DNA from: Promethearchaeota archaeon Loki_b31 | Lineage (GTDB): Archaea; Asgardarchaeota; Lokiarchaeia; Sigyniarchaeales; SOKP01 | DNA: 64,000 nt | Direction of reading: 5' to 3' | Assembly: GCA_005222975.1 (NCBI GenBank) | Contig: NJBI01000009.1 | Location: 20,449-84,448, forward strand | Shown: positions 1 to 64,000 of the stretch, one piece after another | Layout of the letters: each line of letters begins with the position of its first letter | Position numbering within the stretch: the stretch's first letter is position 1 | Translations under genes and position numbers: made by a program | Notes under the pieces: model-generated | Database searches by the model: none | The model's input: only the letters and a program-made list of their open reading frames with translations | What the model was told of the DNA's origin: nothing

Positions 1-64
1 CTCTAATTTTGTATCTTATCAAAATTTTTCTTTTTTAAACGCTTGATTTGATATCAAAGGTATA

Positions 65-352
65 ATGGACTCTAAGACCGAAAAAGATCCGTTTGACCTC
101 AACTTCAAAAAAAAAGTTAGGATGAAGGATTTTTTAGTCTTTAAAGAATCGAACGACGACCAAGACAATTATAAAATCATAGAGTTCGAAAAAACAAAAG
201 AGCAGAACCTTGAAGTTCTACAATTCATCCAAAGAATGATTAAAAGCAATCCGGACTTGAATTCGAGTCAAGTAAAAGATTATTTAAAGCGCCAGCGGTA
301 CTTTATTAAGCTATACTTGAAAGAAATTAATAAAGATCGTGTTGATGAATAA
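65..352 (+). CDS. hypothetical protein
   Basis: 95 aa ATG ORF, co-oriented with the next ORF; no recognised motif. Confidence 0.6.
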   Translation: MDSKTEKDPFDLNFKKKVRMKDFLVFKESNDDQDNYKIIEFEKTKEQNLEVLQFIQRMIKSNPDLNSSQVKDYLKRQRYFIKLYLKEINKDRVDE

Positions 353-409
353 TTTTTTTTTATATAAGATCGCGGTTTTTGGTAGTAAAACCTTAAAAAA
401 ACCAGTAAA

Positions 410-670
410 ATGAGTTTAGAAGCAGATAAAAAAAATAAGCAAGAGCCAGTGATTGTAGAAGTCCAAGAGTACGACAACATCAAAATTATCCTTTCGAAAA
501 TAATAGTTCCCTTTTCTGAGATCGCGAAAGAATTAAGTGCGCCCGATGTATATTCTGGTTGCAAAAACATCCCTTTTGAAAATCGCGATCCGTTCTATAA
601 AAGCGTAATAAGGAATGAATTTGCCGATGCGATGCGTTCTTTTAGAAAGGAAAACGAACTTAAAGTGTAA
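410..670 (+). CDS. hypothetical protein
   Basis: 86 aa ATG ORF with TATA-like TTTATATA upstream (~358-365). Confidence 0.6.
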   Translation: MSLEADKKNKQEPVIVEVQEYDNIKIILSKIIVPFSEIAKELSAPDVYSGCKNIPFENRDPFYKSVIRNEFADAMRSFRKENELKV

Positions 671-1220
671 AACTTAATCTTTTTTTATTTAGTTTATAGT
701 AATAGTTCTCGTCTTTTGACACGGTTAGAAGCCCAGCTTTTTTTGATCCTCTAACAAGCTCCGTTAATTTGGAGGTCGGGATCCCGTAATTTTCTGCCAT
801 AATCTTGAGCATGTACATTGGAAACTTCCCGTAAAGGTTAGATAGCTTTAACAACATTTCTTTAAATTTCACCTCATAACTTTTGTCCTCGTCGTTGTTT
901 TTCTCTGATAAAGTTATTCTTTTACTTTTAGGCTCGGTAGCACGGTCTTTAAAATTATTCGTAGCGACTACAAAATCGCTTTCCGACCTGAACTCTGGTA
1001 CGCTCAATTCGCTTTGTTTCTGTTTTACGGTGTCTACAGCAGCCGTCATCCCATAAACGATCTCCCCTAAGCTTAAAATATCTTTTACTTGGTGGGTGCG
1101 ACCGCAGCGCAAACATTTCTTAGTTTTTTGAACTATCTTAACGTAGGAATATTGCCGACACTTTTTACAAGCAAACACCAAGTAAGGAGTCTCGTCATTT
1201 CGAAAAGTTAATTCTTCCAT
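660..1220 (-). CDS. Zn-ribbon (DUF1922-like) protein with possible C-terminal winged helix
   Basis: CKKC...CLRC motif; directly downstream of the Hef helicase gene. Confidence 0.7.
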   Translation of the reverse strand: MEELTFRNDETPYLVFACKKCRQYSYVKIVQKTKKCLRCGRTHQVKDILSLGEIVYGMTAAVDTVKQKQSELSVPEFRSESDFVVATNNFKDRATEPKSKRITLSEKNNDEDKSYEVKFKEMLLKLSNLYGKFPMYMLKIMAENYGIPTSKLTELVRGSKKAGLLTVSKDENYYYKLNKKRLSFTL

Positions 1221-1221
1221 T

Positions 1222-3402
1222 TTAAAGACTCATACCTTCTTTTTCTTTTTTCGCGTGTAAATATATGTTTTTTAAGATAAAATATAGTTCTTCGGAGTTA
1301 TCAATCGGAATCGCTTGAAGATCGTTCTTCTGCCCCCAATTCATAACTTTTTGTTTAAGCAACCTTTCTTCTTCTCGAAATTCTTCATTAAAATCGACAA
1401 AATCGAAAATCGAAACTATTAAGTGGTATTTTTTGCTTAATAAAATAATTTTTTTTAAAAGCGCATCCTCTATGAATTGGTGAGGATCGATAACTTGGAT
1501 TATTACTCGATCAAGCAAATTTAAGTGAATTATCGATTTAGCTATTTCAAAAGGGATTTGGTCGCGTTGGAGCTTCTTTCTTACGCCAAATTTAACTGGA
1601 AACGACTGACTTATCTTGATCTCGGTAGCAATATGTTTTTTTTCTTCGTTAATTGTAGTTTTTTGAAAGTACCTTAGCAAATTAGCTTGTTTTTTGGTGC
1701 CTTTAATCTTTTTCATGTCTGCGAGGGGTACTTCTGCTATTAATCTCGCATCAATAATAGTTTCTACAGGAGATTGTGAATGATTATAAGACGTTTTTAA
1801 TTGCTTCCCGCTTTTAAGGTTAAGGTTCATCTTTTTTAGCTTGTTCAGAGCGATGTGCATGTAAATTTCGTCGTGTGTGTCCTTACAATAAAGGATAATT
1901 ACTTTTCCTTCTCGATGTCGCGCAGTCCTTCCTTTTCTCTGGATAAACCTAATTTCTGAGGCCACCACGTCGTAAAATATTACCAAATCGCACTCTGCTA
2001 TGTCGAGACCTTCTTCACCTACGTTAGTGCTTACTAAAACGTTGTATTGGCCTTGTTTGAATTGCTCTAGTATTTCGAGTTGTTTTTTCTGAGACAGTCC
2101 TTTGTCGTCTTTTGATTTGGTTGATTGTCCAACGAATCGAGCGGGTTGGATTAAATTTTTTCCGTTTAATTTAAGTTTGTTTGTTATGTTTTTTACCGAG
2201 TCCCGAAGCTTTACAAATACTAAAACCCTCGAGGGTGGGTTATTTTCAAACTCTTGGACCAACAATTTTTCTAACACGTAAAATTTTGGGTGAATCAAAC
2301 GTTCAGGATAGTAATCTTCGTTTTTTTTAAGCTCAATAAATATTTGGTTTATTCTATGATCTGAGGCTAGTATTTTTACCGCTTTCGAGCTATTTTTTTT
2401 ACGAGCGTTTTGCTTTATCTTAGTTAGATAGATTAACAACACATCCAAACCTTGTTGTTCGATTAGTTCGAGCATGTGAAAAAGAATTAGCCCTTGTGCA
2501 TTCACCGAAATAGCGCTATAAACCCCTGTTTTATCGCCATCTCCTTGAACTAACCTCACCAATTCGGCATTGAGCTTTAGCAAGTCCTTACGGATCACCT
2601 TAGTATATAACTTGTCAGCTTTAACGCTCAAGAAACCTAATTGCGAAAGATACTGCAACCTCTCTTCTAAAAGGTTTTGAACGGCGATGTAGGCTTCCTC
2701 CATTAATTCGGTTAGATTAACGCCGATTTTATAAACATCCATCGGTTTCAAATATGTTTTTACATCAACATCTTTTCTCGTGCGCGTGTGTATGTTTTCC
2801 AGAGGAACGTGTAGGTTTTTACATAGAACTCTGATTTTTTCTTTAGTCGCTCCAGGGCTAGCGGTCAACCCCAAAATAGTTCCGTCCGGGTTTTGATCTG
2901 TATATTCGTCCGCTATTAAAGTGTAAGCGTAATCGCCAGAAGCGTGATGAGCTTCGTCAAAAATTATTAAACACACTCTTTCTAAAGTGTATTTTCTATT
3001 AGCGAGGTCGTTTCTCAATGTCTGGGGCGTGTAAAAAATGATTTGATTTTCTCGAAAAAAATCTACTCTTTTTTCAGGAGGAATTTTACCAGTTAAAACA
3101 ACGAATTGTTCTTCTGGGATCGTCATTAAGGTTCTAAAAGAATCGTAGTGTTGGTTAATTAACGGTCGCGTAGGGGCTAATACTATAACTTTAGTTTTAG
3201 TGGGAAACTTTTCTAAGATTTTTGCGGCAACATAGACTCCGATTATAGTTTTTCCGAGTCCGGTTGGAAGCACCACCAGCGAATTTTTAGACGCGCACGC
3301 TTGAGCTATCTTTAGTTGGTATTCCCTATGCTCGATCTGTTTTTCTCGCAAGTATTTATTTTTCGAATTTTTATTACTGTTTCTTTCTTCTATTTCAATC
3401 AC
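1222..3402 (-). CDS. hef: Hef/FANCM-like SF2 DEAH helicase with degenerate C-terminal ERCC4-like region
   Basis: LPTGLGKT Walker A, FDEAHH, TASPG, EEGLDI and QRKGRTAR motifs typical of Hef/Mph1. Confidence 0.9.
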   Translation of the reverse strand: MIEIEERNSNKNSKNKYLREKQIEHREYQLKIAQACASKNSLVVLPTGLGKTIIGVYVAAKILEKFPTKTKVIVLAPTRPLINQHYDSFRTLMTIPEEQFVVLTGKIPPEKRVDFFRENQIIFYTPQTLRNDLANRKYTLERVCLIIFDEAHHASGDYAYTLIADEYTDQNPDGTILGLTASPGATKEKIRVLCKNLHVPLENIHTRTRKDVDVKTYLKPMDVYKIGVNLTELMEEAYIAVQNLLEERLQYLSQLGFLSVKADKLYTKVIRKDLLKLNAELVRLVQGDGDKTGVYSAISVNAQGLILFHMLELIEQQGLDVLLIYLTKIKQNARKKNSSKAVKILASDHRINQIFIELKKNEDYYPERLIHPKFYVLEKLLVQEFENNPPSRVLVFVKLRDSVKNITNKLKLNGKNLIQPARFVGQSTKSKDDKGLSQKKQLEILEQFKQGQYNVLVSTNVGEEGLDIAECDLVIFYDVVASEIRFIQRKGRTARHREGKVIILYCKDTHDEIYMHIALNKLKKMNLNLKSGKQLKTSYNHSQSPVETIIDARLIAEVPLADMKKIKGTKKQANLLRYFQKTTINEEKKHIATEIKISQSFPVKFGVRKKLQRDQIPFEIAKSIIHLNLLDRVIIQVIDPHQFIEDALLKKIILLSKKYHLIVSIFDFVDFNEEFREEERLLKQKVMNWGQKNDLQAIPIDNSEELYFILKNIYLHAKKEKEGMSL

Positions 3403-3418
3403 TATCCTCGAACTCCCT

Positions 3419-3994
3419 CTAAACGATTTTTACGAAGTATTCTCCTATTTGTAGTTTGGAAACCAATTTTTTGGTTCTCTCGTAAGACAAGATTAAGTTA
3501 CCCGCGTCTACCGCTAATTCTGAAGGGTACACGAGACCGTTACTTTTACTCTCGAAAAAGTACGGGTGAGCCTTCTTTAGCTCTTTTACCTTTCTCGCAA
3601 GCTCGGTACCGTTTCTTTTCACATCGAACCCTTTTCCGATTTTTACGCGTTGAAAAAAGTAGACGATGTCGCTTAACAATTTAACTTGGTCTCGATCAAT
3701 TTCTATTTCTTTTAGCTCGAGAACGCTCCCGTCTTTAACTTCAGATTTTGGCTTTAAAATTAAGTAAGTTTTGTCGTTTTTCCATTTTTTACAGAGAACA
3801 TAGCCTTCGAAAACACAATTAAATAACTTTTGGAAGCGAAAAATTACCTCTAAAACCGCGTCTAATTCGCTCGCAGATAGTTTGAGGTACTCAGCTAACT
3901 TGTCGAGACTAAATAGATTATTTTTTCGGACTTGGAACATCTCCAACGCTGATAGGATCTGATTTAACTGCTTAATTTTTACGCTCTGAGCCAT
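3419..3994 (-). CDS. hypothetical, possible HTH/winged-helix protein
   Basis: 191 aa; SLDKLAEYLKLSASEL resembles an HTH; co-oriented with hef. Confidence 0.65.
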   Translation of the reverse strand: MAQSVKIKQLNQILSALEMFQVRKNNLFSLDKLAEYLKLSASELDAVLEVIFRFQKLFNCVFEGYVLCKKWKNDKTYLILKPKSEVKDGSVLELKEIEIDRDQVKLLSDIVYFFQRVKIGKGFDVKRNGTELARKVKELKKAHPYFFESKSNGLVYPSELAVDAGNLILSYERTKKLVSKLQIGEYFVKIV

Positions 3995-4089
3995 TACTAC
4001 CTAAATTTATCGAGAGAATAAAAAGGAAAAATCTTAGACATATTAAGAAAAAAAAGAAAAACAAAATTTATTTAATATATAGTCAGATG

Positions 4090-7035
4090 TTATTGTGGAG
4101 CGGAGCGACTCAACCTAGATTTGAATTTTAATTTATTTTTCTTTTTAGCGAATTCTTTGTTAAAGTGCCCTTTTTTTAAGGTGCTGAAAATTACTCCTGA
4201 GCCTACAACCCCAATAATTATGGCCAAAGGAGGCGTTAAGTTTGCGTCGCTTTCGTAACTTGGAATAAGATCCTCTAAATCCGTATAAGTGTAAGTAATG
4301 GCGATCACAAATTGCGAACTCGAATGGAAGGGATCTTCCATGAATATTTCAAAACGATAATTTCCGAAGTAAGAAGGTCGATAGACGAAAGTAAATGTGG
4401 TGCTTTTCAAATCGTTTTTCGAAGCAAAAAATATAGTGTCAATTAAAATACCGTTCCTATACACTTCAGCGCGCATAAGTCCATCGTACACGGGCTGTTC
4501 TCCGGAAGCGAATCGTAAGGACGCGATAACAGTGATTTCGATTTTAGATTCAGTTTTTGAGACTAAAGTGTTGTAAATCGAATCGAAAGTGGTTTGAAAC
4601 GAAATCGGAAATTGTGCGACCTTAAGGCTACCGTCGTACACGCACAATTCTCCTTCGATTAGAGGGTAATTCTGAGGGTCAATAGGAACATTTATTTCTT
4701 TCTGGTGAGTATGGTTATCCATTTTATCTAATAGAATGGTTCCGAGTTGCTCGCTTTCTAGTTTAACCGTCATGTATAGTCCGAAATCAGACAAAATTAT
4801 ATTGCACAACTCGACAGAAATTAAGTTGTTTCCTCCTAATTGGATGGAGTTAGAGTACTGGGCGTTAATTCTTATGGGATCGTTTTTAGCCATTTCGCAG
4901 ATCCACGCGAAAGCTTCTTGCTCCAACGCGTTCCTTTCCGTAGACTCAAAAAACTCGTGGTGAGAGCCAGAATAAATCGATTGTATTAGCGAGTGCGATT
5001 GTTCCACATCGAAAACTGCCGATAAGTTTAAAATCTCGGATATTTTGTAGCTGAAATAGAGATTTTTGACGTTTGAGTAATTAAGGTGGTTAAAAACGAA
5101 GTTCTCTATTTTGGTACTATCCAAATTGTACTCGTCAATTGCCTTCAAGATATAAATCGCGTAGTAAGTGTTTTCTAAAGCGATCTCGATCGAGTTAGAG
5201 TATTTTACATCAAAATAAAGTTCTGTCGGAGATCCTATTATATTTCTAATGATATAAGTCGCTAAAGCTGATTCATCGAAGCCTAAGTTTGTGATAGGTC
5301 CCAACCCTAAATAATCGGCAATAAGTTCCATAACTTTTACCGCGTAAAAAGAGTACTGCAAGTAAATAAATCGACTCTTCCATTCTGAAGAGGAGAATAT
5401 GTTATCGAACTGAAAAGCTCCAAAACTTTCTTGGTATTCTGGGTCCATAAATTGCGAATCGATTACATCCTGCAACTCGGAATTAAGGTCGTGAGATGAA
5501 GCAAAATCGTTCAATTTAAATATTTTCTGAAGAGAATTAAGGATGAGATATGTTTCTTTGTGTGAGTACAACGCGTTTATTTTGTCGATGTGTTTATGAA
5601 AACCTAAAGTATAATAGTCGAGTTGTTTGGAACGGAAACGCGTAACAATTGGGTCCAGCTTAGTACATGCGAAAAAATCGTATTGTCCGCCCATATACAG
5701 CGCGCTACCTTCTAAAAGGTTGTATAATCCTTGTATGTCTAAGTCCACGATTCGGTCGAAATAATCGTACGAAGAAATAATCGAGTGGATAAGCTCTATT
5801 GAAGTGTAATCTTCCGAGAGCAATGAATACCCGTTAAATTGAGGGAAGAGCCGAATATAAGAGGCAATTTCGTTTTTTGTGCTCAGAGTCAATTCTGAGA
5901 TCGCTCCTGTGCTTGCGAGAGACCTTACGATTTGAAAAGTGTCTATTAATTCGTGGTATTTGATCGTAGTCGAAGCGTCCCAACCGCCCAAAGCGTTTCT
6001 ATTATTAATTATGAAGCTAATTACTTCGTTTCTGTTAATACCTGTAAAGCCCGTAATGCCTGACAATTCTAAATTTATGGCAGTTGCGACGATGTTAGTG
6101 TAATTAGTGAACAAAATGACCGAAGATATATCGAAGAAAAAGTCTTCGGGGTGATAAAGGTCGTTCAGATCTTGGTGAAACCTAGCCGTGTCAATAACAT
6201 CGACATAGCTACTCCCAAAAGTTTCTAAGGTTTTTATGGCGTAAAAAGACGCGAATTGATTCGGTCCTAACTCTAACAAAGAATCAAATAATGGCTCGTT
6301 ATCATTATAGAAGCCTGCGTGAGAGCCAACCGATTGCAACCCGTCTATATAGCTTACGATGTCGCTCCTTTCTTGAGAGTAGCTGCTCCAATCAGATATA
6401 AGAAGATCGAGTGTTATCACCGCATAATATGTATTATCTGCAGTAGGAATTTTAAGACCTTCGTCTAGCGAAGCGTCGTATGGCTGACCTATAAATCCAT
6501 GTAGGTTAGGATTGTAACACTCCCAAATAAAATCGATGGTTTCAGCAGTATCGATAAAACTTAAAGCATTTAGAATGTCTAAAGATAGCACAGCGTAGCA
6601 ATTAACCTCCAACAAAGTAGTTAGCGGCATATACAACCCCGGTATTATAGAAGACAAGTATCTTTTCGCGCTTGAATCTACGAACTGGTGAGAGCTTGAG
6701 TTGTAAAACGACATTACATAATTAGAAACTTCTCCTTGGTCGATTTCGCTTAGTTTTCCGATGGAGTCTAAAACTGAAAGCGCGTAATAAGTGGCTTGAA
6801 GCGAATCGGAGTAAAACTGAGGGTAATAACCGTAGGTAGAATAATCATCGTTTTTGGAGTCGAATATAGATTCGATAATTTCGAGGTTTGTCGCATTGGA
6901 AGATTTCAAAGTATCGAACTTGACGTCGGTTACGATATCAGGAGCGGCTATAGACTTGTTGCCAATAATCAAAAAACAAGCTAAAAATACGATTGATACA
7001 ATTCCAATTATAACTATAGTTTTTTTCGATCGCAT
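4090..7035 (-). CDS. membrane-anchored extracellular protein with prenyltransferase/squalene-cyclase-like alpha/alpha repeats
   Basis: N-terminal signal/TM segment, repeated TYYA/xLxxL and GF/GGW motifs, C-terminal TM helix and basic tail. Confidence 0.75.
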   Translation of the reverse strand: MRSKKTIVIIGIVSIVFLACFLIIGNKSIAAPDIVTDVKFDTLKSSNATNLEIIESIFDSKNDDYSTYGYYPQFYSDSLQATYYALSVLDSIGKLSEIDQGEVSNYVMSFYNSSSHQFVDSSAKRYLSSIIPGLYMPLTTLLEVNCYAVLSLDILNALSFIDTAETIDFIWECYNPNLHGFIGQPYDASLDEGLKIPTADNTYYAVITLDLLISDWSSYSQERSDIVSYIDGLQSVGSHAGFYNDNEPLFDSLLELGPNQFASFYAIKTLETFGSSYVDVIDTARFHQDLNDLYHPEDFFFDISSVILFTNYTNIVATAINLELSGITGFTGINRNEVISFIINNRNALGGWDASTTIKYHELIDTFQIVRSLASTGAISELTLSTKNEIASYIRLFPQFNGYSLLSEDYTSIELIHSIISSYDYFDRIVDLDIQGLYNLLEGSALYMGGQYDFFACTKLDPIVTRFRSKQLDYYTLGFHKHIDKINALYSHKETYLILNSLQKIFKLNDFASSHDLNSELQDVIDSQFMDPEYQESFGAFQFDNIFSSSEWKSRFIYLQYSFYAVKVMELIADYLGLGPITNLGFDESALATYIIRNIIGSPTELYFDVKYSNSIEIALENTYYAIYILKAIDEYNLDSTKIENFVFNHLNYSNVKNLYFSYKISEILNLSAVFDVEQSHSLIQSIYSGSHHEFFESTERNALEQEAFAWICEMAKNDPIRINAQYSNSIQLGGNNLISVELCNIILSDFGLYMTVKLESEQLGTILLDKMDNHTHQKEINVPIDPQNYPLIEGELCVYDGSLKVAQFPISFQTTFDSIYNTLVSKTESKIEITVIASLRFASGEQPVYDGLMRAEVYRNGILIDTIFFASKNDLKSTTFTFVYRPSYFGNYRFEIFMEDPFHSSSQFVIAITYTYTDLEDLIPSYESDANLTPPLAIIIGVVGSGVIFSTLKKGHFNKEFAKKKNKLKFKSRLSRSAPQ

Positions 7036-7319
7036 AATATTTCACGTGAATATGTTTTTAAAAAAGCTTTTAGACTAGATTAGTCGTAAGTTTATAAAAG
7101 AAAAAAAGAAGTTTCCGACAGATTTATGAATGCCAAATTAACTTGTTTTAATTTAACTTCTATGGGTAATTTCATTATGGTAAAAATTAAAATAAATCTC
7201 GAAAACTAACTTTTCTTACCAGAGCGCTTCTCTCTTAAAAAAAGATATAACTTAATCCAACAAAAAATGTCAGTAAAGAATATATGTTTAATTGTCTTTA
7301 TATTTTTCTTGAAAATACT

Positions 7320-7676
7320 ATGAAAAAAAAAATTCAAAATATTATTTTTCTTATTATTGGTTTCATTTTTATGTCAATTGCAATCTTCCCAATAGTTTAT
7401 TTTCATGTAATTTTTTTCGATAAAACTAATAGTTTTGCTTATTACCTATTTAAGGGGGAACCATATTACAATTTAATCTTATTTACATTTATATTCTTTC
7501 TTTTAAGCTTCTTTTTTATAGTTCCTGGAATAAGTTTGTTCCAACATGAAAAAGAAGAGAAACCATTCTCATTTAAACGAAGCTTTTATATTCTTGTATT
7601 TGTATCGTTAATTGAATTTTTTATAATGAATCTTCTTTTCCCAGGAGTAATCATAACTATGCCCCCTCCAAATTAA
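7320..7676 (+). CDS. small membrane protein (about 3 TM)
   Basis: hydrophobic ORF; ATG at 7320 preferred to 7284. Confidence 0.6.
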   Translation: MKKKIQNIIFLIIGFIFMSIAIFPIVYFHVIFFDKTNSFAYYLFKGEPYYNLILFTFIFFLLSFFFIVPGISLFQHEKEEKPFSFKRSFYILVFVSLIEFFIMNLLFPGVIITMPPPN

Positions 7677-7731
7677 TTTTATAATTTATAAAGTCATCTT
7701 TAAAATACTACTGATATCGGTAATTTCATTT

Positions 7732-7751
7732 AAAGGGTTATACAACCCTTT
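7732..7751. other. perfect hairpin AAAGGGTT-ATAC-AACCCTTT (terminator or operator)
   Basis: 8-bp inverted repeat in the intergenic region after the 7676 stop. Confidence 0.45.
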
Positions 7752-7838
7752 TGAAATCATTTCAATCGCTAAACTTGATTGACATAATTATTAATTATTT
7801 ACAAATTATTAATTACTTACAAATCATATCTTACAATT

Positions 7839-9296
7839 ATGGTGAAAATGAAATCGAAATCAAAATTAAAAATATTAATTTTAATCGCTTTAGGAATCTT
7901 TTTCGCTTTATCACCAATGATTACCGTCAATTTTAGTTTTATTACAGGTAATAGCAACAAATATTTGGAATATAGCGATGATATTAATTTAGATAATAAA
8001 AATCTAAAAATCTCAGCAGTTTCGGAAAGAATTCATATAATCAATAATTCCGGATGGGTTGCTTTTAAAAACGCTGGAAATTGTACGGGAGAAGGCACTT
8101 ATTCCGACCCTTATGTCATAGAAGATTTGGTAATAGATGGCGGAGGTTCGGAAAATTGCATCTGGATTGAAAACTCTAGCGTTTATTTTAGGATTGAAAA
8201 TTGTTCCATTTCTTATTCCATGATAGGAATACAATTATCAAATGTAAACAATTCTCTGATAATCACGAATAATTGTTCGCCGAATAATTGTGCGATATAT
8301 TTATTGGAATGTAATAATAACACCCTTTCGGGGAACACCGCAAATAACAACTTTCATGGGATATATTTATTCGATAGTAATAATAACACCATTTCGGGGA
8401 ACACCGCAAATGATAATACTATGAATGGGATATCTGTAAACTATTTTACGGGGATACCTGTAAGCGGGAATAATATCATTATTTCGGGAAACACCGCAAA
8501 TAACAACGAAAATGGTATATTCTTATATAATAGTAACTATAGCACCATCTCGGGAAACACCGCTAACGATAATACTTATAGTGGAATATTTTTAAGCGGG
8601 AATAATAACATTATTTCAGAAAACAACGCAATTAATAATAGCGGTGGGATATTAAATAGCGTTGGGATAGTAGTGGGGATGATAAGTAATTATAACAATA
8701 CTATTTCGGGAAACACCGCAAGCAACAACGACTATGGGATATTTTTACGCGGTAATAACAACACTATTTCGGGAAACACCGCTAACGATAATACTGATTA
8801 TGGAATATGTATAAGTGAGTCTAGTAATAACACAATTTTGAGAAACACAGCAAATAACAACAACTATGGTATATGCTTAGAAGAAGCTAGTGATAATAAC
8901 AACATTACGGAAAATATCGTAAATTACAATTATTTGATAGGCATTTATTTAGACTCCAGTAATGGGAATATTATATATTTTAATTGCTTTAATAATTACC
9001 TCAATGCTATTGATGATGGTTCGAATAATCATTGGGATAATGGAATTAAGGGGAATTATTGGAGTGATTATACAGGTTCAGACGCAGATGGCGACGGAAT
9101 TGGTGATGTGCCATATAAAATTACTGGTTCTGCAGGAAGTCAAGACAACTTTCCATTAATGAAATGTCCATTTTCAGCTCAAGATGATGGAGGAATTCCA
9201 ATCGAACTGGTTATTTTTATTTCGGTTATTAGTGGAGCAGCATTGGTAAGCGTTGTATCCATATTGTTAATTAGACATAAAAGGAAGAGAATATAA
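7839..9296 (+). CDS. NosD/CASH-like parallel beta-helix surface protein
   Basis: many NNTISGNTANxN repeats, GNYWSDY..D.DGDGIGD.PY motif, N- and C-terminal TM segments. Confidence 0.85.
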   Translation: MVKMKSKSKLKILILIALGIFFALSPMITVNFSFITGNSNKYLEYSDDINLDNKNLKISAVSERIHIINNSGWVAFKNAGNCTGEGTYSDPYVIEDLVIDGGGSENCIWIENSSVYFRIENCSISYSMIGIQLSNVNNSLIITNNCSPNNCAIYLLECNNNTLSGNTANNNFHGIYLFDSNNNTISGNTANDNTMNGISVNYFTGIPVSGNNIIISGNTANNNENGIFLYNSNYSTISGNTANDNTYSGIFLSGNNNIISENNAINNSGGILNSVGIVVGMISNYNNTISGNTASNNDYGIFLRGNNNTISGNTANDNTDYGICISESSNNTILRNTANNNNYGICLEEASDNNNITENIVNYNYLIGIYLDSSNGNIIYFNCFNNYLNAIDDGSNNHWDNGIKGNYWSDYTGSDADGDGIGDVPYKITGSAGSQDNFPLMKCPFSAQDDGGIPIELVIFISVISGAALVSVVSILLIRHKRKRI

Positions 9297-9335
9297 TTAT
9301 TAAAAAACAAGAGAAAAAAAAGTAGGAAAGTAGCG

Positions 9336-10619
9336 CTAACAAGTCAAAGGGGGTCCCGTGGGGTTGTAATACCTCCACAATTCCAGCTTAACAAATTTTT
9401 TGTTTTCACATTTTTCTACTTTTCCAACGCTTTTGACATTTGCAAATTTTCTATTGTTATTAATGTAAGTGTTATGATTCTGAATGATGGTTGCAAATAA
9501 GTACCCGTTAATGTTTTTTAAGAATAGGTAAAAATCTTTGCTCTCGTTTAAGTTGTTAAATACCTGGGTTGCATTTCCTAAGACTACTTGGACTATGTCT
9601 GCGCCATCAACGAGCGAATCTTCGTAATCGCCTGACTCTCCATCTACACAGACAAAAGCAGGGTCGAGCACACCTAATTTAGACATTACTTTCTTTAACA
9701 AGCCGGCGGATTTTACTAAGCTCCTAAAACCTGAAACCCTAAATCGTTCTATAACTCTCCTCTCTACTTGCCTGTGGATCGTTGACATTTTGATCCCTAA
9801 CCTCTCGCAAAGAGCTGAAACGCTCACTCCATTGGGCTGAGAACAGAGCAGAGTGATGGAGGTTACGAGCCCCACGATAACATCGTCCTTCGTGTTTTTA
9901 ATTTTCTCGTAAAACCGAGACAAAATCTTGTATGACTGGTAATAAAAAGACATTCCCAAATCGAAGTGTTCGGTAATTTCTAAAATTCTTTGGATTATAT
10001 ATTCCTTGCGGTCTCTTTCTTTGTATTGCGGCCATAAACTTGCCATAGGAATCTTGAATTCGTTAAAATCCTTTTTGGAAATCTTCGAAACTTCTAACAA
10101 TTCTCTCTCGCTTATTGGTGTATTGTTGTGCTTATAATAAAAATAAATCACGCAAGGCACTAACATTTCAGTGCTCCGAAATTTCGTGCCTTTGCCTAAT
10201 TGAGCTCGAATCTTTTTAAAAACTTCCAAAATACTAACAGAGTCGCTCAGAGGAAAGTCAAGATTCGTTAAAATGCTTTTTATCGCTATTTTTGCCGAAA
10301 TTACAACGTTTTCCTCGCTCGTACGGTGAGAATCTAGCCTGTTTAAACCTTCGAGTCTAACCGAGTTTTTTGTTGCGCGCCTTTCGCTTTTGTACCCCAT
10401 CTGAGTTTTACCCAAGACGGCGTACTGAACGATATCGGCGTCGTACGGTCTGTGGTACTCTAATTTCTGAACTTCTAGAACGATACCACAGTCTCGGCAG
10501 GTGTAGCACTCGCGAGTTTCGACAATGTTGCAAGATCCGCAAACATCGCAGCGCTCCAAAGGGTTTTGAACGGAGTCTACTACTATCGAATCGATTTTTA
10601 CTAATTCGTGGGTTGCCAT
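9336..10619 (-). CDS. tfb: divergent transcription initiation factor IIB (TFB) paralog
   Basis: N-terminal CDVC...CRDCGIV Zn ribbon followed by two cyclin-like repeats and a C-terminal extension. Confidence 0.75.
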   Translation of the reverse strand: MATHELVKIDSIVVDSVQNPLERCDVCGSCNIVETRECYTCRDCGIVLEVQKLEYHRPYDADIVQYAVLGKTQMGYKSERRATKNSVRLEGLNRLDSHRTSEENVVISAKIAIKSILTNLDFPLSDSVSILEVFKKIRAQLGKGTKFRSTEMLVPCVIYFYYKHNNTPISERELLEVSKISKKDFNEFKIPMASLWPQYKERDRKEYIIQRILEITEHFDLGMSFYYQSYKILSRFYEKIKNTKDDVIVGLVTSITLLCSQPNGVSVSALCERLGIKMSTIHRQVERRVIERFRVSGFRSLVKSAGLLKKVMSKLGVLDPAFVCVDGESGDYEDSLVDGADIVQVVLGNATQVFNNLNESKDFYLFLKNINGYLFATIIQNHNTYINNNRKFANVKSVGKVEKCENKKFVKLELWRYYNPTGPPLTC

Positions 10620-11270
10620 TTTTTTATAATCACTAACTTTATTTTTAGTATTTTTTAATATTTTAATTCTGTAATTATTTTTAAACTAAGAAATGAAGAT
10701 CACCAGTATGCTATTTTAAGATTTGGAATTAGGTAAAAAATAGCGTAGAAGTTCAAAAAGAAAACGCATAAAAGCGTAAATAGTGAAAATTGATGCGGAA
10801 CCTAATAATTATTCTTCTAAAATTCATCAATCTATAGTGGAGGGTTTCATATTTAGAAGATAAAATTAACAATTTTTTGTGAAAAACACAATTTTGCAAT
10901 TCTAATCCCAACTAGTAAAATTATTTTTTCACAACCGTCGTAGTTACAGATTAAACTGGGAATATAAAAACAATCCTAATAGAAAAATTGATTTAAAATA
11001 ATCGTGGATATATGTCAAAATAGAATTATGACAATATTCTTAATAAGATAAAAACCCCTATAAAATCTATGCATAAATCAAATATTATTAGAATTGGGTT
11101 TTAAATTTTCGACTTTTCTTAAGTCTCCCGTTGAAATTACATGTTAATTATTATATTTGTCATAAATTTGTGAGAATTGTCCTATTTAAACCCCATTTTT
11201 TTATATAAAAGTCAAAGAAATTAAATAATTAAAATAAGACTATTAATTAAAGGAAATTCGAAAAAAAGAG

Positions 11271-11501
11271 TTGGAGCATGTGCAGAAAGACGATGATTTT
11301 CGGTTCGAAAAGTTAGATTGCCCGCGATGTAAGTCCAAGAAGATGATTAGGTTTGCGTGGGAGTCTGAAGCCGAACTCGAATGCACGGAGTGCGGAGAGC
11401 GATTTGACGAGAAAGACCTGTTAACTATCGACGACCCCTCGAACATTTTAACTGTCAAAGAAAAGTTAGCGTTCATTCGCGCTTTCAAAGAAAGCGATTA
11501 G
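11271..11501 (+). CDS. small Zn-ribbon protein
   Basis: CPRC...CTECG; TTG start, exact start uncertain. Confidence 0.65.
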   Translation: MEHVQKDDDFRFEKLDCPRCKSKKMIRFAWESEAELECTECGERFDEKDLLTIDDPSNILTVKEKLAFIRAFKESD

Positions 11502-11575
11502 TCCTGATTTATTGAAGTCTCCTGTTTGAAGAAATCTAATTTTTTCTTTATAAATTCTCGCCATATATTGATTTT

Positions 11576-12337
11576 ATGTTGGATCTATTCTTTTGGCTGT
11601 TCTTAATGCTATTAATTTCCATCGGAGTTCAAACTTGGTATAGACGCGTTCACACCCGGGGTCTCAAAGCGTTTCTGCACATTTTAGCCTTCGTTGGGGT
11701 TTTTGTTCACGAAGTGGCTCATTACGCCTTCAATGTTTTGTTTGGCGTCAAAACCGGCAAAGTAAAAGTTAAATACCGTAGCGAAGATAAAATGAGGGTC
11801 GCCCCTCACGGATCGGTCGGTTTACCTGAGTTCGAGCGAAACTCTTTTCTACAAACGTTTGTTGGCAGCGTAGCCCCGTTGTTTGTGTCGACTTTCCTTT
11901 TTCTTTTTTGCGTAGACATCATTTTCAACATACAAACTGATGCTTGGGTAAATGTAGTTGCCATCGTTTTCTGCGTATCGCTTTTTATCGGTTCCGAACC
12001 TTCGGGGCAAGACATGAAACTAATTGGCGAGACTTTTAAAAGAGACCCGAAATATTCCATTTACCAAATAGCTTTAGTCGTCGCGTCAGGGCTCATCGTG
12101 TGGTTTTTCGTAGACCTCTATTTTATCTACCTACCATTTGAAGTTCTATACTACATCGAATACTTCTTTTTCGTGATATTGGTCTATTTCGTTTTGAAAA
12201 CTGCCTTTTGGATTATCAGCAGTTGTTTCAGTGCTTTAAAAAGGCCTAAATTTCCAAGTATAAAGTTGTTGACTCGAAGGAGAAGGTTTAAAATGTTTGC
12301 TCCAAGAAAATTAAAAGAAAAAGAGGCGCAATGGTAA
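11576..12337 (+). CDS. M50-like intramembrane zinc metalloprotease
   Basis: HEVAH (HExxH) in a hydrophobic segment, AP motif, PSxQD third-ligand motif, multiple TM helices. Confidence 0.7.
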   Translation: MLDLFFWLFLMLLISIGVQTWYRRVHTRGLKAFLHILAFVGVFVHEVAHYAFNVLFGVKTGKVKVKYRSEDKMRVAPHGSVGLPEFERNSFLQTFVGSVAPLFVSTFLFLFCVDIIFNIQTDAWVNVVAIVFCVSLFIGSEPSGQDMKLIGETFKRDPKYSIYQIALVVASGLIVWFFVDLYFIYLPFEVLYYIEYFFFVILVYFVLKTAFWIISSCFSALKRPKFPSIKLLTRRRRFKMFAPRKLKEKEAQW

Positions 12338-12688
12338 GTGAAAGGTTTTTGTTTAGTGGCGGTCGTAGTCGCAATGTTGATGTTTTACCAAAAAGAACCC
12401 GTATACACCCTAGTTATTATCGGTGTAGGATTATTCTTCTATTTGTTCTACAAAGCGAGAAAGAGCGGAAATGGAAACGGTCTACTGGGGGCTTTTTTGA
12501 GCAGAAATCAGACTTCGCAAGATAGAAACTTCGACGATTTAATGGCATTAATAATGCTCCAACAACTACTCTCCAACAATCCTCAAGGCTCGAGCGCTTC
12601 AAGGGAAATATCCGAAGAGAGCCAGAAGCGTCGAGAAGAGATAGATAAAATTCAGCGAGAAGTTTTAGACTTGCTGGATAGCGATTAA
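12338..12688 (+). CDS. small membrane protein with C-terminal coiled coil
   Basis: GTG start abutting the previous stop; 2 TM helices. Confidence 0.65.
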   Translation: MKGFCLVAVVVAMLMFYQKEPVYTLVIIGVGLFFYLFYKARKSGNGNGLLGAFLSRNQTSQDRNFDDLMALIMLQQLLSNNPQGSSASREISEESQKRREEIDKIQREVLDLLDSD

Positions 12689-12717
12689 TCTTTTTATTTT
12701 TAGATGGTAATTAAATC

Positions 12718-13428
12718 ATGATCGAGCTCGAAGAATCGGCAATTATTTCTCATATTTTCGATTTAGCTAAGAAAAACGGTCTTATATCGATCGCCGGCAA
12801 ATCTGGTACGGGAAAAACCACCTTGGCTCTGCAATTTGTTAGCACACTTATGACGCTCGAAAAAACTTACCGAGACCAGTGCGTCTGGATACAAGCAAGC
12901 GAACAATTTCCTAAAAAAAGGTTAAGAACGCTTTTTGAAAGTTATTCTGATAAAGTCAATTACGTTCTGAAAAACATATTTATTGCCCCTGGAATAAAAC
13001 CTTTTTCTAACTACCAAGAGCAATCTTCTTACTTTAGAAAATTAAAGACCACGATTTTTCCAAGTAACGCTAAAATCATCGTTATCGACAATATTTCCCA
13101 TTTTTTGCGCTTTAACATCGCTTCTAACTCGGACTTTAAAAAACGGGGAGCTATCATGGACGAATTTTTCAGCGTACAGTTGTTTCCCTTAATAATGCGT
13201 TGCCTAAGAGAGAAAATAATTCTTATCTTGGTCCACGAGGTTTCTTTCGATCCTACCTCAGGCAAGACAAAACCTTTTTTTAGCAAGTTATACGATAGAA
13301 TTGACTCGATAAACATCAACCTCTCGAAGACTATGGGTTCGGGTCTAAAACAGATGGAAATTAGTTCGAAAGGTACCTCTACGAAGTTTGTCTACGAAAT
13401 TGCAGAATCTGGAATCGTAAATTTGTAA
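12718..13428 (+). CDS. RadB-like RecA-family ATPase
   Basis: GKSGTGKT Walker A, EQFPKKRL, IVIDNIS Walker B; lacks the N-terminal HhH domain. Confidence 0.8.
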   Translation: MIELEESAIISHIFDLAKKNGLISIAGKSGTGKTTLALQFVSTLMTLEKTYRDQCVWIQASEQFPKKRLRTLFESYSDKVNYVLKNIFIAPGIKPFSNYQEQSSYFRKLKTTIFPSNAKIIVIDNISHFLRFNIASNSDFKKRGAIMDEFFSVQLFPLIMRCLREKIILILVHEVSFDPTSGKTKPFFSKLYDRIDSININLSKTMGSGLKQMEISSKGTSTKFVYEIAESGIVNL

Positions 13429-13521
13429 TAAGGGTTAGCGTTTCCGATTATATAAAGGCAAAATTTTAATGTGCCAATTTTCCTTTTCCTTTAAATACAT
13501 TGGTGAAGAAGATAATTTACG

Positions 13522-13896
13522 ATGAATGCGCCAAATACCACGATCACGAACGAAATAAAATGTTCGATCTGTCGAGCCGACATAAAACACCGCAAGATGT
13601 ACCAAACAAGTTTGAAGCTCGGTGTGATTTGTAGGATGTGTAGGCAGCGCTTCTCAGACGAGGACATCGAGATGATTATAAACATGTTTTTCGCGTTTGG
13701 GGGATTCTTTGGGGCACTCGATAGGTCCAAATTCTCCATCGAGGATACTATCCTTGAATTTGCCAAAAATTTAGATAAAGAAAAGGTTGATTTTCATTCG
13801 CAAAACATCAGAATGTGGCATAAAGTATTAACTCACGGTATTACCCCAAAAGAGTTTTTAAAAGAATTATCAGCTTTTTCTGAGCAAGAACTGTGA
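13522..13896 (+). CDS. Zn-finger hypothetical protein
   Basis: CSIC...CRMC. Confidence 0.65.
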   Translation: MNAPNTTITNEIKCSICRADIKHRKMYQTSLKLGVICRMCRQRFSDEDIEMIINMFFAFGGFFGALDRSKFSIEDTILEFAKNLDKEKVDFHSQNIRMWHKVLTHGITPKEFLKELSAFSEQEL

Positions 13897-14083
13897 ATGC
13901 TTAGTATTTAGGGAATTAATATAGAAAGAATTTTAAACTTAGCTCTTCGTTTTTGTTATTTCTTATAAATATTATTATTATCCGTTATTTCATGACTTTG
14001 ATACAAACAAACTATTTTTGAATTAATTCTTTAAAGATTATTTTTATGTTATGAGTATATATCGTTAGAAGTTAGATTATTGT

Positions 14084-14206
14084 ATGAGAAAATTAGCAGA
14101 AAAACTCAAAAAAGTAGACATAGAATTATCTAAATGGACCAGAGAAGTTCTATTTGAGCATTTAGTAGAAGTATGTCAAGATATTAAACAACATGGGAAA
14201 TTATAA
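14084..14206 (+). CDS. 40-aa small ORF, possible ribbon-helix-helix remnant
   Basis: MRKLAEKLKKVDIELSKWTREVLFEHLVEVCQDIKQHGKL*, read by hand; below the ORF-track cutoff. Confidence 0.3.
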   Translation: MRKLAEKLKKVDIELSKWTREVLFEHLVEVCQDIKQHGKL

Positions 14207-14354
14207 AGAGCCTAATACTATTTTTATTTTCCAATTTCAATTTAGTTTAAAGAGTTAGAATTTTTAATCCAATTTTTTATGAATAAATGAAATTGTGTAC
14301 AATTTTTTTCTTTATTAGTAACCGTGTCTAATCTGAATTAATTTAAATTACATT

Positions 14355-15640
14355 ATGGAGTTGATACAAAAAAACGTCAGATTTAGACCAAGTAAAAGGG
14401 ATCAACGCTCGACAGATAAAGCTCTTGCAAGAGAGCGGTATTAGCACGGCGGAAGCTTTAGCAATGTCCCCACATAACATCATATCGGAGATCGACGGGT
14501 TAGGCGATAAAACAGCCAAGAAACTGATTTGGAATGCGCGAAACGCGTTAGGTATGACTGAGTTCATAACTGCCGATGACATCGACGAGAACACCGAGTA
14601 CATTACCACTGGCTCTTCCGAATTAAACAGAATTTTAGGCGGCGGATTCCAAACCGGAAAACTTACCGAAGTGTACGGACCCTTTAAGTCCGGTAAAACC
14701 AATTTAGCTCATACGATCGCTGTAACCATCCAGCTTCCTAAAAAAAAAGGAGGTTTAGGTTCCACAGTAGCCTACATCGACACCGAAAATACTTTTGCTA
14801 AGGAAAAAATCAAAAGAATCGCCAAAAGGTTTGGACTGGATCCGAAGAAGGTTCTATCGCAAATTTATCACGCCAGGATTTATTCATCGGACCACCAATC
14901 GCAAATGATTCAAAAAGCTGAAACTTTATGCAAAACTCGAAATGTGCGTTTAATTGTAGTAGACAGTTTGATGGCGCTTTTGCGGGCCGAATATGTGGGT
15001 ATTGGCATGTTAGCTCGTCGACAAAGCTTTTTGAACAATATGATACACGCCCTTTCCCGGGTTGCAGAGACATACAATTGTGCTGTTCTTCTTACCAATC
15101 AAGTTTCGACTAAGATGATGGGAATGTTTTCAGGAAACGACGCAATTGGCGGAAATAGTGATAAGATATTTCATCAATCACTTCTAAATCGTAGCCCATG
15201 GCTGCCACTTTCGTGTGATGTTTAAAACTAAAGGTTTCTCTTCCAATAATTCGTTAAAGCGGAGAGCTATAATAGTGGATGCGCCAGACTTGCCACCTGA
15301 AGAAGCAGAGTTTTACATAACGAGTGTAGGAATTGCCGACACGGAAAAGGGAGAGGTTCCCGAAGCTCAAGGCTTAGATTTCGAAGTCGAGACATTGTAC
15401 GAAGAAGAGAGTAACGCCGAAGAGAGCGAAGTTTCCGATAATGGTAATGGTAACCATTCGCTCATTGATGTTAAAGGAATTGGAGCCGGCACCGCAAAGA
15501 ACTTAATAAAGGTCGGAGTAGGCTCTGTAAAAGAGTTGGTAAGTTCTGACCCCGAAAAAGTGGCTTCTAAAATTAACGGAGTCTCTTCTAAAATGGTCCT
15601 TGAATGGCAAACCAACGCAAAGACCTTGTTGAGCGTTTAA
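14355..15640 (+). CDS. radA: RadA/Rad51-family recombinase with C-terminal HhH domain; interrupted by a 31-nt putative intron (15157-15187) and a 1-nt frameshift in A7 (14368-14374)
   Basis: N-terminal HhH (DLDQVKGINARQIKLL), TTGSSELNRILGGG, GPFKSGKT, YIDTENTF, VVDS, LTNQV; removing 15157-15187 joins AIGGN to IVAHGCHFRVMF. Confidence 0.85.
15157..15187 (+). other. putative BHB-type mRNA intron in radA (31 nt)
   Basis: central helix GGAA/UUCU, bulges AUA and AAA, inner stem GUGAU/AUCAC; canonical cuts restore frame and motif. Confidence 0.8.
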
Positions 15641-15765
15641 AAATTAATAATTATTACTATTTTTTTTTTCCTATCTACTTACTATTAGTGTTCTCTATTA
15701 TCAGTGGCTTAGTTCCAGTAACTTTAGTTCTTATTTTTATATCTTTACTTATTCGAAGAAAGAAG

Positions 15766-15993
15766 TTAAAGAACTTCGTCATAAAAATAGTACATGATTA
15801 CGGCTGAAAAAATCCCTGCGGCAATAAAAGACATCGCTGACCACTCGGATGTAAACAATACAACCCAGAAATTCTTTTGAACTTGAGAAAAAGTTGTATA
15901 TGCGCCCCAAATCGCTAAATTTATGGCACATGCTAAAAGAAATGCAATTACCATCCAGATAGCAAAAATTATTATTACTTTTATAATCCACAT
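15766..15993 (-). CDS. small membrane protein
   Basis: 75 aa, two hydrophobic segments. Confidence 0.45.
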   Translation of the reverse strand: MWIIKVIIIFAIWMVIAFLLACAINLAIWGAYTTFSQVQKNFWVVLFTSEWSAMSFIAAGIFSAVIMYYFYDEVL

Positions 15994-16111
15994 CTTTTAT
16001 GTAAAATGCTTATTTTTATCATAGTTAACGCAGATTATCTATTTATATGTATATGGAACGATTTTTTACAAAAAATGAAGCAATTATTAAATTAAGATTT
16101 TAGTAAAAAAG

Positions 16112-17143
16112 TTAATTGGTCCGCAAACTGACAGAGTTCTTTTTCCTGCGAACGCTTCCTATAACGATCAAAGCTCCAACTACGAGTCCCGCGCTGAGGA
16201 TAAACCCGAGAGTCCATTCTATCGGCACATAAAAGTAGCCTTGAATAGTTCCGTTGGTTGGTTCGGGGTCTGGCTCGGTTCCGTTTATACCGGTGCTTAT
16301 AGAATAGTCTTCAGCTATCGCGTAAGCTATGTTTACCACGTCGACCTTGCAATAGATTTTGATTTTAACAGTGTAAACTCCGCCAACCGCGGTCCCGAAG
16401 TTAAAGTGCAAGACCGTTCCAACGTTTCCAACGGTGTCGTTTCTGTAGATAATAAAGTTGATGTCGTCGGGGTCGGTTAGATCGTAATCAATGCCGACTT
16501 CTTGACTAATTGGCTCGCCTCCAATCGCAGAAACTCTTCCGAGATAAAATTTGTAAGACACATCGGTTTTAAGCATTACGTTGTGTTCAATAATCGATCC
16601 GGCGAGAAACTTGTTGACTTGATATAACTCTAGATTGGCGATGAATTCAGGAGACATGATGTCGTACAGGCATTTGTCTTCCTTATCAAAAGAGATTTTA
16701 ATGTATAAATTTAAGTTCAGCTCGGCAATAACCGAAAAAATAAGAGTGTAGTTTCCGTCAATCGCCGTCCCGAACGGTATTTCGAACCACTGGTCGCCGT
16801 GCGACACGTTGACTTCGGTTTTGAATATTTGATAAATGTCTGAGTCGGGATCTACCACCGTAACGTTGATCTCGCAATCGTGTGGCGTTACGATTTCTAC
16901 TAAGATGTAATAATTGAGCTCTTCGTACAAGTACAAGTCGTCGAACTGTTGAATATCGCTCGGAGCTAGAAATGTGAACACTTTGTCTACGAGCAATTCT
17001 TCGGAGCTCGCGTTAGGCGCGTCTATAAGTGCTAACTCGATATTTTCGTTGCCATTGAAGATAATTCGAAATTTATTAGTTAACAACCCAATAGTTAATC
17101 CTGATACGACCAAAAAAGCAAAAAGTATCGCTTTTGTATGCAA
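16112..17143 (-). CDS. membrane-anchored extracellular beta-sandwich protein
   Basis: N-terminal signal, two internal DPDxxxY/F-type beta-rich repeats, PEPDP linker, C-terminal TM and basic tail. Confidence 0.7.
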   Translation of the reverse strand: MHTKAILFAFLVVSGLTIGLLTNKFRIIFNGNENIELALIDAPNASSEELLVDKVFTFLAPSDIQQFDDLYLYEELNYYILVEIVTPHDCEINVTVVDPDSDIYQIFKTEVNVSHGDQWFEIPFGTAIDGNYTLIFSVIAELNLNLYIKISFDKEDKCLYDIMSPEFIANLELYQVNKFLAGSIIEHNVMLKTDVSYKFYLGRVSAIGGEPISQEVGIDYDLTDPDDINFIIYRNDTVGNVGTVLHFNFGTAVGGVYTVKIKIYCKVDVVNIAYAIAEDYSISTGINGTEPDPEPTNGTIQGYFYVPIEWTLGFILSAGLVVGALIVIGSVRRKKNSVSLRTN

Positions 17144-17144
17144 T

Positions 17145-17462
17145 TTAATAGCCGTACACCTCCAATTCTTTGAACTCCGAGATTAATTCCTTAACGATGG
17201 GACATCTGTCGTAATCGATGCAGGTAAAACACGGTTGGTCCGACCAGAAATACGCTTTTTGGTCCGGTCTTTCGACTATAAGTAGCGGGAACTTGCTTTT
17301 TGGACATTCCAGAGCCGAATTGTTTATTTTACCTCTTTTAGGTAGCGCGTACGAGAGTCCGCACACCTCGCACTTAACGAACCGTTTGTAATTGTTCGTC
17401 TTAAAAACGATTAGAGAGCACTCGCAACTAGGGCAAGCGCCTATTTCATCTAGTTTTTTCAA
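17145..17462 (-). CDS. multi-Zn-ribbon protein (topoisomerase C4-like)
   Basis: CPSC, CEVC, CPKS, CFTC...C clusters; operonic with the 16112 gene. Confidence 0.7.
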   Translation of the reverse strand: MKKLDEIGACPSCECSLIVFKTNNYKRFVKCEVCGLSYALPKRGKINNSALECPKSKFPLLIVERPDQKAYFWSDQPCFTCIDYDRCPIVKELISEFKELEVYGY

Positions 17463-17869
17463 CTGAAAAACTCCTTTAATTTAATTTTAAAGGGAAAAAT
17501 AGCTTGGGCTATTTAAAGAAAAAAAGGCTTTCCGACAAAAAATCAGAAATCAAGGAAAGAGGTTTCTTTTAAATGAAACGATGTTCCTTTTAAATTTTGA
17601 AACTCCTTTATTTTTTTTTTAGATTGGTTAGGGTTTTTAATTCTAACCTTTCTTTTTTATTACATTAATCAAGTCTAAAAGCATTCGCCAATTTCTCCAC
17701 TAAACAATTTTACTACTTTTAAAAATCCCTGTAAATTTTTAATAAATAATATTCTATACCTTTTTTTTTAAAAAACTAATATCTAATGCTTCTATTTTTA
17801 TATTTTAAATTATAAAAGATATTGTATAAGTAGAAACATTTAAAAAAAAGCCAAAAAAGAGGTAAGAAA

Positions 17870-18169
17870 ATGAATAAAATATTGCAATTTTTATTTGCAT
17901 TTTTCTTTTGTCTTTGTGTTATAGTTATATTTTTTATTGGTTGGAGTATAATAGATGAGTGGATAATATTTTTCGATTACGGTTGGAATTGGCACGAATA
18001 TACCGCCACTCCTATAATTTTATGGGATATTTTTTTCGATAATATATTGACAATACTTGTTATTACTACATGTATTACTTCAATTGGATTTTTTTTATAT
18101 CATTATTATTATCATTATAGAGAAAAAAAAATAAAAAGTGAATTATCGAAGCATCAAATAGCGATTTAA
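17870..18169 (+). CDS. small membrane protein
   Basis: 99 aa, 2 TM helices. Confidence 0.55.
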   Translation: MNKILQFLFAFFFCLCVIVIFFIGWSIIDEWIIFFDYGWNWHEYTATPIILWDIFFDNILTILVITTCITSIGFFLYHYYYHYREKKIKSELSKHQIAI

Positions 18170-18433
18170 ACAATTTTTCTTTTAGCACTTTAAAAGTACT
18201 TTTCTTTTCTTCAATGGCTAATATGTTCGAATTGCCAAACTTCTCTAAATCCTCTTTACCAAATTTTAAATTCTATTCAGCACGTTCGAAAGTGCCGCTA
18301 TAATTTTCTTTCCATTATATCGGGGGCACGGAGATCTGTCGTTTTTCAATTACCGATCGCATTCTTTAAAAGTAATAGTATCTTAATATTTAAACGATAT
18401 CTTTAAAAAAATTAAAGATAGTGGTGTAAATCA

Positions 18434-19636
18434 ATGAAGAAATCAAAAAAAAAATCAAAAAAAATCAAAAAAATAAATATCTTGCTGATTATTCTACTTA
18501 TTTCAATGTTTATCGTAATTCCAAATTTGTTAATAAGTATACAGAGAGAGATCGAAATTCCCATTGAAGAGAAGAATCCTAACGAGATTATTAATATACG
18601 ACCACCCCAAGAATCTTCTGTTTACTACGAAGATACGACAGGATCTGCACGTGGTGTTTATGTGAGCGGAGATTACGCCTATGTGGCAGATGATACTTCC
18701 GGTTTGGCGGTTATCGACATTTCCGATCCGACAAACCCGGGAACGCCCATCTACGAAAACACGATAGGATCTGCACGTGGCGTTTACGTGAGCGGAGATT
18801 ACGCCTATGTGGCAGATACTTTCTCGGGCTTGGCGGTCATCGACATTTCCGACCCGACAAACCCGGGAACGCCCGTCTACGAAGACACGACCGGAGAGGC
18901 ACATTGTGTTTACGTGAGCGGAGATTACGCCTATGTGGCGGATAGTACTTCTGGCTTGGGTGTCATCGACATTTCCGACCCGACAACCCCTGGAACGCCC
19001 GCCTACGCAGACACGACCAAATATGCATATGATATTTACGTGAGCGGAGATTACGCCTACTTGGCGGATCTTGAATCGGGCTTAGCAATCATCGATATTT
19101 CAGATCCGACAAACCCGGGAACGCCCGTCTACGAAGACACGAGCGGAGGTGCAATTGGCGTTTACGTGAGCGGAGATTACGCCTATGTGGCGGATGGTCC
19201 TTCCGGCTTGGCGGTCATTCAAGTCAGAAAGAGGGTTGCTATGGAAAACCCGATAATATCAAACGCCCCAAGCGATCTTACTGTGGAAGCGGGATATACC
19301 GGACAGAGCTTGTCGTGGACGGCAACTGATGCAAATCCAGATACTTATACGATCGAACTGAATGGAACTGGTATAGTAGTATCGTCTACACCTTGGGCTA
19401 ATAATGCGCCGGTCGTATATAATAACCCCGATGGCTTTTCTCCTGGTGTTTATGCATATACAATAACTTTTACAGACGAAGGTGGAAATTCTATCTCGAA
19501 CACAGTTACGGTAACTATTAAATCAATCCCTGAAGGAGGAATTCCATTTGGTAATTTCTTCTTGATATTCATTGGATTTAGCGTAATTTGCTTAATTTTT
19601 GCCAAAAAACGCCAAATTGTTCGCGAATCTAGATAA
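18434..19636 (+). CDS. LVIVD-repeat (beta-propeller-like) membrane-anchored surface protein
   Basis: five 42-aa repeats VYVSGDYAYVAD..SGLAVIDISDPTNP, Ig-like domain, N- and C-terminal TM segments. Confidence 0.9.
   Translation: MKKSKKKSKKIKKINILLIILLISMFIVIPNLLISIQREIEIPIEEKNPNEIINIRPPQESSVYYEDTTGSARGVYVSGDYAYVADDTSGLAVIDISDPTNPGTPIYENTIGSARGVYVSGDYAYVADTFSGLAVIDISDPTNPGTPVYEDTTGEAHCVYVSGDYAYVADSTSGLGVIDISDPTTPGTPAYADTTKYAYDIYVSGDYAYLADLESGLAIIDISDPTNPGTPVYEDTSGGAIGVYVSGDYAYVADGPSGLAVIQVRKRVAMENPIISNAPSDLTVEAGYTGQSLSWTATDANPDTYTIELNGTGIVVSSTPWANNAPVVYNNPDGFSPGVYAYTITFTDEGGNSISNTVTVTIKSIPEGGIPFGNFFLIFIGFSVICLIFAKKRQIVRESR
18626..19222 (+). repeat. intragenic 126-nt tandem repeat, about 4.7 copies
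   Basis: unit starts at 18626, 18752, 18878, 19004 and 19130. Confidence 0.9.
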
Positions 19637-19662
19637 TAAATCAAAAATCCAACAAATTAACG

Positions 19663-19700
19663 TTAACACCTTTTAGGTGTTAAGAATTTTTTTTTCTTTT
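19663..19700 (+). terminator. hairpin plus T-run terminator
   Basis: TTAACACCT-TTT-AGGTGTTAA followed by a poly-T tract just after the LVIVD gene. Confidence 0.6.
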
Positions 19701-20556
19701 ACTTAATTTGTAAAAATTTAGATTGATATCATTGTATCTATTAATTTTTAGTTTAGAGACTATCAATCTCTTTGTTGTTTGGGCGTTCCACCTTAAGGAA
19801 AACATTAAAATAAAAGCTCTTCCAAATATTAAATAATTTCCAGTTTAGAAAAAGAGGAATTATTAAAATTATTTCTATTATCGAAAAAAGAAAAACTGAT
19901 TATCAAATTTTTTAATTGATTACTGTTTTCTTACAGAGATCAAAAACGAAAAAGTGGGAAAACTTTCGGAAAATAAGATTTTCATAACTTTACGCTTAGG
20001 AATACAACCATAACATTTAAAAATAAACATATCCATTAATGATCTAATCAAGTTTTATTTGTATAGAAAAGTATTTAATTAAAAGTGATAGTAAAAATGA
20101 TTGATAGTACACCAGAATACTTGAAATTCTTTGGTGAAATTAAATTTGCAGAAGAAAAAAGTTTAAGCGCAAGCGATTTTGAAAGCTCTCTTAAGAGTTA
20201 TTTTTCGAAAGAGAAAAGACTTCCACAAGGGCGCTATAAATTTGCTGAACTTAACAATTCTAGCATTAAGGATTTCGAAGATTCCTTCTATAGTTATTTT
20301 GAATAAAGAATTAAAGATTTTTTTAAAATTCTCTTTATATATTAATTTTTATTTATATTCTCTTTTATTTCATCATTTGATACTCCTTATCAATAACCTT
20401 ATTTATTAATAGATAGCCTCTATTATCGTTATTTTCAGAATTAAACATAATTGTGTATAATAATTGTAATTTTAAATATAAGGCTTTAATTTATAATCAA
20501 AGAAAATCAATTGAAAATAAGGTATTTATTACAAGAAATTATTTTAGTCAAATATT

Positions 20557-21402
20557 ATGGAATTATTTAATATTGGCGAAGAGAAATTCGTCGAAACAAA
20601 CGGTATAAAACTCCATACTGTTATAAGCGGGGAAGGTGAGCCCTTAATCTTGCTTCACGGTTTTCCAGATTTTTGGTTTGGTTGGAAAAACGTTATTCTT
20701 GGGCTTAAAAAAGAATATAAGCTAATTATCCCTGATATGCGCGGCTATAACTTATCTGACAAACCTGAAGGCGTTAATAATTATAAAATGGATGTTTTAG
20801 TTGAGGATATTAAAGGATTAATTGAGGCTTTAAACTTAGGTGGCGTTTTTCTTGCAGGACACGATTGGGGCGGCGTAGTAGCGTGGGCATTCGCCGAAAA
20901 ATATCCTAAATTAGTACGAAAGTTAGCAATTTTAAATGCTCCTCACATGAAGATATTCCAAGAAAGGTTGCGCTCAGATAAAAAACAACAAAAAGCTAGT
21001 TTTTACATCTTTGAATTTCTTAAACCCGATGGAGAAAAATTTCTTTTTAAGGACGACTTTAAGTGGTTAAAATTCGCAGTTTTTGAAGGATTAATAAATA
21101 AAAAAGGTTTTACTGATTTTGACAAGAAAAAATATTTAGAAGCGTGGGCAAAACCGGGCGCAATTTTAGGAGGGGTGAATTATTACAGGGCCAACATAAG
21201 TTTTAGCAATTGGACAGGGAAAATAACAGTCCCCACTTTAGTCATCCATGGAATGAAAGATATAGCCGTGTTACCGTCTGTCTTGGATGGACTACCTAAT
21301 TATGTAGCTGACCTAAAAATAATCCGTGCTGAAAATTCTTCACATTGGGTTATGCACGACGAGCCCGAATTAATTATTTCATCATTTAAAGAATTCTTCT
21401 AA
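20557..21402 (+). CDS. alpha/beta hydrolase, epoxide hydrolase family
   Basis: LLHGFPD, PDMRGYN, GHDWGG nucleophile motif, SHWV. Confidence 0.9.
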   Translation: MELFNIGEEKFVETNGIKLHTVISGEGEPLILLHGFPDFWFGWKNVILGLKKEYKLIIPDMRGYNLSDKPEGVNNYKMDVLVEDIKGLIEALNLGGVFLAGHDWGGVVAWAFAEKYPKLVRKLAILNAPHMKIFQERLRSDKKQQKASFYIFEFLKPDGEKFLFKDDFKWLKFAVFEGLINKKGFTDFDKKKYLEAWAKPGAILGGVNYYRANISFSNWTGKITVPTLVIHGMKDIAVLPSVLDGLPNYVADLKIIRAENSSHWVMHDEPELIISSFKEFF

Positions 21403-21594
21403 TTTTTTGCTGCTTAATCTTCAAAAAAACTACTTAAAATTAATTTTGATTAAACTATTCTTTTGTAATATCTACTAATGTTTCAATATTTCGATTTGAT
21501 ATAACAAAAAACATAGATTTAAATGTTAACGTTTTTTGTTAAAAATATAACATAAAGGTTTAACTTTTATCCGAAATTATATTAATAGAAAAAC

Positions 21595-22053
21595 TTGATT
21601 TTTAATAACATGTCAGAAAAAGAAGCTTGGGCTTATCAACTTGATTGGTTGAATATTCTTCATCTTATAGGTTTAGATTCAATCTACCAAATCCCAGAAC
21701 ATAAGAGAGAAAAGGTAGTAAAGAAATTGACTAAACTATATGATACAGAATTGTTATTATCTTTTACACCTAGTGAATTGGACGAATTAGTAGCAAATGA
21801 GTTAAATATCCTTATGAAAAAGGAATTAATTTTGCACGACAGACAGAAAAAGAGAATTGAAAAGCAATTAAGAAGTCAAATGGGGCCTTTAAGAAAACGG
21901 ATAATCCCAATCGATATGAACGACTTAAAAGATTTAGATCCAAAAGATATAATGAAATTTTTCTCTAAAAAGCTAATGGGCAAAGAAGACGAAGACGATA
22001 ACGACGATGACAACGATACGAACGTAGACGATAAAACGGGATATTATATTTAA
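21595..22053 (+). CDS. hypothetical protein with acidic C-terminus
   Basis: 152 aa ORF; start may be the ATG at 21610. Confidence 0.65.
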   Translation: MIFNNMSEKEAWAYQLDWLNILHLIGLDSIYQIPEHKREKVVKKLTKLYDTELLLSFTPSELDELVANELNILMKKELILHDRQKKRIEKQLRSQMGPLRKRIIPIDMNDLKDLDPKDIMKFFSKKLMGKEDEDDNDDDNDTNVDDKTGYYI

Positions 22054-22082
22054 ACTAATTTTATTAATATTAAAAAAAGAAT

Positions 22083-23681
22083 TTAATAAATTTTAACCTT
22101 TAACCATTTTAATTCTACTTTTTTTGCCTTCCTGTAAAATAGGGCGAATGTTAGATAGACTATAGATGACCAAATAATCCAAGATAGGGCTTGATAAATA
22201 TCTATGTTTAAGAGATAATTAATAAATTCTTCTACGATGTAAAGTCCTGAATCGTTCGAATCTCCGGGAAACTTGAAAGTTTCAGAAAAAAATTGAATGG
22301 CGACAGCTTCATGTGTATTATTCTTTAAGTTTTTGAAAATATTTTCAATCGTTTTATTATTTGGATCATCTAATTTTAATTTGATAAAAGTGTTTAAGTC
22401 TTCATTAGTGTGAATGTCAGACCCCGCTATGCAAATTAAATTGTTATCCAAGCAAAATTGACGTATCTCTATATACTTGGTATAACCCCCACCATTGATG
22501 ATTTCAAAACCATCGACGCCCCAATCGCGCAATTCTTCAAGGTTATGTGGCGCTCCAGACCCGTCTTCATAATTATAATGGTTTACCGTTATAAAACCAC
22601 CGTTAGCTTTTACATAACTGATTAAATCAGAGGCATTCATCGCTTTAGGACCTCCTGGTGTATAAGATTCGAGAGGTACTAATTCTTCTTCTATCCCAAA
22701 GTAATTCATATGAATTTCTGGATCTGGTTCGTGATTTGTCCATTCTTCTGCTATCCAGACTGTAAAATCCAGTCCATTCTTCTCAACAAATTCTCGAGCT
22801 GCTAAAGCCCCTCTTATGTTATCGTGATCGGAAAATGCCGCTCCAGAAATCCCGTGTTCAATATACCATAAAACTCTCTCTTCGGGAGTTAGCCAACCGT
22901 CAGAAAAGGTCATGTGGACATGAAAGTCAAACAAAAACTCATCGTCGTCAAGAGGAGTAATTGGGATTATTTTATGCGTTGGAAATTGAATTGACAATAA
23001 AATAACATTAGAACCAAGTAATAGCAATAAAATTCCGGCAAAATAAACAAATTCTTTCTTCAAATCCGCAGTAATTTTTCTCTTTCCTTTTTCTATTTTA
23101 GCAGCAAAATTAAATTTAAGCCTTGGATGGAATAATTTTAAAAGAGAATGCCCAGCTTTAATTGAAATTAATATAACACCAAATTGTATTCCAATTTGAA
23201 CTGGGACCATAAAGTATCTATTAACAAAGAAAAATCCTTGAATTAAGTATCCTACTAGTATTATTAATAAAATTGCTACAAGTGTTATAGAAAAGACTTT
23301 AAACGAAAAATAAATGAAATCTGTTAACAAATGTTTTAAATGATTGTATTTACTTGAGTTTAATTTGCCCGATTTTCTTAAGAACACATAAATAACGCGT
23401 AGAATAGGGTATATTATCAAATACAGGAAAAGCCAAGTGAATCGGTATTCTAAAATAAAAGCAATTGTTGCAAAGGGTTCAAAAATGTACCTTAAAAACG
23501 GCAAAAAGCTAAAATAATCAGAAGAAACATCTCTTTGTCCAAGAGGTCCAAGAGCATCCCAAAAAACTACTTCCCTACGACTAAATATTGCCAACAAAAC
23601 TAAAATAATTATCCAAATTGAAAAGAATAGAGTTCCTATTGAAAATATTTTGTTTTTATAAAATAGAGTCTTTAAACGCAT
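22083..23681 (-). CDS. membrane protein with PHP-family phosphoesterase domain
   Basis: DFHVH..FSDG, SDHD, NHY and GSDIH motifs; N-terminal TM helices. Confidence 0.85.
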   Translation of the reverse strand: MRLKTLFYKNKIFSIGTLFFSIWIIILVLLAIFSRREVVFWDALGPLGQRDVSSDYFSFLPFLRYIFEPFATIAFILEYRFTWLFLYLIIYPILRVIYVFLRKSGKLNSSKYNHLKHLLTDFIYFSFKVFSITLVAILLIILVGYLIQGFFFVNRYFMVPVQIGIQFGVILISIKAGHSLLKLFHPRLKFNFAAKIEKGKRKITADLKKEFVYFAGILLLLLGSNVILLSIQFPTHKIIPITPLDDDEFLFDFHVHMTFSDGWLTPEERVLWYIEHGISGAAFSDHDNIRGALAAREFVEKNGLDFTVWIAEEWTNHEPDPEIHMNYFGIEEELVPLESYTPGGPKAMNASDLISYVKANGGFITVNHYNYEDGSGAPHNLEELRDWGVDGFEIINGGGYTKYIEIRQFCLDNNLICIAGSDIHTNEDLNTFIKLKLDDPNNKTIENIFKNLKNNTHEAVAIQFFSETFKFPGDSNDSGLYIVEEFINYLLNIDIYQALSWIIWSSIVYLTFALFYRKAKKVELKWLKVKIY

Positions 23682-23778
23682 AATTATAAATCTGCTTTCA
23701 TCCTTTAAAATATTTTTAATTAATTTAATAGCTCTTCAAATTTTCTTTGATAAAGGAATTATTCCATAAAAAATAATT

Positions 23779-24972
23779 TTAAACAAACGCCTCTATTGTT
23801 TTTAGAAAATTTGAAAACTTTTGATAAATCCTCACATCTACTACAGGTAGATTTTCACATAATAATTTCGATAATTCTTTTTCGTTAATTTTGCCTTTAG
23901 TAAAAGGTCTCCGACCTTTTAGTGTAAGAAGAAGCACAGGAATTTGAACATTAGAAGGTTTTAAATCAAAATAGCTAACTGAACTCAAAGATTTTCTTAA
24001 TTTCTGAGTAATATAGGCATATAATTTTTCTTTATCCCTAAATTGCCTTTGAAAATAAATACTTTCCCATCGGAATGTCCTATTAGATAACTGAATTTTC
24101 TTAACTTTTTTGAAATATTTATCTTCTTTTGAAATTGAAACTAGAAATACGCCCCGATTGAACGAAAAATCCATGGTACACGCCGATTCAGAAGATCCAG
24201 GGTTATAAACCCAATCGTCTAAAATAAACTGCAAATGGTAATGCCCAAGTGCCAAGTAATTTACTCTATCTTTCAAGGGAATAAGTTTCTCGTAGCGCAC
24301 TCCTGGTACTCTTTTCATTTGCCCCTCAATACCAAAATGCTGTAGAAGAATGTGGAAATAACCATCATCTTTTATTATTCCTTTCCTTATTTTTAATAAA
24401 TCGTCCTCGGGGTTTTCTCCTAGATATCCCGTACCATAAATCAGCGCATTTTTTATTTGGATTTTACCACCTTTTCTTGTTTGGAAATTATAACTCTTAA
24501 ATATTTCTTCAGGTGCTCCATCTAATTCCGCGTCAAGTAATACAATTAACCCTAAACGGGCTAGTAGCTTTAACCACGATTGTCCACGCTTTTTAAACCT
24601 AACACCTCTTGAAAACTTTCGAATATCGTGGTTTCCTTCAATTGCTATTATTAAAATTTGGTTTTTCGTGACTTTTTTGAAACTCGTCAAGAGATTAATT
24701 ATTTTGGTTAATTTCCCAGGTAGCATTTCTAAGGATGTAAAAACATCTCCCCCCAATAACAAAAAATCCACTCGATGGATAACTGCTAAAGATAAAATTT
24801 CTTCAAAAGCAAAAATAAAATCGTTCGCACGATAATCGTTACGATATTGGTGACTACCTAGATGAATGTCGCTAGCGTGGATAAACTTTATTGAGTGATT
24901 ATAACCATATTGATTTTTTGTTAGATGCTCTAGATTTGTTTCAAATACTTTGGCACTCGTCATTAACATCAA
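23779..24972 (-). CDS. mre11: Mre11/SbcD-family metallophosphoesterase nuclease
   Basis: SDIHLG, GGDVF, GNHD, LGHYH and YNPGS motifs. Confidence 0.8.
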   Translation of the reverse strand: MMLMTSAKVFETNLEHLTKNQYGYNHSIKFIHASDIHLGSHQYRNDYRANDFIFAFEEILSLAVIHRVDFLLLGGDVFTSLEMLPGKLTKIINLLTSFKKVTKNQILIIAIEGNHDIRKFSRGVRFKKRGQSWLKLLARLGLIVLLDAELDGAPEEIFKSYNFQTRKGGKIQIKNALIYGTGYLGENPEDDLLKIRKGIIKDDGYFHILLQHFGIEGQMKRVPGVRYEKLIPLKDRVNYLALGHYHLQFILDDWVYNPGSSESACTMDFSFNRGVFLVSISKEDKYFKKVKKIQLSNRTFRWESIYFQRQFRDKEKLYAYITQKLRKSLSSVSYFDLKPSNVQIPVLLLTLKGRRPFTKGKINEKELSKLLCENLPVVDVRIYQKFSNFLKTIEAFV

Positions 24973-25071
24973 TTAAAAGACTTTATTTTACAATAAGAAT
25001 AAAGTGTCAATAAAAACATATAAACCAAAAAGGGCTATAAAAATAGTAAAAAAAAGAGGTATAAGTTTATT

Positions 25072-26331
25072 TCAAGTAAAATACAGCTTTTCTTTTAAAG
25101 AACTATTTATTTGTTTAAGCAGTTGTCGTTTAACTCCGTTATCGAACTCATAGTGTTTCGTATTTAAAAAATCCTCAAGCAACTCCTTATTCATGTTTGG
25201 ATAATTGTTACTTTTTACCCAGCTAATTGCTTCTTCTATTAACTTACCATCTCCACCACCAATAAAAGGGGGTAAGTAAAAGTCTGCAATTATTTTTGAA
25301 GAATAGAGCGTTCTAACGTATAAGCCCTTATGCTCTAAATTACGATATAAATGAGGTACTTTCTCCGAAAGTGTATCTATTACAATGTTTTTACCTGCTT
25401 TTTGGATTTTTTTGTATAGAGGGATCCACTCTTCTGATCCTTGTGGTTGCCGACCTGCTCCTGATACCCATTGGATACCTGTTAAGTGTGAGATTGATAA
25501 AAAATCGTCTAAAAAGGGGATTTGATAAGGTCCATCCATATGATAAATTGAGTAATCCATATGTTCGATTTGAGTAATTATATCTGGTAACACAAACCTT
25601 TTAAACCATTTTGGGTTAAGCATCGCGATAAAGTCACATTGAACGGGATACCAACTTTTCCTACACCAGACATTTAGCCAAGCATTGAAGCCTTTGCAAT
25701 CCTTCTTAATTATTTCATAAAGCTTATCGTAGATTTTTATTAACTTTTCAAGAATTATTTCTCGACAAGTGTCTATTATGTGTGGTTTACGTTTCATAGT
25801 TAGTATTAGATTAGTTGGCCCTAAGAACGAGGAAAGAATATCTAAAACCCCTCCTAGATCTGTAATTGAAATCTGATAATTTTCTTTCGCTCTTTTCACA
25901 GCATACTCTGTGATTCTAAGAATCCTCGAATACCATTCGTTATTCTGGTTTAATTTTACGCTTTCAAGTAGAGATATTATTTCTTCTGGTTTGGTTGGGC
26001 GACTAAACCAAATAGTTTCAGATTGAAATTTAGGTTCAACGCCAAAAATAGCCGCAACTATGCCCGGGCCGTAATTTGGTAAATAAGAAGGTATTGCTTC
26101 TCCACCATAAAAAGTTTTTTCCGCTTTTTTCTCAAAACTATCAAGAGCTTCCTCGATACCCTCTGGGTTTTTTGCTAACTTCCAATCTTGCCCCAAGGCG
26201 TCTAAATAACCTCCAATGGCTGCCCTTTTCTTCGAAAAATAGTACGATATAACCGGACGATCAATTACCTCGTGATCCCACCACGCATCCATGCGTTCTT
26301 TCGATTCTTCGATATCCTCTTTTAGTAACAT
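25072..26331 (-). CDS. uroporphyrinogen decarboxylase/MtaA-like TIM-barrel protein
   Basis: QCDF..M, F.RFVLP, YHMDGP, GIQW motifs. Confidence 0.65.
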   Translation of the reverse strand: MLLKEDIEESKERMDAWWDHEVIDRPVISYYFSKKRAAIGGYLDALGQDWKLAKNPEGIEEALDSFEKKAEKTFYGGEAIPSYLPNYGPGIVAAIFGVEPKFQSETIWFSRPTKPEEIISLLESVKLNQNNEWYSRILRITEYAVKRAKENYQISITDLGGVLDILSSFLGPTNLILTMKRKPHIIDTCREIILEKLIKIYDKLYEIIKKDCKGFNAWLNVWCRKSWYPVQCDFIAMLNPKWFKRFVLPDIITQIEHMDYSIYHMDGPYQIPFLDDFLSISHLTGIQWVSGAGRQPQGSEEWIPLYKKIQKAGKNIVIDTLSEKVPHLYRNLEHKGLYVRTLYSSKIIADFYLPPFIGGGDGKLIEEAISWVKSNNYPNMNKELLEDFLNTKHYEFDNGVKRQLLKQINSSLKEKLYFT

Positions 26332-26431
26332 AATAATAAACCTATCGTCAAATTGAATAATTTATATGGCAAAATTATTAATCTTTTTTGAATTATTCGA
26401 ATTATTTTATAGCGACAAATAATTAACTAGA

Positions 26432-27013
26432 ATGAAGCAAGTTAAAGGAACACAGTACGAAACAGGCGTAATTCACGGAAGACTCCAAATACTCCACAAC
26501 GATCATGTGAAATTTCTCCTAGCAGGAAAAAAACTATGTAATCATTTAATCGTGGGAATTACCAATCCTGATCCTACCCTAACTAAAGTCCACGATTCAA
26601 ATCCTCATCGCAGTACGCTTATCGCTAACCCTTTGACTTACTATGAACGCTATGTAATGGTAAGAGAAACTTTATTAGAAAAAGGTTTGGAATTGTCAGA
26701 ATTCTCTATTGTACCGTTCCCTATAAATGTACCTGAGTTATTAAAATATTACGTTCCAATAGATATGGTGTTTTTCCTCTCGATTTACGACGATTGGGGC
26801 CGACAAAAGAAAAAATACCTAGAATCTTTAGGATTGAATGTTCATGTTTTATGGGAAGTCCCTTTAGAAAAAAAAGGGCTCAGTGGAAGCGATGTACGCG
26901 AATCTATGCTCAAGGGTGGAGAATGGGAACATTTGGTACCCCCAGTTGTAGCAAAGTTAGTAAAGAAATGGGATGTAATAAAGCGACTTAAAAATCTAAG
27001 TGAAACTAAATAG
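26432..27013 (+). CDS. cytidylyltransferase-like nucleotidyltransferase (NMN adenylyltransferase-like)
   Basis: GRLQILHNDH (HxGH-like), NPLTYYER, SGSDVR...W..LVP. Confidence 0.85.
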   Translation: MKQVKGTQYETGVIHGRLQILHNDHVKFLLAGKKLCNHLIVGITNPDPTLTKVHDSNPHRSTLIANPLTYYERYVMVRETLLEKGLELSEFSIVPFPINVPELLKYYVPIDMVFFLSIYDDWGRQKKKYLESLGLNVHVLWEVPLEKKGLSGSDVRESMLKGGEWEHLVPPVVAKLVKKWDVIKRLKNLSETK

Positions 27014-27065
27014 AAATAAAATTTTTGAAATTCAATAAAATAAAAAATAAAAAACCAAAAAAATA
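26944..27065 (+). repeat. direct repeat copy 1 (3' end of nucleotidyltransferase gene and downstream)
   Basis: matches 31546-31670, including an identical CGACTTAAAAATCTAAGTGAAACTAA. Confidence 0.85.
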
Positions 27066-27081
27066 AGCTTAAATTAGGTAA

Positions 27082-27546
27082 TTATCGCATAAAACTCCTA
27101 TCTTTATGTTTTAATTCAAAATAATTCTTGTCTCTTTGAATGTCTTCGTGTATTTCTGCTAAACTCTCGTTTTGCAATAATTTCTTAAAAAAAGACAATA
27201 TAGACTCATGTGCTTCTTTGACATAAGTATTTGTTTGAGAGAATTCAAAAGAAATCTCTTTTAGTAGATCAAAATCTAATTTAATATCAACTTCCCTTGT
27301 CCTTTCAATTTTGATCCTTAATCGTTTGTCGTGATAATTAGTCCATATTGCTTCATAGAAAAAATAATTAATAAATTGAACTGTTTCTGTGACCATTCCA
27401 ATAGAAAAAGCAGCAATCATATCCCCTGTAATTGTAAAAATAACTAGCATTCCAAGAAAGATTGTTATTATCCTATATAATACGCTTTTAAAGAAACTTT
27501 CCTTGAGAATTTCCTTATTTTTTATTAACTTTTGTATTAATTTCAT
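27082..27546 (-). CDS. DUF2061-like membrane protein
   Basis: ESFFKSVLYRII...YFFYEAIW pattern. Confidence 0.7.
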   Translation of the reverse strand: MKLIQKLIKNKEILKESFFKSVLYRIITIFLGMLVIFTITGDMIAAFSIGMVTETVQFINYFFYEAIWTNYHDKRLRIKIERTREVDIKLDFDLLKEISFEFSQTNTYVKEAHESILSFFKKLLQNESLAEIHEDIQRDKNYFELKHKDRSFMR

Positions 27547-27818
27547 TTGATAATGGAGAAATAAACTAAATATTTATTTGTTTACTGGATTTAAATAAGA
27601 AATATCATGAAACTTGAATTATTAACTTGAAAAGATTTGTTGAGAATGTAATAAATTTACACTGCTGGAATTTTTCGCCATCTACATAAATATAATCTAA
27701 AAGCGAGCAAAAACTATGCTATAATATAATAATATAAAAAATAGAATAAAAAAAAAAGGGGCAGCGTCATATTTGTAGGTTTTAAATTTATTAATTGATT
27801 TGAAAGAGATTACCTATG

Positions 27819-28541
27819 TTATTTGGTGTTTAATTCTTTTTGAGCTAAAGATGAATCTGTTAATGAATTTTCTAATTTATTCAAAATATAATTTCGAAAA
27901 TCTTTTCTAGAAAAGTCTGCTTGACCAAACTGGATTATTTCACTTGCAAGATTACCATTAAAGTCTTCACTTTGCTCGATTATTCTCATATGTCTATCTA
28001 CAATAGCAGCACCCAAAATTAGACTATAAGTATAGAAAGAAAGTATTCCTGCATTAGACTCTTTAATTTTTCCATCATTAATTCCATTCTGTATAACTTT
28101 TGCTGTACCCTTTAAAAAATTGAATTTTCGATATTCCTTTTCAAAAGGACCCATTTTATCAGAAGAAGGAGCCTCAATAAGATGCATCATACTAAAAGCT
28201 CCAAAATCTTTATCAGCAAACTGTAAAAAGTTTTCAAAAATCTTCATTAAAAGATTGATTATTGATGTATTATGATTTTTAATAATTTCAATATTTTCAT
28301 CTCTATATTGCTTAAAAAATTTATTTCGAATAGCAATCCACAATTCTCTCTTACTTTCTACATAATTATATAAATTATTTTGGTTCATATCAAGGCTTTT
28401 TGCTAAGCCTCGTAGACTAAAACCGTCTCTTCCTTTTTCCAAAAATAAGTCCTTTCCTGTTTTCAAAATTCGTTCAAATTGAGCTGCTTTTTTCTTAGGT
28501 GAACGACTTCGAGTCTTTTTTTTTTTTTCCATTACACTCAT
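27819..28541 (-). CDS. TetR/AcrR family transcriptional regulator
   Basis: LFLEKGRDGFSLRGLAKSLDMNQNNLYNYVESKREL HTH. Confidence 0.9.
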   Translation of the reverse strand: MSVMEKKKKTRSRSPKKKAAQFERILKTGKDLFLEKGRDGFSLRGLAKSLDMNQNNLYNYVESKRELWIAIRNKFFKQYRDENIEIIKNHNTSIINLLMKIFENFLQFADKDFGAFSMMHLIEAPSSDKMGPFEKEYRKFNFLKGTAKVIQNGINDGKIKESNAGILSFYTYSLILGAAIVDRHMRIIEQSEDFNGNLASEIIQFGQADFSRKDFRNYILNKLENSLTDSSLAQKELNTK

Positions 28542-28704
28542 CTTAAACTTCCATAAATTTCATTTAGAAAGATTCAATTAACAAAATAATCGAACATAAG
28601 TTAAATTACATTTTTAATTAATTCATAACAAATTATTAAAAGATTTACACATTGAAAAGAATATTTTCAGTATCTTCCAAGTTATGTTTATAGATTTATT
28701 AAAT

Positions 28705-29185
28705 TAGATTACTTTTTTTAATAACTCAGATTAAATCAAATATTGCTTCTACTTTGATTTTGATGGCCTTATGCAAATTAATTTTAATTTATTTAATAAA
28801 TTTCTATAACCATTAAAGATCACACTTAATAATCATATTAAGTATACACATTATATTAATCCAGATGAATTGATTAAACTTAAATATGATGTAGATGATT
28901 CAACTAGATATCTATTAAATTAAATAAAACCTGTATCGAATAGATAGATTTCTTTTTTTAATAACCCCAATTAAGCCAAATATTGCTTCTACTTTGATTT
29001 TAAGAAACCTACGCGAATCAAATTTAATATTTTTAATAAATTTCTTTGTCAATTAAAGATTATGCTTAATGATCATATTTAATATACACCTTATATTAAT
29101 CCAGACGAATTGGTTAAACTTATATAAGATGCAGATTATTCAACTAAATATCTATTAAGTCAAATAAATATTGTATCTAATAGAT
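28705..29185. repeat. imperfect 240-bp tandem duplication (2 copies)
   Basis: CAAATATTGCTTCTACTTTGATTTT at 28737 and 28977; TTATATTAATCCAGA at 28851 and 29091. Confidence 0.9.
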
Positions 29186-29236
29186 GAATATTTATTAAAA
29201 AATAAAGAAAAATTTAATAAAAAAAGGTTGGAAAAA

Positions 29237-30262
29237 ATGGTTATAAAGACGAATGTAGCTGAAATGTTAGGTATTAAACATCCAATAGTTGCAGCACCCA
29301 TGGGACCCTTCTACACGACAAAACTAACAATTGCGGTCTCAGAAGCAGGGGGTTTAGGTGTTTTAAGCCATGTAACATTAAGTGAAGGAATTACTTTAAA
29401 TCAGATTCAAGAAAGCATGAAAACAGTAGTTGAGTATACTGATAAGCCTTTTGGGTTGAATATTAGAACAGCCTCACTGCAACCTGATGCGATAAAATTA
29501 TGTAGGCGAATTCCAAGATTTATAATGGACAATCCTAAAATCAAAGACCAATGTACCTATTTAATTACGAGCGCAGGCTCTCCAAAAATGTTATATAACA
29601 AGCATTTTATGGCTCTAAAAGAAACATCAAATATCAAACATTTTCATGTAATACCTTCTTTAAAGCTAGCTAAAAAAGTGATAAAAAATGGTGTTGATGG
29701 AATAGTCGCAACCGGGCATGAAGGTGGAGGGCATCAATCTTATGAAAATACAAGCACTTTAATTCTCTTACAACAAATTAGACAAGAATTCCCAAATATC
29801 CCTATGATTGCTTGTGGAGGCTATGCTACTGGAGAGGGATTAGCTTCCGCTTTAGCTATGGGTGCAGGGGCAATTGCTATGGGAACCAGACTTATTGCAT
29901 CAAAGGAATGTGAATTTCATGAAAATTACAAAAATGAGGTCAAAAATTCAACTATATCTGATACTAAATTAGTTACAGGTGTTTTTGGGCCTGCCCGAGT
30001 ATTTAAGAATAGTTATGCAGAAAATGCCACTGCTGTTTTAAATAAAGCAGAAAAAAGAGCTGAAGAAACTTCTATGTCAGTAATAAGAGACGGCGTAATA
30101 AAATTAGAGAAAGCATATAATGGAGATGTTGATAATGGTATTATTCTCTTAGGACAGAGTTGTGGACTAGTAGAGGAAATTGAGAGCGTCTCAGATATTA
30201 TTAATTCAATTGTAAGTAGTGCTGAGAAATGTCTAAAGAGTGCATATTGCATGATAAATTGA
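29237..30262 (+). CDS. nitronate monooxygenase / enoyl-ACP reductase II (FabK-like) family flavoprotein
   Basis: HPIVAAPMG, VSEAGGLG, GHEGGGH, MGTR; ATG at 29237 preferred. Confidence 0.9.
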   Translation: MVIKTNVAEMLGIKHPIVAAPMGPFYTTKLTIAVSEAGGLGVLSHVTLSEGITLNQIQESMKTVVEYTDKPFGLNIRTASLQPDAIKLCRRIPRFIMDNPKIKDQCTYLITSAGSPKMLYNKHFMALKETSNIKHFHVIPSLKLAKKVIKNGVDGIVATGHEGGGHQSYENTSTLILLQQIRQEFPNIPMIACGGYATGEGLASALAMGAGAIAMGTRLIASKECEFHENYKNEVKNSTISDTKLVTGVFGPARVFKNSYAENATAVLNKAEKRAEETSMSVIRDGVIKLEKAYNGDVDNGIILLGQSCGLVEEIESVSDIINSIVSSAEKCLKSAYCMIN

Positions 30263-30573
30263 GGCAATAATCAAAAATAACGGTGGATTTAAAAAAATGT
30301 TTGATTCCGTAATTCTATCAATTTTTCAAAAAACTAATATCGCAGAAATAAGTAGCTTGAAATTATACGATTATGAAAATTCTCATACTAATTATTTTAG
30401 TAATAGTATTAATTCAAACTTTTATCAACGATATTTTAAATGGTTTGACCATACTAAATTTGAAAAAACCAATAATTCTTTCTTAAAGGATTATAAAAAA
30501 TGGTTTTGTGAATTTTTTTTTTAATTTGATTTTTTAATTGAAGAACACCTTAATATAAAAATTGCTATAAAAT

Positions 30574-31488
30574 ATGTTGAAAGTTAAATCTATGTTAAGT
30601 AAAAAAGATTATAAATTAGGAATTTTTTATGGTAAAGATCCTGAAACTGAAGAATTAGCAACTAAATTCATTGGGCATTTAATAAATGACTTAAAATTTT
30701 GCTATGCTTGTCAAATATCAAAAAATAAAATAGATTGCATTCAATGTCGTAAACATCTAAAAAGTCATGCTAGTAAAATTTATTTCTATATAAAAGTTAG
30801 AGGGGCTTTTAATAGCGCTGAAGAAGATAAAATCAATCTTTTACCAAAAGAAATTCCTCCTATTGACTTTTTATTAGTGATTGGCATCCATAAAAATTTA
30901 CTTGTCAAATTACCTGAATATTTGAAAGATAAAGGAGTGAAAGCCGTAATTGTTCCCATTGAAAATCCTAAGTGGGTTTCTCCAGAACTTCAAGTTAAGG
31001 TTTTATTTGAGTTTGAACGATATAATATTCAAGCAGCATTTCCAAAACCTTTCTGTTCACTAAGTAAAGAAGAAGACCAATATAATAAAGTAGGATTTCA
31101 TATAACAAAACAACGGAATTATATTGATGAGTTCATAGATTATTTTCAGATAGGTGTACCAATTATATCTATTTTAATGAGTAGTGATGGGAGATCAATA
31201 GAGGATGCATGTATATTACAGAGTGCTCCATGTGGATCCACTAACTATATTATTCAAAAATTAAAATTGAAATGCTTTAATAAAGAAAATCAAGATGAAT
31301 TTAGCTTAATTGAGGAAATAAATAAAGCTCATTATTCATATCCTTGTAGAGCATCAATGTATCACGATCATATTCTAGAAGATTCGATTTTTCAAAAAAG
31401 TGGTTATATCGTCAGAAACTCTATTCGTTGCGAATTATATCAAGCTCGTTATAAAAGAAAATTATATGTGAAATTAGAAGAAAGTTAA
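30574..31488 (+). CDS. DUF166-like protein
   Basis: FPKPFCSL, SAPCGST, HYSYPCRASM motifs; extra N-terminal CxxC pair. Confidence 0.7.
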   Translation: MLKVKSMLSKKDYKLGIFYGKDPETEELATKFIGHLINDLKFCYACQISKNKIDCIQCRKHLKSHASKIYFYIKVRGAFNSAEEDKINLLPKEIPPIDFLLVIGIHKNLLVKLPEYLKDKGVKAVIVPIENPKWVSPELQVKVLFEFERYNIQAAFPKPFCSLSKEEDQYNKVGFHITKQRNYIDEFIDYFQIGVPIISILMSSDGRSIEDACILQSAPCGSTNYIIQKLKLKCFNKENQDEFSLIEEINKAHYSYPCRASMYHDHILEDSIFQKSGYIVRNSIRCELYQARYKRKLYVKLEES

Positions 31489-31545
31489 AATAAAATTAGA
31501 AAGAAAGTTGAATAATTTTTAAATTATTATTGCGTTTATGTTCAT

Positions 31546-31670
31546 AGTTGTAGCAGAGTTAGTAAAAAAATGGGATATAATAAGACGACTTAAAAATCTA
31601 AGTGAAACTAAGAAGTAATAATATTTTTAAAATTCAATAAAATAAAAAATAAAAATAAAGTAGAATAAGT
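31546..31670 (+). repeat. direct repeat copy 2 (displaced 3' end of nucleotidyltransferase gene)
   Basis: encodes VVAELVKKWDIIRRLKNLSETKK*, near-identical to VVAKLVKKWDVIKRLKNLSETK*. Confidence 0.85.
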
Positions 31671-31673
31671 TTC

Positions 31674-33083
31674 TTATTTCTTCTTGCGTTTAGGTTCAAT
31701 TTTTTTAATGATAATTGCCTCGGCGTGGATCTTGCAGTTCTTTAAGATAACCCTGAATCCGCCTGTGCCACCTACTCCAGGAATAGTCATCCCAACAGTT
31801 CCCATTGGAACCATCGCGCCTTCTGCTTCCCATTCTTCTTCCTCTTCCTCCTCTTCCGCTAACGCCTCTGCCCATGTTTCGACTATGGGATGGTTAACAT
31901 CCTGTAACCATTGTTTTAATGCGTTAATATCAATAACTTCTTCTTCAGTTGCGATTTTAGGTAAAAGGTCTTTCGGAAGGAACTCGCCAACGCGATCTTT
32001 TACTCCCTTGTTCATCCACACGATAGTCTCAATTCCACCATCGTATTGCTGGTATTTCGGTGATACGATGTATTGGATGCTGATGCCATTAAAACCGGGC
32101 ATCTGCTTGCCTCCACCAGTTTGATTTGCCATCGCGGTGAACGGAAGCCCGTTAATTGCTACGTCGCCGTAGTTTCGATCTACAATTCCGTGTCCGTTTA
32201 CTTCAGGGATGTAAAAATCGATAGCTTCGAAACAACCGCACGATGTATGTGGGAATTCCATGCCCGAAAATAGATAAATTCTATCAATTTCTCCTAACGA
32301 ACGTTTCTTGATCATCTCATTTATACCGGTATATTCGCCAGCAAGTTCGTTTAAGCAATCGCCTGGGGGAATTTCGAATAAAGGTCCCTTAGGATCGACT
32401 TTCGCAGCTGCCCTTGCATCGAACCAATTAATTGAACCGCATAAACTTGTTCGATCAGGTGTAATGCAACATGCGTGAGTCGGGGCGAAGGATTGGCATA
32501 ATACACATCCATAGAACATATCCACATCATCATCGTGGATTGTTCTGGCTCTCTCGTCTCTTTTATCGTAAATTCCTATTGCCATCTCATAAGGTTTTTC
32601 AACTTCTTTTTCATTTGTATAAAAAGTGACTTGAGCTTGTTCGATGATCGGTAGTTCAGCTTTGTAAAGTCTAATAAGAACTGTTCCTAGTAGTTGAAAC
32701 GAATTGAAGCCCTTTTCCACTGCTGTCTTAGAGATTCTTAGCCAGTTTGTATATCTCTGGTTAAGGTGCATAATTCCGTTGACGAAATTGCAGAATTCGT
32801 GGATCCTTCTTTCAAAAACGGCTTCTAAGTCCACTTCTAATTCTGGTCCGGCGACCTCTACTAATATTCCGATTGGATGGGTTGATCCTTCTTCCATGTC
32901 TTTTAAATCGGGTCCGTGGATTGTTATTTGACCATCTTTAATATCTTTTGCTGATTTGACTCTGCAAAGTTCAAAGTGTTTTTCCATTTTGGGGCCGCCT
33001 AATTCTACATACATTTGTTTTGCCCTAATACGTTCACCCTCGTATACAGGTCCAATTGGAACAGGAATATCTTCAAAACTCAT
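31674..33083 (-). CDS. cdhC: acetyl-CoA decarbonylase/synthase beta subunit
   Basis: YEGERIR, FYGCVLCQSFAPTH, PHTSCGCFE, acidic linker. Confidence 0.95.
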   Translation of the reverse strand: MSFEDIPVPIGPVYEGERIRAKQMYVELGGPKMEKHFELCRVKSAKDIKDGQITIHGPDLKDMEEGSTHPIGILVEVAGPELEVDLEAVFERRIHEFCNFVNGIMHLNQRYTNWLRISKTAVEKGFNSFQLLGTVLIRLYKAELPIIEQAQVTFYTNEKEVEKPYEMAIGIYDKRDERARTIHDDDVDMFYGCVLCQSFAPTHACCITPDRTSLCGSINWFDARAAAKVDPKGPLFEIPPGDCLNELAGEYTGINEMIKKRSLGEIDRIYLFSGMEFPHTSCGCFEAIDFYIPEVNGHGIVDRNYGDVAINGLPFTAMANQTGGGKQMPGFNGISIQYIVSPKYQQYDGGIETIVWMNKGVKDRVGEFLPKDLLPKIATEEEVIDINALKQWLQDVNHPIVETWAEALAEEEEEEEEWEAEGAMVPMGTVGMTIPGVGGTGGFRVILKNCKIHAEAIIIKKIEPKRKKK

Positions 33084-33124
33084 ATTGTATAATTCTCCTC
33101 TTAGTATTTTTCCTTTTTTAATTT

Positions 33125-33655
33125 TTATAAATTTTCAATTAATTTTTCTAAAAATTCTTTCCAATCGTTGTCGCTAAAATTCGGAAGACTAAATCGAGCG
33201 TTAGGATGTGAATATTTATCCAGTTCAACGGTTCGCAGGTGATTTTGAAAGTTCTTCAATCGACTTAAAGTCTGACTTACATAATAGACAACATGTCCAC
33301 CAAAAATAGCCATTCTATATTGTCCTTCGCCATCTAAGCCTTTCCAATCTTTATCTACTAGTCTACCGGTAATATTAATCAACGACATATCCCATAATTT
33401 ATCGTCTGGTATTTTACCTTTTACATACTTATATGTATGACCCGTAGTAAGGACGTGACAATCTAGTTTCTTTGCTATTTCAATAAAATAGTCAGCAACA
33501 TTTTTTCCATCAAGTTCCCAAGTTAAAGACTCTGAGCCTATGACAAAAAGCTTCTTTTTATCGTCCTTCAAGAAGTTTGCCATGACTTTTGGATCAAAAA
33601 CGGTCGTACCTTGTTCAGGTCCTGGGATATTCGCTTTTTGATATGGTCTTGTCAT
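33125..33655 (-). CDS. cdhB: ACDS/CODH epsilon subunit
   Basis: ANIPGP, W.GLDGEGQY, YYVSQTLS.LKNF, HPNARFS; ATG at 33655. Confidence 0.9.
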   Translation of the reverse strand: MTRPYQKANIPGPEQGTTVFDPKVMANFLKDDKKKLFVIGSESLTWELDGKNVADYFIEIAKKLDCHVLTTGHTYKYVKGKIPDDKLWDMSLINITGRLVDKDWKGLDGEGQYRMAIFGGHVVYYVSQTLSRLKNFQNHLRTVELDKYSHPNARFSLPNFSDNDWKEFLEKLIENL

Positions 33656-33808
33656 ATTTACATCAATTTCCTCTGTTAAAGATTTTAGCTGTAAGTTTAA
33701 AATAATTACTATATTTTTATTTATTAAGCGTATTTTAAAAAAGTTGGTTTTATTTAAATTGACCAAACTTATATGTATAAACATTAGAATTAAAGTGAAA
33801 TATTAGAT

Positions 33809-34108
33809 ATGTGCGAGTTTAAGATAATAAAGAAAAACGATGGCTCCCAAATATTAGAAGATATTGTAATTCTATCTTATACCGAAGATAGTGAATTATT
33901 ATTCAAGGATGTGATCGGAATGGGGGAGATATTAGAATCAGCCCTCATTTTAGATGTTAACACGTTAAATCAAACTTGTGTTGTACTGGAACATCCTCTG
34001 ATTAGGGGTTTTATTGACATAATTCAAAAAGTTAATAATAAAACAATTTCCAAATCCGAAGTTGAAAGTTTCGAAAAACAATTAGACGATCTCAAAAAGA
34101 ACCTTTAA
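33809..34108 (+). CDS. cooT: CooT-family nickel-binding protein
   Basis: N-terminal MCE motif, EDIV..., divergent from cdhBC. Confidence 0.7.
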   Translation: MCEFKIIKKNDGSQILEDIVILSYTEDSELLFKDVIGMGEILESALILDVNTLNQTCVVLEHPLIRGFIDIIQKVNNKTISKSEVESFEKQLDDLKKNL

Positions 34109-34161
34109 TTAGTACTGACATTCCCACACGCGTTAATTTTTTAATTAGTGAATCTTCTTAT

Positions 34162-35034
34162 ATGATTATGGAAGCAAGATTTTATGAAGAAGTAGATGAT
34201 TTTTATGATATCGCATATCCTTTTTTATTAGCGCGAGAGGCTGAAAACAACCTCCTTTTATCTCTTCTTAACTCTCTCAAAGAAAATATTCACCGTTATG
34301 GAAAAGAGGTGCCACTTTTATTTTCATTAACGGACCATGATGATGTAAAATTAATTGCTTTAAGAACCCCCCCGCGTGATATAATTATTTCCTATGTAGA
34401 TGATTTAAATTTTATCGAAGTATTAGTGGAAGAACTTTTAAAACGAAACGAGAAATTACCTGGCGTATTGAGTTTTAAAGAGGCGGCAGACAAATTTGCT
34501 GAGTTATGGTGTGAAGAAAATTCATTAAAACCTAATTTATTTAGGAAAGAAAGGATTTATAAATTAGAAGAAGTCTCAAAAGATACAATTGGTACTAAGA
34601 AGTTTTCTGTTGCATCAAAAACTCATCAAACAATAGTACTTAAATGGGCAGAGGATATGATAAAAGAAGCATTAGCGGATACAACAGAAGAAGATATTGA
34701 ACGGATGACTACTAATTTGAAAAATGAATTTGAAGAGAATAAAAGTAAAATGTTTCTTTTATTTGATAATAACGAACCCGTTTCAATGGTGAGAAAGGCT
34801 GGTAGAACTCCAAATGGTAATTTTGTTAACTTAGTTTACACCCCACCGTCCTTAAGAAGAAACGGATACGCAACTGAGTGCGTTGCAAAATTGAGCAAAC
34901 AGCTTTTAGAAGAAGGAAATAAGTACTGTTTCTTGTTTACGGATTTAAGTAATCCAACTTCAAATAGTATTTATAAAAAAATAGGTTATAGACCTGTTAT
35001 TGACGAAAATCACTATAAATTTTTAACAAAATAG
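34162..35034 (+). CDS. GNAT acetyltransferase
   Basis: VYTPPSLRRNGYA, NPTSNSIYKKIGY. Confidence 0.9.
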   Translation: MIMEARFYEEVDDFYDIAYPFLLAREAENNLLLSLLNSLKENIHRYGKEVPLLFSLTDHDDVKLIALRTPPRDIIISYVDDLNFIEVLVEELLKRNEKLPGVLSFKEAADKFAELWCEENSLKPNLFRKERIYKLEEVSKDTIGTKKFSVASKTHQTIVLKWAEDMIKEALADTTEEDIERMTTNLKNEFEENKSKMFLLFDNNEPVSMVRKAGRTPNGNFVNLVYTPPSLRRNGYATECVAKLSKQLLEEGNKYCFLFTDLSNPTSNSIYKKIGYRPVIDENHYKFLTK

Positions 35035-35054
35035 TATTTTGTTAAGGGGATATT

Positions 35055-36743
35055 TTATGGGGCGTCCCAGCCTCCATTTACTCTAGCATTATCGATATCT
35101 GCTTGAATACGCTCTCTTAAAGTCACATAATCTGTTTTTGCTACACGATTTAAAGGAAATTCGTCTAGAAAAACAACCAGTGAAGGTCTTTTAAACGCAG
35201 CCATTCCTTTGCAATGTTCCATAACATTTTTTTCTGTTAACTTTTCTCCTTCCTTCAATTTGATGTATGCAACGATACCTTCTGAAAAAACTTCATGTTT
35301 TGCTCCTACAACGCCAACAAACTCAACTTGTGGTAATTCTCCGATAAAAACCTCTACTTCAGGTGGGAAAACTTGATATCCTTTTGGTTTAATAAGAAAT
35401 TTCCTCCGACCTGCTAGATGGAGCCAATTATTATTACCTTTAAACCCCATATCTCCTGTGTATAATATTCCATCGACAGAAATGGTATTTCGAGTAGCTT
35501 CTTCATTGTTAAAATATCCCACAAATAATTGTGGTCCAGAATAACAAATCTCTCCAATTTCACCATTAGCCAATTCTTCTCCTGCTGTTCTATCTTCTTT
35601 CATTTGACTTCGAATTGTAAGAGGTGTTATGGGATAATCGTGTCCTAAGCTTTCTAAAATATCGTCAACTGTACCATCTAAAGGAGTATAACTGCAAAAA
35701 CCAGAGACTTCGGTTAAACCTAAACCAGATCCAAATTTAGGTGCCATACTCGAGAGTTTCTCTAGAAATGGACGGTCAACTGACTGTCCTCCATAAATAG
35801 CATATTTTAACGAACTTAGATCGTAGTTATTATAATTTGGTAATCGCCATTCCATAACGAACAATGCAGGTATTTGACCAAAAATCGTGACTTTATATTT
35901 TTGAATGGCGTCCAGAGTATTTGTGGGATTAAAGATATGTAAAACAACACATGTACCTCCTTTAAACAAAGTCGTCATAAGTTGCTCGGTAGTTCCGCCT
36001 ACATGAGAGGGTGGAAGGTTAACAAGCATGAGATCATCATCTTCTACATGAATCCCTTTGGCTAAGCACAAATTTTGGCAAGTAATACCTATATTTGTTA
36101 TCATTGCTGGTTTTGGAAATCCCGTGCTTCCAGTTGTAAAAATTATTAAAATAGGATCTTTTTCGTCAACTTTAGAACATTCTTCCAAAAAATCCTTCAT
36201 AGTATCTGGATTTTTAATGGCTTCTAAATATTCATTTTTTGCTTCCTCCGCAATTTGAAAAGCAGGAATAATTCCATTCCGATACTTATCTTCTGGGGTG
36301 CTAAACTGCACGACATATTTCAACCATGTAACTTCTTTTTTAATAGCTGCTCCAATCATTCCAAAATTTGCCGCTGATGTTTTTCCTAAATGGCAATACA
36401 TTTTTGCTTTCTCTTTTAACAATTCCAAACTTCTCATGATTTCTGCTGGCTTTAAGCGTAGGTCTAAAGGAGTCCACATTACCCCAAGCTTAGCGCAAGC
36501 GTAACCTAATACAATATGTTCATAGAGAAAAGGTAAAGATGTTACGAGTATATTTCCTTTTCTAAATCCCATATTGTATAGTTTTAACGCCATAGCCATG
36601 ATATTACCATTAAATTCTTTGTAAGTAACTTGTTTTTCAGTATTATATATAATTAAAGCTATTTTATCTGGAGTTTCTTTCGCCCATTTTTCGATAACTC
36701 CGCAAATAGTGTGAGGATATTTATCAAATTCTTCCCAAGACAT
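35055..36743 (-). CDS. acyl-CoA synthetase (AMP-forming)
   Basis: FTTGSTGFPK, GLTE, TGDMG. Confidence 0.9.
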   Translation of the reverse strand: MSWEEFDKYPHTICGVIEKWAKETPDKIALIIYNTEKQVTYKEFNGNIMAMALKLYNMGFRKGNILVTSLPFLYEHIVLGYACAKLGVMWTPLDLRLKPAEIMRSLELLKEKAKMYCHLGKTSAANFGMIGAAIKKEVTWLKYVVQFSTPEDKYRNGIIPAFQIAEEAKNEYLEAIKNPDTMKDFLEECSKVDEKDPILIIFTTGSTGFPKPAMITNIGITCQNLCLAKGIHVEDDDLMLVNLPPSHVGGTTEQLMTTLFKGGTCVVLHIFNPTNTLDAIQKYKVTIFGQIPALFVMEWRLPNYNNYDLSSLKYAIYGGQSVDRPFLEKLSSMAPKFGSGLGLTEVSGFCSYTPLDGTVDDILESLGHDYPITPLTIRSQMKEDRTAGEELANGEIGEICYSGPQLFVGYFNNEEATRNTISVDGILYTGDMGFKGNNNWLHLAGRRKFLIKPKGYQVFPPEVEVFIGELPQVEFVGVVGAKHEVFSEGIVAYIKLKEGEKLTEKNVMEHCKGMAAFKRPSLVVFLDEFPLNRVAKTDYVTLRERIQADIDNARVNGGWDAP

Positions 36744-36890
36744 TTTTTATCCTTTCTCATTTATATTTCAAAATATAATAATATAATTTTAGTTCATTAT
36801 TGCTATAAAATTATTCTATTATTGCGAATAAAATTTGGCATACAATACAAAAAGAAAGCTTTTTAGGTTAAATAGGAAGCATTATTTCGC

Positions 36891-37667
36891 CTATTCAAAT
36901 TTCTTTCGCAAATCTAAGATAAATTTTTTTTTATCTTCGTGTTCATACCATCCAGAAGCAATTTTTTCTATTTCATATGCATCCTTATAAGATTTATCAA
37001 GGAAATGATTGCTGCATAGTTTAATCGCGTTCAATACAGTTTGATTTTTTGAAAAGAGAAAACTCGCTTTTTTCATAGATTCTTCGATTAATTCCTCTCT
37101 ACTACCTACAATCTCATCAATTAACCCGATTTCTAAAGCTTTTTCCGCGCTTACTTTTTCACCAAACATAAGCATCTTTTTCGTCCATGGAATCCCTATA
37201 ATTTTTGAAAATAGAACTACACAACCAGTGCCAGGGAAGATTCCAGAGCGTATTTCTGGCATTTGAAAAAAACTATCTTTAACGGCGATTCGATAATCGC
37301 AACATATTGTGAACACAACACCTTCGCCCATCGTTCTACCATTTATAGCACAAATAACCGGTTTTCCGTTAAATAACAATTTACAAATATCTGCAGCAGT
37401 AACTTCGAGATCTCTAACAGCTGCATTATTGCTACCATCAATAGCATCTAAATCCATTCCTGTACTGAACGAATAGCCGCTGTTTGTTAAAATTAAACCT
37501 CTAATTTTATCGTTGTTTTGGCAGTATTCAATCGCTTTTTTTAAATATCTTAATTGATCAATAGTAAAAGCATTCGACCGATGAACTCTATTGAGTGTAA
37601 TCGTGCCAAATCTTTTTTTTACAGAAAACTCAATATACTCTCCAAAATCTAAATTATTAATAGACAT
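36891..37667 (-). CDS. enoyl-CoA hydratase/isomerase family
   Basis: FSTGMDL, KPVICAING, MPE..GIFPG. Confidence 0.9.
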   Translation of the reverse strand: MSINNLDFGEYIEFSVKKRFGTITLNRVHRSNAFTIDQLRYLKKAIEYCQNNDKIRGLILTNSGYSFSTGMDLDAIDGSNNAAVRDLEVTAADICKLLFNGKPVICAINGRTMGEGVVFTICCDYRIAVKDSFFQMPEIRSGIFPGTGCVVLFSKIIGIPWTKKMLMFGEKVSAEKALEIGLIDEIVGSREELIEESMKKASFLFSKNQTVLNAIKLCSNHFLDKSYKDAYEIEKIASGWYEHEDKKKFILDLRKKFE

Positions 37668-37758
37668 AAATAAAATTTATTTTCTTTCAATAAAAAGTAA
37701 TTATTATTAAAAATCCCTTCTAACTAATAATAAGAATAATTTTAAATAGCTGAAGAAA

Positions 37759-38700
37759 ATGGAACTTGATAAAATAAAGCGCATATTGGTTGTAGGTGCT
37801 GGCACGATGGGACACGCCATTGCACAAGTCTATGCTACTGCCGGGTTTGAAGTAGATCTTGTAGATTTAAATCAAGAGGTTCTTGATAATGCCATAAATA
37901 AGATTAAATCAAACCTTTCTTTGTTGGTAGAGTATAAGCATGTAAAAAGTGGTGAAATTTCAAATATTTTGAATCGTATCCATCCATCTACCGATTTAAA
38001 AGTTGCTGCCCAAAATTGCGATTTAGTTTTAGAAGCAGTTTCTGAAGATCGTAACATAAAGCGAGATGTTTTTTCTCAATTAAATGAATTCTGTTCTGAA
38101 GATATTATTTTAGCAAGCAATACTTCTGAATTAAATATATTCAATGTCGCAAAAGTTAAAAATCCGAAACGCTTGGTAATCCACCATTGGTTTCATCCAC
38201 CATACATTATTCCTTTAGTTGAAATAGTAGCTGGGCGTAAAACTTCTTCTGAAGTCATTGATATTTCGTTTAAATTATTAGAAAAAATTGGCAAAAAACC
38301 TTTAATCTTGAAAAAGTTCACGAATGCTTTTATTGTCAATAAAATCCAGCAAGCAATTAATTCTGCGGTCTTTGCTCTTTTAATACAAGGCATAGCTTCT
38401 CCAGAAGAAATTGACATGGCGATTAAGAACAGTGTAGGTATACGTCTGCCGTTTGCCGGAGTAGCACAAAATCTTGATTTTGTAGGACTCGATGTTGTAT
38501 ATGATATTATCAAGAATATGGGCATGGATCTCGCGCTACTTAAAAATAAAGTGAAGAATGGGCAATTAGGGGCTAAAACATCAAAAGGTTTTTACGATTA
38601 CCAAGGTCGAACTGAAGAAGAAATCCTTACTAAGAGGGATAAACTTTACTTACAAATGCTCGATTTTCTTAAACAAATGAACGCATTTAAACCAATTTAA
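37759..38700 (+). CDS. 3-hydroxyacyl-CoA dehydrogenase
   Basis: GAGTMG, EAVSE, ASNTS, HWFHPP, GFYDY. Confidence 0.92.
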   Translation: MELDKIKRILVVGAGTMGHAIAQVYATAGFEVDLVDLNQEVLDNAINKIKSNLSLLVEYKHVKSGEISNILNRIHPSTDLKVAAQNCDLVLEAVSEDRNIKRDVFSQLNEFCSEDIILASNTSELNIFNVAKVKNPKRLVIHHWFHPPYIIPLVEIVAGRKTSSEVIDISFKLLEKIGKKPLILKKFTNAFIVNKIQQAINSAVFALLIQGIASPEEIDMAIKNSVGIRLPFAGVAQNLDFVGLDVVYDIIKNMGMDLALLKNKVKNGQLGAKTSKGFYDYQGRTEEEILTKRDKLYLQMLDFLKQMNAFKPI

Positions 38701-38771
38701 AGAAAAACATTTAATTCAATAATTTTCATTTAATAATAAAATTATAATATTGAAACTGTAATGAAATTAAA

Positions 38772-40889
38772 ATGCCCAAAACACTAGATGCTTTTATCGA
38801 GGATAAAAATATCAATTTAATTAGAAAAAGGGATTTAAAAAGATCTTCAAATCTGAAAAAGGAATTTAATGAAATCAATCAACACCTTTATGCGAAATTA
38901 AAACACACGGAAACTGATACAAGAGCTCGTTCAAATGAAATTTTAAAACTTATTTTATGTAAATTAGTTGATGAAATAAGTAATTCTTTACCTGATTCTA
39001 TCATGTCGTTTAGCATTAAACAGGGTGAAACAGAAAAAAAATTATTCGATCGGCTTCAGAATTTCTTTAAGGAGAATCTAAAAGATAAATATAAGAATCT
39101 CATTGATGAAAATGAAAAAATCAATTTAAACAAAGAGTTGGTATTTTTAATTGTTGAAAAATTACAAAGAATATCTCTTCTTGAATCTTCTAAAGATGTT
39201 TTGGCTGATACTTTTGAGATCTTTGTAAGTAGATTATTAAAAGAAGAAGGAGGGCAATTCTTTACTCCCACGAGTATAATTAAATTTATGGTGCGCTATT
39301 TAAATCCCGAGACGGATTCTAAGATTATAGATCCTGCGTGTGGGCATGGTGGTTTTCTATTAGAATGCAAAGACCTCTTATGGTCAAAAATTGAACAGAA
39401 ATACGGAGCTCAAATAGATATTTTTAAAAAAAAGAAAATCGAAGTTATATCCAATCTCTATGGGATTGATAAGGATTCATATCTAGCAAAAATCTGTAAT
39501 TTATACTTAGATATAATAAGTCAGGGTAAATCTAATATATTTTGCGATAATTCTCTGGATCCTAATAACTATAGTAAAGAATCTTCAGATGCAATAAAAA
39601 ATAACCATTTCGATTTTGTGGTTACTAACCCCCCTTTTGGCGCAAAAATACCCATTGATAATAAGGAAATTTTAAAAAAGTATGCTTTAGCACATAAGTG
39701 GGACTACAAAGATAATATATGGGTTAAACAAAATAAGTTAGTTAAAAAACAACCACCTCAGATTCTATTTATAGAAAGATGTGTACAACTATTAAAAGAC
39801 AGTGGAAAATTAGGAATTGTTTTACCTGAAGGTCTTTTTGGAAATCCTTCAAATAGATATATCTGGGAGTATTTACGGAGTAAAGGTAAGATAGTAGGAA
39901 TTATTAGTTTAGATCAGAACACATTTCAGCCTTACACATGTAATAAGACAAGTATTCTTTTCTTTCAAAAATTAAAAGAAATCCCCAAGAACTATAAAAT
40001 TGATTTTGGAATTGTTGACAATGTTGGCCACGATAAAGACGGAAAAGTTTTGTATAAATTAAATAAGGATGGAAGTATAAAATATGATCAGTATAAAAAA
40101 CCGATTGTCAATAATGAATTAATTAATTTACACCTTAAAATTAATGAAAGTGCTGAATTCAGCTACTTAGAAAACCAAAAAGTTTTCAAATTAAGTTTAA
40201 ATCAGATAAAAAACAATATTTTCATACCTAACTATTACACAGGCGTAGAAAAAACTCTAAAATCTTTAGAAAATAATAAGGACTTTCAATTAGTATCTAT
40301 AGGTGATTTAGTTAAAAAAGGAATAATCTACACAAAAAATAAAGGGTACTTACCAAGAGGAGACGAAATTGGCTCACACGTTTATGGTTTAGGAGATATT
40401 CCGTTTATCCGTACTAGCGAAATTAATAAATGGGAAGTCGATCTAAATTCACATAAAAAAACTTCCAACGAAGTATACGACCAATTTAAAGACAAACAGA
40501 ATATCAAAATTGGAGACATTCTGTTAGTAAAGGATGGCGGGCCAAATCTAATTGGAAATACAGCATTTATTACTGAGTTAGATACAAGAATTATTATCCA
40601 GAGTCATATATTTCAGATAAAAACTCTTAAAAATAACGATTATATTGATTCGCACCTTTTATTATACCTTCTAAATCTTGACATTGTTCAAAAGCAAATA
40701 AAAGCAATAACCTTCGTTCAAGGCACTATTGCTACAATTGGTAATAGAATAATGGATGTAATTTTACCAATTCCATCTGAGATTAATAAAAGAAAAGTAA
40801 TTTCAAAATATATTAAAGAAATTATTGATAATAAAACAGAAATAAGAAAGAAAATAAATAAACTCTCTATTAACTATTTCAGTGATTAA
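38772..40889 (+). CDS. N6-adenine DNA methyltransferase fused to a specificity (TRD) domain
   Basis: GQFFTP, DPACGHGGFL, NPPF; C-terminal HsdS-like segment (GDILLVKDG...IPIP). Confidence 0.88.
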   Translation: MPKTLDAFIEDKNINLIRKRDLKRSSNLKKEFNEINQHLYAKLKHTETDTRARSNEILKLILCKLVDEISNSLPDSIMSFSIKQGETEKKLFDRLQNFFKENLKDKYKNLIDENEKINLNKELVFLIVEKLQRISLLESSKDVLADTFEIFVSRLLKEEGGQFFTPTSIIKFMVRYLNPETDSKIIDPACGHGGFLLECKDLLWSKIEQKYGAQIDIFKKKKIEVISNLYGIDKDSYLAKICNLYLDIISQGKSNIFCDNSLDPNNYSKESSDAIKNNHFDFVVTNPPFGAKIPIDNKEILKKYALAHKWDYKDNIWVKQNKLVKKQPPQILFIERCVQLLKDSGKLGIVLPEGLFGNPSNRYIWEYLRSKGKIVGIISLDQNTFQPYTCNKTSILFFQKLKEIPKNYKIDFGIVDNVGHDKDGKVLYKLNKDGSIKYDQYKKPIVNNELINLHLKINESAEFSYLENQKVFKLSLNQIKNNIFIPNYYTGVEKTLKSLENNKDFQLVSIGDLVKKGIIYTKNKGYLPRGDEIGSHVYGLGDIPFIRTSEINKWEVDLNSHKKTSNEVYDQFKDKQNIKIGDILLVKDGGPNLIGNTAFITELDTRIIIQSHIFQIKTLKNNDYIDSHLLLYLLNLDIVQKQIKAITFVQGTIATIGNRIMDVILPIPSEINKRKVISKYIKEIIDNKTEIRKKINKLSINYFSD

Positions 40890-41334
40890 GATGAAGATAG
40901 AACTTTTTACTATGCGATACTACCACGATATTATTAATCTATGGAAAAGATCGGGAATAGAAGTAAGCTCATCAGACACCCAAGACGAGATAGCTAAGAT
41001 ACTAAAGCGAAATCCCGATCTATTTCTAATCGGTAAGGAAGGTGAAAATGTTGTAGCAGTAGGAATAGGTGCTTTTGATGGAAGAAGAGGTTATGTGCAT
41101 CATCTTGCTATAGATCCAGATTATCAAAAAAAAAAGTACGGCAAAATGATGATGGACGATTTAATAGAAAGATTTCGCAAAAAAAAAGTACACAAAGTTC
41201 ACTTATTTATCGAGAAACATAATGAAGAAGTAGTAGATTTTTATAAGAAATTAGGATGGGATATTAGAGACGATTTAATTATGATGAGCTTTGTCCCGGA
41301 TAAAAGTTTGTATAAAAGAGACGTTGAAATTTAA
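40882..41334 (+). CDS. GNAT acetyltransferase
   Basis: GRRGYVHHLAIDPDYQKKKYG, N..VVDFYKKLGW. Confidence 0.9.
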   Translation: MIKMKIELFTMRYYHDIINLWKRSGIEVSSSDTQDEIAKILKRNPDLFLIGKEGENVVAVGIGAFDGRRGYVHHLAIDPDYQKKKYGKMMMDDLIERFRKKKVHKVHLFIEKHNEEVVDFYKKLGWDIRDDLIMMSFVPDKSLYKRDVEI

Positions 41335-41441
41335 ATATCCTATTTTTAACTATCATCATACTTTTTTTTAGTTTATATTAAAATTTTATATATTATTGGA
41401 AGAATATAATCATACTTACAACTATTCAATTGTGATCAAAA

Positions 41442-43214
41442 ATGAGTGACGAAATTAACGAATATTGGATGCAAAATTGGCCTGAGGAAACCCCTAGACA
41501 TGTTGAGTATGATGACATTTCTTTAGGTCAAATGTTAAGAAACACAACAGAAACTTACCCCGAAAGTGAAGTTATTTACTTTGAAGGGTTTAGGATGAAA
41601 TATAAGGAATTAGATGTTTTCGTAGATCAGTTTGCTACAGCTCTATACTATATGGGAATAAAAAAAGGCGATGTTGTTCTTATAAATTTGCCAAATACAC
41701 CTCAATTTGTAATTGCTTACTTTGCTCTTGTAAGAATTGGGGCTATAGCTAACCCGATTATTCCATTAAATAGATTCTCAGAGATTGTACATCAAGCGAA
41801 CGACTCTAAAGGTAAAATGATGATTATTTTAGATGTTCTATATGAAGAGCATCTACACGGTAAGGATTTAAGTAAGATGCCTACTTTAAAGGACATCATT
41901 CTAACAGGTGTTGCAGAATATCTGCCAAAAATCAAGGCAAAATTAGGAACAGCTTTAGGTAAGGTTCCTAGAATGAAAAAGTGGCCCACTAAAGTTGGAG
42001 ATGTAAATTTTCATAAATTTCAAGATGTTTTACAAAATGGGCTTCCGATTAATTTACCGGATGTGAAAATAAATCCTAAAGAAGATGTTTCTACGCTAAT
42101 TTATACGGGTGGGACAACTGGTTTACCTAAAGGTTGTATGATGTCTCATTCGAATTTTGTTGTAAACGCTCAGCAAGGGAACACTTGGGTTCAAACCCAA
42201 TTGCCGGAGATACAAGATGTTATGGGTAAAGGGGGAATGTTTGTAGTTTTACCTTTAGCACACGAATTTGCATTATCAATAGCTATGAATATTGGCATTT
42301 CAAATGGTTATAAATTAATACTATTTATTAAGCCTCCAGAAAAGCTTTCAAAAATATTAGACCTTATTCAGAAAGAAGGAGCAACTTTTGGACCCGGCGT
42401 ACCCACATTATGGAATAAAATTAGCCAAGACCCTGACTCTAAAAAGTACAAAAATAAGCTTCCAACGCTTGTAGCCTGTTTGAGTGGGGCTGCTCCTCTT
42501 CCTTTAGAAGTTAAACAGGAATTTGAGGATTTAACGGGATCTTTAATAATCGAGGGCTTTGGTATGAGCGAGACGAGTCCTATTTTAACAGTAACACCCT
42601 TCCATAAATATAAAGAAAACACAGTTGGGTTTCCCGTTTCAGATACATTAATAAAAATTGTGGATGCTGAGGATGGTATCAAAATCCTACCTCAATGCCA
42701 AAACGAAAGCTGCGAAAATTGTGGCGTCGATGAGTCACAATATATTGGAGAAATTTGCGGTTCTGGGCCTCAAGTTTTTATGGGTTATTTAAATAGACCT
42801 GAAGCGACTGAATATGCGCTAAGAAAAGACTCTAAGGGAAGAACATGGTATTACACCGCCGATATCGGATGTATTGATAAGGATGGTTATTTACGCATCA
42901 AAGATCGAAAAAGAGATATGATCAAATACAAGGGACACTCAGTATTTCCAAGAGAAGTAGAGGATTTATTATACCAACTCGAATATATTAACGAAGTTGG
43001 CGTTATAGGCGTTCCAGATCCAGAAGTTGGAGAAAATATTAAAGCGTATATATCCTTAAAACCAGAATTTCAAGGTAAAGTTACTGAGGAAGATATTACG
43101 AAATGGGCTAAAGAAAATATTTCTGCTTTCAAATACCCTCGAATAATTGAAATCATACCAGAGTTGCCAAAATCCGTAGTGGGTAAAATTTTGAGAAGAG
43201 AACTTCGAGAATAA
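41442..43214 (+). CDS. long-chain fatty-acid-CoA ligase
   Basis: YTGGTTGLPKG, EGFGMSE, DRKRDMI, LPKSVVGKILRR. Confidence 0.92.
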   Translation: MSDEINEYWMQNWPEETPRHVEYDDISLGQMLRNTTETYPESEVIYFEGFRMKYKELDVFVDQFATALYYMGIKKGDVVLINLPNTPQFVIAYFALVRIGAIANPIIPLNRFSEIVHQANDSKGKMMIILDVLYEEHLHGKDLSKMPTLKDIILTGVAEYLPKIKAKLGTALGKVPRMKKWPTKVGDVNFHKFQDVLQNGLPINLPDVKINPKEDVSTLIYTGGTTGLPKGCMMSHSNFVVNAQQGNTWVQTQLPEIQDVMGKGGMFVVLPLAHEFALSIAMNIGISNGYKLILFIKPPEKLSKILDLIQKEGATFGPGVPTLWNKISQDPDSKKYKNKLPTLVACLSGAAPLPLEVKQEFEDLTGSLIIEGFGMSETSPILTVTPFHKYKENTVGFPVSDTLIKIVDAEDGIKILPQCQNESCENCGVDESQYIGEICGSGPQVFMGYLNRPEATEYALRKDSKGRTWYYTADIGCIDKDGYLRIKDRKRDMIKYKGHSVFPREVEDLLYQLEYINEVGVIGVPDPEVGENIKAYISLKPEFQGKVTEEDITKWAKENISAFKYPRIIEIIPELPKSVVGKILRRELRE

Positions 43215-43287
43215 TTAAAAAAACATATTTTATTCCTTTTTTTTTTGTTAATATTAAATAAAAAAAAATTATTATTGTAATAGACTT

Positions 43288-43545
43288 TTACTGGATATTG
43301 CGAAATGGAACTAATCTAATTGCTTTATTAGGACATCTATGGTAACATACAGAACAACCCCCACAATAAGATTCAGTTATAATTGTTATAGCTTTTCCCT
43401 CGTCGTTAAATTTTCTAATATTGAGTGGACAATATATTACGCAAGTTCCACATGATTTACACTTAGATAATTCTGTTATCGCTTTATACGATAATTTGGA
43501 TAATTCTCTGATTTTTTTTTGTAATTTAGGTAAGGCTGTTTTCAT
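43288..43545 (-). CDS. 2x[4Fe-4S] ferredoxin
   Basis: two CxxCxxCxxxCP motifs. Confidence 0.9.
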   Translation of the reverse strand: MKTALPKLQKKIRELSKLSYKAITELSKCKSCGTCVIYCPLNIRKFNDEGKAITIITESYCGGCSVCYHRCPNKAIRLVPFRNIQ

Positions 43546-43615
43546 TATTTAAAAAAATAAATTATTATTCAAAAAGAGTTTGAAAAAAAAAATTGTGGAT
43601 TTTTTCACGAATTTT

Positions 43616-44638
43616 TTAAGAGATATTAGCACATAATTTCTTTAATATTTTTTCTGCTCCGTTTGAAAAACTGGTAATGATATCCCCAACATCCATTATC
43701 GAGTCAATAAGACCACATGTTTGCCCCACTGGAATAGCTCCATTATCTACTTCTCCTTGAGTGTATACGATTTCGTAATGATGAAGATCTTCCATAAATC
43801 CATCCAGATCGTACGATAATTCTTGAGAAATTTTTTCTTCTTTTGTCATGAGCGCTCCATGTTCTAAGCAGTATTTATTTTTCAATAATCTTATTGGTCC
43901 AAACCCACCGGTAGTAAGCATTGTATCTCGAGCTGTCGCAGGTGGAATTAATGCTTTATAATTAGGATGGAATTCGCTTTCACTAGAAGCTATAAATCGT
44001 GTCCCCATAGCAACAGCATCAGCCCCCATAGCTAATCCCGCAGCTACCCCTTCTGGACTTGCAATACCCCCACAAGCAATTAATGGTTTTTCGGGGTATT
44101 TTTTGGCAACCTGTGTAACCAGAACTAATGTAGTAATCCCTTCATAACTTTGATGACCGCCCCCTTCCGTACCCGTAGCAACAACACCATCGCATCCTGC
44201 AGCATATACTTTATCAACTAGCCATAAAGCTGGAGCGACGTGATAGTGCATGATATGAGGTGCCTTTTGTTTTAATATCTTACTAGCATTTCGTGGACCT
44301 CCTGCACTTGTTAGCAAATAGATTAACTGTTCGCGAATTTTTGGATTTGTATTACTCAATTGAGCAATTTTTCTTAACATAATCTTATGATCCGTCTGAA
44401 TGCGAGCAGTTCTAATATTAACGCCGAATGGTTTATCTGTATGTTCAATTACATAATCTAACTGCTTCATCATATCTTTTATAGAATTTTTTCCTTGTAA
44501 AGTTGCATGACTTACAACTCCAAGTCCCCCCGCCTCAGAAACAGCGATAGATAATTCAGTCGTGTAGAATGGACCCATCGGAGCGCTAAATATTGGATAT
44601 TTTATCCCAAATGATTCTGTTATTTTAGTTTTAATCAT
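43616..44638 (-). CDS. nitronate monooxygenase / FabK-like flavoprotein (paralog of the 29237 gene)
   Basis: APMGPFYT, GTEGGGHQ, MGTRF; ATG at 44638. Confidence 0.9.
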   Translation of the reverse strand: MIKTKITESFGIKYPIFSAPMGPFYTTELSIAVSEAGGLGVVSHATLQGKNSIKDMMKQLDYVIEHTDKPFGVNIRTARIQTDHKIMLRKIAQLSNTNPKIREQLIYLLTSAGGPRNASKILKQKAPHIMHYHVAPALWLVDKVYAAGCDGVVATGTEGGGHQSYEGITTLVLVTQVAKKYPEKPLIACGGIASPEGVAAGLAMGADAVAMGTRFIASSESEFHPNYKALIPPATARDTMLTTGGFGPIRLLKNKYCLEHGALMTKEEKISQELSYDLDGFMEDLHHYEIVYTQGEVDNGAIPVGQTCGLIDSIMDVGDIITSFSNGAEKILKKLCANIS

Positions 44639-44768
44639 ATTTGATTTATTCCTATTTTTAAAATTATGATAGTTAATAATACTTTTTTGCAATTAAAAAA
44701 GATATTCTTCTTAAGTTTAAATAAAAAAAAGATGCTTGAATCTGAACATTAACAGGGGTTTATTAAAA

Positions 44769-45254
44769 CTATTTTTCTATGTAATCGGTTTTAGAAGCAA
44801 TGATATTTGTAATACTTCCATTGGGAGTTAAATCAGAGTATTCCACCATTACTTCCTCATTTGTATATTTTTCAATCATAGCTGCCATAACCATAGCCAT
44901 TGGACACACCCCTTTAGTACCTGCAACTGTATGAGCAGATCTTGCCATGAAACAATTATTCAAGGAAAAAACATACGAACCATCAGGTCTTTTCTTAAGA
45001 GAAGCGTTATCAACCAATAGTGAAGTTTTTAATAACTTTATAAACCTTTTTCCAAAATCTTCAATATTTTCTCCTTCTATTGGCTCAATACCCAATTTTT
45101 CAGTTGCTTCCATAGACTCTTTTATTGCGGGAAACATATAATCACGAAATCCAATTTTTCCTAAAGTTTCGTCAATGCCAGCTTGAAGAGTAAAAATCCC
45201 CACGTGAAATAAACCCGAGATAAATCCAAACTCCTTTGGCATCATTTTATCCAT
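44769..45254 (-). CDS. V4R/methanogen-output-domain-like protein
   Basis: NNCFMA..H....VCPMA motif; ~160 aa. Confidence 0.55.
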   Translation of the reverse strand: MDKMMPKEFGFISGLFHVGIFTLQAGIDETLGKIGFRDYMFPAIKESMEATEKLGIEPIEGENIEDFGKRFIKLLKTSLLVDNASLKKRPDGSYVFSLNNCFMARSAHTVAGTKGVCPMAMVMAAMIEKYTNEEVMVEYSDLTPNGSITNIIASKTDYIEK

Positions 45255-45303
45255 TAATTTACGCTTTAATCCTATTTTTTTTCACCTTTTATGAATTTCT
45301 TAA

Positions 45304-45621
45304 TTATACATTATTCCATACACTATTAAAGATTTCTTCAGTTTTTTCTATAATCATTTTATGTTCTATTACTTTTGTCATAGGAAATAAGACCATTATA
45401 TACTTATGTTCCCTTTTTGAGATTGAAATCAATTTTTTTTCTGAAGAAATTACAATGCTATTTACCTCACCAGCTTCAAATTCTTTTGAAAATTTTTTGA
45501 CTAAATTTATTAACATTCCTCCAATTGAGATTTGACGTGGCGAAGAAAATTTAGGAGGAACTTCGGAAAAAACAACTTTTTCTTGTATTTCATCAAATAC
45601 AATAATTCCTTCTACTTGCAC
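45304..45621 (-). CDS. roadblock/longin-like small domain protein
   Basis: clear paralog of the C-terminal half of the 46301-47116 protein. Confidence 0.65.
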   Translation of the reverse strand: MQVEGIIVFDEIQEKVVFSEVPPKFSSPRQISIGGMLINLVKKFSKEFEAGEVNSIVISSEKKLISISKREHKYIMVLFPMTKVIEHKMIIEKTEEIFNSVWNNV

Positions 45622-45724
45622 TTTATATTTTAATTCCTCCAGTTAATTTTAAATTAATTTAATAAATATTTATCGAAATATAATTTCTTTTCGTCAGCAT
45701 ATTTAAAATTTTGTTAAAAAAATC

Positions 45725-46282
45725 TTATAAATTACCTTTATATTTTTCATATAATACTCTAATTATTTTTTGGAACGCTTCGGTCACCCCTTGATTTGTT
45801 TTCGCAGAAGTTCGAAAAACTCCAATAAAGTTCTTCTCTTTAATGAAGTTTTGAATATATGTATCATCTAACTTATCTTCATTAATTAAATCTACTTTAT
45901 TTGCAAAAATAATGATAGGAATATCACCACAACTCTGTTTAATGTCCTTATACCAATCAACAATGTGATTGAGACTTTCTTTACCAAGATCATTTTCTTC
46001 GAGGGAATAAACAATAATTGCAGCTTTACTTTCTTCATAAAAATCAGAACGTAAAAATTCAAACTCCTTTTGACCAGCAATATCCCAAAAATATAATTTA
46101 CATTCGTCTCCATTTATTTTCTCATCATAAAAAGAAAATTGGGCGCCTATAGTAGAGATATAATCTTCCTCAAAAGTACCATGAGTATACTTTTTAATTA
46201 GAGATGTTTTTCCAACTCCCCCATCTCCAATAACAGTTATTTTAAATACAAATTTTAAATGTGTATCATTCATTAGTTTCAA
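45725..46282 (-). CDS. Rab/Ras-like small GTPase
   Basis: GDGGVGKT, STIG, WDIAGQ, NKVD, TSAK; no C-terminal Cys. Confidence 0.95.
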   Translation of the reverse strand: MKLMNDTHLKFVFKITVIGDGGVGKTSLIKKYTHGTFEEDYISTIGAQFSFYDEKINGDECKLYFWDIAGQKEFEFLRSDFYEESKAAIIVYSLEENDLGKESLNHIVDWYKDIKQSCGDIPIIIFANKVDLINEDKLDDTYIQNFIKEKNFIGVFRTSAKTNQGVTEAFQKIIRVLYEKYKGNL

Positions 46283-46300
46283 TCAAATCCATTCGAATTT

Positions 46301-47116
46301 TTATTTTAATAATTCAATCTTTAACATTTTCAAAATGTCATCTAAAATTTCTTCAGTTTTTTCCACAATTATATTAAGTTCAATATTTTTTGTTTTGGAA
46401 AATAAAACAATTATGTAAATATAATCTCTTTTCGAGACACAAATCCACCGATTCTCTGAAGAGATTAATATACAATGTACATCTCCTCCTTGATATTCAT
46501 ATGATAATTTTTTAGCAAAATTTATTAACATTCCACTCATCGAAATTTGTTTTTTAGATGAATATTCTTCTGGAACTTTAGCAAAAAGAATTTTTTCTTG
46601 GTTTTCATCAAATAGAATTATTCCTTCGGATTGCACCTTATAACCAAATTCTTCTAATAAGCCTTCAATAAGCGGTTGTTCCATGAACTGTAATATGTAA
46701 TTGTTAAAATCTGAGAAGATGGTTATATTTCCATTACGAATTGGGAGGTGTTCTTGATATACTTCTAAAAATTTAGTTGATATTTTGTTTAGGATGTAAA
46801 TAATTACTTGATTTGGTAGATCGTCATAGCATTGTATACAAAAAGTAATTTTCTCGAAGTTATTATAAAATAATTTATGACCACTCATTATTAAGGATTT
46901 AACTATCGTACCTGGAATTAATTTCTCACCAAACTTCTTAATAGCTGTGAAAAATCCAGACACTATATTTTCATCCAAATTTTCAGGTTTTATACCACAG
47001 CTTGTCAAACAAACCCCTGCGTTATCATAAATATAAATTGATTCAACATAATTTTCTATTGCTTTTTTTTCCTCTAATAACTCGCCCTTGTCCGTACTCA
47101 TATTTCTATCACCCAT
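46301..47116 (-). CDS. tandem longin/roadblock-like domain protein
   Basis: IYIYDNAGVCL...SGFFTAIKKF...F..Y...F.DF longin-like pattern plus a second similar domain. Confidence 0.7.
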   Translation of the reverse strand: MGDRNMSTDKGELLEEKKAIENYVESIYIYDNAGVCLTSCGIKPENLDENIVSGFFTAIKKFGEKLIPGTIVKSLIMSGHKLFYNNFEKITFCIQCYDDLPNQVIIYILNKISTKFLEVYQEHLPIRNGNITIFSDFNNYILQFMEQPLIEGLLEEFGYKVQSEGIILFDENQEKILFAKVPEEYSSKKQISMSGMLINFAKKLSYEYQGGDVHCILISSENRWICVSKRDYIYIIVLFSKTKNIELNIIVEKTEEILDDILKMLKIELLK

Positions 47117-47120
47117 TTCT

Positions 47121-47363
47121 CTATTTTATTTTTTTATTTAAATTATCAATATGAGATTTTAATTTAGAATTTTCAGCTTGGCATTGGTTTAATTGTTCTT
47201 GTAATTTTTGGTTCTGTATAACAGTTTTATTCGCGTTTAGCAAGGTTTGATATAATTGATTCTTAGCCTTCTTTAAATCCTTTTCCAAAGTCTTTACATA
47301 CTGATCTTTATCAGATACATATGGCCATTCCTCTGCCATTGAATTTCCCTTCTGAATTTTCAT
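47121..47363 (-). CDS. small coiled-coil protein
   Basis: heptad-rich 80 aa ORF; likely start at MAEEW. Confidence 0.55.
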   Translation of the reverse strand: MKIQKGNSMAEEWPYVSDKDQYVKTLEKDLKKAKNQLYQTLLNANKTVIQNQKLQEQLNQCQAENSKLKSHIDNLNKKIK

Positions 47364-47430
47364 ATTCTTTTTTTTTTTTCATTTCTGTATTATCTTACTT
47401 TTAATACATAATTATTTTTATATATAATAT

Positions 47431-48117
47431 TTATTTTTGAGATACTTTTTCTGCTTTAGGTTGTCTAGTGAAATAGCCAATAGTGCCACAATTCTTACAT
47501 TTTTGAGAATTATCATCTAGAAAGACCATAGTTTTGTTGAAACAAGTAGGACAAATGAAGAGTACTTCTTCTATCTTCTCCTCAGGAATTTCTACAATCA
47601 TATCTATATTAGGAACTATTGGTGTTGTAATACAATACATACAAAAACACCTTTTTTTAGTAGCTTCAAGAACCTCATTTAATTTTTGTATAGGTGCGTC
47701 ACTCTCAACAAATATTTCAAGTTTATAGTTCTCAACAGCAGCAATTCCATCCTCAATCCCAAATCCAGTGGTTAAATCAATATCTGCAACTATTCTGATA
47801 TCAAGTTTTTTCAATTCAATTCCCGCCATTGCAGACCATTTAGCAAAAGCTGCAGAAAAGCATCCACAAAAACCAGCCATACAATAATGAACAGGATGTA
47901 CTGCAGTTCCTCCTCCACCAAGGATTATTGTTTCATCCGTTTGTACAGTAATTTCCCCAGCTCTTTCTGTTTTCAGTTTGGTTTCGAATTGTGGTCCATA
48001 TTCTACGTCTAATCTCCATCTACCTTTTACTTCTATGGTTTTTTTACATTTGGACCGGTCTTTTCTATATTCTTCTTGTACCTTTTTGAATCCGTCTAGA
48101 TCAATTCTATTAAGCAT
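47431..48117 (-). CDS. OsmC-family protein with C-terminal Zn ribbon
   Basis: DE...LGGGG..P...GFCGC, C-terminal CPTC...CKNC. Confidence 0.8.
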   Translation of the reverse strand: MLNRIDLDGFKKVQEEYRKDRSKCKKTIEVKGRWRLDVEYGPQFETKLKTERAGEITVQTDETIILGGGGTAVHPVHYCMAGFCGCFSAAFAKWSAMAGIELKKLDIRIVADIDLTTGFGIEDGIAAVENYKLEIFVESDAPIQKLNEVLEATKKRCFCMYCITTPIVPNIDMIVEIPEEKIEEVLFICPTCFNKTMVFLDDNSQKCKNCGTIGYFTRQPKAEKVSQK

Positions 48118-48406
48118 TAAGGAACTCCAATAAACTTATTACTAAGTTTAGTATTAAATTAGTTAAACTCTTATATAAACATATTTTCCTTTTTGTCATT
48201 TTATACAAGAAAGTACAATTAAATATACAAAATCTATTAACTTTTTTATTATTTTCGAACAATCTAATTTACAAAAATGTAAACAATAATAATAAATACA
48301 CAAATCTCTTTATCGGTTATTTGAGGAATTAAAATTTAATTAGGATTCTAACAATAAATTAATCATAATAAAAAATTCTAAATAAAATTATATCAAAGTG
48401 ATAAGA

Positions 48407-49754
48407 ATGAAAAAAGTAGCTATTATTGGAGTTGGAATTACTCCTTTTAAAGCAAGATATATGGATAAAACGCATTTCGAATTAGCGTATGACGCGACCA
48501 AGCTCGCTTTGGAAGACGCAAATAAAAATGGGGCTGAAATAACTCATAAAGATTTAGAATCAACGGTTTATGGAATATATAATGAACTTTTTGAACGCCA
48601 ATTCATGCCCGACATCTTTATAAACTCGTACATCGGAATGAACAACAAACCAGGAACTCGAATCGCGTCTGGGGGCGCAACTGGGGGGTATACTGTACGG
48701 ATGGCTTACTCTGAAGTTGCTTCAGGGCTTTCGGATCTGTGCCTCTGCTTAGGCGTAGAAAAGTGTAATGACTGTTACGACGAAAAAACGGGCACGACAA
48801 CACCAGAGGTTCTAAATGCAATCGCTTATTCTGCCGATATGACTTACGAAAAAATGTTGTAATATTCTACACATCTCGTAAATATCCTATGGGCATGATG
48901 GCGGCCAGCTCTTATGTAAGCATGGTTAATGCGCACTTTGAAGAATTCGGAAATCCCACCGAGGATCAAATGGCTTAACACTATAATATTTAGTTAAGTG
49001 GGCTAATGTCTCGGTTAAGAATCATGGAAACGCTTTGTTGAATCCAATTGCACAATCACCTATGAAGCTATCTCTTGATGACATCCTCTTCTCAAGGATA
49101 ATATGCTATCCTTTCAAGATGCTTGATTGCTGCCTTTATTCCGAAGCTTCGGCAGCTTTAATATTAGCAAGCGAAGAAAAGGTAAAGGAATTAAAGATTG
49201 AGAATCCAATTTGGATAACTGGTGTAGGTGCTGCGAATACAGATTGTTTTATCGGTAATCGGGAAGAAATAGGGCGGTTATATTCAAATGTTTACGCAGC
49301 AAAGGCAGCTTACAAGATGGCGGGATTGGACTATAATAAGATCAAACAACAAATCGATTTGGCAGAGCTTCACGATGCCTTCTCTGGACATTACTTGTCA
49401 TAAAGACAATTTGCCAGTCAAGAAGTCATCTCCTATGAAGAACTCGGTTTTGTATCTTTTGGAGAAGGAGGTCCATGGATTGAAAAAACATTTGAAAAAC
49501 CTGGAGAAGGCCCTTGGTTAGAGGGAGAACTCCCGTGTTGTCCTTCAGGTGGCTTGATAGGTTGTGGCCATGCTGTTGGTGCGACGGGAATTATGAGCAC
49601 TGGAGAGGCTACCCTTCAATTAAGAGGGGAGGCAGGTAAACATCAAGTACCAATTGCTAAAGGGAGAGCTATATCTCATTCTATTGGAGGTCCTGGTGCC
49701 GCCTATGCTGCGGTAATCGTAATGACAAACGAGGAGGGGTTGAAAAAACCATGA
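48407..49754 (+). CDS. SCP2-type thiolase-family protein encoded in 4 exons (48407-48850, 48883-48977, 49007-49389, 49420-49754); 418 aa after splicing
   Basis: KKVAIIGVG, GVEK, VSVKNH..ALLNP, ELHDAF, EELGF, SGGL..GH.VGATG; removing three BHB inserts (91 nt) gives one 1257-nt ORF. Confidence 0.88.
48851..48882 (+). other. putative BHB mRNA intron 1 of thiolase (32 nt)
   Basis: central helix UACG/CGUA, bulges AAA and AAU, inner stem AUGU/ACAU. Confidence 0.8.
48978..49006 (+). other. putative BHB mRNA intron 2 of thiolase (29 nt)
   Basis: central helix GGCU/GGCU (2 GU pairs), bulges UAA and AAU, inner stem CACU/AGUG. Confidence 0.75.
49390..49419 (+). other. putative BHB mRNA intron 3 of thiolase (30 nt, in-frame stop)
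   Basis: central helix CUGG/CCAG, bulges ACA and UCA, exon stem CUUCU/AGAAG, inner stem UUGUC/GACAA. Confidence 0.88.
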
Positions 49755-50251
49755 GCGAAGAATTTCGATCACATGAAATCAGGGATAAAATTCTAATAGA
49801 ATATAAGTATACTATGGGCGGGCAATCAAAATTCTTCATAGAATTAATGAATAATAAAAAGATATTAGGAACAAAATGTAAGAAGTGTGGTAAAGTATGG
49901 ATGCCTCCAAGAATTAACTGCTCAGAATGCTACGAAGATACCGATTGGATTGAGCTCCCCCACGCAGGTACGATTCAAATTAGTACGATAGTGTGGTATG
50001 GGGCTGCTGAGTTTATTCAAAATGTTCCCTACGGTTGTGCCTTTATTAAATTAGATGAAGCAGATACAGCATTGTTTCAAGGTGTATTTTCAGAAAATTT
50101 AGTACCTTCAAAAATTAAGAAAGGACAACGAGTTAAAGCAGTGTTTAAAAGAAGGGAGGATCGAGAAGGAAGAATGACAGATTTCTTCTTTGTTCCCGAA
50201 GATGAGTGGGAAAGATGGATTAATAAACCAGAATTTGAAGGTGGTGAGTAA
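49751..50251 (+). CDS. DUF35 Zn-ribbon/OB-fold protein (thiolase partner)
   Basis: GTKCKKCG...PPR..CSEC, then OB fold; overlaps the thiolase stop (ATGA). Confidence 0.9.
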   Translation: MSEEFRSHEIRDKILIEYKYTMGGQSKFFIELMNNKKILGTKCKKCGKVWMPPRINCSECYEDTDWIELPHAGTIQISTIVWYGAAEFIQNVPYGCAFIKLDEADTALFQGVFSENLVPSKIKKGQRVKAVFKRREDREGRMTDFFFVPEDEWERWINKPEFEGGE

Positions 50252-50253
50252 AA

Positions 50254-50625
50254 TTGGGTATTGCAAGTGAAAGTTTAAGTAAAATTGTTGAAAATATGAG
50301 CGGGAACGCAAAAGTTGAAGCTGTTTTTGTAACTAATATTGGTGGTAAAGAAGTTGATTGGGATATGATTTTCCAATTTAACTTGGATAACGAGGACTCT
50401 TTTTATCTTAAAGTAAAGGGAAGAAAGGCTGAACTGATTAATGGAACCGCTTCAGATCCTAACATAATTATGACGGGAGATAATAACGCAATTGTAAAAA
50501 TCTGCAATGGTAAGGGGGATTTCACTCATGCGATTAGTAGAGAAGAAATAAAAGTTACAAAAGGAAAAATCATTGATGTAATACGCCTAACTCGAGCAAT
50601 AACCCTTGTTTTGAAAACTAAATAA
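50254..50625 (+). CDS. SCP2 sterol/lipid-binding domain protein
   Basis: FQFNLD...FYLKV...G....PNII...IKV.KG pattern; operonic with thiolase and DUF35. Confidence 0.75.
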   Translation: MGIASESLSKIVENMSGNAKVEAVFVTNIGGKEVDWDMIFQFNLDNEDSFYLKVKGRKAELINGTASDPNIIMTGDNNAIVKICNGKGDFTHAISREEIKVTKGKIIDVIRLTRAITLVLKTK

Positions 50626-50803
50626 TTTTTTTTTTCTTATATAATTTTAATTTAATTACCATTCTAAGTTTAAATGTTGATATTATTAGGCTAGAAATGA
50701 AAATCTTTATAAGCTTACTAATAACATTTATCTTCTGTATCACTTAATCTAAAATACAACACTAAACAAAGTTTAAAATAAAAATAAAAAAGTTGATTAT
50801 TAA

Positions 50804-51586
50804 ATGAAAAGAGAAATTGCTGTAGTAGGAATAATAGCTGGTCTTGTATTGGGATTCGGTCTTGGATGGTTTATCCCTTCACTTCTAGTAGAAAGACCTA
50901 GTGGATCATTACTCTCTCAGATTAAGGCACGAGGTTCAATTATTATAGGGACTAGTTCTGATTGGCCACCCTTCGAGATATATAATGTTACTACTGAACA
51001 ATACGAAGGTTTCGATATCGATCTATGTAATTTAATTGCTGCGGAACTCGGCGTTACTATTGAGTGGTCAGACATGTCCTTTGGTGCTCTGATTGATTCT
51101 TGTCTTACAGGCTTGATTGATATGATTGCGGCCGCAATGTTCGTCACACCTTCACGTGCACAACAACTCGCATTCTCTGTCGGGTATATTCGAACAAATA
51201 TGGTTTGTGTAGTCTTGGAAAATTCAACAATAACTGTGGATAGTTATACGGATCTTTTGGGTTATGAGGTCGACGTCCTAACGGGTTCTGCTGAAATGTG
51301 GGAGTTAGATGACGCAGGTATACCTTATAATGATTACCCTAAAGCTGATGTCATGGCCACAAACCTTGTTGCTAATATTTCCCAAGTAGCTTTCGTAGAC
51401 GAACCAGTCTTTAACATTTGGGCGAAAATTTACGACTTCAAAGTTGTTTATACTGTGCTTGCTGAACCTTGCGCGCTCTTTACCCGTTGGGGGGAACCTG
51501 AACTGATGGCGGTGATAAATGATGTTATTCTTAAAGCCTATACAGATGGAACCCTTGATACCCTCATCGATAAGTGGTTTATGTGA
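50804..51586 (+). CDS. polar amino-acid ABC transporter substrate-binding protein
   Basis: GTSSDWPPFE, GFDIDL, DGTLDTLIDKWF. Confidence 0.9.
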   Translation: MKREIAVVGIIAGLVLGFGLGWFIPSLLVERPSGSLLSQIKARGSIIIGTSSDWPPFEIYNVTTEQYEGFDIDLCNLIAAELGVTIEWSDMSFGALIDSCLTGLIDMIAAAMFVTPSRAQQLAFSVGYIRTNMVCVVLENSTITVDSYTDLLGYEVDVLTGSAEMWELDDAGIPYNDYPKADVMATNLVANISQVAFVDEPVFNIWAKIYDFKVVYTVLAEPCALFTRWGEPELMAVINDVILKAYTDGTLDTLIDKWFM

Positions 51587-51837
51587 AAGAGATTCCAAAC
51601 CCCTTTTACCACTTATTTTTCATTATTATGAAAAGATTGCCTACAACGCTGTTGTTCACTGATTTAGGTTTATTGGGACATTTCATGCAGTGTGTATCCC
51701 AAACCAAATCTTTTTTTTTTATATTAAAATTCAAAAACCTTAGAATAAAACACTATATTTTCTAAAATTTCATCCAAGTTTTTGATTATAAATCTTAAGT
51801 TATAACCCAAAAATTATAAAAAATCTTCCATTATTAG

Positions 51838-52956
51838 ATGAAAACCATGTTGTTTCAAGTAGAATCAGAATTTACAGGTTTAGTTATAGGAATTGTCATA
51901 GCAATAACCGTTTCCATTACCGTCTTCATAATCGGGATGTATACTATGAGATGGTACGCCAAGAAAAAGAGGTGGGACGATTCTATAAAGACTGCTTTTA
52001 GAGTCAATATCGTATTACTTATACTAAATATTCCGATTAATCTTCTATTTTATTTCCGGTTTGGTGATAATTTTATTACTGACGTAATTAGTTTAGTAAT
52101 TAACATTATTATTGGGGTTATGACTGTTATGATACTTTATAAAAAGAAATTCTGGGATTCATTTCTGTTTGTTTTCGTCATTCAACTCATTCTTTTTCCA
52201 ATAACTCTCATATTAAATTTCATTATAGGATTCATTTTATTCTTAATAGTTTTTCCAGACATAACTTTTAATACTATTTTCATTATATGGGATATTTTTT
52301 CGCTTATTATTATGAATGGATTGGCTATAACATTGCTGTTAACTGCCTTAGGTCTATTGGGGGGTTTTGTATTGGGTTTATCGCTTGCACTCATGCGAGT
52401 CTATGGTGGTAAAGAACTTGTTTGGTTAGCAAGTGGCTACGAGAAGTTATTTCGTGGTATTCCAATTCTAATCCTGATTTTTATCTTCGCTTTCGGAATT
52501 CCGGACTTATTTTGGTATATACCTCACCCTCTTAATAGAATCCAAGCTAGTGTAATGTTGGCACTTGCTCTTCGTAGTGGTGCTTACCAATCTCAGATTT
52601 TTCGCGGAGCTATTTTATCCGTTAATTTAGGGCAAATGGAGGCTGCTCGTGCGTTAGGAATGAGTCGGATCCGAGCTCTCCGACACGTTTTATTACCCCA
52701 AGCCTTACGGTTAGCAGTACCAGGTTGGTCCAATGAGTATGCAGTGGTTATTAAGGATACATCTTTTGCCTTTGAGGTTGGTATTATTGAGATGACCAAA
52801 TGGGCTTATCGGTATGGAACAAACTATCCAGAACTATGGACTTTATCAATGGGAGTTCTCGCAATCACTTACTTTCTTTTTACTTTTCCTGTGACGAAGT
52901 TATTTGGCGAACGACAAATCAAAAAACTAAAAGAGTTAGGTATTGGAGGTGGTTAG
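51838..52956 (+). CDS. amino-acid ABC permease with extra N-terminal membrane domain
   Basis: FRGIP, SGAYQSQIFRG, GQMEAARALGM, LPQA, IKDTS. Confidence 0.88.
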   Translation: MKTMLFQVESEFTGLVIGIVIAITVSITVFIIGMYTMRWYAKKKRWDDSIKTAFRVNIVLLILNIPINLLFYFRFGDNFITDVISLVINIIIGVMTVMILYKKKFWDSFLFVFVIQLILFPITLILNFIIGFILFLIVFPDITFNTIFIIWDIFSLIIMNGLAITLLLTALGLLGGFVLGLSLALMRVYGGKELVWLASGYEKLFRGIPILILIFIFAFGIPDLFWYIPHPLNRIQASVMLALALRSGAYQSQIFRGAILSVNLGQMEAARALGMSRIRALRHVLLPQALRLAVPGWSNEYAVVIKDTSFAFEVGIIEMTKWAYRYGTNYPELWTLSMGVLAITYFLFTFPVTKLFGERQIKKLKELGIGGG

Positions 52957-52970
52957 ATATAGGTGAACCT

Positions 52971-53750
52971 GTGCTAGAGTTAATTAATGTATGGAAGTCA
53001 TATAAAGATTTACAAGTCCTTAAGGGTATATCATTCAAGGTATTTGAGCGAGAAGTTAAAGTTATCTTTGGACCGAGTGGTTCTGGCAAAAGTACACTAC
53101 TTCGGTGTATCAATATGTTAAACCCACCAGACGAAGGTGAAATATACCTTAGGGGAAAGAATCTTAATGCACCTGAAACCAATCTTAATGCTATGCGGGC
53201 AAAAATCGGCATGGTTTTCCAACACTTTAACCTTTTTGCACATCTCAAAGCAATAGATAATGTTAGTCTTGGTCTTCGCCGGGTTAAAGGTTTTTCAAAA
53301 GAAGAAGCTCGTGTAAAGGCACTTGAAACTCTAGATCGTGTGAAGATGACAAAATGGGCTGATAACTATCCTGCGCAATTATCTGGAGGGCAACAACAAC
53401 GTGTGGGCATTGCCCGTGCCTTGGCTATGGAACCAGATGTAATTTTATTTGATGAGCCCACCTCAGCCTTGGATCCTGAATTAATCGGTGATGTGCTTCA
53501 AGTTATGTTAGATATTGCCAAATCAGGCACTACGATGATAGTAGTCACTCACGAAATGGGATTTGCTAGGGCTGTTGCATCAGAAATGATCTTCCTCGGT
53601 GAGGGTACCCTATTAGAACGCGGAACCCCCCAACATTTCTTTACTTCACCCAAATCCGAGCGTGTAAAAAAATTTCTGGAACAACTTGATATTTTGTATG
53701 GTGGGCATGATAAGCTTTTAAACCTCTCAAATGGTGAGGAAAACAAGTGA
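52971..53750 (+). CDS. amino-acid ABC transporter ATP-binding protein (GlnQ-like)
   Basis: GPSGSGKS, LSGGQQQR, FDEPTSALDPE; start uncertain (GTG at 52971). Confidence 0.9.
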   Translation: MLELINVWKSYKDLQVLKGISFKVFEREVKVIFGPSGSGKSTLLRCINMLNPPDEGEIYLRGKNLNAPETNLNAMRAKIGMVFQHFNLFAHLKAIDNVSLGLRRVKGFSKEEARVKALETLDRVKMTKWADNYPAQLSGGQQQRVGIARALAMEPDVILFDEPTSALDPELIGDVLQVMLDIAKSGTTMIVVTHEMGFARAVASEMIFLGEGTLLERGTPQHFFTSPKSERVKKFLEQLDILYGGHDKLLNLSNGEENK

Positions 53751-54505
53751 TATTTCAAGTTCGGCCCAACCCGATAGAAGAACTTCTTAATGTACTGGGA
53801 TTTTGGGATCATCTTTTATCTGGTTTCATCATAATGATATGGCTATATGGATTGGCACTTGTGATAGGCTTTTTTCTAGGTCTTATACTTTCCATTCTCC
53901 GCCAATACGGTGGACAGATTTTTTCACGGGTTGCAACGGGATATATCGAAATTATACGTGGTACACCATTGCTTGCGCAGTTATTACTCTTATTTTATTT
54001 ACCAACTAGTTTAGGTATTCCTATAACGGCATGGAAACTTGAGGTTAGCTTAACACTTTTAGACAAAGATATAACACTTACCCTCCTTAATCAAGCTATC
54101 CTCGTCGGTATCATCGTGTTAGGTCTTAATAGTGCGGCCTATCAAGCAGAATACTTCCGTGGAGCTATTTTATCTGTTGGAGAGGGACAGATAATAGCTG
54201 CCCAATCACTTGGTATGTCTCGTTTAAGTGGAATCTATTATGTTGTGTTACCACAGGCTCTGCGTCGTGTTATCCCTTCGTGGTCTAATGAAGCGGCTTA
54301 TCTTCCGAAATATACCGTAGTAGTCTATTTCATCGGAGTAAAAGAACTTTTTCGTGAGGCATACTATATCATGACGCATCCATATATCTCAGCGAATCCA
54401 CTCACTATATACATTGTTATTGCACTCATCTTTCTAGTTATGATCTCACTCATATCCAAGGGATTGGATACCCTCCACAAACGAACAGGGATCCCTGGTT
54501 TGTAA
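53747..54505 (+). CDS. amino-acid ABC permease
   Basis: IRGTPLL, SAAYQAEYFRG, LPQALRR. Confidence 0.9.
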   Translation: MIFQVRPNPIEELLNVLGFWDHLLSGFIIMIWLYGLALVIGFFLGLILSILRQYGGQIFSRVATGYIEIIRGTPLLAQLLLLFYLPTSLGIPITAWKLEVSLTLLDKDITLTLLNQAILVGIIVLGLNSAAYQAEYFRGAILSVGEGQIIAAQSLGMSRLSGIYYVVLPQALRRVIPSWSNEAAYLPKYTVVVYFIGVKELFREAYYIMTHPYISANPLTIYIVIALIFLVMISLISKGLDTLHKRTGIPGL

Positions 54506-54605
54506 CCTGTCCAAATATAGAAATTTTTTTTTAATTAAAGAATTTTCATTTTTCAAACTATATATGATTTAATGTTACAATTTTAAGAAGATATTTTTAA
54601 TTATT

Positions 54606-55654
54606 ATGAAAATTGTAGATTTACGATCTGATACGGTTACCAAATCATCTCCTGAAATGTGGGAATATGTGAAGTCAATGGGTAATTCTGACCTAGGAGA
54701 TGATGTGATGGGGGAATATCCAACTGTGAATGAATTAGAGGAAAAAGCTGCTAAATTTATCGGAAAAGAAGCTGCACTTTTTATAACTTCAGGGACGCAG
54801 GGTAATTTAGTCTCACTTCTTTCACAAACTAAACCTGGAGTCGAAATTCTTTTAGAAGAACTAAGTCATATTTTTTTAAATGAAGTAGGGAGCGCGGTAC
54901 GAATAGGAGGTTTAATGATTAGGACATATCCTTTAGAGAGAGGGGTTCCATCATTTGAATATCTTCAATCTTTAATTCGAGATAAAGAAGAAATACATGA
55001 GCCACCGTCCACGCTATTATGTACCGAGAACACTCATAATTACCATGGAGGTGCAATAGTTGAACTTGATGCTTTAAAGAAAATGAGGGATTTTACTTTT
55101 AAAAATGAATTAAAATTTCATTTAGATGGAGAAAGAATTTTTAAAGCAGCAGTCGGATTGAATGTGCATGTAACTGAAATTACTAAACTTGCCGATAGTG
55201 TAATGTTTTATCTGTCTAAAGGGCTCTCGTGTCCTGTAGGATCAATTGTAGCTGGCTCTAAAGAATTTATTTCGAGAACTAGAAGATTTCGAAAAATGTT
55301 GGTGGAGGAATGCGTCAGGCGGGAATTATAGCTGCTTTTGGCCTTCTTGCGTTAGAACCTAAATGGATAAAAAGACTTGATGAGGATCATAAAAATGCTA
55401 AAAAACTTGCTCAAGGATTAAAAAGCTTCAACTTACCAATAAAAGTACATCCAACTGATACTAATATTGTAATAATTGAAATGTCGGAAAAAGTAAGAAT
55501 TATTAAGATTATTACAACACTCAATAAAGCTGGGATATTAGCTTTTAATATCAGTAAAGAAAAGATTAGGTTTGTTACTCATTATGGAATCACCGAAGAC
55601 GATATTAACTACAGTACAGAACAGATAGGGATCGTATTAAAAAAATTTCTATAA
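54606..55654 (+). pseudogene. ltaE: low-specificity L-threonine aldolase, frameshifted near 55301
   Basis: DLRSDTVT, SGTQGN, ENTHN, SKGL; RKMLGGGMRQAG is broken by a 1-nt deletion; several consensus residues also changed. Confidence 0.75.
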
Positions 55655-55862
55655 TTTATAGAATTTTAAAATTCAAGTTTTTTATCAAATTCGTTTCTAA
55701 ACCTATATTTTTTGTTTAAAATTGATATTATTCTATCTTCAATATAAAGAAATTGATTAGTTTATCATTAAAAAAATATCAACTTTTAAAAATAAATGAA
55801 GCAAAGTAATTAATTAACAAATTCAATAATAATAAAAAAAAATAAAAAAGAAGTAAATTTAA

Positions 55863-57572
55863 ATGAGTAAAGAAAAATTTTGGTTAAAATCTTATGATTC
55901 TCATGTTCCGCCAACCCTAACCTATCCAACAGAAGATCTTGGAACTGTATTAACTGATTCGATGAAGAAATATTCAGAAAATGTCGGCTTTTATTTCATG
56001 GAGCGCACATTCCTTTTTAAAGAAATATTAGAATATTCTCAGAAATTCGCAACATTTTTACAAAAGAATGGTTTGGAAAAAGGTGATATAGTAGCAATTT
56101 GTCTTCCAAATTGTCCTCAATACCTATTTTCTGCTTATGGTACATATATAGCGGGAGGCACCGTTTCTGGTTGCTCTCCCCTCTTAAGTCCTAACGAATT
56201 AGCATATCAATTGGAAGATTGTGGCGCAAAATTTGTAATTACCATGGATATCGTTTATGAAAAAGTCTTTTCGCAATTTCTAGATAATTTACCGAAACTT
56301 AAGGTTATTGTTCCTACGAATATTTCTGAATTTATGGGACTCCCTGGAATTAAGGTGCTATTGGGTAAATTAATTGGCAAGATACCAAAAGGAAAAATGA
56401 AACCATGGCCAAACAAAACAGTAGTCCCTTTCTTAGACGCTGTAGACACTGATATTGATATAAAAAAAGTGGATATCGATCCAAAAAAGGATTTAGCATT
56501 ATTACAATATACTGGAGGAACTACTGGACTTCCTAAAGGGACGGAAATTGTTCACTCAAACTTAGTATCAAACTTACATCAATTCGATACATGGCTCAAT
56601 AGAGAGAAGGGAAAAGAAATTCTTATTTCAGGATTTCCATTCTTTCACATAGCTGGATTTTTAATAGGATTATTTTTAAATTATATAGGAGGTGCGCAAA
56701 TTTTAATTGCAAATCCAAGAGATACCGATCATATAATTGATGAAATGATCGACAAGAAACCCACTAGCTTTGGAAACGTCCCAACTCTGTTTTTAATGAT
56801 TCAAAATAATCCAAAATCGCATAAAATTCCAGCAGAAGTATTAGATAACATTTCGTTGTATGTAAGTGGTGCTGCCCCTTTTCCTCCAGAAGCAATAAGA
56901 GAATTTGAAAAACAATTCCATACGGAGAATAAGTTTGTTGAATTGTATGGAATGACCGAAACAGCAGTTGTTGTTACCGCAAATCCCATTTATGGAGAAA
57001 AGAAGATTGGATCCGTAGGTTTACCCTTCCCTGATACAGATATTAAACTTATTGATGTAGAAACTGGCAAAGAAATGGGAATTGGGGAGCCTGGTGAGAT
57101 ATTAATCAAAGGTCCACAAGTAGTTAAGCAATATCATAATAAACCTGAAGCAACAGCAAAAACGTTTGATAAAGATGGGTACGTACATACTGGTGATGTA
57201 GGCGTTTTTGACGAAGATGGATACTTAAAAATCGTTGATCGTACTAAAGATATGTTAATTGTTAGTGGTTTTAAAGTGTATAGCGTTCACATCGAAGAAA
57301 TAATGACTAAGCATCCTGATATTGCATTACTCGCAATTATCGGTGTTCCAAACCCAGATAGGCCTGGAGCTGAAATTGTTAAGGCAGTTATTCAATTAAA
57401 AGAGGGTATTGCTGAAACTGAAGAGGTTAAAGAAAGTATAAAGCAGTTCGCAGAGAAAAATCTTTCTAAATACGAGGTTCCAAAGATTTGGGAGTTCCGC
57501 GAAGAACTTCCATTGACAATGGTAGGAAAAATATTGAAAAAAGCGCTTCGAGAAGAAGGAAAATCTGAATAA
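55863..57572 (+). CDS. long-chain fatty-acid-CoA ligase
   Basis: YTGGTTGLPKG, YGMTE, TGDVG, DRTKDM. Confidence 0.92.
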   Translation: MSKEKFWLKSYDSHVPPTLTYPTEDLGTVLTDSMKKYSENVGFYFMERTFLFKEILEYSQKFATFLQKNGLEKGDIVAICLPNCPQYLFSAYGTYIAGGTVSGCSPLLSPNELAYQLEDCGAKFVITMDIVYEKVFSQFLDNLPKLKVIVPTNISEFMGLPGIKVLLGKLIGKIPKGKMKPWPNKTVVPFLDAVDTDIDIKKVDIDPKKDLALLQYTGGTTGLPKGTEIVHSNLVSNLHQFDTWLNREKGKEILISGFPFFHIAGFLIGLFLNYIGGAQILIANPRDTDHIIDEMIDKKPTSFGNVPTLFLMIQNNPKSHKIPAEVLDNISLYVSGAAPFPPEAIREFEKQFHTENKFVELYGMTETAVVVTANPIYGEKKIGSVGLPFPDTDIKLIDVETGKEMGIGEPGEILIKGPQVVKQYHNKPEATAKTFDKDGYVHTGDVGVFDEDGYLKIVDRTKDMLIVSGFKVYSVHIEEIMTKHPDIALLAIIGVPNPDRPGAEIVKAVIQLKEGIAETEEVKESIKQFAEKNLSKYEVPKIWEFREELPLTMVGKILKKALREEGKSE

Positions 57573-57692
57573 TACGATTTAACAGAAAAAGCTAAAATAA
57601 TCTTTTTTTTTTATTTATTTACTAACTAGCTTAAAATATAAATAGACGAAAATTTATTATAAATCAATAACAAAAAGACTCTAGAACTAAAA

Positions 57693-58514
57693 ATGAAAAT
57701 AGAAGATTTTGAAGACATTCTGTATGAGAAGGAAGAAAACGGTATTTGTACAATCACGATAAATAGACCAGAAAGAAGAAACGCAGTGTCTTACGTGTCT
57801 TTTTTAGAAATTTATACAGTTTTAGAAGATATGGAAAAAGACAATAGTGCTAAAGTTTTAATAATTACTGGAAACCCAGAAGGAAACGCATTTTCTTCTG
57901 GAGGTTATTTCGAACCTAAATTCTTTGAAAAAGTCCAAAAAGAGATTAGAGCAGATATAGATTTGATGGACATTGCCCAAAAGAAATTATGTATGGCACT
58001 TTGGAAATTCTCTAAACCTGTTATTGCCGCGATAAACGGATTGGCTATAGGTGGTGCTATTACAATGCCTTTATCGGGAGCTGATCTAATTTATATGGCC
58101 GAAGATGCGTGGTTAGGATTTTATTTTTCCAAAAGAGCAATAATCCCCGAGTTTGGTTCCACTTTTATGTTACCATTTTTAGTTGGTTTTCAAAAAGCAA
58201 ATGAGATTTGTTATTTTGGCGATAAAATTACCGCTCAAAAGGCTTATGAACTTGGTTTTGTAAATAAAGTCTTACCAAACGAAGAATTAATACCTTATGC
58301 TAGAGAACAAGCACTTAAATTGATACCGCCTAAGGGGCCATATTTGTCAATTAAGTTAATGAAAAAAACCATGCACGCTTACTTTATTGATATCTTAGAT
58401 AAAACATTGGATCTAGAAAATAAGGGATTAAAGAAAGTATTTAGAACAAAGGATTTCAACGAATCGATGAATTCATTAAAGGAAAAAAGAGATCCCGTTT
58501 TTATTGGGCGATAA
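57693..58514 (+). CDS. enoyl-CoA hydratase/isomerase family
   Basis: NRPERRNA, KPVIAAINGLAIGG, IPEFG. Confidence 0.9.
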   Translation: MKIEDFEDILYEKEENGICTITINRPERRNAVSYVSFLEIYTVLEDMEKDNSAKVLIITGNPEGNAFSSGGYFEPKFFEKVQKEIRADIDLMDIAQKKLCMALWKFSKPVIAAINGLAIGGAITMPLSGADLIYMAEDAWLGFYFSKRAIIPEFGSTFMLPFLVGFQKANEICYFGDKITAQKAYELGFVNKVLPNEELIPYAREQALKLIPPKGPYLSIKLMKKTMHAYFIDILDKTLDLENKGLKKVFRTKDFNESMNSLKEKRDPVFIGR

Positions 58515-58578
58515 TACAAGGACTATCTTTTTATTGTAAAAACATATCTTTAAAAATTATTCAAATGAATATTTTTTT

Positions 58579-60132
58579 ATGAATAACAATAATTATGATG
58601 AAAGCAGAGTAATTTCTAAATACCCCGTTATAGTAATTGGAGCTGGACTTGGCGGACTTGGTGCTGCATGTCAACTTGTTCTCAGAGGAGAAAAAGTATT
58701 ATTACTTGAGAAACACAATGTGCCTGGAGGATTTGCTACTTCTTTTGTTAGAGGGCGGTTTGAATTTGAGGGCGCATTGCACGAGTTAAGTGATATTGGA
58801 ACGAAAAATAATAGAGGCAGTCTTTATCGATTCTTGGAAAAATTAGGTATAGTTCCAAATAAACTAGAATTTATTCAAGTTCCCGAGTTTTATCGAAGCG
58901 TGTTTAGCGATGGTTACGATGTAACACTTCCACTTGGGATGGAAGAGTATACTAACAAATTAATTGAATTATTTCCTTCTGAAAAACGAGGGATCGAAGA
59001 ATTTATAGAAATGTGCAAAGCTGTTTTGGCTGGTATTCTATTTATTGCTTCTAAAGGTGGAAAATTTTCACCACAAGACATGCTTAAAGAACACCCATGG
59101 ATTCCGCGAATTTCAGGCCTTACATTATCAGAATTATACAAGAAATTTTTTAAAGATGAGAAATTGATGGCTGTAATCTCTCAACTATGGGGATACATTG
59201 GATTACCGCCAAGCAGAATAAATGCCTATACTTATATTGCGATGCTCATATTTTATTTAAATTGGGGCGCTGCTTTTCCAATTGGAAGATCACATTCTTT
59301 AACAACTTCAATGGTACAAGCATTTGAAGAACTCGGTGGTGAAATAAGATATAACGCGTTGGTTGATCGTATTCTCGTGGAAAATGGAAGAGTTAGCGGA
59401 GTAAAACTCCTTAACGGAAGCGTTTATCTTTGTAAAGCAGTTATTTCTAACGTTAATCCAATATGTACAACCATGAAAATGCTTCCTCAAGATGTAGTGC
59501 CAGATAGTTATAAGAAAATGATTTATGCTCCAGAAATTGGTCCATCTGGTTTTTCTGTTTACATTGGATTAAGTGCCTCTTATAAAGATTTAGGATTTAC
59601 GGCTCATGAAACATTTATTAACGATTTATACGATACAAATAAAGCGTTCGAGAATTTCAAAAAATTGGAACCACCAAAATACATGGTCGCTGCTTGTTAT
59701 AATCACATTTACGAAGATATTTCTCCTCCAGGAACAACTCAATTAGTTTTAACTACTTTACAGATGGGTAAACTTTGGCAAAGCATCGCACCTGATCAAT
59801 ATTTCCGCTTAAAGGATAAGATCGCGGATGGAATGGTATCATTGATCGAAAATACTATTTGTCCTGAAATTCGCGATTATATCGAAGTAGCTGTAGCTGC
59901 AACGCCTTTGACATATTACCGTTATTCTAAAAACCTAGAGGGCGCTATCTATGGAACCACTCAAGATGTTACAAATGGCCCTTTACTTCGATTAAAAAGT
60001 AGAGGTGCAATTCCAGGTTTATATCAAGTAGGTGCATGGACTAATTTTGGTGGTGGATTTTCGACTACTATCTTAAGTGGGAGGATAGGAGCAGGGATAT
60101 ATTTAGGCGATAAAATTAAAGGGAGGATCTAA
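58579..60132 (+). CDS. phytoene desaturase / retinol saturase-like FAD oxidoreductase
   Basis: GAGLGGL, LEKHNVPGG, ATPLT..RY, GAIYG, GLYQVG. Confidence 0.85.
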   Translation: MNNNNYDESRVISKYPVIVIGAGLGGLGAACQLVLRGEKVLLLEKHNVPGGFATSFVRGRFEFEGALHELSDIGTKNNRGSLYRFLEKLGIVPNKLEFIQVPEFYRSVFSDGYDVTLPLGMEEYTNKLIELFPSEKRGIEEFIEMCKAVLAGILFIASKGGKFSPQDMLKEHPWIPRISGLTLSELYKKFFKDEKLMAVISQLWGYIGLPPSRINAYTYIAMLIFYLNWGAAFPIGRSHSLTTSMVQAFEELGGEIRYNALVDRILVENGRVSGVKLLNGSVYLCKAVISNVNPICTTMKMLPQDVVPDSYKKMIYAPEIGPSGFSVYIGLSASYKDLGFTAHETFINDLYDTNKAFENFKKLEPPKYMVAACYNHIYEDISPPGTTQLVLTTLQMGKLWQSIAPDQYFRLKDKIADGMVSLIENTICPEIRDYIEVAVAATPLTYYRYSKNLEGAIYGTTQDVTNGPLLRLKSRGAIPGLYQVGAWTNFGGGFSTTILSGRIGAGIYLGDKIKGRI

Positions 60133-60135
60133 AAA

Positions 60136-61335
60136 ATGGAAAAGGAAATAATGGAAGACGTAAAAAAGTATCAGAAGGCTGAAAAATTAAAAAAACGGCG
60201 CGATGAAGTCGAACCTCTACCATGGTATTACGACGGTTTGGAAAACTTATCCAATAGGATTCATCCCGAAAAACAATCTTTACTAGTTTCTGATATTGAG
60301 CTTCTTTCACACGATACTAAACTGTTTAGATTTATTTCTGCGAAACCTGACAAACCTTTAGCGCCCTTTCGTGCAGGACAATATGTAGGCCTTACTGTAG
60401 AAATTAATGGCGTTCGAACATTGCGCCCGTATTCTCTTGTCTCGTCGCCAAATCAACTCTCCTACTATGAATTAGGCGTTAGAAAAAAAGAAGGCGGTTT
60501 TGTTAGCCCTTTTCTTTTCGGAAATTTAAAAATTGGTGATATTATTGAAGTAACTGAGCCCTTAGGAAATCTCTACTACAATCCCATTTTTCACGGCAAA
60601 GATTTGGTTTTTATTGCTGGTGGGTGTGGTATTACACCTTTTATGTCAATGCTAAGAGATATCTCCGAGAAAAGGCTTCCCCTAAACATTTGGTTAATAT
60701 TCGGAAGTTTAACTGAGACAGATATCTTGTTTCGAGGTGAATTAGAAGATATCCAAAAAAGAAGGTCAAATATCAAAATCAAATATATCCTCTCTGAACC
60801 AACTCCAGAATGGAAAGGAGAATGTGGTTTTATCTCAAAGGATAAGATATTAAACGAAATTATATCAATTGAAAACAAGTACTTTTACATTGTTGGCAAT
60901 CGTGCTATGTACCAATTTGTAGATGAAGAATTAAAAGCTCTTGGAGTTCCTAAGCATCGAATATATTATGAGGCATTTGGAGTTCCTAACGACATCACTC
61001 GAGTTATGGGGTGGCCTCAAGAAATAGATGCCTTTAAGAAAGTTCAAATTACAGTAGAATTTAGACGTCATGCTTCGAAAGAAAAAATAGTAATTGAAGG
61101 ATCATGTATAGAACCGCTTTTAAATAGTCTAGAACGATCAAAAGAATTGAAAGTCGAAATCGCTAGCGGATGTCGCTCAGGCGAATGTGCTTTCTGCCGA
61201 ACAAAAATGATTTCGGGCAAAATATTTGTCCCACCAGAGGTGACTATACGGGAGGTTGATAAGGACTTAAACTATATACATCCATGTATATCTTACCCAA
61301 TTACAGATATCCATTTAGACCTAACTTTAACTTAA
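60136..61335 (+). CDS. FAD/NAD(P)-binding oxidoreductase with C-terminal 2Fe-2S domain
   Basis: RPYSL, GGFVS, AGGCGITP, CRSGECAFC...C. Confidence 0.9.
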   Translation: MEKEIMEDVKKYQKAEKLKKRRDEVEPLPWYYDGLENLSNRIHPEKQSLLVSDIELLSHDTKLFRFISAKPDKPLAPFRAGQYVGLTVEINGVRTLRPYSLVSSPNQLSYYELGVRKKEGGFVSPFLFGNLKIGDIIEVTEPLGNLYYNPIFHGKDLVFIAGGCGITPFMSMLRDISEKRLPLNIWLIFGSLTETDILFRGELEDIQKRRSNIKIKYILSEPTPEWKGECGFISKDKILNEIISIENKYFYIVGNRAMYQFVDEELKALGVPKHRIYYEAFGVPNDITRVMGWPQEIDAFKKVQITVEFRRHASKEKIVIEGSCIEPLLNSLERSKELKVEIASGCRSGECAFCRTKMISGKIFVPPEVTIREVDKDLNYIHPCISYPITDIHLDLTLT

Positions 61336-61425
61336 TTTTTTTATTATATATATTTTAAATAATAAAAAATAACAATAACAATTAAGAAAAAAAATCATTA
61401 AAAAATAAATAAAAATTTATGAATT

Positions 61426-62250
61426 TTACTTCCAACGCCATTTGGGTTTTGTTTTTTGGAGCCTAGCTAAAGCTCCGCTTACAGTATCTTTTGTTTGGAG
61501 TAATTGAGAACTGATAAGAGTTTCTAATTCTAATCCAAATGCTACATCCTTACCATAACAATCATCAATTAATTTTTTAGCTAAACCAACACCTAATGGA
61601 CCACTTTCAATGAGTTCATCAGTATACATCTTAATTATCGAGTCTAATTCATCTGGTGTTTTTGCTACTCTGTTCACCACTCTTAGACGGTAAGCTTCAT
61701 TCCCATCAAATTCTCTCCCAGTTAAAATGATATCTTTCGCACTTTGAATGCCAGCTAATCTAGTTAACCTTATTGTGCCTCCTACATCTGGGTTTATTGA
61801 CATCTTAGTTTCTAGCAGGCTAAAGATCGCAGAATCTCGACAAAACCGGAAATCACAAGCTAAAGCTAATTCAAACGCCATTCCGAAGCAGTAGCCGTTA
61901 ATTTTAGCTATTACGGGTTTCTCCATTTTTTCAATTTTTGTAAAAACAGGTTGTAGTCTAGTATTCATAAAATATCTAAAATTTCGAGGGATTTTTAAAT
62001 CTGGAATGACTCCTTCAGGATCTTTTTCTTGTCCAGTTAAAAAATTTAAATCAATACCAGAACTAAAAATATCCTCACCACCTGTTATTATGACAACTCT
62101 AGTGTTAGTGCGTTCAATGCGATCTAGTGCTTTTTCAAATGCTACTAACATCTCATAATTTATAGCATTTTTTTTAGCTAATCGGTTAAGGGCAATCGTA
62201 GATATCGTTTTGTCTTCGTTTTCCTCTACTAAAATAATATTGCTATCCAT
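61426..62250 (-). CDS. enoyl-CoA hydratase/isomerase family
   Basis: FSSGIDL, KPVIAKING, ELALACDFR, PDVGG. Confidence 0.9.
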   Translation of the reverse strand: MDSNIILVEENEDKTISTIALNRLAKKNAINYEMLVAFEKALDRIERTNTRVVIITGGEDIFSSGIDLNFLTGQEKDPEGVIPDLKIPRNFRYFMNTRLQPVFTKIEKMEKPVIAKINGYCFGMAFELALACDFRFCRDSAIFSLLETKMSINPDVGGTIRLTRLAGIQSAKDIILTGREFDGNEAYRLRVVNRVAKTPDELDSIIKMYTDELIESGPLGVGLAKKLIDDCYGKDVAFGLELETLISSQLLQTKDTVSGALARLQKTKPKWRWK

Positions 62251-62724
62251 CTTTTATCACTTTTAAAATTCAATTCACTAACTAATTAATATTATAATAA
62301 TAATTGTGATCAGTAATTAAAAAATGTCACAAATCAGTAATTCAACCTGACATTAATAAATTATTGCCAACAAGTCGTCAGTAATAAAAAATGTCAGTAA
62401 ACCTTTACTTTTTACTATTGTTCTAAGTACTCTTTTTTGACAATTGCCCTATTGTCGTCAGCACTATAATTGCCATTTTTGAAATGGGAGGTAACTTAAG
62501 ACAATAGGATTTAAATGCTGTTATACGACCCAAATCGTATTTTGATTTTATAACGCCGTAATTCTTCTTATATCTACCTTAATTTAACTATAAGAAGTGA
62601 TATGATGAGAAAGATGAAGAATAAAGAAAATATTTAAATATTAGTTTGATGTTTAATTAAAGTAACTTAAATCTAACAAAAATGTAAATTTATTGCTTTT
62701 AAAAAGTTAAAATAAACTATTAAA

Positions 62725-62934
62725 ATGGGTGAAAAAATGAGACTTACAAAAAATAAGTATATTTTAATTGTAATGATTTTCACATCGTTTATAATTAGTG
62801 GTTTAATTGTTAGCCAAACTGAATTCAAGGAATCGGACATAACAGAAATGTTCAAGAGTGAAAATTCAATCAATTCCGAATTTTTAGATCTACAATCTAT
62901 CGATAACATCAAGAATCTATACTGCGACAATTAG
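62725..62934 (+). pseudogene. truncated secreted/membrane protein fragment
   Basis: signal-like N-terminus followed by an early stop. Confidence 0.3.
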
Positions 62935-62988
62935 CTATATAAACTCCCATAATCAATATCATGATTATCCCGGTGATTTAAATGTAAA

Positions 62989-63951
62989 TTGGATATACGA
63001 TACTCATATAAAAATTTATGGAGATTTATATGGAACTTTAAGAAACTAATAATTTTTTTTTTTAATTTAATTTATAATGTTATAAATGGGAATATGAAGA
63101 TTCTTCATCTTGTATATAGAATTATATGGTATACTTCTATAATATTAATAGTTATTGAATTGATAATTGGGGCAACCTCACTAAGTTTTATAATATTTGA
63201 AATAGAAAACGCCTTAATTTTTAGATTAAATATTATTACAATTCCAATAATCTGTATTTTGTTTTTATTTCTTATTTTTTTCTATCCAACATTCTATAGA
63301 AATAAAAAAAATCCAAAATTCACATTCATCTCTAGACATGAGATGATTAAAGGAACCAATTTTCGATCTCAATTCTGGATAGATTTTCTTTTCGGAAGTC
63401 TCTTTATTTATTTGATTTTATTCTTCCTTTCCTTTTTAATAAATTATGGCATATTAGATTCAGAAAAAGTAAGATTTGGAACTTTAGGGTTAAGTATTAT
63501 TTTTCTTGATATAACAATAATTAACATAAAGTATTACAAATTAGGTTTAAAATTTTTTAGTTTCTTTGTGCTGTATAGTTCAGTACTTGCTGTCATAGTA
63601 GTTCCAATGTTGATATTTATTGGGATTCCATTTTTTGTTTTCTATTATTATGATGTCTCTTGGTTTTTTGCTGACCCAACAATTTTATTAGACGTTTTTA
63701 TATCTTCGCATGTTAGAGATATGAGAACAATCTGGTTAAATACTTATTTACATTGCTCTTTCGTTTATTCTGAAGCATTTTTAATAATTAAAACGATTAT
63801 CTTTCTGGTCGGATTGGTTTTATTTGCAGTTTCAATAGCTCAATTAGTATATTGGCTTAAAAAGGAAAAAAAATATGAGGTTGCAAGATCATCTCAGTCA
63901 CGCTTTATAATCCTTCTAAGTGGCGACAAAAACACCAAAAAGTTGAAATAG
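62989..63951 (+). CDS. multi-pass membrane protein
   Basis: long hydrophobic ORF; likely start at ATG ~63093. Confidence 0.55.
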   Translation: MDIRYSYKNLWRFIWNFKKLIIFFFNLIYNVINGNMKILHLVYRIIWYTSIILIVIELIIGATSLSFIIFEIENALIFRLNIITIPIICILFLFLIFFYPTFYRNKKNPKFTFISRHEMIKGTNFRSQFWIDFLFGSLFIYLILFFLSFLINYGILDSEKVRFGTLGLSIIFLDITIINIKYYKLGLKFFSFFVLYSSVLAVIVVPMLIFIGIPFFVFYYYDVSWFFADPTILLDVFISSHVRDMRTIWLNTYLHCSFVYSEAFLIIKTIIFLVGLVLFAVSIAQLVYWLKKEKKYEVARSSQSRFIILLSGDKNTKKLK

Positions 63952-64000
63952 ATGGACAACCTTATTTATAACCATGAAATATAAAACAAATTCAAAAAAA

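What the first reader, a model, noticed from the sequence alone, without database searches (positions are those of the whole stretch)
15157..49419. Candidate system: tiny bulge-helix-bulge introns in protein-coding mRNAs of an Asgard-like archaeon
Seen: four 29-32 nt AU-rich hairpin inserts (15157-15187, 48851-48882, 48978-49006, 49390-49419) break two otherwise intact conserved genes. In each, the 4 exon nt upstream of the first 3-nt bulge pair with 4 nt near the insert's 3' end, which are followed by a second 3-nt bulge. Cutting after the 2nd nt of each bulge gives, in all four cases, a length that restores the reading frame and the family motif. All four inserts start with A and three share an internal ATATT. 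Established: the archaeal splicing endonuclease (EndA) with the RtcB ligase excises BHB introns from tRNA and rRNA, and the classic mRNA example is the single cbf5 intron of some Crenarchaeota. Inference: this lineage splices ordinary mRNAs, including multi-exon ones, with the tRNA machinery. Such genes would be mis-annotated as pseudogenes, and the finding bears on intron origins in the sister group of eukaryotes.
Basis: partly seen in the sequence, partly recalled or inferred. Interest (0 to 1): 0.97.

Follow-up and report, generated by a model that had tools for sequence, protein, structure and literature searches.

The report
tRNA-type mini-introns in Asgard mRNAs
A recombinase gene and a thiolase-like gene of this Lokiarchaeia-type (Asgard) archaeon, and about nine other genes in its genome including an essential translation factor, are broken by ~30-base inserts shaped like tRNA introns, so the cell very probably cuts and rejoins ordinary messenger RNAs with its tRNA-splicing enzymes, which the papers I could search report inside an archaeal coding sequence for only one gene (cbf5); I could not see spliced RNA myself.

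Summary
The four inserts sit where stated, and removing them restores a RadA paralogue (411 aa) and a Cys-less thiolase-fold protein (418 aa). Most same-genus Promethearchaeia (Loki) orthologs lack them precisely. Carriers keep the helices by compensatory changes, including an exon-intron pair, and downstream exons stay under purifying selection (dN/dS 0.01-0.04). [quoted passage not shown] The genome has at least 13 such sites in 11 genes, including single-copy aIF2-gamma. It encodes an alpha/beta-type EndA with the broad-specificity loop, and RtcB. Best reading: EndA/RtcB-spliced mRNA introns (0.88). Three of four motifs are relaxed, and a uS11 insert needs a 5-bp helix. The ATATT motif is not conserved, and the link to eukaryotic intron origins is unsupported. 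This scan has reported the same thing before on other DNA (over 100 notes in dozens of genomes, some citing spliced RNA; unchecked by me).

The parts
14374..15156 (+). radA paralogue, exon 1 (from the inferred ACG start; first TTG at 14425)
   Evidence: NCBIfam RadA NF003301 positions 22-269; start codon comparison across relatives
15151..15188 (+). BHB motif of the radA insert: central helix 15151-15154 with 15182-15185, bulges 15155-15157 and 15186-15188, inner 5-bp stem
   Evidence: 98.8% of cells paired and 4 pairs with two-sided change over 9 sequences
15157..15187 (+). radA intron, 31 nt, frameshifting
   Evidence: absent in 66 and present in 8 of 80 named loci
15188..15640 (+). radA paralogue, exon 2 (end of the RecA core plus a C-terminal extension)
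   Evidence: NF003301 positions 270-315, contiguous with exon 1; dN/dS about 0.01 among carriers
48407..48850 (+). thiolase-fold gene (Cys-less), exon 1
   Evidence: NCBIfam thiolase-domain families; homologs named thiolase family protein
48851..48882 (+). thiolase intron 1, 32 nt, stop plus frameshift; helix TACG/CGTA
   Evidence: also in metagenome contig L269
48883..48977 (+). thiolase exon 2 (95 nt)
   Evidence: matches insert-less orthologs
48978..49006 (+). thiolase intron 2, 29 nt; splicing turns the TAA into a Tyr codon; helix GGCT/GGCT
   Evidence: insert-less orthologs have Tyr or Leu (rarely Met, His, Cys), never Asn, in those aligned; shared by G003, G004, G033 and three contigs
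49007..49389 (+). thiolase exon 3
   Evidence: dN/dS 0.03-0.09 in unsaturated pairs
49390..49419 (+). thiolase intron 3, 30 nt, in frame with an internal stop; complete BHB with outer helix; helix CTGG/CCAG
   Evidence: all 12 metagenome contigs with these exact flanks carry it
49420..49754 (+). thiolase exon 4; its stop overlaps the ATG of the next gene
   Evidence: mean dN/dS 0.044 over 45 carrier pairs
49751..50251 (+). DUF35/ChsH2-type partner gene overlapping the spliced thiolase stop (context)
   Evidence: Pfam zf-ChsH2 and OB_ChsH2_C (weak) on the corresponding neighbour in L380
50254..50625 (+). probable SCP2-like gene (context)
   Evidence: translation; name taken from earlier scan notes, not tested by HMM here

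Best explanation
The inserts are BHB-type introns in pre-mRNA. SHOWN: each forms, on the sense strand only, a 4-bp helix between the last exon bases and the intron's 3' end, followed by two 3-nt bulges and closed by a short inner hairpin; removal at the canonical cut points restores the orthologous protein; the genes are under purifying selection on both sides; the genome encodes EndA alpha and beta subunits and RtcB. INFERRED from established archaeal biochemistry: the (alpha-beta)2 EndA cuts after the second base of each bulge without needing a tRNA body, RtcB joins the exons and the intron is released, probably as a small circle; the relaxed motifs are tolerated because this EndA has the crenarchaeal-type loop. 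INFERRED, weaker: introns are gained at many sites and lost precisely (at least 8 sites in the thiolase across relatives; at least 4 gain/loss events for the radA intron), and persist as near-neutral passengers whose only requirement is to stay cleavable.
For: Precise presence/absence in orthologs. Motif-free test: 14/15 sites with 4/4 central pairs plus inner stem against 0/82 in-frame indels, 0/15 antisense, shuffle mean 0.43 and maximum 4 in 5000; the register grid peaks at the canonical 2/2 cut. Covariation: 98.8% paired, 4 pairs with two-sided change, one between exon and intron; slid controls 33-52%. dN/dS 0.008, 0.044, 0.043 downstream in radA, thiolase and aIF2-gamma carriers, and inserts change more slowly than synonymous sites. 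aIF2-gamma is single-copy and broken inside its P-loop in this genome and 9 relatives. Lengths at one site vary between 29 and 30 nt, so frame is irrelevant. EndA alpha best matches Aeropyrum pernix EndA (3p1z_B) with catalytic Tyr, His, Lys and the loop's K-P-R triad (PMC12397907); RtcB present. Precedent: cbf5 (PMC2738675).
Against: Three of four motifs lack a full outer helix and are not the minimum-energy fold. The proteasome-alpha insert has only 3 of 4 central pairs. The uS11 insert of this genome and G034 must lose 31 nt, but strict 4-bp registers give 32 or 30; only a 5-bp central helix fits. The genomes are related, so sites and pairs are not fully independent. EndA activity on these RNAs is untested.
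Confidence: 0.88

Rival explanations
1. They are spliced out of the RNA, but by a different nuclease or with different cut points (for example two independent half-site cuts or an accessory factor), not by canonical symmetrical EndA recognition.
For: uS11 needs a 5-bp central helix; proteasome alpha has 3/4 pairs; lengths cluster at 29-33 nt with mostly 5-nt loops although sequences are unrelated, which may point to an extra size constraint.
Against: The register grid peaks at the EndA cut (14/15 at 2/2); a relaxed-type EndA is present; cbf5 introns are also often unconventional BHBs cut by hetero-oligomeric EndA (PMC2738675).
Confidence: 0.05
2. Ribosomes hop over the inserts (programmed translational bypassing, like T4 gene 60 or the byps of Magnusiomyces mitochondria; from my own knowledge), with no RNA cutting.
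For: Size and hairpin resemble bypass elements; thiolase insert 2 has matched GCT take-off and landing codons with a stop straight after take-off.
Against: Matched codons that keep the frame open occur at only 1 of 15 sites, and there the hop gives Asn where aligned orthologs have Tyr or Leu. Many junctions fall inside codons. Exon-intron pairing covaries, which hopping does not need.
Confidence: 0.04
3. The inserts are footprints of a DNA hairpin or miniature mobile element that inactivated the genes (pseudogenes).
For: Small AT-rich hairpins; MAG-derived data; radA and thiolase have paralogues in the genome.
Against: dN/dS 0.01-0.04 downstream among carriers at near-saturated dS; single-copy aIF2-gamma and uS11 are interrupted; inserts are single-copy and unrelated to each other; the motif works on the sense strand only.
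Confidence: 0.02
4. Assembly or binning artefact.
For: The genome is a draft (99 contigs, 6% contamination).
Against: The same inserts, with sequence variants, occur in independent genomes and in 12 metagenome contigs.
Confidence: 0.01

Closest known systems
cbf5 pre-mRNA intron of Desulfurococcales and Sulfolobales (Watanabe 2002; Yokobori 2009, PMC2738675)
   Same: Short BHB-like intron (16-39 bp among the sizes read) inside a coding sequence, at a conserved motif, cut by hetero-oligomeric EndA, often relaxed, lost precisely in some lineages.
   Different: One gene, one site, old and mostly vertical. Here at least 13 sites in 11 genes of one genome, up to three (four in relatives) per mRNA, rapid turnover within a genus, and cbf5 itself is uninterrupted. 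cbf5 splicing is proven; this is not.
BHB intron in the 5' UTR of Haloferax volcanii HVO_1309 (Schwarz 2020, PMC7714728)
   Same: mRNA cut by the tRNA splicing endonuclease.
   Different: Outside the coding sequence and a single case; the paper names cbf5 as the only other mRNA example.
Non-canonical, multiple tRNA introns of Asgard archaea (PMC11291895; bioRxiv 10.64898/2026.10.13.758758)
   Same: Same group, same motif and enzyme, repeated gains, little sequence sharing between sites.
   Different: tRNA genes only; the word mRNA does not occur in the preprint's main text.
IRE1/RtcB splicing of XBP1 mRNA in animals (own knowledge)
   Same: A short frame-changing intron removed from an mRNA by a protein endonuclease and RtcB.
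   Different: IRE1 is unrelated to EndA, cuts stem-loops and is signal-regulated; no regulation is shown here.
Translational bypassing elements (T4 gene 60; byps) (own knowledge)
   Same: Similar size, hairpin, stop or frameshift inside conserved genes.
   Different: Require matched take-off and landing codons, met at 1 of 15 sites.

Membership tests
Archaeal BHB (EndA/RtcB) introns | 4-bp central helix with two 3-nt bulges at the exon-intron borders | tested here: met
   4/4 window inserts; 14/15 motif-free sites against 0/82 controls. Exceptions: proteasome alpha 3/4 pairs; uS11 5-bp helix.
Archaeal BHB (EndA/RtcB) introns | Cut after the second bulge base restores the functional RNA | tested here: met
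   Gives the orthologous residues at all four sites; RadA HMM positions 269 and 270 are contiguous.
Archaeal BHB (EndA/RtcB) introns | Flanking helices on both sides (strict form) | tested here: inconclusive
   Inner helix present in all four; outer helix complete only in thiolase insert 3; relaxed forms are known substrates of loop-bearing EndAs.
Archaeal BHB (EndA/RtcB) introns | Structure conserved by compensatory change | tested here: met
   radA: 9 sequences, 98.8% paired, 4 two-sided pairs, 2/500 shuffles as high.
Archaeal BHB (EndA/RtcB) introns | Host encodes EndA able to cut relaxed, non-tRNA substrates, and RtcB | tested here: met
   Two EndA genes, one catalytic with a CSL-like loop and one lacking the catalytic His; RtcB intact. 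By sequence only.
Archaeal BHB (EndA/RtcB) introns | Removed from the RNA in the cell; intron circle formed | not tested
Archaeal BHB (EndA/RtcB) introns | Cleaved by EndA in vitro | not testable with these tools
   Needs biochemistry.
cbf5 intron family | Located in cbf5 at the catalytic Asp codon | tested here: not met
   cbf5 of this genome is uninterrupted, model positions 5-319, no stops. Works like it; not a member.
Translational bypassing elements | Matched take-off and landing codons | tested here: not met
   1 of 15 sites, with the wrong residue.
Miniature mobile DNA elements | Multiple related copies in the genome | tested here: not met
   Each insert is single-copy apart from the duplicated radA; similarity between sites does not exceed shuffles.
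Group I, group II or spliceosomal introns | Ribozyme core of hundreds of bases, or GU-AG borders | tested here: not met
   29-33 nt, borders A...AA or A...TC.

The most novel reading that the evidence does not exclude
These are a self-renewing class of mRNA micro-introns, generated and spread between sites or lineages by the EndA/RtcB pathway itself, and the cell uses their removal as a regulated gate that ties production of aIF2-gamma, uS11, proteasome alpha and RadA to the state of the tRNA-splicing machinery: an archaeal counterpart of IRE1-type regulated mRNA splicing, with a cut rule wider than the textbook 4-bp motif.
Probability: 0.15. Interest if true: 0.95.

Novelty: new variant of a known kind. 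Interest (0 to 1): 0.8.

Why it matters
If spliced, mRNA splicing by the tRNA machinery is not a one-gene oddity but a routine step for a dozen or more genes per genome in an Asgard lineage, including essential genes and multi-intron messages. Public annotation splits or truncates these genes (for example 150-aa and 263-aa thiolase pieces in NCBI), which distorts gene-content, metabolic and phylogenomic work on Asgard archaea. The many sites with presence/absence among close relatives make intron gain and loss in archaea directly testable, and the uS11 case offers a natural test of how EndA chooses its cut register. It does not explain spliceosomal introns.

Tried and rejected
A short-motif scan of assembled metagenome contigs for thiolase junction 3 with or without its insert found 12 contigs, all with the insert; this says nothing about splicing because these appear to be DNA assemblies. 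A look for a full-length protein of this genome's clade among homologs found none in the members listed; the one 421-aa candidate is a 90%-identical insert-less relative on a 3.5-kb contig. A loose de novo BHB scan gave about 20,000 candidates with no length peak and was dropped as evidence; the stricter scans were used only for leads. A shared sequence family among inserts, or a donor elsewhere in the genome, was not found. ATATT as a signal: rejected. A frameshift at the radA start: rejected in favour of a near-cognate start. My ad hoc comparison with tRNA introns was too noisy to use. Marck and Grosjean 2003 was not held, so I could not check whether 5-bp central helices are documented. Six literature searches found no paper on Asgard mRNA BHB introns; subscription papers are not covered.
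Full report
Setting. The window is contig C16 of a 3.5-Mb draft genome. Its closest named relatives are Promethearchaeia/Promethearchaeota (Lokiarchaeia) MAGs, 95-97% identical in RadA.

Observation. The four inserts are at the stated coordinates. Removing them in a script gives two uninterrupted frames: a RadA paralogue of 411 aa from ACG 14374 and a thiolase-fold protein of 418 aa whose stop overlaps the ATG of the downstream DUF35-type gene. The RadA exons match NCBIfam NF003301 at positions 22-269 and 270-315, with no gap or overlap. Each insert has a 4-bp helix between exon end and insert end (GGAA/TTCT, TACG/CGTA, GGCT/GGCT, CTGG/CCAG), two 3-nt bulges and an inner hairpin. Two to five sliding placements give the same protein at each site, and only the canonical one has four central pairs. 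Only thiolase insert 3 has a full outer helix; the BHB conformers lie 0.7-2.7 kcal/mol above the free fold.

Relatives. Of 20 same-genus radA loci spanning the junction, 5 carry a 31-nt insert at the same base and 15 lack it exactly. Among 80 named loci, 8 carry it and 66 are intact. On a tree of exon-encoded protein the carriers need 6 changes, at least 4 forced by well-supported branches; I did not test gain against loss. Of 30 thiolase loci, 19 have no insert and 11 have one to four, at about eight different sites between codons 126 and 308. Twelve metagenome contigs with the exact flanks of junction 3 all carry that insert, which excludes an assembly artefact.

Are the genes alive? Among genomes that share an insert, the exon downstream shows mean dN/dS of 0.008 (radA, 3 unsaturated pairs), 0.044 (thiolase exon 4, 45 pairs) and 0.043 (aIF2-gamma, 33 pairs), at dS up to saturation. 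The pairs are not independent, but the effect is large. The inserts differ by 0-41% where neighbouring synonymous sites differ far more, so they are constrained too. For radA, nine insert sequences keep 98.8% of cells paired, with four two-sided changes, one of them in the exon-intron helix; slid controls give 33-52%.

Is the geometry chance? I placed boundaries by protein alignment to insert-less homologs, without using the motif, then tested for it. Fourteen of 15 sites had four central pairs plus an inner stem, against 0 of 82 in-frame, stop-free indels of 18-60 nt, 0 of 15 on the antisense strand, and a mean of 0.43 (maximum 4) in 5000 shuffles. A grid of alternative bulge offsets peaks at the EndA register (14; next best 9, on the same diagonal). 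The strand asymmetry points to an RNA substrate and not a DNA hairpin. The 15 sites were those with frame-breaking inserts and high flank identity; double inserts only about 18 nt apart (G023, G035, G024) defeated the aligner and were left out.

Extent in this genome. Ortholog-aligned inserts: radA (and a second, 5'-truncated copy on C63), the window thiolase (three), a second thiolase (C58), acr3-like (C46), lsrF-like (C99), proteasome alpha (C67), aIF2-gamma (C32) and uS11 (C17). Supported by motif and conserved peptide only: a CobA-like P-loop (C39), a MoxR-like ATPase (C45) and a site on C97. That is at least 13 sites in 11 genes, a lower bound since only 60% of one reference genome was held. 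The acr3 and lsrF names come from earlier scan notes; CobA and MoxR from my recognition of motifs. All are 29-33 nt, 17 of 20 pooled sites begin with A, most have a 5-nt loop, and inserts at different sites are no more alike than shuffles. aIF2-gamma has one match in the genome and is broken inside its P-loop here and in nine relatives, by 29 or 30 nt. An essential single-copy gene cannot be a pseudogene in ten genomes. cbf5 is uninterrupted.

Machinery. Two EndA genes are present. One best matches the Aeropyrum pernix catalytic subunit (3p1z_B, E 3e-34) with Tyr, His and Lys kept and the loop ending in K-P-R; that loop is linked to broad substrate range (PMC12397907). The other lacks the catalytic His, as expected for a beta subunit. 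RtcB is intact.

Mechanism. Shown: anatomy, precise removal, selection, enzyme genes. Inferred: EndA cuts both bulges and RtcB ligates, as for cbf5 (PMC2738675). I put this at 0.88. Bypassing is unlikely: matched codons occur at 1 of 15 sites and give Asn where orthologs have Tyr or Leu. One result does not fit the textbook rule. The uS11 insert of this genome and G034 must lose 31 nt to restore the conserved C-terminal tail, which both keep at the amino-acid level with different codons, but strict 4-bp registers give 32 or 30 nt; a 5-bp central helix with the usual cuts gives 31. This suggests two half-site cuts or a wider rule, and is unexplained.

What is missing. Earlier notes of this scan report the same feature in at least 44-58 other genomes and, in a few, RNA-derived sequence lacking the insert. 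These are AI notes that I did not check and I do not count them as support.

Novelty. The searchable literature gives cbf5 as the only coding-sequence case and one Haloferax 5' UTR case (PMC7714728); introns in other genes were only predicted; Asgard work covers tRNA introns. The mechanism is known; the scale, multi-intron messages, essential targets and turnover are not. I class it as a new variant of a known kind, interest 0.8. The link to eukaryotic intron origins is not supported: the introns are patchy within a genus, none was seen in the aIF2-gamma, radA or uS11 matches of other families examined here, and spliceosomal introns have a different chemistry (own knowledge).

Noticed in passing
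window 14357-14376; L002-L021: The radA paralogue has no ATG. After a conserved Shine-Dalgarno-like GGAG element, the same codon is ACG, ATT, ATA, TTG or ATG in different relatives, suggesting a tolerated near-cognate start.
   Followed up: partly
L376 (G000 C17, uS11 3' end) and L377 (G034): 31-nt insert in uS11 that fits only a 5-bp central helix; the strict 4-bp register would give a wrong frame.
   Followed up: partly
G000 C63 about 17900-18600, minus strand: Second radA copy, lacking the first 30 or so codons, dS 0.6-0.8 and dN 0.02-0.04 from the window copy, yet with an identical 31-nt insert; contamination, old duplicate or insert transfer.
   Followed up: partly
window 48407-50625: The thiolase has Gly where the nucleophile Cys is expected and lies in a thiolase, DUF35/ChsH2, SCP2-like operon; probably an Ltp2-type aldolase (reading taken from earlier scan notes).
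   Followed up: partly
L037, L040, L057 about 1930-2030: Two inserts separated by a micro-exon of about 18 nt in the thiolase of G023, G035 and G024; the first appears to have only 3 of 4 central pairs.
   Followed up: partly
G018 C17 (two sites, 30 and 33 nt; one doubtful 21 nt): The reference genome has its own BHB inserts in genes that are intact in G000, but fewer.
   Followed up: partly
G000 C14 about 64200-64800 and 76600-77600: Repeats with a 72-76-nt period, most likely CRISPR arrays.
   Followed up: no
G000 C18 80052-80204; C14 28329-28460; C92 593-711 and 28877-28988: Long tRNA genes with inserts at non-canonical positions; ARAGORN finds only 23 tRNAs, so many are probably hidden by introns.
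   Followed up: no
same-genus genomes: 16 of 36 same-genus genomes, some 98-100% complete, gave no uS11 match with this query; assembly gaps, search misses or further interruptions.
   Followed up: no
window 9336-15640: A TFB-like gene, a RadB-like gene and the RadA paralogue cluster together; the RadA paralogue has an acidic linker and an extra C-terminal helix-hairpin-helix-like domain, and was not found with this query in many relatives.
   Followed up: no

What the first reader, a model, noticed from the sequence alone, without database searches (positions are those of the whole stretch)
15151..15198. 31-nt BHB/BHL intron in the radA-like gene at the conserved GG-x-H motif
The insert AGTGATAAGATATTTCATCAATCACTTCTAA separates AIGGN from IVAHGCHFRVMF, which matches the RadA/Rad51 consensus PIGGxILAH at the end of DNA-binding loop L2. 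Central helix GGAA(15151-54)/UUCU(15182-85), bulges AUA and AAA, inner stem GUGAU/AUCAC. The outer exon helix is relaxed (GGC/GCC across a larger loop). Unspliced mRNA would frameshift and stop at 15225. A recombinase whose expression depends on splicing could be post-transcriptionally gated (inference).
Basis: partly seen in the sequence, partly recalled or inferred. Interest (0 to 1): 0.88.

Follow-up and report, generated by a model that had tools for sequence, protein, structure and literature searches.

The report
tRNA-type mini-intron in Asgard radA paralogue
A 31-base hairpin shaped like an archaeal tRNA intron breaks a spare copy of the DNA-recombination gene radA in an Asgard archaeon and many relatives, so the mRNA very probably has to be cut and rejoined; the papers I could search report this inside a coding sequence for only one archaeal gene (cbf5), and no spliced RNA was seen here.

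Summary
Confirmed. Removing 15157-15187, the cut predicted by bulge-helix-bulge geometry, gives GGN|IVAHGCHF and a 411-aa protein matching intronless orthologues. The insert occurs at the same site as 42 distinct alleles in Promethearchaeota (Loki-type) genomes and metagenomes: 41 are 31 nt, and one is 30 nt with in-frame stops. In the 40 alleles aligned, the central helix pairs in all, and the intron stem is 94% paired with 57 double-sided changes. Exon 2 is under purifying selection only in the spliced frame. The genome encodes an (alpha-beta)2-type EndA with the relaxed-specificity loop, and RtcB. The motif is relaxed (HBh'/BHL), not a strict BHB. Regulatory gating is unsupported: the gene is an accessory third RadA, most relatives lack the intron, two intronless canonical radA genes exist, and same-shape inserts break three unrelated genes here. 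It looks like one of several tolerated mRNA micro-introns. The scan has noted this before on other DNA, including this radA paralogue. Side finding: the gene probably starts at a non-AUG codon (ACG 14374).

The parts
14357..14364 (+). Shine-Dalgarno-like GGAGTTGA, 9 nt before the proposed start
   Evidence: conserved at the same spacing in many orthologues
14374..14376 (+). probable non-AUG start codon ACG (protein begins [M]SDLDQVKG)
   Evidence: the aligned position holds ATG 19, ATT 20, ACG 8, ATA 6, TTG 2 times in 55 alleles; no in-frame ATG/GTG/TTG upstream of 14425 before the stop at 14362
14374..15156 (+). exon 1 of the RadA paralogue (261 codons: N-terminal HhH, Walker A GPFKSGKT, Walker B, L1, L2, ending ...AIGGN)
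   Evidence: Pfam Rad51 E 1.9e-60; NF003301 RadA
15142..15150 (+). 5' arm of the imperfect outer exon-exon helix (Ala-Ile-Gly codons), pairing with 15194-15202
   Evidence: 83% of cells paired, no double-sided change; largely set by the codons
15151..15154 (+). central helix H, exon strand GGAA
   Evidence: pairs with the intron strand in 40 of 40 alleles
15155..15157 (+). 5' bulge AU^A; predicted cut after 15156
   Evidence: BHB cut rule; restores the orthologue sequence
15157..15187 (+). 31-nt intron: stem 15158-62 with 15177-81, apical stem 15165-67 with 15173-75, 5-nt loop, then the H strand and two bulge nt
   Evidence: 42 alleles; intron stems 94.4% paired, 5 of 8 pairs with double-sided changes, 57 such cells against 20.3 in shuffles
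15182..15185 (+). central helix H, intron strand UUCU (UUCC in 8 alleles)
   Evidence: the only variation is G.U to G-C; this side was not fixed by the search pattern
15186..15193 (+). 3' bulge/loop AA^AUCGUA; predicted cut after 15187
15188..15640 (+). exon 2 (150 codons plus stop): IVAHGCHF, rest of the ATPase core, acidic linker, second HhH domain
   Evidence: pN/pS 0.004 for the first 10 codons and 0.037 for the core in the spliced frame; RadA model positions 288-315
15223..15225 (+). premature TAA reached by the unspliced frame (283-aa product without the L2 His and the last core strands)
15461..15607 (+). C-terminal helix-hairpin-helix domain, not present in the two canonical RadA proteins
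   Evidence: Pfam HHH_5 E 4.6e-9; canonical copies end at the core

Best explanation
15157-15187 is a tRNA-type micro-intron in the mRNA of an accessory RadA paralogue of a Promethearchaeia (Lokiarchaeia-type) Asgard archaeon. The pre-mRNA folds into a relaxed bulge-helix-bulge (HBh'/BHL) motif. The (alpha-beta)2 splicing endonuclease EndA cuts after the second base of each bulge, and RtcB joins the exons, giving a 411-aa protein. The intron was probably gained once near the base of the genus, at a site where the Ala-Ile-Gly and Ala-His-Gly codons already form a weak exon helix. It is kept foldable because the protein cannot be made without splicing, and it is lost precisely from time to time. 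It is one of several such introns in unrelated genes, most likely tolerated rather than a dedicated switch. SHOWN: insert, exact restoration of the frame, RNA covariation, selection on the spliced frame, presence of the enzyme genes. INFERRED: cleavage and ligation in vivo, single gain, routes of loss.
For: Exact empty-site orthologues. 42 distinct alleles at one position, 41 of them 31 nt long. Central helix 100% paired and intron stems 94% paired; covariation above all 500 shuffles and all slid controls, and recovered independently by RNAalifold for the intron stems. A 30-nt in-frame allele with TAA and TGA (L099) needs the same removal. The first ten codons of exon 2 show pN/pS 0.004 in the spliced frame, against pN 0.138 and pS 0.039 in the unspliced frame. 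EndA alpha has the catalytic Tyr/His/Lys motifs and a loop GSPLGISKPR that aligns with the A. pernix CSL carrying K44 and R46; that loop confers BHL cleavage (PMC3241643). A second, catalytically degenerate subunit and RtcB are present. Three other genes carry 30-32 nt inserts absent from most orthologues at the predicted sites; in the AAA+ gene the BHB cut gives the orthologues' Glu codon.
Against: The 4-bp central helix has low predicted probability in this allele and competes with an A15157-U15182 slip and with long-range folds. The outer helix is weak. The metagenome alleles were collected with a pattern that fixed the exon sides, and related alleles are not independent. The base of the genus tree is unresolved, so one gain with many losses cannot be separated from spread by recombination.
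Confidence: 0.9

Rival explanations
1. The intron is spliced but also serves as a regulatory gate, so that recombinase output depends on EndA activity, temperature or DNA damage. This is an addition to the best explanation, not an alternative to splicing.
For: The central helix is marginal, so splicing may be limiting. Length and apical-loop bases are conserved across alleles as far apart as 78% protein identity. The gene also has a weak non-AUG start. A negative-regulator role was proposed, untested, for the cbf5 intron (PMC2738675).
Against: Close relatives (93% identical protein, L013) lack the intron, and it changes state at least 5-7 times on the tree. Two intronless canonical radA genes exist. 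Unrelated metabolic genes carry same-shape inserts. Non-AUG starts occur in intronless alleles too.
Confidence: 0.15
2. Translational recoding (programmed frameshift or ribosome hop) bypasses the insert without RNA splicing.
For: A conserved hairpin inside a coding sequence with a one-base frame offset.
Against: A frameshift would put about ten variable residues into the conserved GG-x-x-x-AH motif. There is no take-off stop codon, and the codon before the landing site is TAA, not the matching AAT. The 30-nt allele is in frame with stops. The exon-intron central helix is invariant in a way recoding would not need.
Confidence: 0.03
3. The insert is a small palindromic DNA element that inactivates the gene or is excised at the DNA level in part of the population.
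For: Intronless and intron-bearing alleles are interleaved and recombine; the paralogue is dispensable in the genus.
Against: Both exons remain under purifying selection at synonymous divergence 0.56-0.70. The flanking AAAT repeats are 33 nt apart, not 31, so their recombination would not restore the frame. Variation keeps G.U or G-C pairs, as expected for RNA.
Confidence: 0.04
4. Split gene: a truncated RadA plus a separate protein started at GTG 15215 or ATG 15218; or an assembly error.
For: A 141-aa ORF starts at 15215 and overlaps the stop at 15225.
Against: The nine codons upstream of that start are conserved only in the spliced frame, and the GTG is not conserved. The insert is in many independent assemblies.
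Confidence: 0.03

Closest known systems
cbf5 pre-mRNA intron of Desulfurococcales and Sulfolobales (Yokobori et al. 2009, PMC2738675)
   Same: Short (16-44 nt there, 30-31 nt here), relaxed BHB boundary, inside a coding sequence at a conserved motif, host with a two-subunit EndA, patchy distribution with secondary loss.
   Different: Splicing was shown experimentally for cbf5 and not here. Here the host is an Asgard archaeon, the gene is a recombinase paralogue, and at least three more unrelated genes of the same genome carry such inserts.
BHB intron in the 5' UTR of Haloferax volcanii HVO_1309 mRNA (PMC7714728)
   Same: mRNA substrate of the tRNA-splicing endonuclease.
   Different: It lies in the untranslated region and does not break the reading frame; that paper names cbf5 as the only other known case.
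Non-canonical HBh'/BHL tRNA introns of Crenarchaeota and Asgard archaea (PMC3241643; bioRxiv 10.64898/2026.10.13.758758)
   Same: Same motif geometry and predicted enzyme; repeated gain in Asgard lineages.
   Different: Those are in tRNA genes; the Asgard preprint has no occurrence of 'mRNA' or 'cbf5'. No sequence match to this intron was found elsewhere in the genome apart from the second radA copy.
Archaeal RadA / Rad51 family; duplicated Asgard RadA clades (PMC12722695)
   Same: N-terminal HhH, ATPase core and L2 motif; passes the NF003301 cut-off.
   Different: 42-43% identical to the two canonical RadA of the genome, below the TIGR02236 cut-off, Walker A GPFKSGKT, extra acidic linker and C-terminal HhH. 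I did not place it in the clades of that paper.

Membership tests
EndA-spliced (BHB-type) archaeal intron | 4-bp central helix between the exon 5' side and the intron 3' end | tested here: met
   paired in 40 of 40 alleles; marginal stability in this allele
EndA-spliced (BHB-type) archaeal intron | 3-nt 5' bulge followed by an intron helix | tested here: met
   AUA/ACA bulge; stems 94% paired with compensatory changes
EndA-spliced (BHB-type) archaeal intron | cuts after the second base of each bulge restore the uninterrupted gene exactly | tested here: met
   boundary ambiguous by one base with the same product
strict hBHBh' motif | 3-nt 3' bulge closed directly by an exon-exon helix | tested here: not met
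   C15150 faces U15189; the exon helix resumes only after an 8-nt loop and is imperfect
relaxed HBh'/BHL motif | one bulge, central helix, and a loop at the second site, in a host with relaxed-specificity EndA | tested here: met
   PMC3241643
EndA-spliced (BHB-type) archaeal intron | host encodes splicing endonuclease and RNA ligase | tested here: met
   two PF01974 genes and one RtcB
EndA-spliced (BHB-type) archaeal intron | spliced product in vivo or cleavage in vitro | not testable with these tools
group I/II or homing-endonuclease intron | ribozyme core or intron-encoded ORF | tested here: not met
   31 nt only; no Rfam match in the window
canonical archaeal RadA (TIGR02236) | score above the equivalog cut-off | tested here: not met
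   intronless orthologue 284 bits against a cut-off of 361; the two other copies score 413-415
RadA/Rad51 family (NF003301, PF08423) | HhH plus RecA-fold ATPase with Walker A/B and L2 motif | tested here: met
   320 bits against a cut-off of 259; alignment to 1pzn

The most novel reading that the evidence does not exclude
A Loki-type Asgard lineage routinely splices many mRNAs with its tRNA endonuclease and ligase: a population of about 30-nt BHB-type introns that arise in conserved coding motifs and are precisely lost. This would be a prokaryotic, spliceosome-independent intron invasion of protein-coding genes in the closest relatives of eukaryotes. The radA-paralogue intron is an old and widely sampled member of it. 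A further step, that this intron and the non-AUG start jointly gate a specialised recombinase, is not excluded but has about 0.15 probability.
Probability: 0.8. Interest if true: 0.85.

Novelty: new variant of a known kind. Interest (0 to 1): 0.72.

Why it matters
In the papers I could search, endonuclease-type splicing inside an archaeal coding sequence is documented for cbf5 alone. A conserved, covarying intron in an Asgard recombinase paralogue, with further cases in unrelated genes, suggests that mRNA splicing by EndA and RtcB is routine in this lineage. That bears on how cells came to tolerate introns in protein genes before the spliceosome. It also means that gene callers split or truncate such genes in Asgard genomes. 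With 42 natural alleles and matched empty sites, this intron is a ready substrate set for an in vitro test and for studying intron gain and loss.

Tried and rejected
De novo genome scans for BHB-joined ORFs were not specific: controls with 2-nt bulges gave as many hits, so I give no genome-wide intron count and count only the three further sites checked against orthologues. Aragorn found only 14 tRNA genes, too few to test whether the intron came from a tRNA intron; a mismatch search found no related sequence except the second radA copy. Rfam: no match. The sigma-70 promoter scan is not suited to archaea and was uninformative. LAZR01002696.1 is not in the annotated collections. A single clade of intron-bearing alleles is rejected (AU p 2e-61). 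A start at ATG 14355 with slippage in the A7 run was rejected because many orthologues with the same Shine-Dalgarno spacing lack that ATG. Nine literature searches found no report of Asgard mRNA introns; most subscription journals are not covered.

Full report
Observation. The reading frame that carries the Rad51 domain (Pfam E 1.9e-60) runs through ...NDAIGGN into unrelated residues and stops at TAA 15223-25. A second frame resumes with IVAHGCHF. Of the 31-nt deletions tried, only those starting at 15157 or 15158, which give the same product, yield GGNIVAH. 15157-15187 is exactly what cutting after the second base of each bulge predicts.

Host and gene. Genome records holding the same intron are titled Promethearchaeota/Promethearchaeia, so the host is a Lokiarchaeia-type Asgard archaeon (inferred from relatives). 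The gene is not the main radA. Two intronless copies on contigs C50 and C13 pass the TIGR02236 cut-off, while this one is 42-43% identical to them and falls below it. It has Walker A GPFKSGKT, an acidic linker and a second HhH domain. With an intronless orthologue as query it was not found in 17 of 42 genus genomes, several of them 95-99% complete, so it appears to be accessory. A second, 5'-truncated copy on contig C63 is 89% identical in DNA and has the identical intron; with 6% contamination it may come from another strain.

Empty and filled sites. In the protein-based genus search, seven copies in five genomes carry the insert and twenty copies show the uninterrupted junction; one genome has both. 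The six sister-family copies used as outgroup are intronless. Pattern scans added 60 metagenome and 7 genome stretches. In all there are 42 distinct alleles at one position: 41 of 31 nt and one of 30 nt with in-frame TAA and TGA. This excludes an assembly error.

RNA structure. In 40 distinct alleles the central helix pairs in every case, varying only between G.U and G-C. The intron stems are 94.4% paired, with 57 cells changed on both sides against 20.3 in shuffles; slid controls pair at 27-46%. The search pattern fixed the exon sides but left all intron positions free, so the intron strand of the central helix and the stems are not products of the search. Related alleles are not independent, so the shuffle result is not a probability. 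The outer exon helix is 83% paired with no double-sided change and follows largely from the Ala-Ile-Gly and Ala-His-Gly codons; the pair C15150-G15194 holds in 12 of 40. The motif is therefore HBh'/BHL, not strict BHB. ViennaRNA gives the central helix only 0.07-0.29 probability locally and less in longer context, so the enzyme would have to capture a minor fold.

Selection. Against 19 near alleles, pN/pS is 0.075 in the end of exon 1, 0.037 in the core of exon 2 and 0.004 in the first ten codons after the intron. Read in the unspliced frame, the same bases give pN 0.138 and pS 0.039. These codons lie upstream of the GTG/ATG that could start a separate protein, so they are translated only if the insert is removed. 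This argues against a pseudogene and against a split gene.

Machinery. The genome has two EndA genes and one RtcB. The C13 subunit keeps the Tyr, His and Lys catalytic motifs and a loop that aligns with the Crenarchaea-specific loop of A. pernix EndA, including its Lys and Arg. The C79 subunit lacks the His. That loop is what lets EndA cut BHL and HBh' substrates (PMC3241643). An Asgard survey also reports two-subunit EndA in most genomes (bioRxiv 10.64898/2026.10.13.758758).

History. On an exon-only tree of 62 alleles the intron changes state seven times (at least five forced by well-supported branches), and one clade of intron-bearing alleles is rejected. Shared invariant bases at the hairpin apex suggest one origin. 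Intronless L013 is 97% identical to an intron-bearing allele around the junction, which fits precise loss. L109 is 97% identical to L057 upstream but 82% at the junction, which fits replacement by recombination. One gain near the base of the genus with repeated loss is the simplest account, but the base of the tree is unresolved.

Not an isolated case. Earlier notes of the scan pointed to similar inserts in this genome. My de novo scans were not specific, so I tested three candidates against orthologues. An lsrF-like aldolase (C99, 32 nt), an AAA+ ATPase (C45, 30 nt) and a thiolase-like gene (C58, 30 nt) each carry an insert that most orthologues lack at exactly the predicted site; the lsrF-like and thiolase-like inserts recur in one relative each. 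They share length and shape with the radA intron but, by inspection, not sequence.

Regulation. Nothing here shows gating. The intron is dispensable in close relatives, canonical radA genes are intronless, and metabolic genes carry the same kind of insert. The marginal helix and the probable ACG start leave room for low or conditional expression, which I put at about 0.15.

Comparison with what is known. It works like the cbf5 intron of Crenarchaeota (PMC2738675: 16-44 nt, relaxed motif, secondary loss) and meets every testable feature of a relaxed BHB-type intron. The defining experiment, a spliced product, could not be tested. A 2020 paper lists cbf5 and a Haloferax 5' UTR as the only mRNA cases (PMC7714728), and my searches found no report for Asgard mRNAs. 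The scan itself has noted the phenomenon in other genomes, including this paralogue; those notes are not independent support.

Verdict. A real, very probably spliced micro-intron (0.9); a new variant of a known kind; interest 0.72, carried by the multi-gene phenomenon rather than by a recombinase switch.

Noticed in passing
window 14357-14376: The gene has no normal start. ACG sits 9 nt after a Shine-Dalgarno-like GGAGTTGA; the aligned codon in 55 alleles is ATG 19, ATT 20, ACG 8, ATA 6, TTG 2, in intron-bearing and intronless alleles alike. This points to conserved non-AUG initiation.
   Followed up: partly
window 15360-15640: Acidic linker and a second HhH domain after the ATPase core, present also in intronless orthologues of the genus.
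   Followed up: partly
L002 (G000 contig C63, 17425-18579): Second, 5'-truncated copy, 89% identical in DNA but identical across the intron and about 20 nt on each side; recent gene conversion, local constraint, or a contaminating strain.
   Followed up: partly
L116 (C99:11802-11833, -), L117 (C45:8619-8648, +), L118 (C58:47823-47852, +): Three further 30-32 nt BHB-type inserts in lsrF-like, AAA+ and thiolase-like genes, absent at the exact site in most orthologues.
   Followed up: yes
L119 (C98:16601-16631) and L120 (C98:29253-29283): Two more candidates; the first restores an ABC-transporter Walker B motif (LDEPT|TG). Not compared with orthologues.
   Followed up: no
L099:245-319: A 30-nt allele of the radA intron that is in frame but holds TAA and TGA and ends in UUCC-AG.
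   Followed up: partly
alignment A1, intron apex (window 15166-15174): A15166, U15171 and U15174 are invariant in 40 alleles and the length is almost fixed at 31 nt; the reason for this constraint is unexplained.
   Followed up: no
window 9336-13896 and 17145-17462: The gene lies among a divergent TFB-like ORF (my reading of the sequence; no Pfam hit), a RadB-like ATPase (12718-13428) and Zn-ribbon proteins, suggesting an accessory DNA-processing cluster.
   Followed up: no
whole genome G000: Aragorn finds only 14 tRNA genes, several doubtful, in a genome rated 92% complete; many tRNAs may be hidden by non-canonical introns or unassembled.
   Followed up: no
L031, about position 2167-2185: A sister-family orthologue has about six extra in-frame residues upstream of the NQV motif; not examined.
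   Followed up: no

What the first reader, a model, noticed from the sequence alone, without database searches (positions are those of the whole stretch)
48845..48886. Thiolase intron 1 (32 nt) with a perfect UACG/CGUA central helix
The insert AAAATGTTGTAATATTCTACACATCTCGTAAA carries the in-frame stop that ends the first ORF at 48862. Frame restoration permits three junction registers, and the BHB geometry (helix 48845-48/48877-80, bulges AAA and AAU) picks 48851-48882, giving ADMTYE|YPMGMM. The next 95-nt exon (YPMGMMAASSYVSMVNAHFEEFGNPTEDQMA) is thiolase-like and is absent from the ORF track.
Basis: seen in the sequence. Interest (0 to 1): 0.85.

Follow-up and report, generated by a model that had tools for sequence, protein, structure and literature searches.

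The report
Three mini-introns in Asgard thiolase gene
A thiolase-family gene of an Asgard archaeon is broken by three ~30-base hairpin inserts shaped like tRNA introns, so its messenger RNA very probably has to be cut and rejoined by the tRNA-splicing enzymes, which the papers I could search report inside only one archaeal coding sequence (cbf5); no spliced RNA has been seen yet.

Summary
Observation confirmed. The 32-nt insert (48851-48882) is the first of three in a Promethearchaeia (Lokiarchaeia) thiolase-family gene; the others are 48978-49006 and 49390-49419. Removing them at the bulge-helix-bulge (BHB) cut points gives a 418-aa protein 85-96% identical to uninterrupted orthologues, mostly without gaps. 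Six other sequences carry an intron at the same site, 31, 32 or 34 nt long, with an invariant helix and compensatory stem changes. Across 83 orthologous loci, 24 hold 45 inserts of 29-35 nt at seven sites. All exons stay under purifying selection (dN/dS 0.01-0.18). A motif-free comparison of 934 genes found nine such inserts; the only aIF2-gamma copy found is also split. A two-subunit EndA and RtcB are present. Best reading: EndA/RtcB-spliced mRNA introns (0.85). No RNA covered the junctions; the joined form appeared only in DNA-like runs of an intron-less relative. Papers describe this only for cbf5. This scan has found the same phenomenon before in many other Lokiarchaeia-type genomes.

The parts
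48407..48850 (+). Exon 1 of thiolase-family gene (148 codons, ATG start)
   Evidence: Thiolase_N E 1.5e-5; 88-99% identical to most orthologues of the genus
48845..48848 (+). 5' arm of the BHB central helix of intron 1 (exonic)
   Evidence: 4/4 pairs with 48877-48880; invariant in all carriers
48851..48882 (+). Intron 1, 32 nt, phase 0, in-frame TAA at 48860-48862; inner stem 48852-48857 with 48871-48876
   Evidence: absent from intact orthologues; variants of 31-34 nt in six other sequences; stem covariation
48877..48880 (+). 3' arm of the BHB central helix of intron 1 (intronic), followed by bulge 48881-48883
48883..48977 (+). Exon 2, 95 nt
   Evidence: gap-free alignment to orthologues; dN/dS 0.01-0.09 where computable
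48978..49006 (+). Intron 2, 29 nt, phase 2; helix GGCU/GGCU with two G.U pairs
   Evidence: 29- and 30-nt variants in relatives
49007..49389 (+). Exon 3
49390..49419 (+). Intron 3, 30 nt, phase 1, in frame but with TAA at 49401; helix CUGG/CCAG, strict BHB
   Evidence: (z -3.58); shared by 11 loci on the tree
49420..49754 (+). Exon 4 with stop codon
   Evidence: Thiolase_C_1 E 1.5e-17; dN/dS 0.03-0.18 among intron-3 carriers
49751..50251 (+). ChsH2/DUF35-family partner gene overlapping the thiolase stop
   Evidence: zf-ChsH2 and OB_ChsH2_C; same order in relatives
50296..50625 (+). SCP2-domain gene, probable third gene of the operon
   Evidence: SCP2 E 3e-4
15157..15187 (+). Fourth insert of the same build (31 nt) in a radA-like gene of the window
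   Evidence: removal gives one open frame; 4/4 helix; most genus orthologues open for 410-433 aa

Best explanation
The insert is a tRNA-type intron in a messenger RNA. The last exon bases and the intron's 3' end fold into a 4-bp helix flanked by two 3-nt bulges and closed by the intron's own AU-rich hairpin. The (alpha-beta)2 splicing endonuclease EndA cuts after the second base of each bulge (48850|48851 and 48882|48883) and RtcB joins the exons. The same must happen at two more sites to give the 418-aa protein. SHOWN: the inserts, their exact positions, the geometry, its conservation by compensatory change, purifying selection on all exons, presence of EndA and RtcB genes, similar inserts in other genes. 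INFERRED: transcription, cleavage by EndA, ligation by RtcB, translation of the spliced mRNA. The introns are gained and lost repeatedly within the genus; how is not resolved.
For: Spliced frame 418 aa, 85-96% identical to 12 uninterrupted orthologues, no gaps in nine of them. Intron 1 variants: 98% of cells paired, 3 stem pairs with changes on both sides, slid controls 22-45%. Lengths 31/32/34 nt at one site cover two different frames, which only removal tolerates. 83 loci: 45 inserts, all 29-35 nt, seven sites; 4/4 helix at 5 of 8 called sites against 0.78 expected from intron shuffles that allow the same register freedom (the eighth call was a misplaced copy of the intron-3 site). Over 14 sites 53 of 56 helix positions pair, against a mean of 26 and a maximum of 44 when 3' arms are swapped among sites. 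dN/dS 0.01-0.18, including exons behind the stops. Motif-free census of 934 genes: nine stop-carrying inserts of 29-32 nt, seven with 4/4 and two with 3/4 helix, all starting with A. The only aIF2-gamma found is split in its P-loop, as in 11 other genus matches, several in genomes 98-100% complete; the gene is essential in Haloferax (PMC3828320). Two EndA paralogues and RtcB. A probable tRNA-Gly gene of the same genome has a 29-nt D-arm insert of the same build.
Against: No spliced RNA seen: the one true RNA run does not cover any junction, and no protein spanning the junctions at over 96% identity turned up. Intron 1 folds weakly (z -0.96), has a 1-bp exon-side helix and one A.C mismatch in its stem. 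Registers were chosen for best helix among those the protein allows, which inflates the 53/56 figure. Three successive splicing steps may be inefficient. EndA is in every relative searched, with or without introns in this gene, so its presence is only permissive.
Confidence: 0.85

Rival explanations
1. The gene is a pseudogene broken by small palindromic insertions.
For: Each insert stops or shifts the frame; the genome has several other thiolases; most orthologues have no insert.
Against: dN/dS 0.01-0.18 in all exons, also between carriers with saturated synonymous sites; no other lesion in the frame; inserts confined to 29-35 nt and conserved in structure; the sole aIF2-gamma and dnaG copies found are interrupted the same way.
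Confidence: 0.04
2. The inserts stay in the mRNA and are skipped by the ribosome (programmed bypassing as in T4 gene 60 or yeast mitochondrial byps, or frameshifting).
For: Short hairpin with an early stop, similar size to byps (own knowledge); at intron 2 a GCT codon stands on both sides.
Against: Take-off and landing codons match at only 1 of 7 sites; lengths at one site differ by non-multiples of three; the conserved feature is pairing between exon and intron end at the EndA offset, which bypassing does not need.
Confidence: 0.04
3. The inserts are removed, but not by EndA/RtcB on RNA: excision from DNA in part of the population, or another nuclease that reads the hairpin.
For: Patchy presence on the gene tree needs at least four precise gains or losses for intron 1; joined alleles exist as DNA in relatives.
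Against: No target-site duplication (direct repeats 0-3 nt); G.U pairs are tolerated in helix and stem, which fits RNA; cut offsets equal the EndA rule; no second copy of any intron sequence in the genome apart from a duplicated radA-like gene.
Confidence: 0.06
4. Assembly or sequencing artefact.
For: Metagenome-assembled genome, 6% contamination.
Against: Same intron with base changes in independent assemblies.
Confidence: 0.01

Closest known systems
cbf5 pre-mRNA intron of Desulfurococcales and Sulfolobales (Watanabe 2002; Yoshinari 2006; Yokobori 2009, PMC2738675)
   Same: Short intron (16-44 nt there, 29-35 nt here) inside a coding sequence, bounded by a BHB-like motif, lineage-specific loss, two-subunit EndA.
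   Different: cbf5 is one old intron at one site in one gene, with splicing shown. Here: three introns in one gene, seven sites across orthologues, at least eight other genes in the genome, patchy within one genus, splicing not shown.
Haloferax volcanii HVO_1309 5' UTR intron (Schwarz 2020, PMC7714728)
   Same: BHB intron in an mRNA cut by EndA.
   Different: Lies outside the coding sequence, so it is not needed to restore a frame.
Non-canonical tRNA introns of Asgard archaea (Goswami 2026, bioRxiv 10.64898/2026.10.13.758758)
   Same: Repeated gains, BHB boundaries, (alpha-beta)2 EndA as permissive background, route of arrival unknown.
   Different: That paper treats tRNA genes only (the word mRNA does not occur) and finds the highest load in Jordarchaeia and Atabeyarchaeia.
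Eukaryotic HAC1/XBP1 non-spliceosomal intron (own knowledge)
   Same: Short frame-shifting intron removed by an endonuclease and a tRNA ligase.
   Different: Cut by Ire1 at two stem-loops, not at a BHB; single regulated target.

Membership tests
EndA-spliced (BHB) introns | 4-bp central helix between exon end and intron end, with cuts after the 2nd base of two 3-nt bulges | tested here: met
   4/4 at the register that restores the orthologous protein; 53/56 over 14 sites
EndA-spliced (BHB) introns | Flanking helix on the intron side | tested here: met
   6-bp stem with three compensatory pairs among carriers
EndA-spliced (BHB) introns | Flanking helix on the exon side (strict hBHBh') | tested here: not met
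   Only 1 bp for intron 1; met for intron 3. Relaxed forms are a described subclass (PMC5829648), so this lowers 'strict BHB', not 'BHB-type'.
EndA-spliced (BHB) introns | Removal restores a functional product | tested here: met
   418-aa frame, 85-96% identity to intact orthologues; purifying selection
EndA-spliced (BHB) introns | Host encodes an EndA able to cut relaxed motifs, and a ligase | tested here: met
   Two EndA paralogues and RtcB; one subunit matches solved splicing endonucleases at E 3e-34; Asgard EndA described as (alpha-beta)2 with the L1 loop (PMC5829648). Activity not tested.
EndA-spliced (BHB) introns | Spliced RNA or circular intron observed | tested here: inconclusive
   RNA run X3 covers none of the junctions; joined form only in X1 (probably DNA) and X4 (library unknown), about 87% identical relatives
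EndA-spliced (BHB) introns | Cleavage by EndA in vitro or on depletion | not testable with these tools
   needs bench work
Group I / group II / spliceosomal introns | Catalytic core or GU-AG ends | tested here: not met
   29-35 nt, start with A, no Rfam match
Programmed translational bypassing elements | Matched take-off and landing codons | tested here: not met
   1 of 7 sites
Miniature transposable elements | Target-site duplication and dispersed copies | tested here: not met
   direct repeats 0-3 nt; no dispersed copies

The most novel reading that the evidence does not exclude
Lokiarchaeia splice many messenger RNAs with the tRNA endonuclease: tens of BHB micro-introns per genome, several per gene, in essential genes too, gained and lost within a genus. 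That would be multi-exon protein genes in close prokaryotic relatives of eukaryotes, by a route independent of the spliceosome, and a hidden source of split or truncated gene calls in Asgard genomes.
Probability: 0.72. Interest if true: 0.9.

Novelty: new variant of a known kind. Interest (0 to 1): 0.78.

Why it matters
Archaeal coding sequences are held to be free of such introns except cbf5 (PMC7714728). A four-exon metabolic gene, and a split essential translation factor, would make mRNA splicing routine in an Asgard lineage. It offers a living case of intron gain and loss within one genus and a testable link between tRNA and mRNA intron spread. It also affects annotation: NCBI holds exon 1 of this gene as a 151-aa protein, and databases hold 150-, 263- and 311-aa fragments of relatives, so Asgard gene inventories miss or truncate such genes.

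Tried and rejected
Ab initio scan for BHB plus frame joining: no enrichment over shifted controls (first attempt timed out); the profile-filtered list is still mostly noise, so the genome count rests on the homology census only. RNA reads: no junction covered by a true RNA run; the joined form in X1 and X4 is an intron-less allele of a relative, not splicing. Protein search for a transcript-derived full-length product: best full-length match 91%, none near-identical. Lateral spread with long co-conversion tracts: suggested by one pair (13/15 and 13/17 identical codons around introns 2 and 3 against 52% overall) but not general (49/83, 133/260, 277/542 against about 50%), nor through exon 2; left open. 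Search for intron copies or a tRNA-intron donor: none. Rfam: none. One search used a mis-registered structure string and is void (corrected). One search had introns 2 and 3 off by one base (corrected). Ten of 16 metagenome pattern hits plus two more were not orthologous (12 in all). Eight paper searches on this topic found no report of Asgard mRNA introns; subscription journals are not covered.

Full report
Setting. The window is G000:C16:20449-84448 of a 3.5-Mb, 92% complete assembly. The closest orthologues come from records titled Promethearchaeota/Promethearchaeia, so the host is a Lokiarchaeia-type Asgard archaeon. The finding lies in a thiolase-family gene (48407-49754) followed by a ChsH2/DUF35 gene and an SCP2 gene.

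Observation. Three registers restore the orthologous YE|YP, and only 48851-48882 has a 4/4 central helix. Alone the motif is modest: z = -0.96, about 5% chance for a 4/4 helix in three registers, and a 1-bp exon-side helix.

Anatomy. DNA alignment with 19 orthologues shows three inserts in the window copy: 32 nt (48851-48882), 29 nt (48978-49006) and 30 nt (49390-49419). Each carries a stop in the incoming frame, starts with A and holds an AU-rich hairpin, and each has a 4/4 helix at the EndA offset. Removing them gives one 418-aa frame, 85-96% identical to twelve uninterrupted orthologues, nine of them without a gap.

Intron 1 elsewhere. It occurs in another genome of the genus, four metagenome contigs and one further genome: seven distinct sequences of 31, 32 or 34 nt. 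In six aligned sequences the central helix never varies, and three of six stem pairs change on both sides; 98% of cells pair, against 22-45% for slid controls (few, related sequences, so this is support, not a probability). All carriers have TACG in the exonic arm; only 13 of 75 non-carriers do. Lengths that differ by one and two bases at one site exclude a fixed frameshift.

The gene family. Of 83 loci (a few are the same genome twice), 24 carry 45 inserts, all 29-35 nt, at seven sites. Five of eight called sites had a 4/4 helix against 0.78 expected from shuffled introns given the same register freedom. Pooling 14 sites from eight genes, 53 of 56 helix positions pair; swapping 3' arms among sites gives a mean of 26 and never more than 44 in 100,000 trials (registers were picked for best helix among those the protein allows). 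So each intron's 3' end is fitted to its own exon. dN/dS is 0.01-0.18 for all exons, also for exon 4 among five carriers of the stop-bearing intron 3; intact pairs give 0.03-0.05. On the gene tree intron 1 needs at least four gains or losses, intron 2 six and intron 3 five to six; all five intron-1 carriers on the tree also have intron 2. Long co-conversion tracts were not supported, so the route of gain and loss is open.

The genome. A motif-free comparison with 2.8 Mb from two relatives covered 934 genes and found nine stop-carrying inserts of 29-32 nt in seven genes: this thiolase (three), a second thiolase, and cobO-, dnaG-, acr3-, proteasome-alpha- and lsrF-like genes (names from my reading of the sequences); seven have a 4/4 and two a 3/4 helix. 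One further stop-carrying insert of 144 nt has no helix. The reverse search found none of this class in 892 genes of the fetched parts of the two relatives. About one per 100 genes suggests some 25-35 per genome (inference; introns shared with the references are missed). aIF2-gamma is essential in Haloferax (PMC3828320). A radA-like gene in the window has a fourth insert. A probable tRNA-Gly gene has a 29-nt insert of the same build in its D arm.

Machinery. G000 encodes two EndA paralogues and RtcB; one subunit matches solved splicing endonucleases at E 3e-34. Asgard EndA is described as (alpha-beta)2 with the L1 loop linked to relaxed substrates (PMC5829648). All 40 relatives have EndA, so it is permissive only.

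RNA. Not decided. The one true RNA run covers 49583-50384 but no junction. Runs X1 (probably DNA) and X4 (library unknown) show the join exactly after 48850, but in sequence about 87% identical, i.e. an intron-less relative. No transcript-derived full-length protein was found.

Mechanism and rivals. EndA cleavage at both bulges and RtcB ligation, three times per message, is the best reading (0.85). Pseudogene (0.04), ribosomal bypass (0.04; codons match at 1 of 7 sites), removal by another route (0.06) and artefact (0.01) fit worse.

Comparison. It works like the cbf5 intron (PMC2738675) and meets the sequence criteria of a relaxed BHB intron; the defining biochemical test is missing. A 2020 paper names cbf5 as the only earlier case and adds a 5' UTR intron (PMC7714728); a 2026 preprint on Asgard introns covers tRNA only; a 2026 Asgard review does not mention introns. 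Earlier notes of this scan report the same phenomenon in this genome and in at least 44 genomes; they are leads, not evidence. Verdict: real, a new variant of a known kind, interest 0.78.

Noticed in passing
window 48407-49754: The thiolase lacks the usual catalytic cysteine: where solved archaeal thiolases have ACASGG, the window protein and the orthologue aligned have GGATGG. With the ChsH2 partner next door it may be an Ltp2-like aldolase or a non-catalytic subunit rather than a true thiolase.
   Followed up: no
window 15157-15187 and G000 C63 about 17909-17939: The radA-like gene has a second copy on C63 (89% DNA identity) with an identical 31-nt insert; duplication or strain contamination.
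   Followed up: partly
G004:C157:9804-10052: One EndA paralogue of an intron-rich relative sits in an open frame of only 105 aa against about 202 elsewhere; it may itself carry an intron.
   Followed up: no
L256 / L002 (G004 thiolase): Four introns in one copy of the gene (codons 127, 153, 180, 308); other copies have two introns only 16 nt apart.
   Followed up: partly
L233 thiolase, codon 308: A 29-nt insert of unrelated sequence at the intron-3 site: independent gain at the same site or full turnover.
   Followed up: partly
P0061 (159 aa): A 98% identical protein ends a few residues after MGMM, suggesting an eighth insert site near codon 154.
   Followed up: no
L274 1-965: The MFS gene upstream of a relative's thiolase is called as two pieces (128 and 185 aa) where others have 407-429 aa; intron or frameshift not checked.
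   Followed up: no
G000 C14 about 58690-58790 (minus strand): Probable tRNA-Gly gene with at least two inserts that ARAGORN miscalls; only about 20 tRNAs are found genome-wide, so more interrupted tRNAs are likely hidden.
   Followed up: partly
window 45304-47116 (minus strand): Cluster of a small Rab-like GTPase and roadblock/longin-like ORFs, typical Asgard eukaryotic-signature genes (read from the translations, not searched).
   Followed up: no

What the first reader, a model, noticed from the sequence alone, without database searches (positions are those of the whole stretch)
48972..49010. Thiolase intron 2 (29 nt): splicing converts a stop codon into Tyr
The exon ends ...ATG GCT TA|, and the unspliced codon is TAA. 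Canonical BHB cuts (helix GGCU/GGCU, bulges UAA and AAU, inner stem CACU/AGUG) join TA to T, giving TAT and MAYVSVKNHGNALLNP, which matches the thiolase MAxVxVKNH.NA..NP consensus. A simple direct-repeat deletion would give Asn instead, so this junction residue distinguishes the two mechanisms.
Basis: partly seen in the sequence, partly recalled or inferred. Interest (0 to 1): 0.82.

Follow-up and report, generated by a model that had tools for sequence, protein, structure and literature searches.

The report
tRNA-type mini-intron in Asgard thiolase gene
A 29-base insert shaped like an archaeal tRNA intron breaks a conserved enzyme gene of a Loki-type Asgard archaeon. Cutting it where the tRNA-splicing enzyme would cut restores the tyrosine codon that uninterrupted relatives carry, so the messenger RNA is very probably spliced, which the papers I could search report for only one archaeal protein gene (cbf5).

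Summary

- **The insert.** Window 48978-49006 is a 29-nt insert in a thiolase-like gene (48407-49754, +). [quoted passage not shown]
- **The junction.** Cutting after the second nucleotide of each bulge joins TA to T, giving TAT (Tyr).
- **Orthologs without the insert.** Of 78 intron-less orthologs, 35 have Tyr and 34 have Leu at this codon. None has Asn, the product of a direct-repeat deletion or a ribosome hop.
- **Other carriers.** The same insert sits at the same site in 8 of 154 genomes of the order. The BHB rule gives Tyr in six and Leu in two, and the inner stem shows compensatory changes.
- **The gene is functional.** Removing all three inserts gives an intact 418-aa protein. Interrupted copies are under strong purifying selection (dN/dS 0.03-0.05).
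- **Splicing enzymes.** The genome encodes two EndA homologues and one RtcB.
- **Intron turnover.** Across orthologs the gene carries about 11 insert sites; I checked 10, eight with a perfect 4-bp central helix. Intron 2 is patchily distributed.

No transcript evidence could be found. Earlier follow-ups of this scan noted the same kind of intron elsewhere in this genome, including intron 3 of this gene.

The parts
48407..49754 (+). Thiolase-like gene (SCP-x/archaeal type) split into four exons; the spliced product is 418 aa
   Evidence: intact 418-aa product after removing three inserts; Thiolase_N and Thiolase_C_1; PDB 6esq; orthologs 83-96% identical in protein
48407..48850 (+). Exon 1
48851..48882 (+). 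Intron 1 (32 nt): central helix UACG/CGUA, bulges AAA and AAU; junction GAA|TAT
   Evidence: orthologs read TA[CT] GA[AG] TAT CC
48883..48977 (+). Exon 2, ending ATG GCT TA
48978..49006 (+). Intron 2 (29 nt), the finding
48972..48975 (+). Central helix H, exon strand (GGCU: last base of the Met codon plus the Ala codon GCU)
   Evidence: Paired in 8 of 8 carriers. The Ala codon is GCT in all 8 carriers against 26 of 78 intron-less orthologs
48976..48978 (+). Bulge A (UAA), cut UA|A; it also forms the in-frame stop codon of the unspliced message
48979..48982 (+). Inner stem h', 5' arm (CACU)
   Evidence: C-G/A-U and C-G/U-A exchanges between carriers
48997..49000 (+). Inner stem h', 3' arm (AGUG)
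49001..49004 (+). Central helix H', intron strand (GGCU)
49005..49007 (+). Bulge B (AAU), cut AA|U; the U becomes the third base of the Tyr codon
48958..48964 (+). Distal exon-exon helix, 5' arm (ACCGAGG)
   Evidence: It pairs with 49009-49015, and G130 has ACUGAGG/UCUCAGU, a change on both sides
49009..49015 (+). Distal exon-exon helix, 3' arm (UCUCGGU)
49007..49389 (+). Exon 3, starting T GTC TCG
49390..49419 (+). Intron 3 (30 nt): central helix CUGG/CCAG, bulges ACA and UCA, outer helix CUUCU/AGAAG; junction GGA C|AA
49420..49754 (+). Exon 4
49751..50251 (+). Downstream DUF35/ChsH2-type zinc-ribbon plus OB-fold gene; operon partner conserved in most of the 15 orthologous loci inspected
50254..50625 (+). 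Downstream SCP2-like gene; operon partner

Best explanation
[quoted passage not shown] In the transcript, exon bases GGCU pair with intron bases GGCU to form the 4-bp central helix. A 3-nt bulge lies on each strand (UAA and AAU), and the stem CACU/AGUG closes the intron. Inferred step: the tRNA-splicing endonuclease EndA cuts after the second base of each bulge. Inferred step: RtcB joins ...GCU UA to U GUC..., turning the stop codon UAA of the unspliced message into UAU (Tyr) and shifting exon 3 back into frame. The 29-nt intron is released, probably as a circle. Unspliced RNA can only give a truncated product. Two further introns of the same kind (32 and 30 nt) must be removed from the same message. 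The intron is one of a changing set: related genomes carry BHB inserts at about 11 sites in this gene, and intron 2 occurs patchily.
For: - **Junction.** The BHB cut gives TAT. Of 78 intron-less orthologs, 35 have Tyr and 34 Leu, and none has Asn or Ile.
- **Other carriers.** Eight of 154 genomes of the order carry the intron at this site. The BHB rule gives Tyr six times and Leu twice.
- **Structure.** The central helix is paired in all 8 carriers. The inner stem is 88% paired, with 4 pairs changed on both sides. Slid controls pair only 20-47%, and 0 of 500 shuffles reach the observed covariation score. RNAalifold on its own finds the central helix, the 3-nt 5' bulge and the inner stem.
- **Chance.** Frequency 6e-4 for this motif at the fixed junction.
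- **Generality.** Among the offsets compatible with the orthologs, exactly one has a 4/4 central helix for all three window introns and for most inserts in the orthologs.
- **The gene is alive.** The spliced ORF is 418 aa and 83-96% identical to orthologs. dN/dS is 0.030 between two carriers and 0.045-0.054 in other pairs.
- **Exon co-adaptation.** The Ala codon in the helix is GCT in all 8 carriers against 26 of 78 intron-less orthologs.
- **Machinery.** Two EndA homologues and one RtcB are encoded. ARAGORN found introns in 12 of 23 tRNA genes.
- **Cut rule.** The rule is confirmed for cbf5 in PMC2738675.
Against: - No RNA evidence. The spliced junction was not found in metagenome contigs, and no near-identical full-length protein exists in the 5.8-billion-protein collection.
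- The central helix has two G.U pairs.
- The outer helix next to the bulge is only 2 bp in the window.
- The BHB fold is 3.6 kcal/mol above the minimum-energy fold of the window sequence.
- The carriers are related, so the covariation and codon counts overstate independence.
Confidence: 0.85

Rival explanations
1. Translational bypass, as in phage T4 gene 60. The ribosome takes off at Ala codon GCU (48973-48975), which is followed by the stop UAA and a hairpin. It lands on the matching GCU (49002-49004) and resumes at AAU, giving Met-Ala-Asn-Val without any RNA cutting.
For: The window has matched GCU codons 29 nt apart, a stop codon right after the first, and a hairpin between them. The comparison with gene 60 is from my own knowledge.
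Against: The predicted residues are Asn in three carriers, Ile in three and Lys in one. Neither Asn nor Ile occurs in any of the 78 intron-less orthologs. In G130 the landing codon is GUU, not GCU, and in G003 and G082 no stop follows the take-off codon. Introns 1 and 3 of the same gene have no matched codon pair. This model does not explain the exact 4-bp and 3-nt BHB register.
Confidence: 0.03
2. Dead or dying gene. The three inserts are insertions that are never removed (for example tiny transposon remnants with GGCT as a target duplication and CACT/AGTG as terminal repeats), and intact paralogues do the work.
For: Seven other thiolase-like matches in the genome lie in long open frames without internal stops. 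GGCT flanks the insert as a direct repeat.
Against: dN/dS is 0.03-0.05 between interrupted copies, the same as between uninterrupted ones, although synonymous sites are near saturation. There is no other damage, and the ORF is intact after the three BHB excisions. The same insert has been kept in 8 genomes with compensatory changes. Introns 1 and 3 have complementary, not direct, flanks.
Confidence: 0.05
3. Removal at the DNA level. Recombination between the GGCT repeats deletes the insert in part of the population, giving GCT AAT GTC (Asn).
For: A 4-nt direct repeat is present. Intron-less alleles exist in related species.
Against: No ortholog has Asn. The repeat is imperfect in G130 (GGCT/GGTT). 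Introns 1 and 3 have no direct repeats. A 4-nt repeat is a very weak substrate for recombination (my inference).
Confidence: 0.02
4. The RNA is spliced at the same junction, but by enzymes other than EndA and RtcB, for example an unknown nuclease and ligase pair special to these archaea.
For: No enzyme assay has been done. The central helix has two wobble pairs and a weak outer helix, so the motif is relaxed.
Against: The motif meets the published BHB geometry and cut rule exactly, and the known enzymes are encoded.
Confidence: 0.05

Closest known systems
BHB intron in the cbf5 (pseudouridine synthase) pre-mRNA of Desulfurococcales and Sulfolobales (Watanabe 2002; Yoshinari 2006; Yokobori 2009, PMC2738675)
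   Same: A short intron inside a protein-coding sequence with a relaxed BHB motif. The cut is predicted between the second and third bulge residue. It occurs in an organism with more than one EndA-type protein, and its presence among relatives is patchy.
   Different: A different phylum (Asgard, not Crenarchaeota) and a different gene (a metabolic thiolase-like enzyme). There are three introns in one message here, and about 11 insert sites in the gene across relatives. The intron is 29 nt, and its first base completes a stop codon. Splicing of cbf5 was shown by cDNA; here it is inferred.
BHB introns of archaeal tRNA genes, including the heavily interrupted tRNA genes of Asgard archaea (bioRxiv 10.64898/2026.10.13.758758)
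   Same: The same motif and presumably the same enzymes. The same genome has intron-rich tRNA genes.
   Different: The host RNA is a messenger, so excision must be exact to the base and in frame. The exon half of the central helix is made of codons, which constrains synonymous choice (GCT in all 8 carriers). I found nothing on coding-sequence introns in that preprint.
Translational bypass elements (T4 gene 60; 'byp' elements of Magnusiomyces mitochondria)
   Same: A short insert with a stop codon after a take-off codon, a hairpin and a matching codion pair at its end in the window sequence (take-off and landing GCU).
   Different: The bypass product (Asn) is contradicted by the orthologs. Other carriers, and the other two inserts of this gene, lack matched codons.

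Membership tests
Archaeal BHB (EndA-dependent) intron | Two 3-nt bulges on opposite strands separated by a 4-bp helix | tested here: met
   GGCU/GGCU (2 G-C and 2 G.U pairs) with bulges UAA and AAU. The helix is paired in all 8 carriers.
Archaeal BHB (EndA-dependent) intron | Cutting between the second and third bulge residue gives the correct mature sequence | tested here: met
   It gives TAT (Tyr) in frame, and Tyr or Leu in all 8 carriers. These are the two dominant residues in 78 intron-less orthologs. The rule is taken from PMC2738675.
Archaeal BHB (EndA-dependent) intron | At least one flanking helix (h or h') next to the bulges | tested here: met
   The inner stem h' is 4 bp in the window and up to 9 bp in relatives, with 4 covarying pairs. 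The adjacent outer helix h is only 2-3 bp. A distal 7-bp exon-exon helix exists in one intron lineage.
Archaeal BHB (EndA-dependent) intron | EndA and an RtcB-type ligase are encoded by the host | tested here: met
   Two PF01974 proteins of about 200 aa (best PDB matches 3p1z_B and 1a79_A) and one PF01139 protein.
Archaeal BHB (EndA-dependent) intron | Spliced RNA and excised (circular) intron observed | not testable with these tools
   No transcript data are available. The junction search in metagenome contigs gave 0 hits, and no near-identical full-length protein is on record.
Translational bypass element (gene 60 type) | Matched take-off and landing codons, and a product consistent with homologues | tested here: not met
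   The codons match in the window (GCU/GCU) but not in G130 (GCU/GUU). The predicted Asn and Ile are absent from 78 orthologs.
Group I or group II self-splicing intron | A ribozyme core of hundreds of nucleotides | tested here: not met
   The insert is 29 nt, and Rfam finds no family in the window.

The most novel reading that the evidence does not exclude
Intron 2 belongs to a population of mobile BHB mini-introns that spread sideways between Loki-type Asgard genomes into protein-coding genes. They may spread by a homing-like gene conversion that carries flanking exon sequence along. If so, tRNA-splicing enzymes service an expanding set of mRNA introns in the closest prokaryotic relatives of eukaryotes. 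What points that way:
- The 8 carriers fall in at least 6 separate places of the gene tree, and their nearest relatives are mostly non-carriers.
- The intron is 27 of 29 bases identical between two carriers whose synonymous sites differ at 70%.
- About 70 nt of flanking exon are 90-93% identical among three carriers, against 81-83% (sd 4.5%) for pairs of equal divergence.
- The flank includes a Ser codon-class switch (TCG against AGC) relative to the sister genes.
Probability: 0.35. Interest if true: 0.9.

Novelty: new variant of a known kind. Interest (0 to 1): 0.8.

Why it matters
In the papers I could search, EndA-type splicing inside an archaeal coding sequence is documented for one gene only, cbf5 of some Crenarchaeota. 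Here an ordinary metabolic gene of an Asgard archaeon needs three such excisions, and its orthologs show about 11 insertion sites with gain and loss between species.

If RNA data confirm it, three consequences follow:
- Gene callers truncate or split many Asgard genes. The protein collection holds 311-314-aa fragments of this gene's orthologs, the length expected if the call stops at intron 3.
- mRNA splicing by the tRNA machinery would be routine in the lineage nearest to eukaryotes.
- How splicing is ordered relative to translation in a cell without a nucleus becomes directly testable. For intron 2 the unspliced message stops exactly at the exon border.

Tried and rejected
- **Spliced junction in metagenome contigs** (35-nt pattern covering the window and G004 variants): 0 hits. 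This gives no cDNA-like or intron-less allele of this lineage.
- **My error.** The patterns were written one base out of register and could not match the intron. The 9 hits are unrelated and the 0 hits mean nothing. The second metagenome scan was thereby wasted. The corrected pattern found the 8 carriers.
- **Search of the 5.8-billion-protein collection** for a near-identical full-length product: the best hits are 93% identical and 311-314 aa long, the length expected for a call that stops at intron 3. None is at least 95% identical and full length.
- **blastn-short of the three introns against the own genome:** only the introns themselves and short A+T-rich chance matches of at most 17 nt. 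So they are not a multi-copy repeat at the sequence level.
- **Search for a selfish neighbour gene special to carriers**, a lead from earlier notes: the upstream neighbours vary in carriers and non-carriers alike, and none stands out. I did not annotate them further.
- **Window-wide scan** for BHB motifs that merge two open frames: dominated by noise at gene borders. It re-found only intron 3 and the 31-nt insert at 15157-15187.
- **Stop-codon read-through or another genetic code:** rejected, because 29 nt shifts the frame and further stops follow.
- **Rfam and ARAGORN on the window:** nothing found.

Full report
**Observation.**
- Exon 2 ends ATG GCT TA at 48977, and the next base makes TAA.
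- GGCT occurs at 48972-48975 and again at 49001-49004.
- CACT (48979-48982) is complementary to AGTG (48997-49000).
- The trinucleotides TAA (48976-48978) and AAT (49005-49007) lie between these elements.
- The layout is: exon helix strand, bulge, intron stem and loop, intron helix strand, bulge, exon. This is the real BHB topology. Cutting after the second bulge base removes 48978-49006 (29 nt) and joins TA to T.
- The upstream frame (…NPTEDQMA) and the downstream frame (VSVKNHGNALLNP…) differ by the shift that a 29-nt removal corrects.

**The gene.**
- It runs from 48407 to 49754 on the + strand and has two more interruptions of the same kind: 48851-48882 (32 nt) and 49390-49419 (30 nt).
- Removing all three gives an uninterrupted 418-aa protein.
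- It is thiolase-like: Thiolase_N and Thiolase_C_1 in Pfam, and PDB 6esq (archaeal acetoacetyl-CoA thiolase) as the best solved relative.
- A DUF35/ChsH2-type gene and an SCP2-like gene follow it. This arrangement is conserved in most of the 15 orthologous loci I inspected.
- Record titles of orthologous contigs name Promethearchaeota, that is Loki-type Asgard archaea.
- The genome is 3.52 Mb in 99 contigs, and the window has 33% G+C.

I collected 84 distinct orthologs (69-88% DNA identity) from genomes of the same order and aligned them.
- Seventy-eight have no insert at this site.
- Their codon here is TAT in 25 and TAC in 10 (Tyr, 35 in all). A Leu codon occurs in 34. The rest are Cys 3, His 2, Phe 2, Lys 1 and Met 1.
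- Asn, the product of a deletion between the GGCT repeats, never occurs.
- The closest relatives of the window gene read TAT, TAC, TAT and TTA.

**Other carriers.** A pattern search of 154 genomes of the order found the same insert at the same site in eight: G000, G004, G139, G130, G003, G082, G072 and G069. They belong to three GTDB genera of one family.
- In the six carriers run through the junction test (G139 and G082 were found later and read by eye from the alignment), the junction offsets allowed by the intron-less orthologs include exactly one with a 4/4 central helix, and that offset is the BHB register.
- The rule gives TAT in six carriers and TTA in two. Tyr and Leu are the two dominant residues of the intron-less genes.
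- The alternative junction would give Asn three times, Ile three times and Lys once, and it fails in G130, where the repeat is GGCT/GGTT.

**Structure.** On the eight-sequence alignment:
- The central helix is paired in every sequence.
- The inner stem is 88% paired, and four of its pairs change on both sides (for example C-G to A-U at its first pair).
- Overall 87.9% of cells pair, against 20-47% when partners are slid by 1-3 columns.
- None of 500 shuffles reaches the observed covariation score.
- RNAalifold, given no structure, returns the same central helix, the 3-nt 5' bulge and the inner stem. It closes the 3' bulge partly with an extra U-A pair.
- In one intron lineage a 7-bp exon-exon helix (ACCGAGG with UCUCGGU) clamps the motif, and G130 has ACUGAGG with UCUCAGU, a compensated change made through synonymous codon positions.
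- The Ala codon that forms part of the central helix is GCT in all 8 carriers but in only 26 of 78 intron-less genes. The hypergeometric probability is about 3e-4, overstated because the carriers are kin.
- Shuffling the insert gives this motif at this junction with frequency 6e-4.

**Weak points of the structure.**
- Two of the four central pairs are G.U.
- The outer helix next to the bulges is 2-3 bp.
- In the window sequence the BHB fold scores -12.7 kcal/mol against -16.3 for the minimum-energy fold, which uses another register. In G004, G130 and G003 the minimum-energy fold is close to the BHB.

**The gene is functional.** Nei-Gojobori estimates on 381 codons away from insert sites give dN/dS 0.030 for the window against G004, both with several introns. 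Other pairs give 0.045-0.054, whether or not they are interrupted. Synonymous sites between the window and G004 differ at 70%. A pseudogene is therefore very unlikely.

**Machinery.**
- The genome encodes two EndA-family proteins of about 200 aa. One is closest to chain 3p1z_B and related crenarchaeal-type chains, the other to 1a79_A.
- It also encodes one RtcB.
- Which organisms those PDB entries come from is from my memory, not from the tool.
- ARAGORN finds only 23 tRNA genes, 12 of them with introns. That fits the report that Asgard tRNA genes are heavily interrupted (bioRxiv 10.64898/2026.10.13.758758).

**Mechanism.**
- Shown: the motif, its conservation and covariation, the junction matching orthologs, purifying selection, and the presence of the enzymes.
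- Inferred: EndA cuts UA|A and AA|U, RtcB joins the exons, and the intron is released.
- The stop codon at the exon-intron border is a by-product of an exon ending in UA plus the A-rich bulge. Most bulges at the other sites read AA|A.
- Its effect is that ribosomes on unspliced RNA stop exactly at the border. Whether this is used for control is unknown.

**Rivals.**
- A gene-60-like ribosome hop deserves mention, because the window has matched GCU codons, a stop after the first and a hairpin. It predicts residues the orthologs never show, it fails in G130, G003 and G082, and it cannot serve introns 1 and 3.
- DNA-level repeat deletion predicts the same wrong residue.
- Read-through cannot repair a 29-nt frame shift.
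- A transposon footprint (GGCT duplication with inverted ends) does not fit introns 1 and 3, whose flanks are complementary rather than repeated.

**Dynamics.**
- Across the orthologs this 1.25-kb gene carries short inserts (28-35 nt where measured) at about 11 sites, some only 3-5 nt apart. I checked ten of them. Eight have a 4/4 central helix at an ortholog-compatible offset. One shared by three genomes has 3/4. One insert in G004 and another in two other genomes could not be resolved by my script.
- Intron 2 is scattered over the gene tree, and each carrier's nearest relatives are mostly non-carriers.
- The intron is 27 of 29 bases identical between the window and G004 despite 70% synonymous difference.
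- The flanking exon tract among the window, G004 and G139 is 90-93% identical. Gene pairs of the same overall divergence average 81-83% with sd 4.5%, which puts these three pairs in the top 1.5-2.7%.
- Compared with its sister gene, the window switches the Ser codon class (TCG against AGC) in that tract.
- This fits either lateral spread with co-conversion or many precise losses plus helix constraint. I chose the tract after seeing the data, so this is suggestive only.
- I found no selfish gene consistently next to carriers.

**Literature.** In the full-text library I found EndA-type splicing within archaeal coding sequences only for cbf5 (PMC2738675). I found nothing on Asgard protein-gene BHB introns. 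Subscription journals are largely absent from that library.

**Earlier notes of this scan.** They describe the same kind of intron in other genes of this genome and follow up intron 3 of this gene. My results agree, and I re-derived introns 1 and 3 independently. What this report adds for intron 2:
- the junction-residue test;
- the eight-genome carrier set with covariation;
- the hop rival and its rejection;
- the flank-tract signal.

**No RNA evidence** could be obtained. Two of my pattern searches were mis-specified and carry no information.

Noticed in passing
window 48640-48700 (exon 1): The thiolase-like protein reads ...TRIASGGATGG... where the PDB thiolase 6esq has ...TRVEAACASGS.... 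The nucleophilic Cys therefore aligns with Gly, so this conserved protein may not be a classical thiolase. I inspected only one pairwise alignment.
   Followed up: partly
orthologous loci L028, L029, L032, L038, L042, L045, L062, L074, L076, L084, L090, L100: The same gene carries other inserts of 28-35 nt at further sites (after GATGAA, GAACAA, ACGTAT, TGGGAA, GAGCAA, TTTTAG). Most have a 4/4 central helix and A-rich bulges (AA|A). Some sites are only 3-5 nt apart.
   Followed up: partly
window 15157-15187 (+): My crude scan re-found a 31-nt BHB-shaped insert that joins two open frames of 264 and 150 codons.
   Followed up: no
G000 whole genome: ARAGORN finds only 23 tRNA genes in a 92%-complete 3.5-Mb genome, 12 of them with introns. 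Many tRNA genes are probably too interrupted for the program to recognise.
   Followed up: no
window 49390-49419 and loci L010, L046, L072: Intron 3 is 30 of 30 bases identical in four species. For the one pair I measured (window and L046), synonymous sites differ at about 43%. The intron therefore changes more slowly than silent codon positions.
   Followed up: partly
proteins P0001 and P0002: Public gene calls for close orthologs are 311-314 aa long, the length expected if the call stops at intron 3. If so, databases hold fragments of this protein.
   Followed up: no

What the first reader, a model, noticed from the sequence alone, without database searches (positions are those of the whole stretch)
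49374..49430. Thiolase intron 3 (30 nt): near-textbook BHB just after the HDAF motif
Exon-exon stem GAUGcCUUCU/AGAAGuCAUC (9 of 10 pairs), central helix CUGG/CCAG, bulges ACA and UCA, inner hairpin UUGUC-AUAAA-GACAA. The insert is in frame but contains TAA at 49401. Removal gives ELHDAFSGQEVISYEELGF, with the spacing of the HDxFxxxExxxxExLGF consensus. This is the strongest single example in the window.
Basis: seen in the sequence. Interest (0 to 1): 0.9.

Follow-up and report, generated by a model that had tools for sequence, protein, structure and literature searches.

The report
tRNA-type mini-intron in Asgard enzyme gene
A 30-base insert with a stop codon is one of three that break an enzyme gene of a Loki-type Asgard archaeon; it has the RNA shape cut by the tRNA-splicing enzyme and evolves like an intron that must be removed from the message, which the papers I could search confirm inside the coding part of only one other archaeal gene (cbf5).

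Summary
Observation confirmed base for base. 49390-49419 is very probably a real bulge-helix-bulge (BHB) mRNA intron, one of three (32, 29, 30 nt) in a thiolase-fold gene of a Promethearchaeota (Loki) archaeon. Cutting at the BHB sites gives a clean 418-aa protein. 14 of 19 orthologs lack the insert exactly; none carries a translatable insert. One allele yields the conserved Gln only at the BHB register or one base further 3'. Interrupted alleles keep dN/dS 0.04-0.09, like intact ones. The paired exon codons are frozen in 23/23 carrier rows but differ in all 15 non-carriers. Genome sample: all 7 frame-breaking inserts in 720 ortholog pairs are 29-32 nt, 6 canonical BHB. At least 12 such introns lie in 10 genes, including the only aIF2-gamma gene found. 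Two-subunit EndA and RtcB are encoded. Not shown: splicing itself. The one RNA contig across the site is an intronless relative. The 5' bulge is less clean than claimed. Carriers are not one clade (AU p=0.0002), so the intron moved sideways or was lost repeatedly. This scan reported the same phenomenon, and apparently this site, on other DNA. In the literature searched, only cbf5 is confirmed inside a coding sequence.

The parts
48407..49754 (+). Thiolase-fold (SCP2-thiolase/Ltp2-like, no nucleophilic Cys) gene in four exons: 48407-48850, 48883-48977, 49007-49389, 49420-49754; spliced 1257 nt = 418 aa + stop
   Evidence: intact ~420-aa orthologs at 81-94% identity
49390..49419 (+). Intron 3 (the finding), 30 nt, in frame with TAA at 49401-03; splits the Gln codon C|AA
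49384..49387 (+). BHB central helix, 5' strand CUGG (exon)
   Evidence: pair probability 0.87; 100% paired in 11 alleles, one G-C to G-U
49414..49417 (+). BHB central helix, 3' strand CCAG (intron)
49388..49390 (+). 5' bulge ACA; predicted cut after 49389 (relaxed site, U.G closing pair)
49418..49420 (+). 3' bulge UCA; predicted cut after 49419 (UUA in allele L007/L114)
49395..49409 (+). Intron hairpin, 5 bp with 5-nt loop
49374..49383 (+). Exon-exon stem, 5' arm; synonymous sites frozen in carriers
49421..49430 (+). Exon-exon stem, 3' arm (last base C or U, both pair with G49374); a further helix 49368-72/49436-40 may extend it
48851..48882 (+). Intron 1, 32 nt, frameshifting; central helix UACG 48845-48 / CGUA 48877-80; restores ...ADMTYEYPMG
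   Evidence: also in L128
48978..49006 (+). Intron 2, 29 nt, frameshifting; central helix GGCU 48972-75 / GGCU 49001-04 (two G.U); restores ...DQMAYVSVKN
   Evidence: also in L007, L124, L128, L135
49751..50251 (+). DUF35 / ChsH2-type Zn-ribbon + OB-fold partner gene, overlapping the thiolase-fold stop; intact
50296..50625 (+). SCP2-domain gene, third gene of the operon; intact

Best explanation
The insert is an endonuclease-spliced mRNA intron. The pre-mRNA folds the exon-exon stem, the CUGG/CCAG helix and the intron hairpin. The two-subunit tRNA-splicing endonuclease EndA cuts after C49389 and C49419, and RtcB joins the exons to restore the Gln codon; introns 1 and 2 are removed the same way, so this message needs three splicing events. 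It belongs to a sparse genome-wide set of 29-32-nt BHB mRNA introns. Shown: the sequence anatomy, exact presence/absence in orthologs, register, purifying selection, frozen pairing, genome-wide recurrence, and the enzyme genes. Inferred from established archaeal BHB chemistry: the cuts, the ligation and which enzymes do it.
For: (1) 14 of 19 orthologs from an unbiased protein search lack exactly these 30 nt. (2) Allele L007/L114 has UUA in the 3' bulge: removal registers further 5' give TAA, so only the BHB cut, or one base further 3', gives the invariant Gln. (3) No other stop or frameshift in the full-length interrupted alleles. dN/dS is 0.064 between this allele and L128, both with three introns (dS 0.41), and 0.04-0.08 for other carrier pairs, against 0.043-0.056 for intact pairs. 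(4) The 25 exon bases around the junction are one haplotype in 23/23 carrier rows and 15 different haplotypes in 15 non-carriers; changes that occur in the stem keep G.U pairs. (5) Unrelated 29-nt inserts sit at the same site (L121, L129, L133) and further BHB-like 28-34-nt inserts at four more sites of this gene in relatives. (6) Among 720 ortholog pairs against relative G018, all 7 frame-breaking inserts are 29-32 nt and restore conserved residues at a BHB register, while the 4 harmless in-frame inserts restore nothing at such a register; G018 has no frame-breaking insert. 6 of 7 are canonical against 2-7% per shuffled insert, P about 1e-8. De novo scan plus homology gives 12 loci in BHB geometry and 0 in mirror geometry. 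(7) One splits the P-loop of the only aIF2-gamma gene found; relative G004 has a homologous intron with a compensatory C-G to U-A change, four others none. (8) EndA catalytic subunit with Tyr/His/Lys and a CSL-like loop Lys, a second subunit without the His, and RtcB are encoded; Asgard EndA is the broad-specificity type (PMC5829648).
Against: No spliced transcript was seen. The only RNA contig crossing the site (run X2) continues with an intronless relative's codons, not this allele's. The 5' bulge is thermodynamically disfavoured. Covariation inside intron 3 is weak: one compensatory pair, 84/500 shuffles as high. Carrier rows include near-identical genomes and most came from a DNA pattern search, so 23 is not 23 independent cases; the frozen exon tract could reflect recent co-transfer as well as selection. 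The genome is 92% complete, so 'only copy' means only copy found.
Confidence: 0.9

Rival explanations
1. The gene is a pseudogene and the inserts are dead insertions that happen to fold.
For: The genome has several other thiolase-fold paralogs, so loss is affordable. One relative's contig has an intact copy beside the interrupted one (L120). Loose BHB motifs are common by chance (8,655 against 8,656 mirror).
Against: dN/dS 0.04-0.09 at dS 0.2-1.6 among carriers and no other lesion; same class of insert in aIF2-gamma, proteasome alpha and histones; narrow length and exact register.
Confidence: 0.025
2. The ribosome gets past the insert without splicing, by TAA readthrough (10 extra residues) or by hopping over the hairpin.
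For: Intron 3 is a multiple of 3 and has a stop codon in a hairpin loop, as in hopping signals (from memory, T4 gene 60).
Against: L007/L114 have two stops and L122/L130 three; 29-nt inserts at the same site and introns 1 and 2 shift the frame; no matching take-off and landing codon (GGA against AGT); no ortholog tolerates extra residues here.
Confidence: 0.03
3. The insert is removed precisely, but not by EndA/RtcB on RNA: another nuclease, or excision at the DNA level.
For: Comparative data show only that precise removal is needed. The 5' site is relaxed.
Against: The cut register is exactly the second base of each 3-nt bulge across unrelated inserts, G.U pairs are tolerated as in RNA, and mirror geometry gives no supported case. 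The insert has no second copy in the genome.
Confidence: 0.04
4. Assembly or sequencing artefact.
For: The genome is a fragmented assembly (99 contigs).
Against: The same insert, with allelic variation, is in many independent assemblies, and contigs of run X7 run through the site without a 30-nt gap.
Confidence: 0.005

Closest known systems
BHB intron of crenarchaeal cbf5 pre-mRNA (Watanabe 2002; Yokobori 2009, PMC2738675)
   Same: Short intron inside a coding sequence, at a conserved motif, splitting a codon; BHB at the junction; cut between the 2nd and 3rd bulge bases; two-subunit EndA; patchy presence among relatives.
   Different: cbf5 is one gene, one site, one ancient gain in Desulfurococcales/Sulfolobales, and its splicing is shown. 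Here: Asgard lineage, a metabolic gene, three introns in one message, seven sites among close relatives, at least 10 genes per genome, presence differing between species of one genus; splicing not shown.
Haloferax volcanii HVO_1309 5'-UTR BHB intron (PMC7714728)
   Same: mRNA substrate of the tRNA-splicing endonuclease.
   Different: Lies in the untranslated leader and does not break the reading frame.
Multiple non-canonical tRNA introns of Asgard archaea (bioRxiv 10.64898/2026.10.13.758758) and Thermoproteales
   Same: Short BHB introns, repeated gains, reuse of the same positions, no general donor found, two-subunit EndA.
   Different: That work covers tRNA genes only (no hit for 'mRNA' or 'cbf5') and its intron-rich classes are Jordiarchaeia and Atabeyarchaeia.
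Eukaryotic HAC1/XBP1 non-spliceosomal mRNA splicing (from memory)
   Same: A short intron cut from an mRNA by a protein endonuclease and sealed by a tRNA ligase (RtcB in animals).
   Different: Cut by IRE1 at two stem-loops, not by the tRNA endonuclease at a BHB; regulated switch. Analogy only, not tested.
Ltp2-ChsH2(DUF35) aldolase and SCP2-thiolases (host protein; PDB 6ok1, 6hsj, 7yvy)
   Same: Thiolase fold, HD and GH motifs, DUF35 neighbour.
   Different: Gly in place of the thiolase nucleophilic Cys; reaction not tested.

Membership tests
Archaeal BHB (EndA-spliced) introns | 4-bp central helix between exon and intron strands | tested here: met
   CUGG/CCAG, four Watson-Crick pairs, probability 0.87, paired in all 11 distinct alleles
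Archaeal BHB (EndA-spliced) introns | Two 3-nt bulges on opposite strands with at least one flanking helix | tested here: met
   3' bulge closed by a 9/10 exon stem; meets the canonical rule of the Asgard tRNA preprint (four central pairs plus one outer helix). The 5' bulge is closed only by U.G and is disfavoured in the energy model
Archaeal BHB (EndA-spliced) introns | Removal between bulge positions 2 and 3 restores the functional sequence | tested here: met
   Gives HDAFSGQEVISYE as in intact orthologs; L007/L114 exclude the registers further 5'
Archaeal BHB (EndA-spliced) introns | Host encodes EndA able to cut outside tRNA anticodon loops, and a ligase | tested here: met
   Two EndA paralogs, catalytic triad and CSL-like loop in one; RtcB full length. 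Sequence level only
Archaeal BHB (EndA-spliced) introns | Spliced RNA exists in the cell | tested here: inconclusive
   Three RNA runs laid; no contig of an intron-bearing allele crosses the junction
Archaeal BHB (EndA-spliced) introns | Cleavage by EndA at the two sites | not testable with these tools
   Needs an in vitro assay
cbf5 intron family | Host gene is cbf5, intron in the catalytic Asp codon | tested here: not met
   Host is a thiolase-fold gene; works like the cbf5 intron but is not homologous to it
tRNA-intron transposition (Thermoproteales type) | Close copy of the intron elsewhere in the genome | tested here: not met
   No match longer than 14 nt for intron 3; weak test, ARAGORN recovered only 14 tRNA genes
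Canonical thiolase (host protein) | Nucleophilic Cys | tested here: not met
   Gly aligned to the Cys of 7yvy/6esq in the intact ortholog L120; the same ASGGATGG is in the window

The most novel reading that the evidence does not exclude
Some Loki-type Asgard archaea have a real mRNA intron system run by the tRNA-splicing machinery: a few dozen ~30-nt introns per genome, several per message, some in essential genes. The introns spread between species by recombination together with the short exon tract that builds their splice site, so intron gain and loss in protein genes can be watched in the closest prokaryotic relatives of eukaryotes.
Probability: 0.55. Interest if true: 0.88.

Novelty: new variant of a known kind. 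Interest (0 to 1): 0.72.

Why it matters
Archaeal protein-coding genes are treated as intron-free apart from cbf5. If these are spliced, Asgard archaea have multi-intron mRNAs, including an essential translation factor, processed without a spliceosome. That bears on how intron-containing messages could be tolerated before eukaryotes. It also means such genes are being annotated as pseudogenes or missed in Asgard genomes. Presence/absence among species of one genus makes intron gain and loss directly testable, and the 85-nt substrate is a simple in vitro test.

Tried and rejected
RNA evidence: one search and one read-laying. All runs were contigs with small shares. X2's contig continues with TTT TCA GGG CAA, an intronless relative's allele, so it is not a spliced form; X5 does not reach the junction; X3 laid nothing. 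The 32-nt skip at intron 1 is in run X7 (kind unknown, probably DNA) and is no evidence of splicing. Loose de novo BHB scanning is noise: 8,655 against 8,656 mirror candidates, and energy cut-offs alone do not separate them. One search was swamped by intergenic gaps and was redone with a protein-level filter. One search had a frame error in my reference; only its junction listing is used, and it was corrected. The intron has no donor copy in the genome. Covariation test inside intron 3 was not significant. The synonymous-identity profile did not cleanly show a co-transferred tract longer than the paired stem. The C96:74881 candidate has a poor fold and weak support and is not counted. Literature: seven searches found no report of BHB introns in Asgard coding sequences; most subscription journals are not in the library, and the 2009 cbf5 paper says putative introns in other protein genes had been predicted.

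Full report
Observation. Cutting after the second base of each bulge removes 49390-49419 and rebuilds a Gln codon. The fold is better than shuffles (z -2.64), ranks second of 8,655 loose candidates in the genome, and a shuffled or relocated insert gives a canonical motif in about 2% of trials. One qualification: the 5' bulge is closed by a U.G pair followed by mismatches, and the energy model prefers to pair two of its bases, at a cost of about 4 kcal/mol for the textbook form. The 3' site is canonical and the 5' site relaxed.

Organism and gene. Records with the same insert are titled Promethearchaeota/Promethearchaeia, so this is a Loki-type Asgard archaeon. The host gene (48407-49754) is thiolase-fold, with Gly in place of the nucleophilic Cys, followed by DUF35 and SCP2 genes. 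It has two more inserts, 48851-48882 (32 nt) and 48978-49006 (29 nt), both frameshifting and both BHB-shaped. Removing all three at their BHB sites gives 418 residues with no internal stop.

Orthologs. A protein search of 40 relatives gave 18 close orthologs that cover the site, 19 with this one. Fourteen lack the 30 nt exactly; five have it. Pattern scans added 23 loci. Allele L007/L114 has UUA in the 3' bulge. There, removal registers further 5' create TAA, and only the BHB cut (or one base further 3') yields the invariant Gln. Unrelated 29-nt inserts occupy the same site in L121, L129 and L133. Relatives carry BHB-like inserts of 28-34 nt at four further sites, seven sites in all.

Selection. 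After splicing, full-length interrupted alleles have no other stop or frameshift (L121's stop there comes from a misplaced junction, corrected). dN/dS is 0.064 between this allele and L128, which share all three introns (dS 0.41), and 0.04-0.08 for other carrier pairs, against 0.043-0.056 for intact pairs. The 25 exon bases around the junction are a single haplotype in 23 carrier rows and 15 different ones in 15 non-carriers. Those synonymous positions are the paired ones, apart from the first bulge base, and changes seen in the stem keep G.U pairs. Caveats: the rows include near-identical genomes, most came from a pattern search, and covariation within the intron is weak.

Genome-wide. I compared this genome with a 1.57-Mb sample of relative G018. 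In 720 ortholog pairs there are 7 frame-breaking inserts, all 29-32 nt and all restoring conserved residues at a BHB register: three here, one each in a second thiolase-fold gene, a histone, acr3 and a proteasome alpha subunit (one G.A mismatch). The four harmless in-frame inserts do not behave this way, and G018 has no frame-breaking insert. Six of seven are canonical against 2-7% for shuffles (P about 1e-8). A de novo scan with homology support gave 12 loci in BHB geometry and none in mirror geometry, adding a second histone, an ABC ATPase (Walker B), an Fe-S protein (CxxCxxC), an lsrF-like aldolase and aIF2-gamma; dropping one weak case and adding the proteasome gene gives at least 12 introns in 10 genes. 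Scaling the sample suggests a few dozen per genome (inference). The aIF2-gamma intron splits the P-loop of the only copy found; G004 has a homologous intron with a compensatory change in its hairpin and four other relatives have none. An essential gene cannot be a pseudogene, though the assembly is 92% complete.

Machinery. Two EndA paralogs are present. One has the Tyr/His/Lys triad and a loop with the Lys that aligns to the crenarchaeal specificity loop; the other lacks the His. RtcB is full length. Asgard EndA is reported to be the two-subunit, loop-bearing type that accepts relaxed motifs (PMC5829648), which fits the relaxed 5' site.

Mechanism. Most likely (0.9) EndA cuts after 49389 and 49419 and RtcB joins the exons, three times in this message. 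The anatomy, register, selection and enzyme genes are shown; cutting and joining are inferred. RNA data did not settle it: the one RNA contig across the site is an intronless relative. Pseudogene, readthrough or hopping, another excision route and artefact are each unlikely for the reasons listed under rivals.

History. On a tree of the exons with 60 nt masked on each side of the site, carriers of the 30-nt intron need 7 changes (at least 4 forced by strong branches) and are rejected as one clade (AU p 0.0002). Outside L122/L130 the intron differs at only 0-3 of 30 bases, with the 5-nt loop unchanged, between alleles whose dS reaches 1.6. L126 looks mosaic across the site. This suggests sideways spread with a short exon tract, but repeated exact loss plus strong constraint is not excluded. 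No donor copy exists in the genome.

Comparison. It works like the crenarchaeal cbf5 intron (PMC2738675) and meets the sequence criteria for a BHB intron, but is not homologous to it. A 2020 paper counts cbf5 and one Haloferax 5'-UTR intron as the only mRNA cases (PMC7714728). The 2026 Asgard preprint covers tRNA genes only. I found no paper on BHB introns in Asgard coding sequences, within the limits of the library. Earlier notes of this scan describe the same phenomenon in many genomes, apparently this site too, and some claim RNA support for other genes; I treat those as leads, not support.

Verdict. Real feature, very probably a spliced mRNA intron; new variant of a known kind; interest 0.72. 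The missing piece is a spliced read or an in vitro cut.

Noticed in passing
G000:C32:7244 (-), locus L137; relative L142: 29-nt BHB insert splits the P-loop (GHVDHGK|T) of the only aIF2-gamma gene found; homologous intron with a compensatory change in G004, absent in four other relatives.
   Followed up: yes
G000:C67:32783 (-), locus L138: 32-nt insert with a G.A mismatch in the central helix breaks a proteasome alpha-subunit gene (a second, 45% identical paralog is on C94).
   Followed up: partly
G000:C25:1660 (-), C83:34330 (-), C46:25888 (+), C58:47823 (+), C98:16601 (+), C98:1519 (-), C99:11833 (-): Further 29-32-nt BHB inserts in two histones, acr3, a second thiolase-fold gene, an ABC ATPase, an Fe-S protein and an lsrF-like aldolase, several inside conserved motifs.
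   Followed up: partly
L121:7430-7493, L129, L133: The 29-nt inserts at the intron-3 site resemble a decayed tandem duplication of the exon hairpin: they start like the downstream exon and end like the upstream exon, with a self-pairing CUGG. Duplicating a hairpin whose 7-nt loop starts with a self-complementary 4-mer would create a BHB at once. A possible route of intron birth; intron 2 (GGCU/GGCU) partly fits. By eye only.
   Followed up: no
L120:476-1741 and 2793-4080: Tandem copies of the thiolase-DUF35-SCP2 operon on one contig, one intronless and one with intron 3 (dS 0.44); the record is titled Deferrimicrobium and is probably misbinned.
   Followed up: partly
window 48407-50625: Thiolase-fold protein without the nucleophilic Cys, with DUF35 and SCP2 genes: Ltp2/ChsH2-like aldolase module.
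   Followed up: partly
window 54606-55653: Threonine-aldolase-like gene (by motif, from memory) with an apparent single-base frameshift near 55300 (RKML then GGMRQAG in another frame) and no BHB insert: an ordinary lesion or sequencing error.
   Followed up: partly
window 44769-47363 (-): Cluster of a Rab-like small GTPase (45725-46282) with roadblock/longin-like and V4R-like neighbours, by eye; typical of Loki-type archaea.
   Followed up: no
L007 (G004), L124, L135: A lineage with four introns in this gene, sharing introns 2 and 3 and the aIF2-gamma intron with this genome although its exons are distant (dS about 1.6); G018 showed none in 1.57 Mb, so intron load differs strongly within the genus.
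   Followed up: partly
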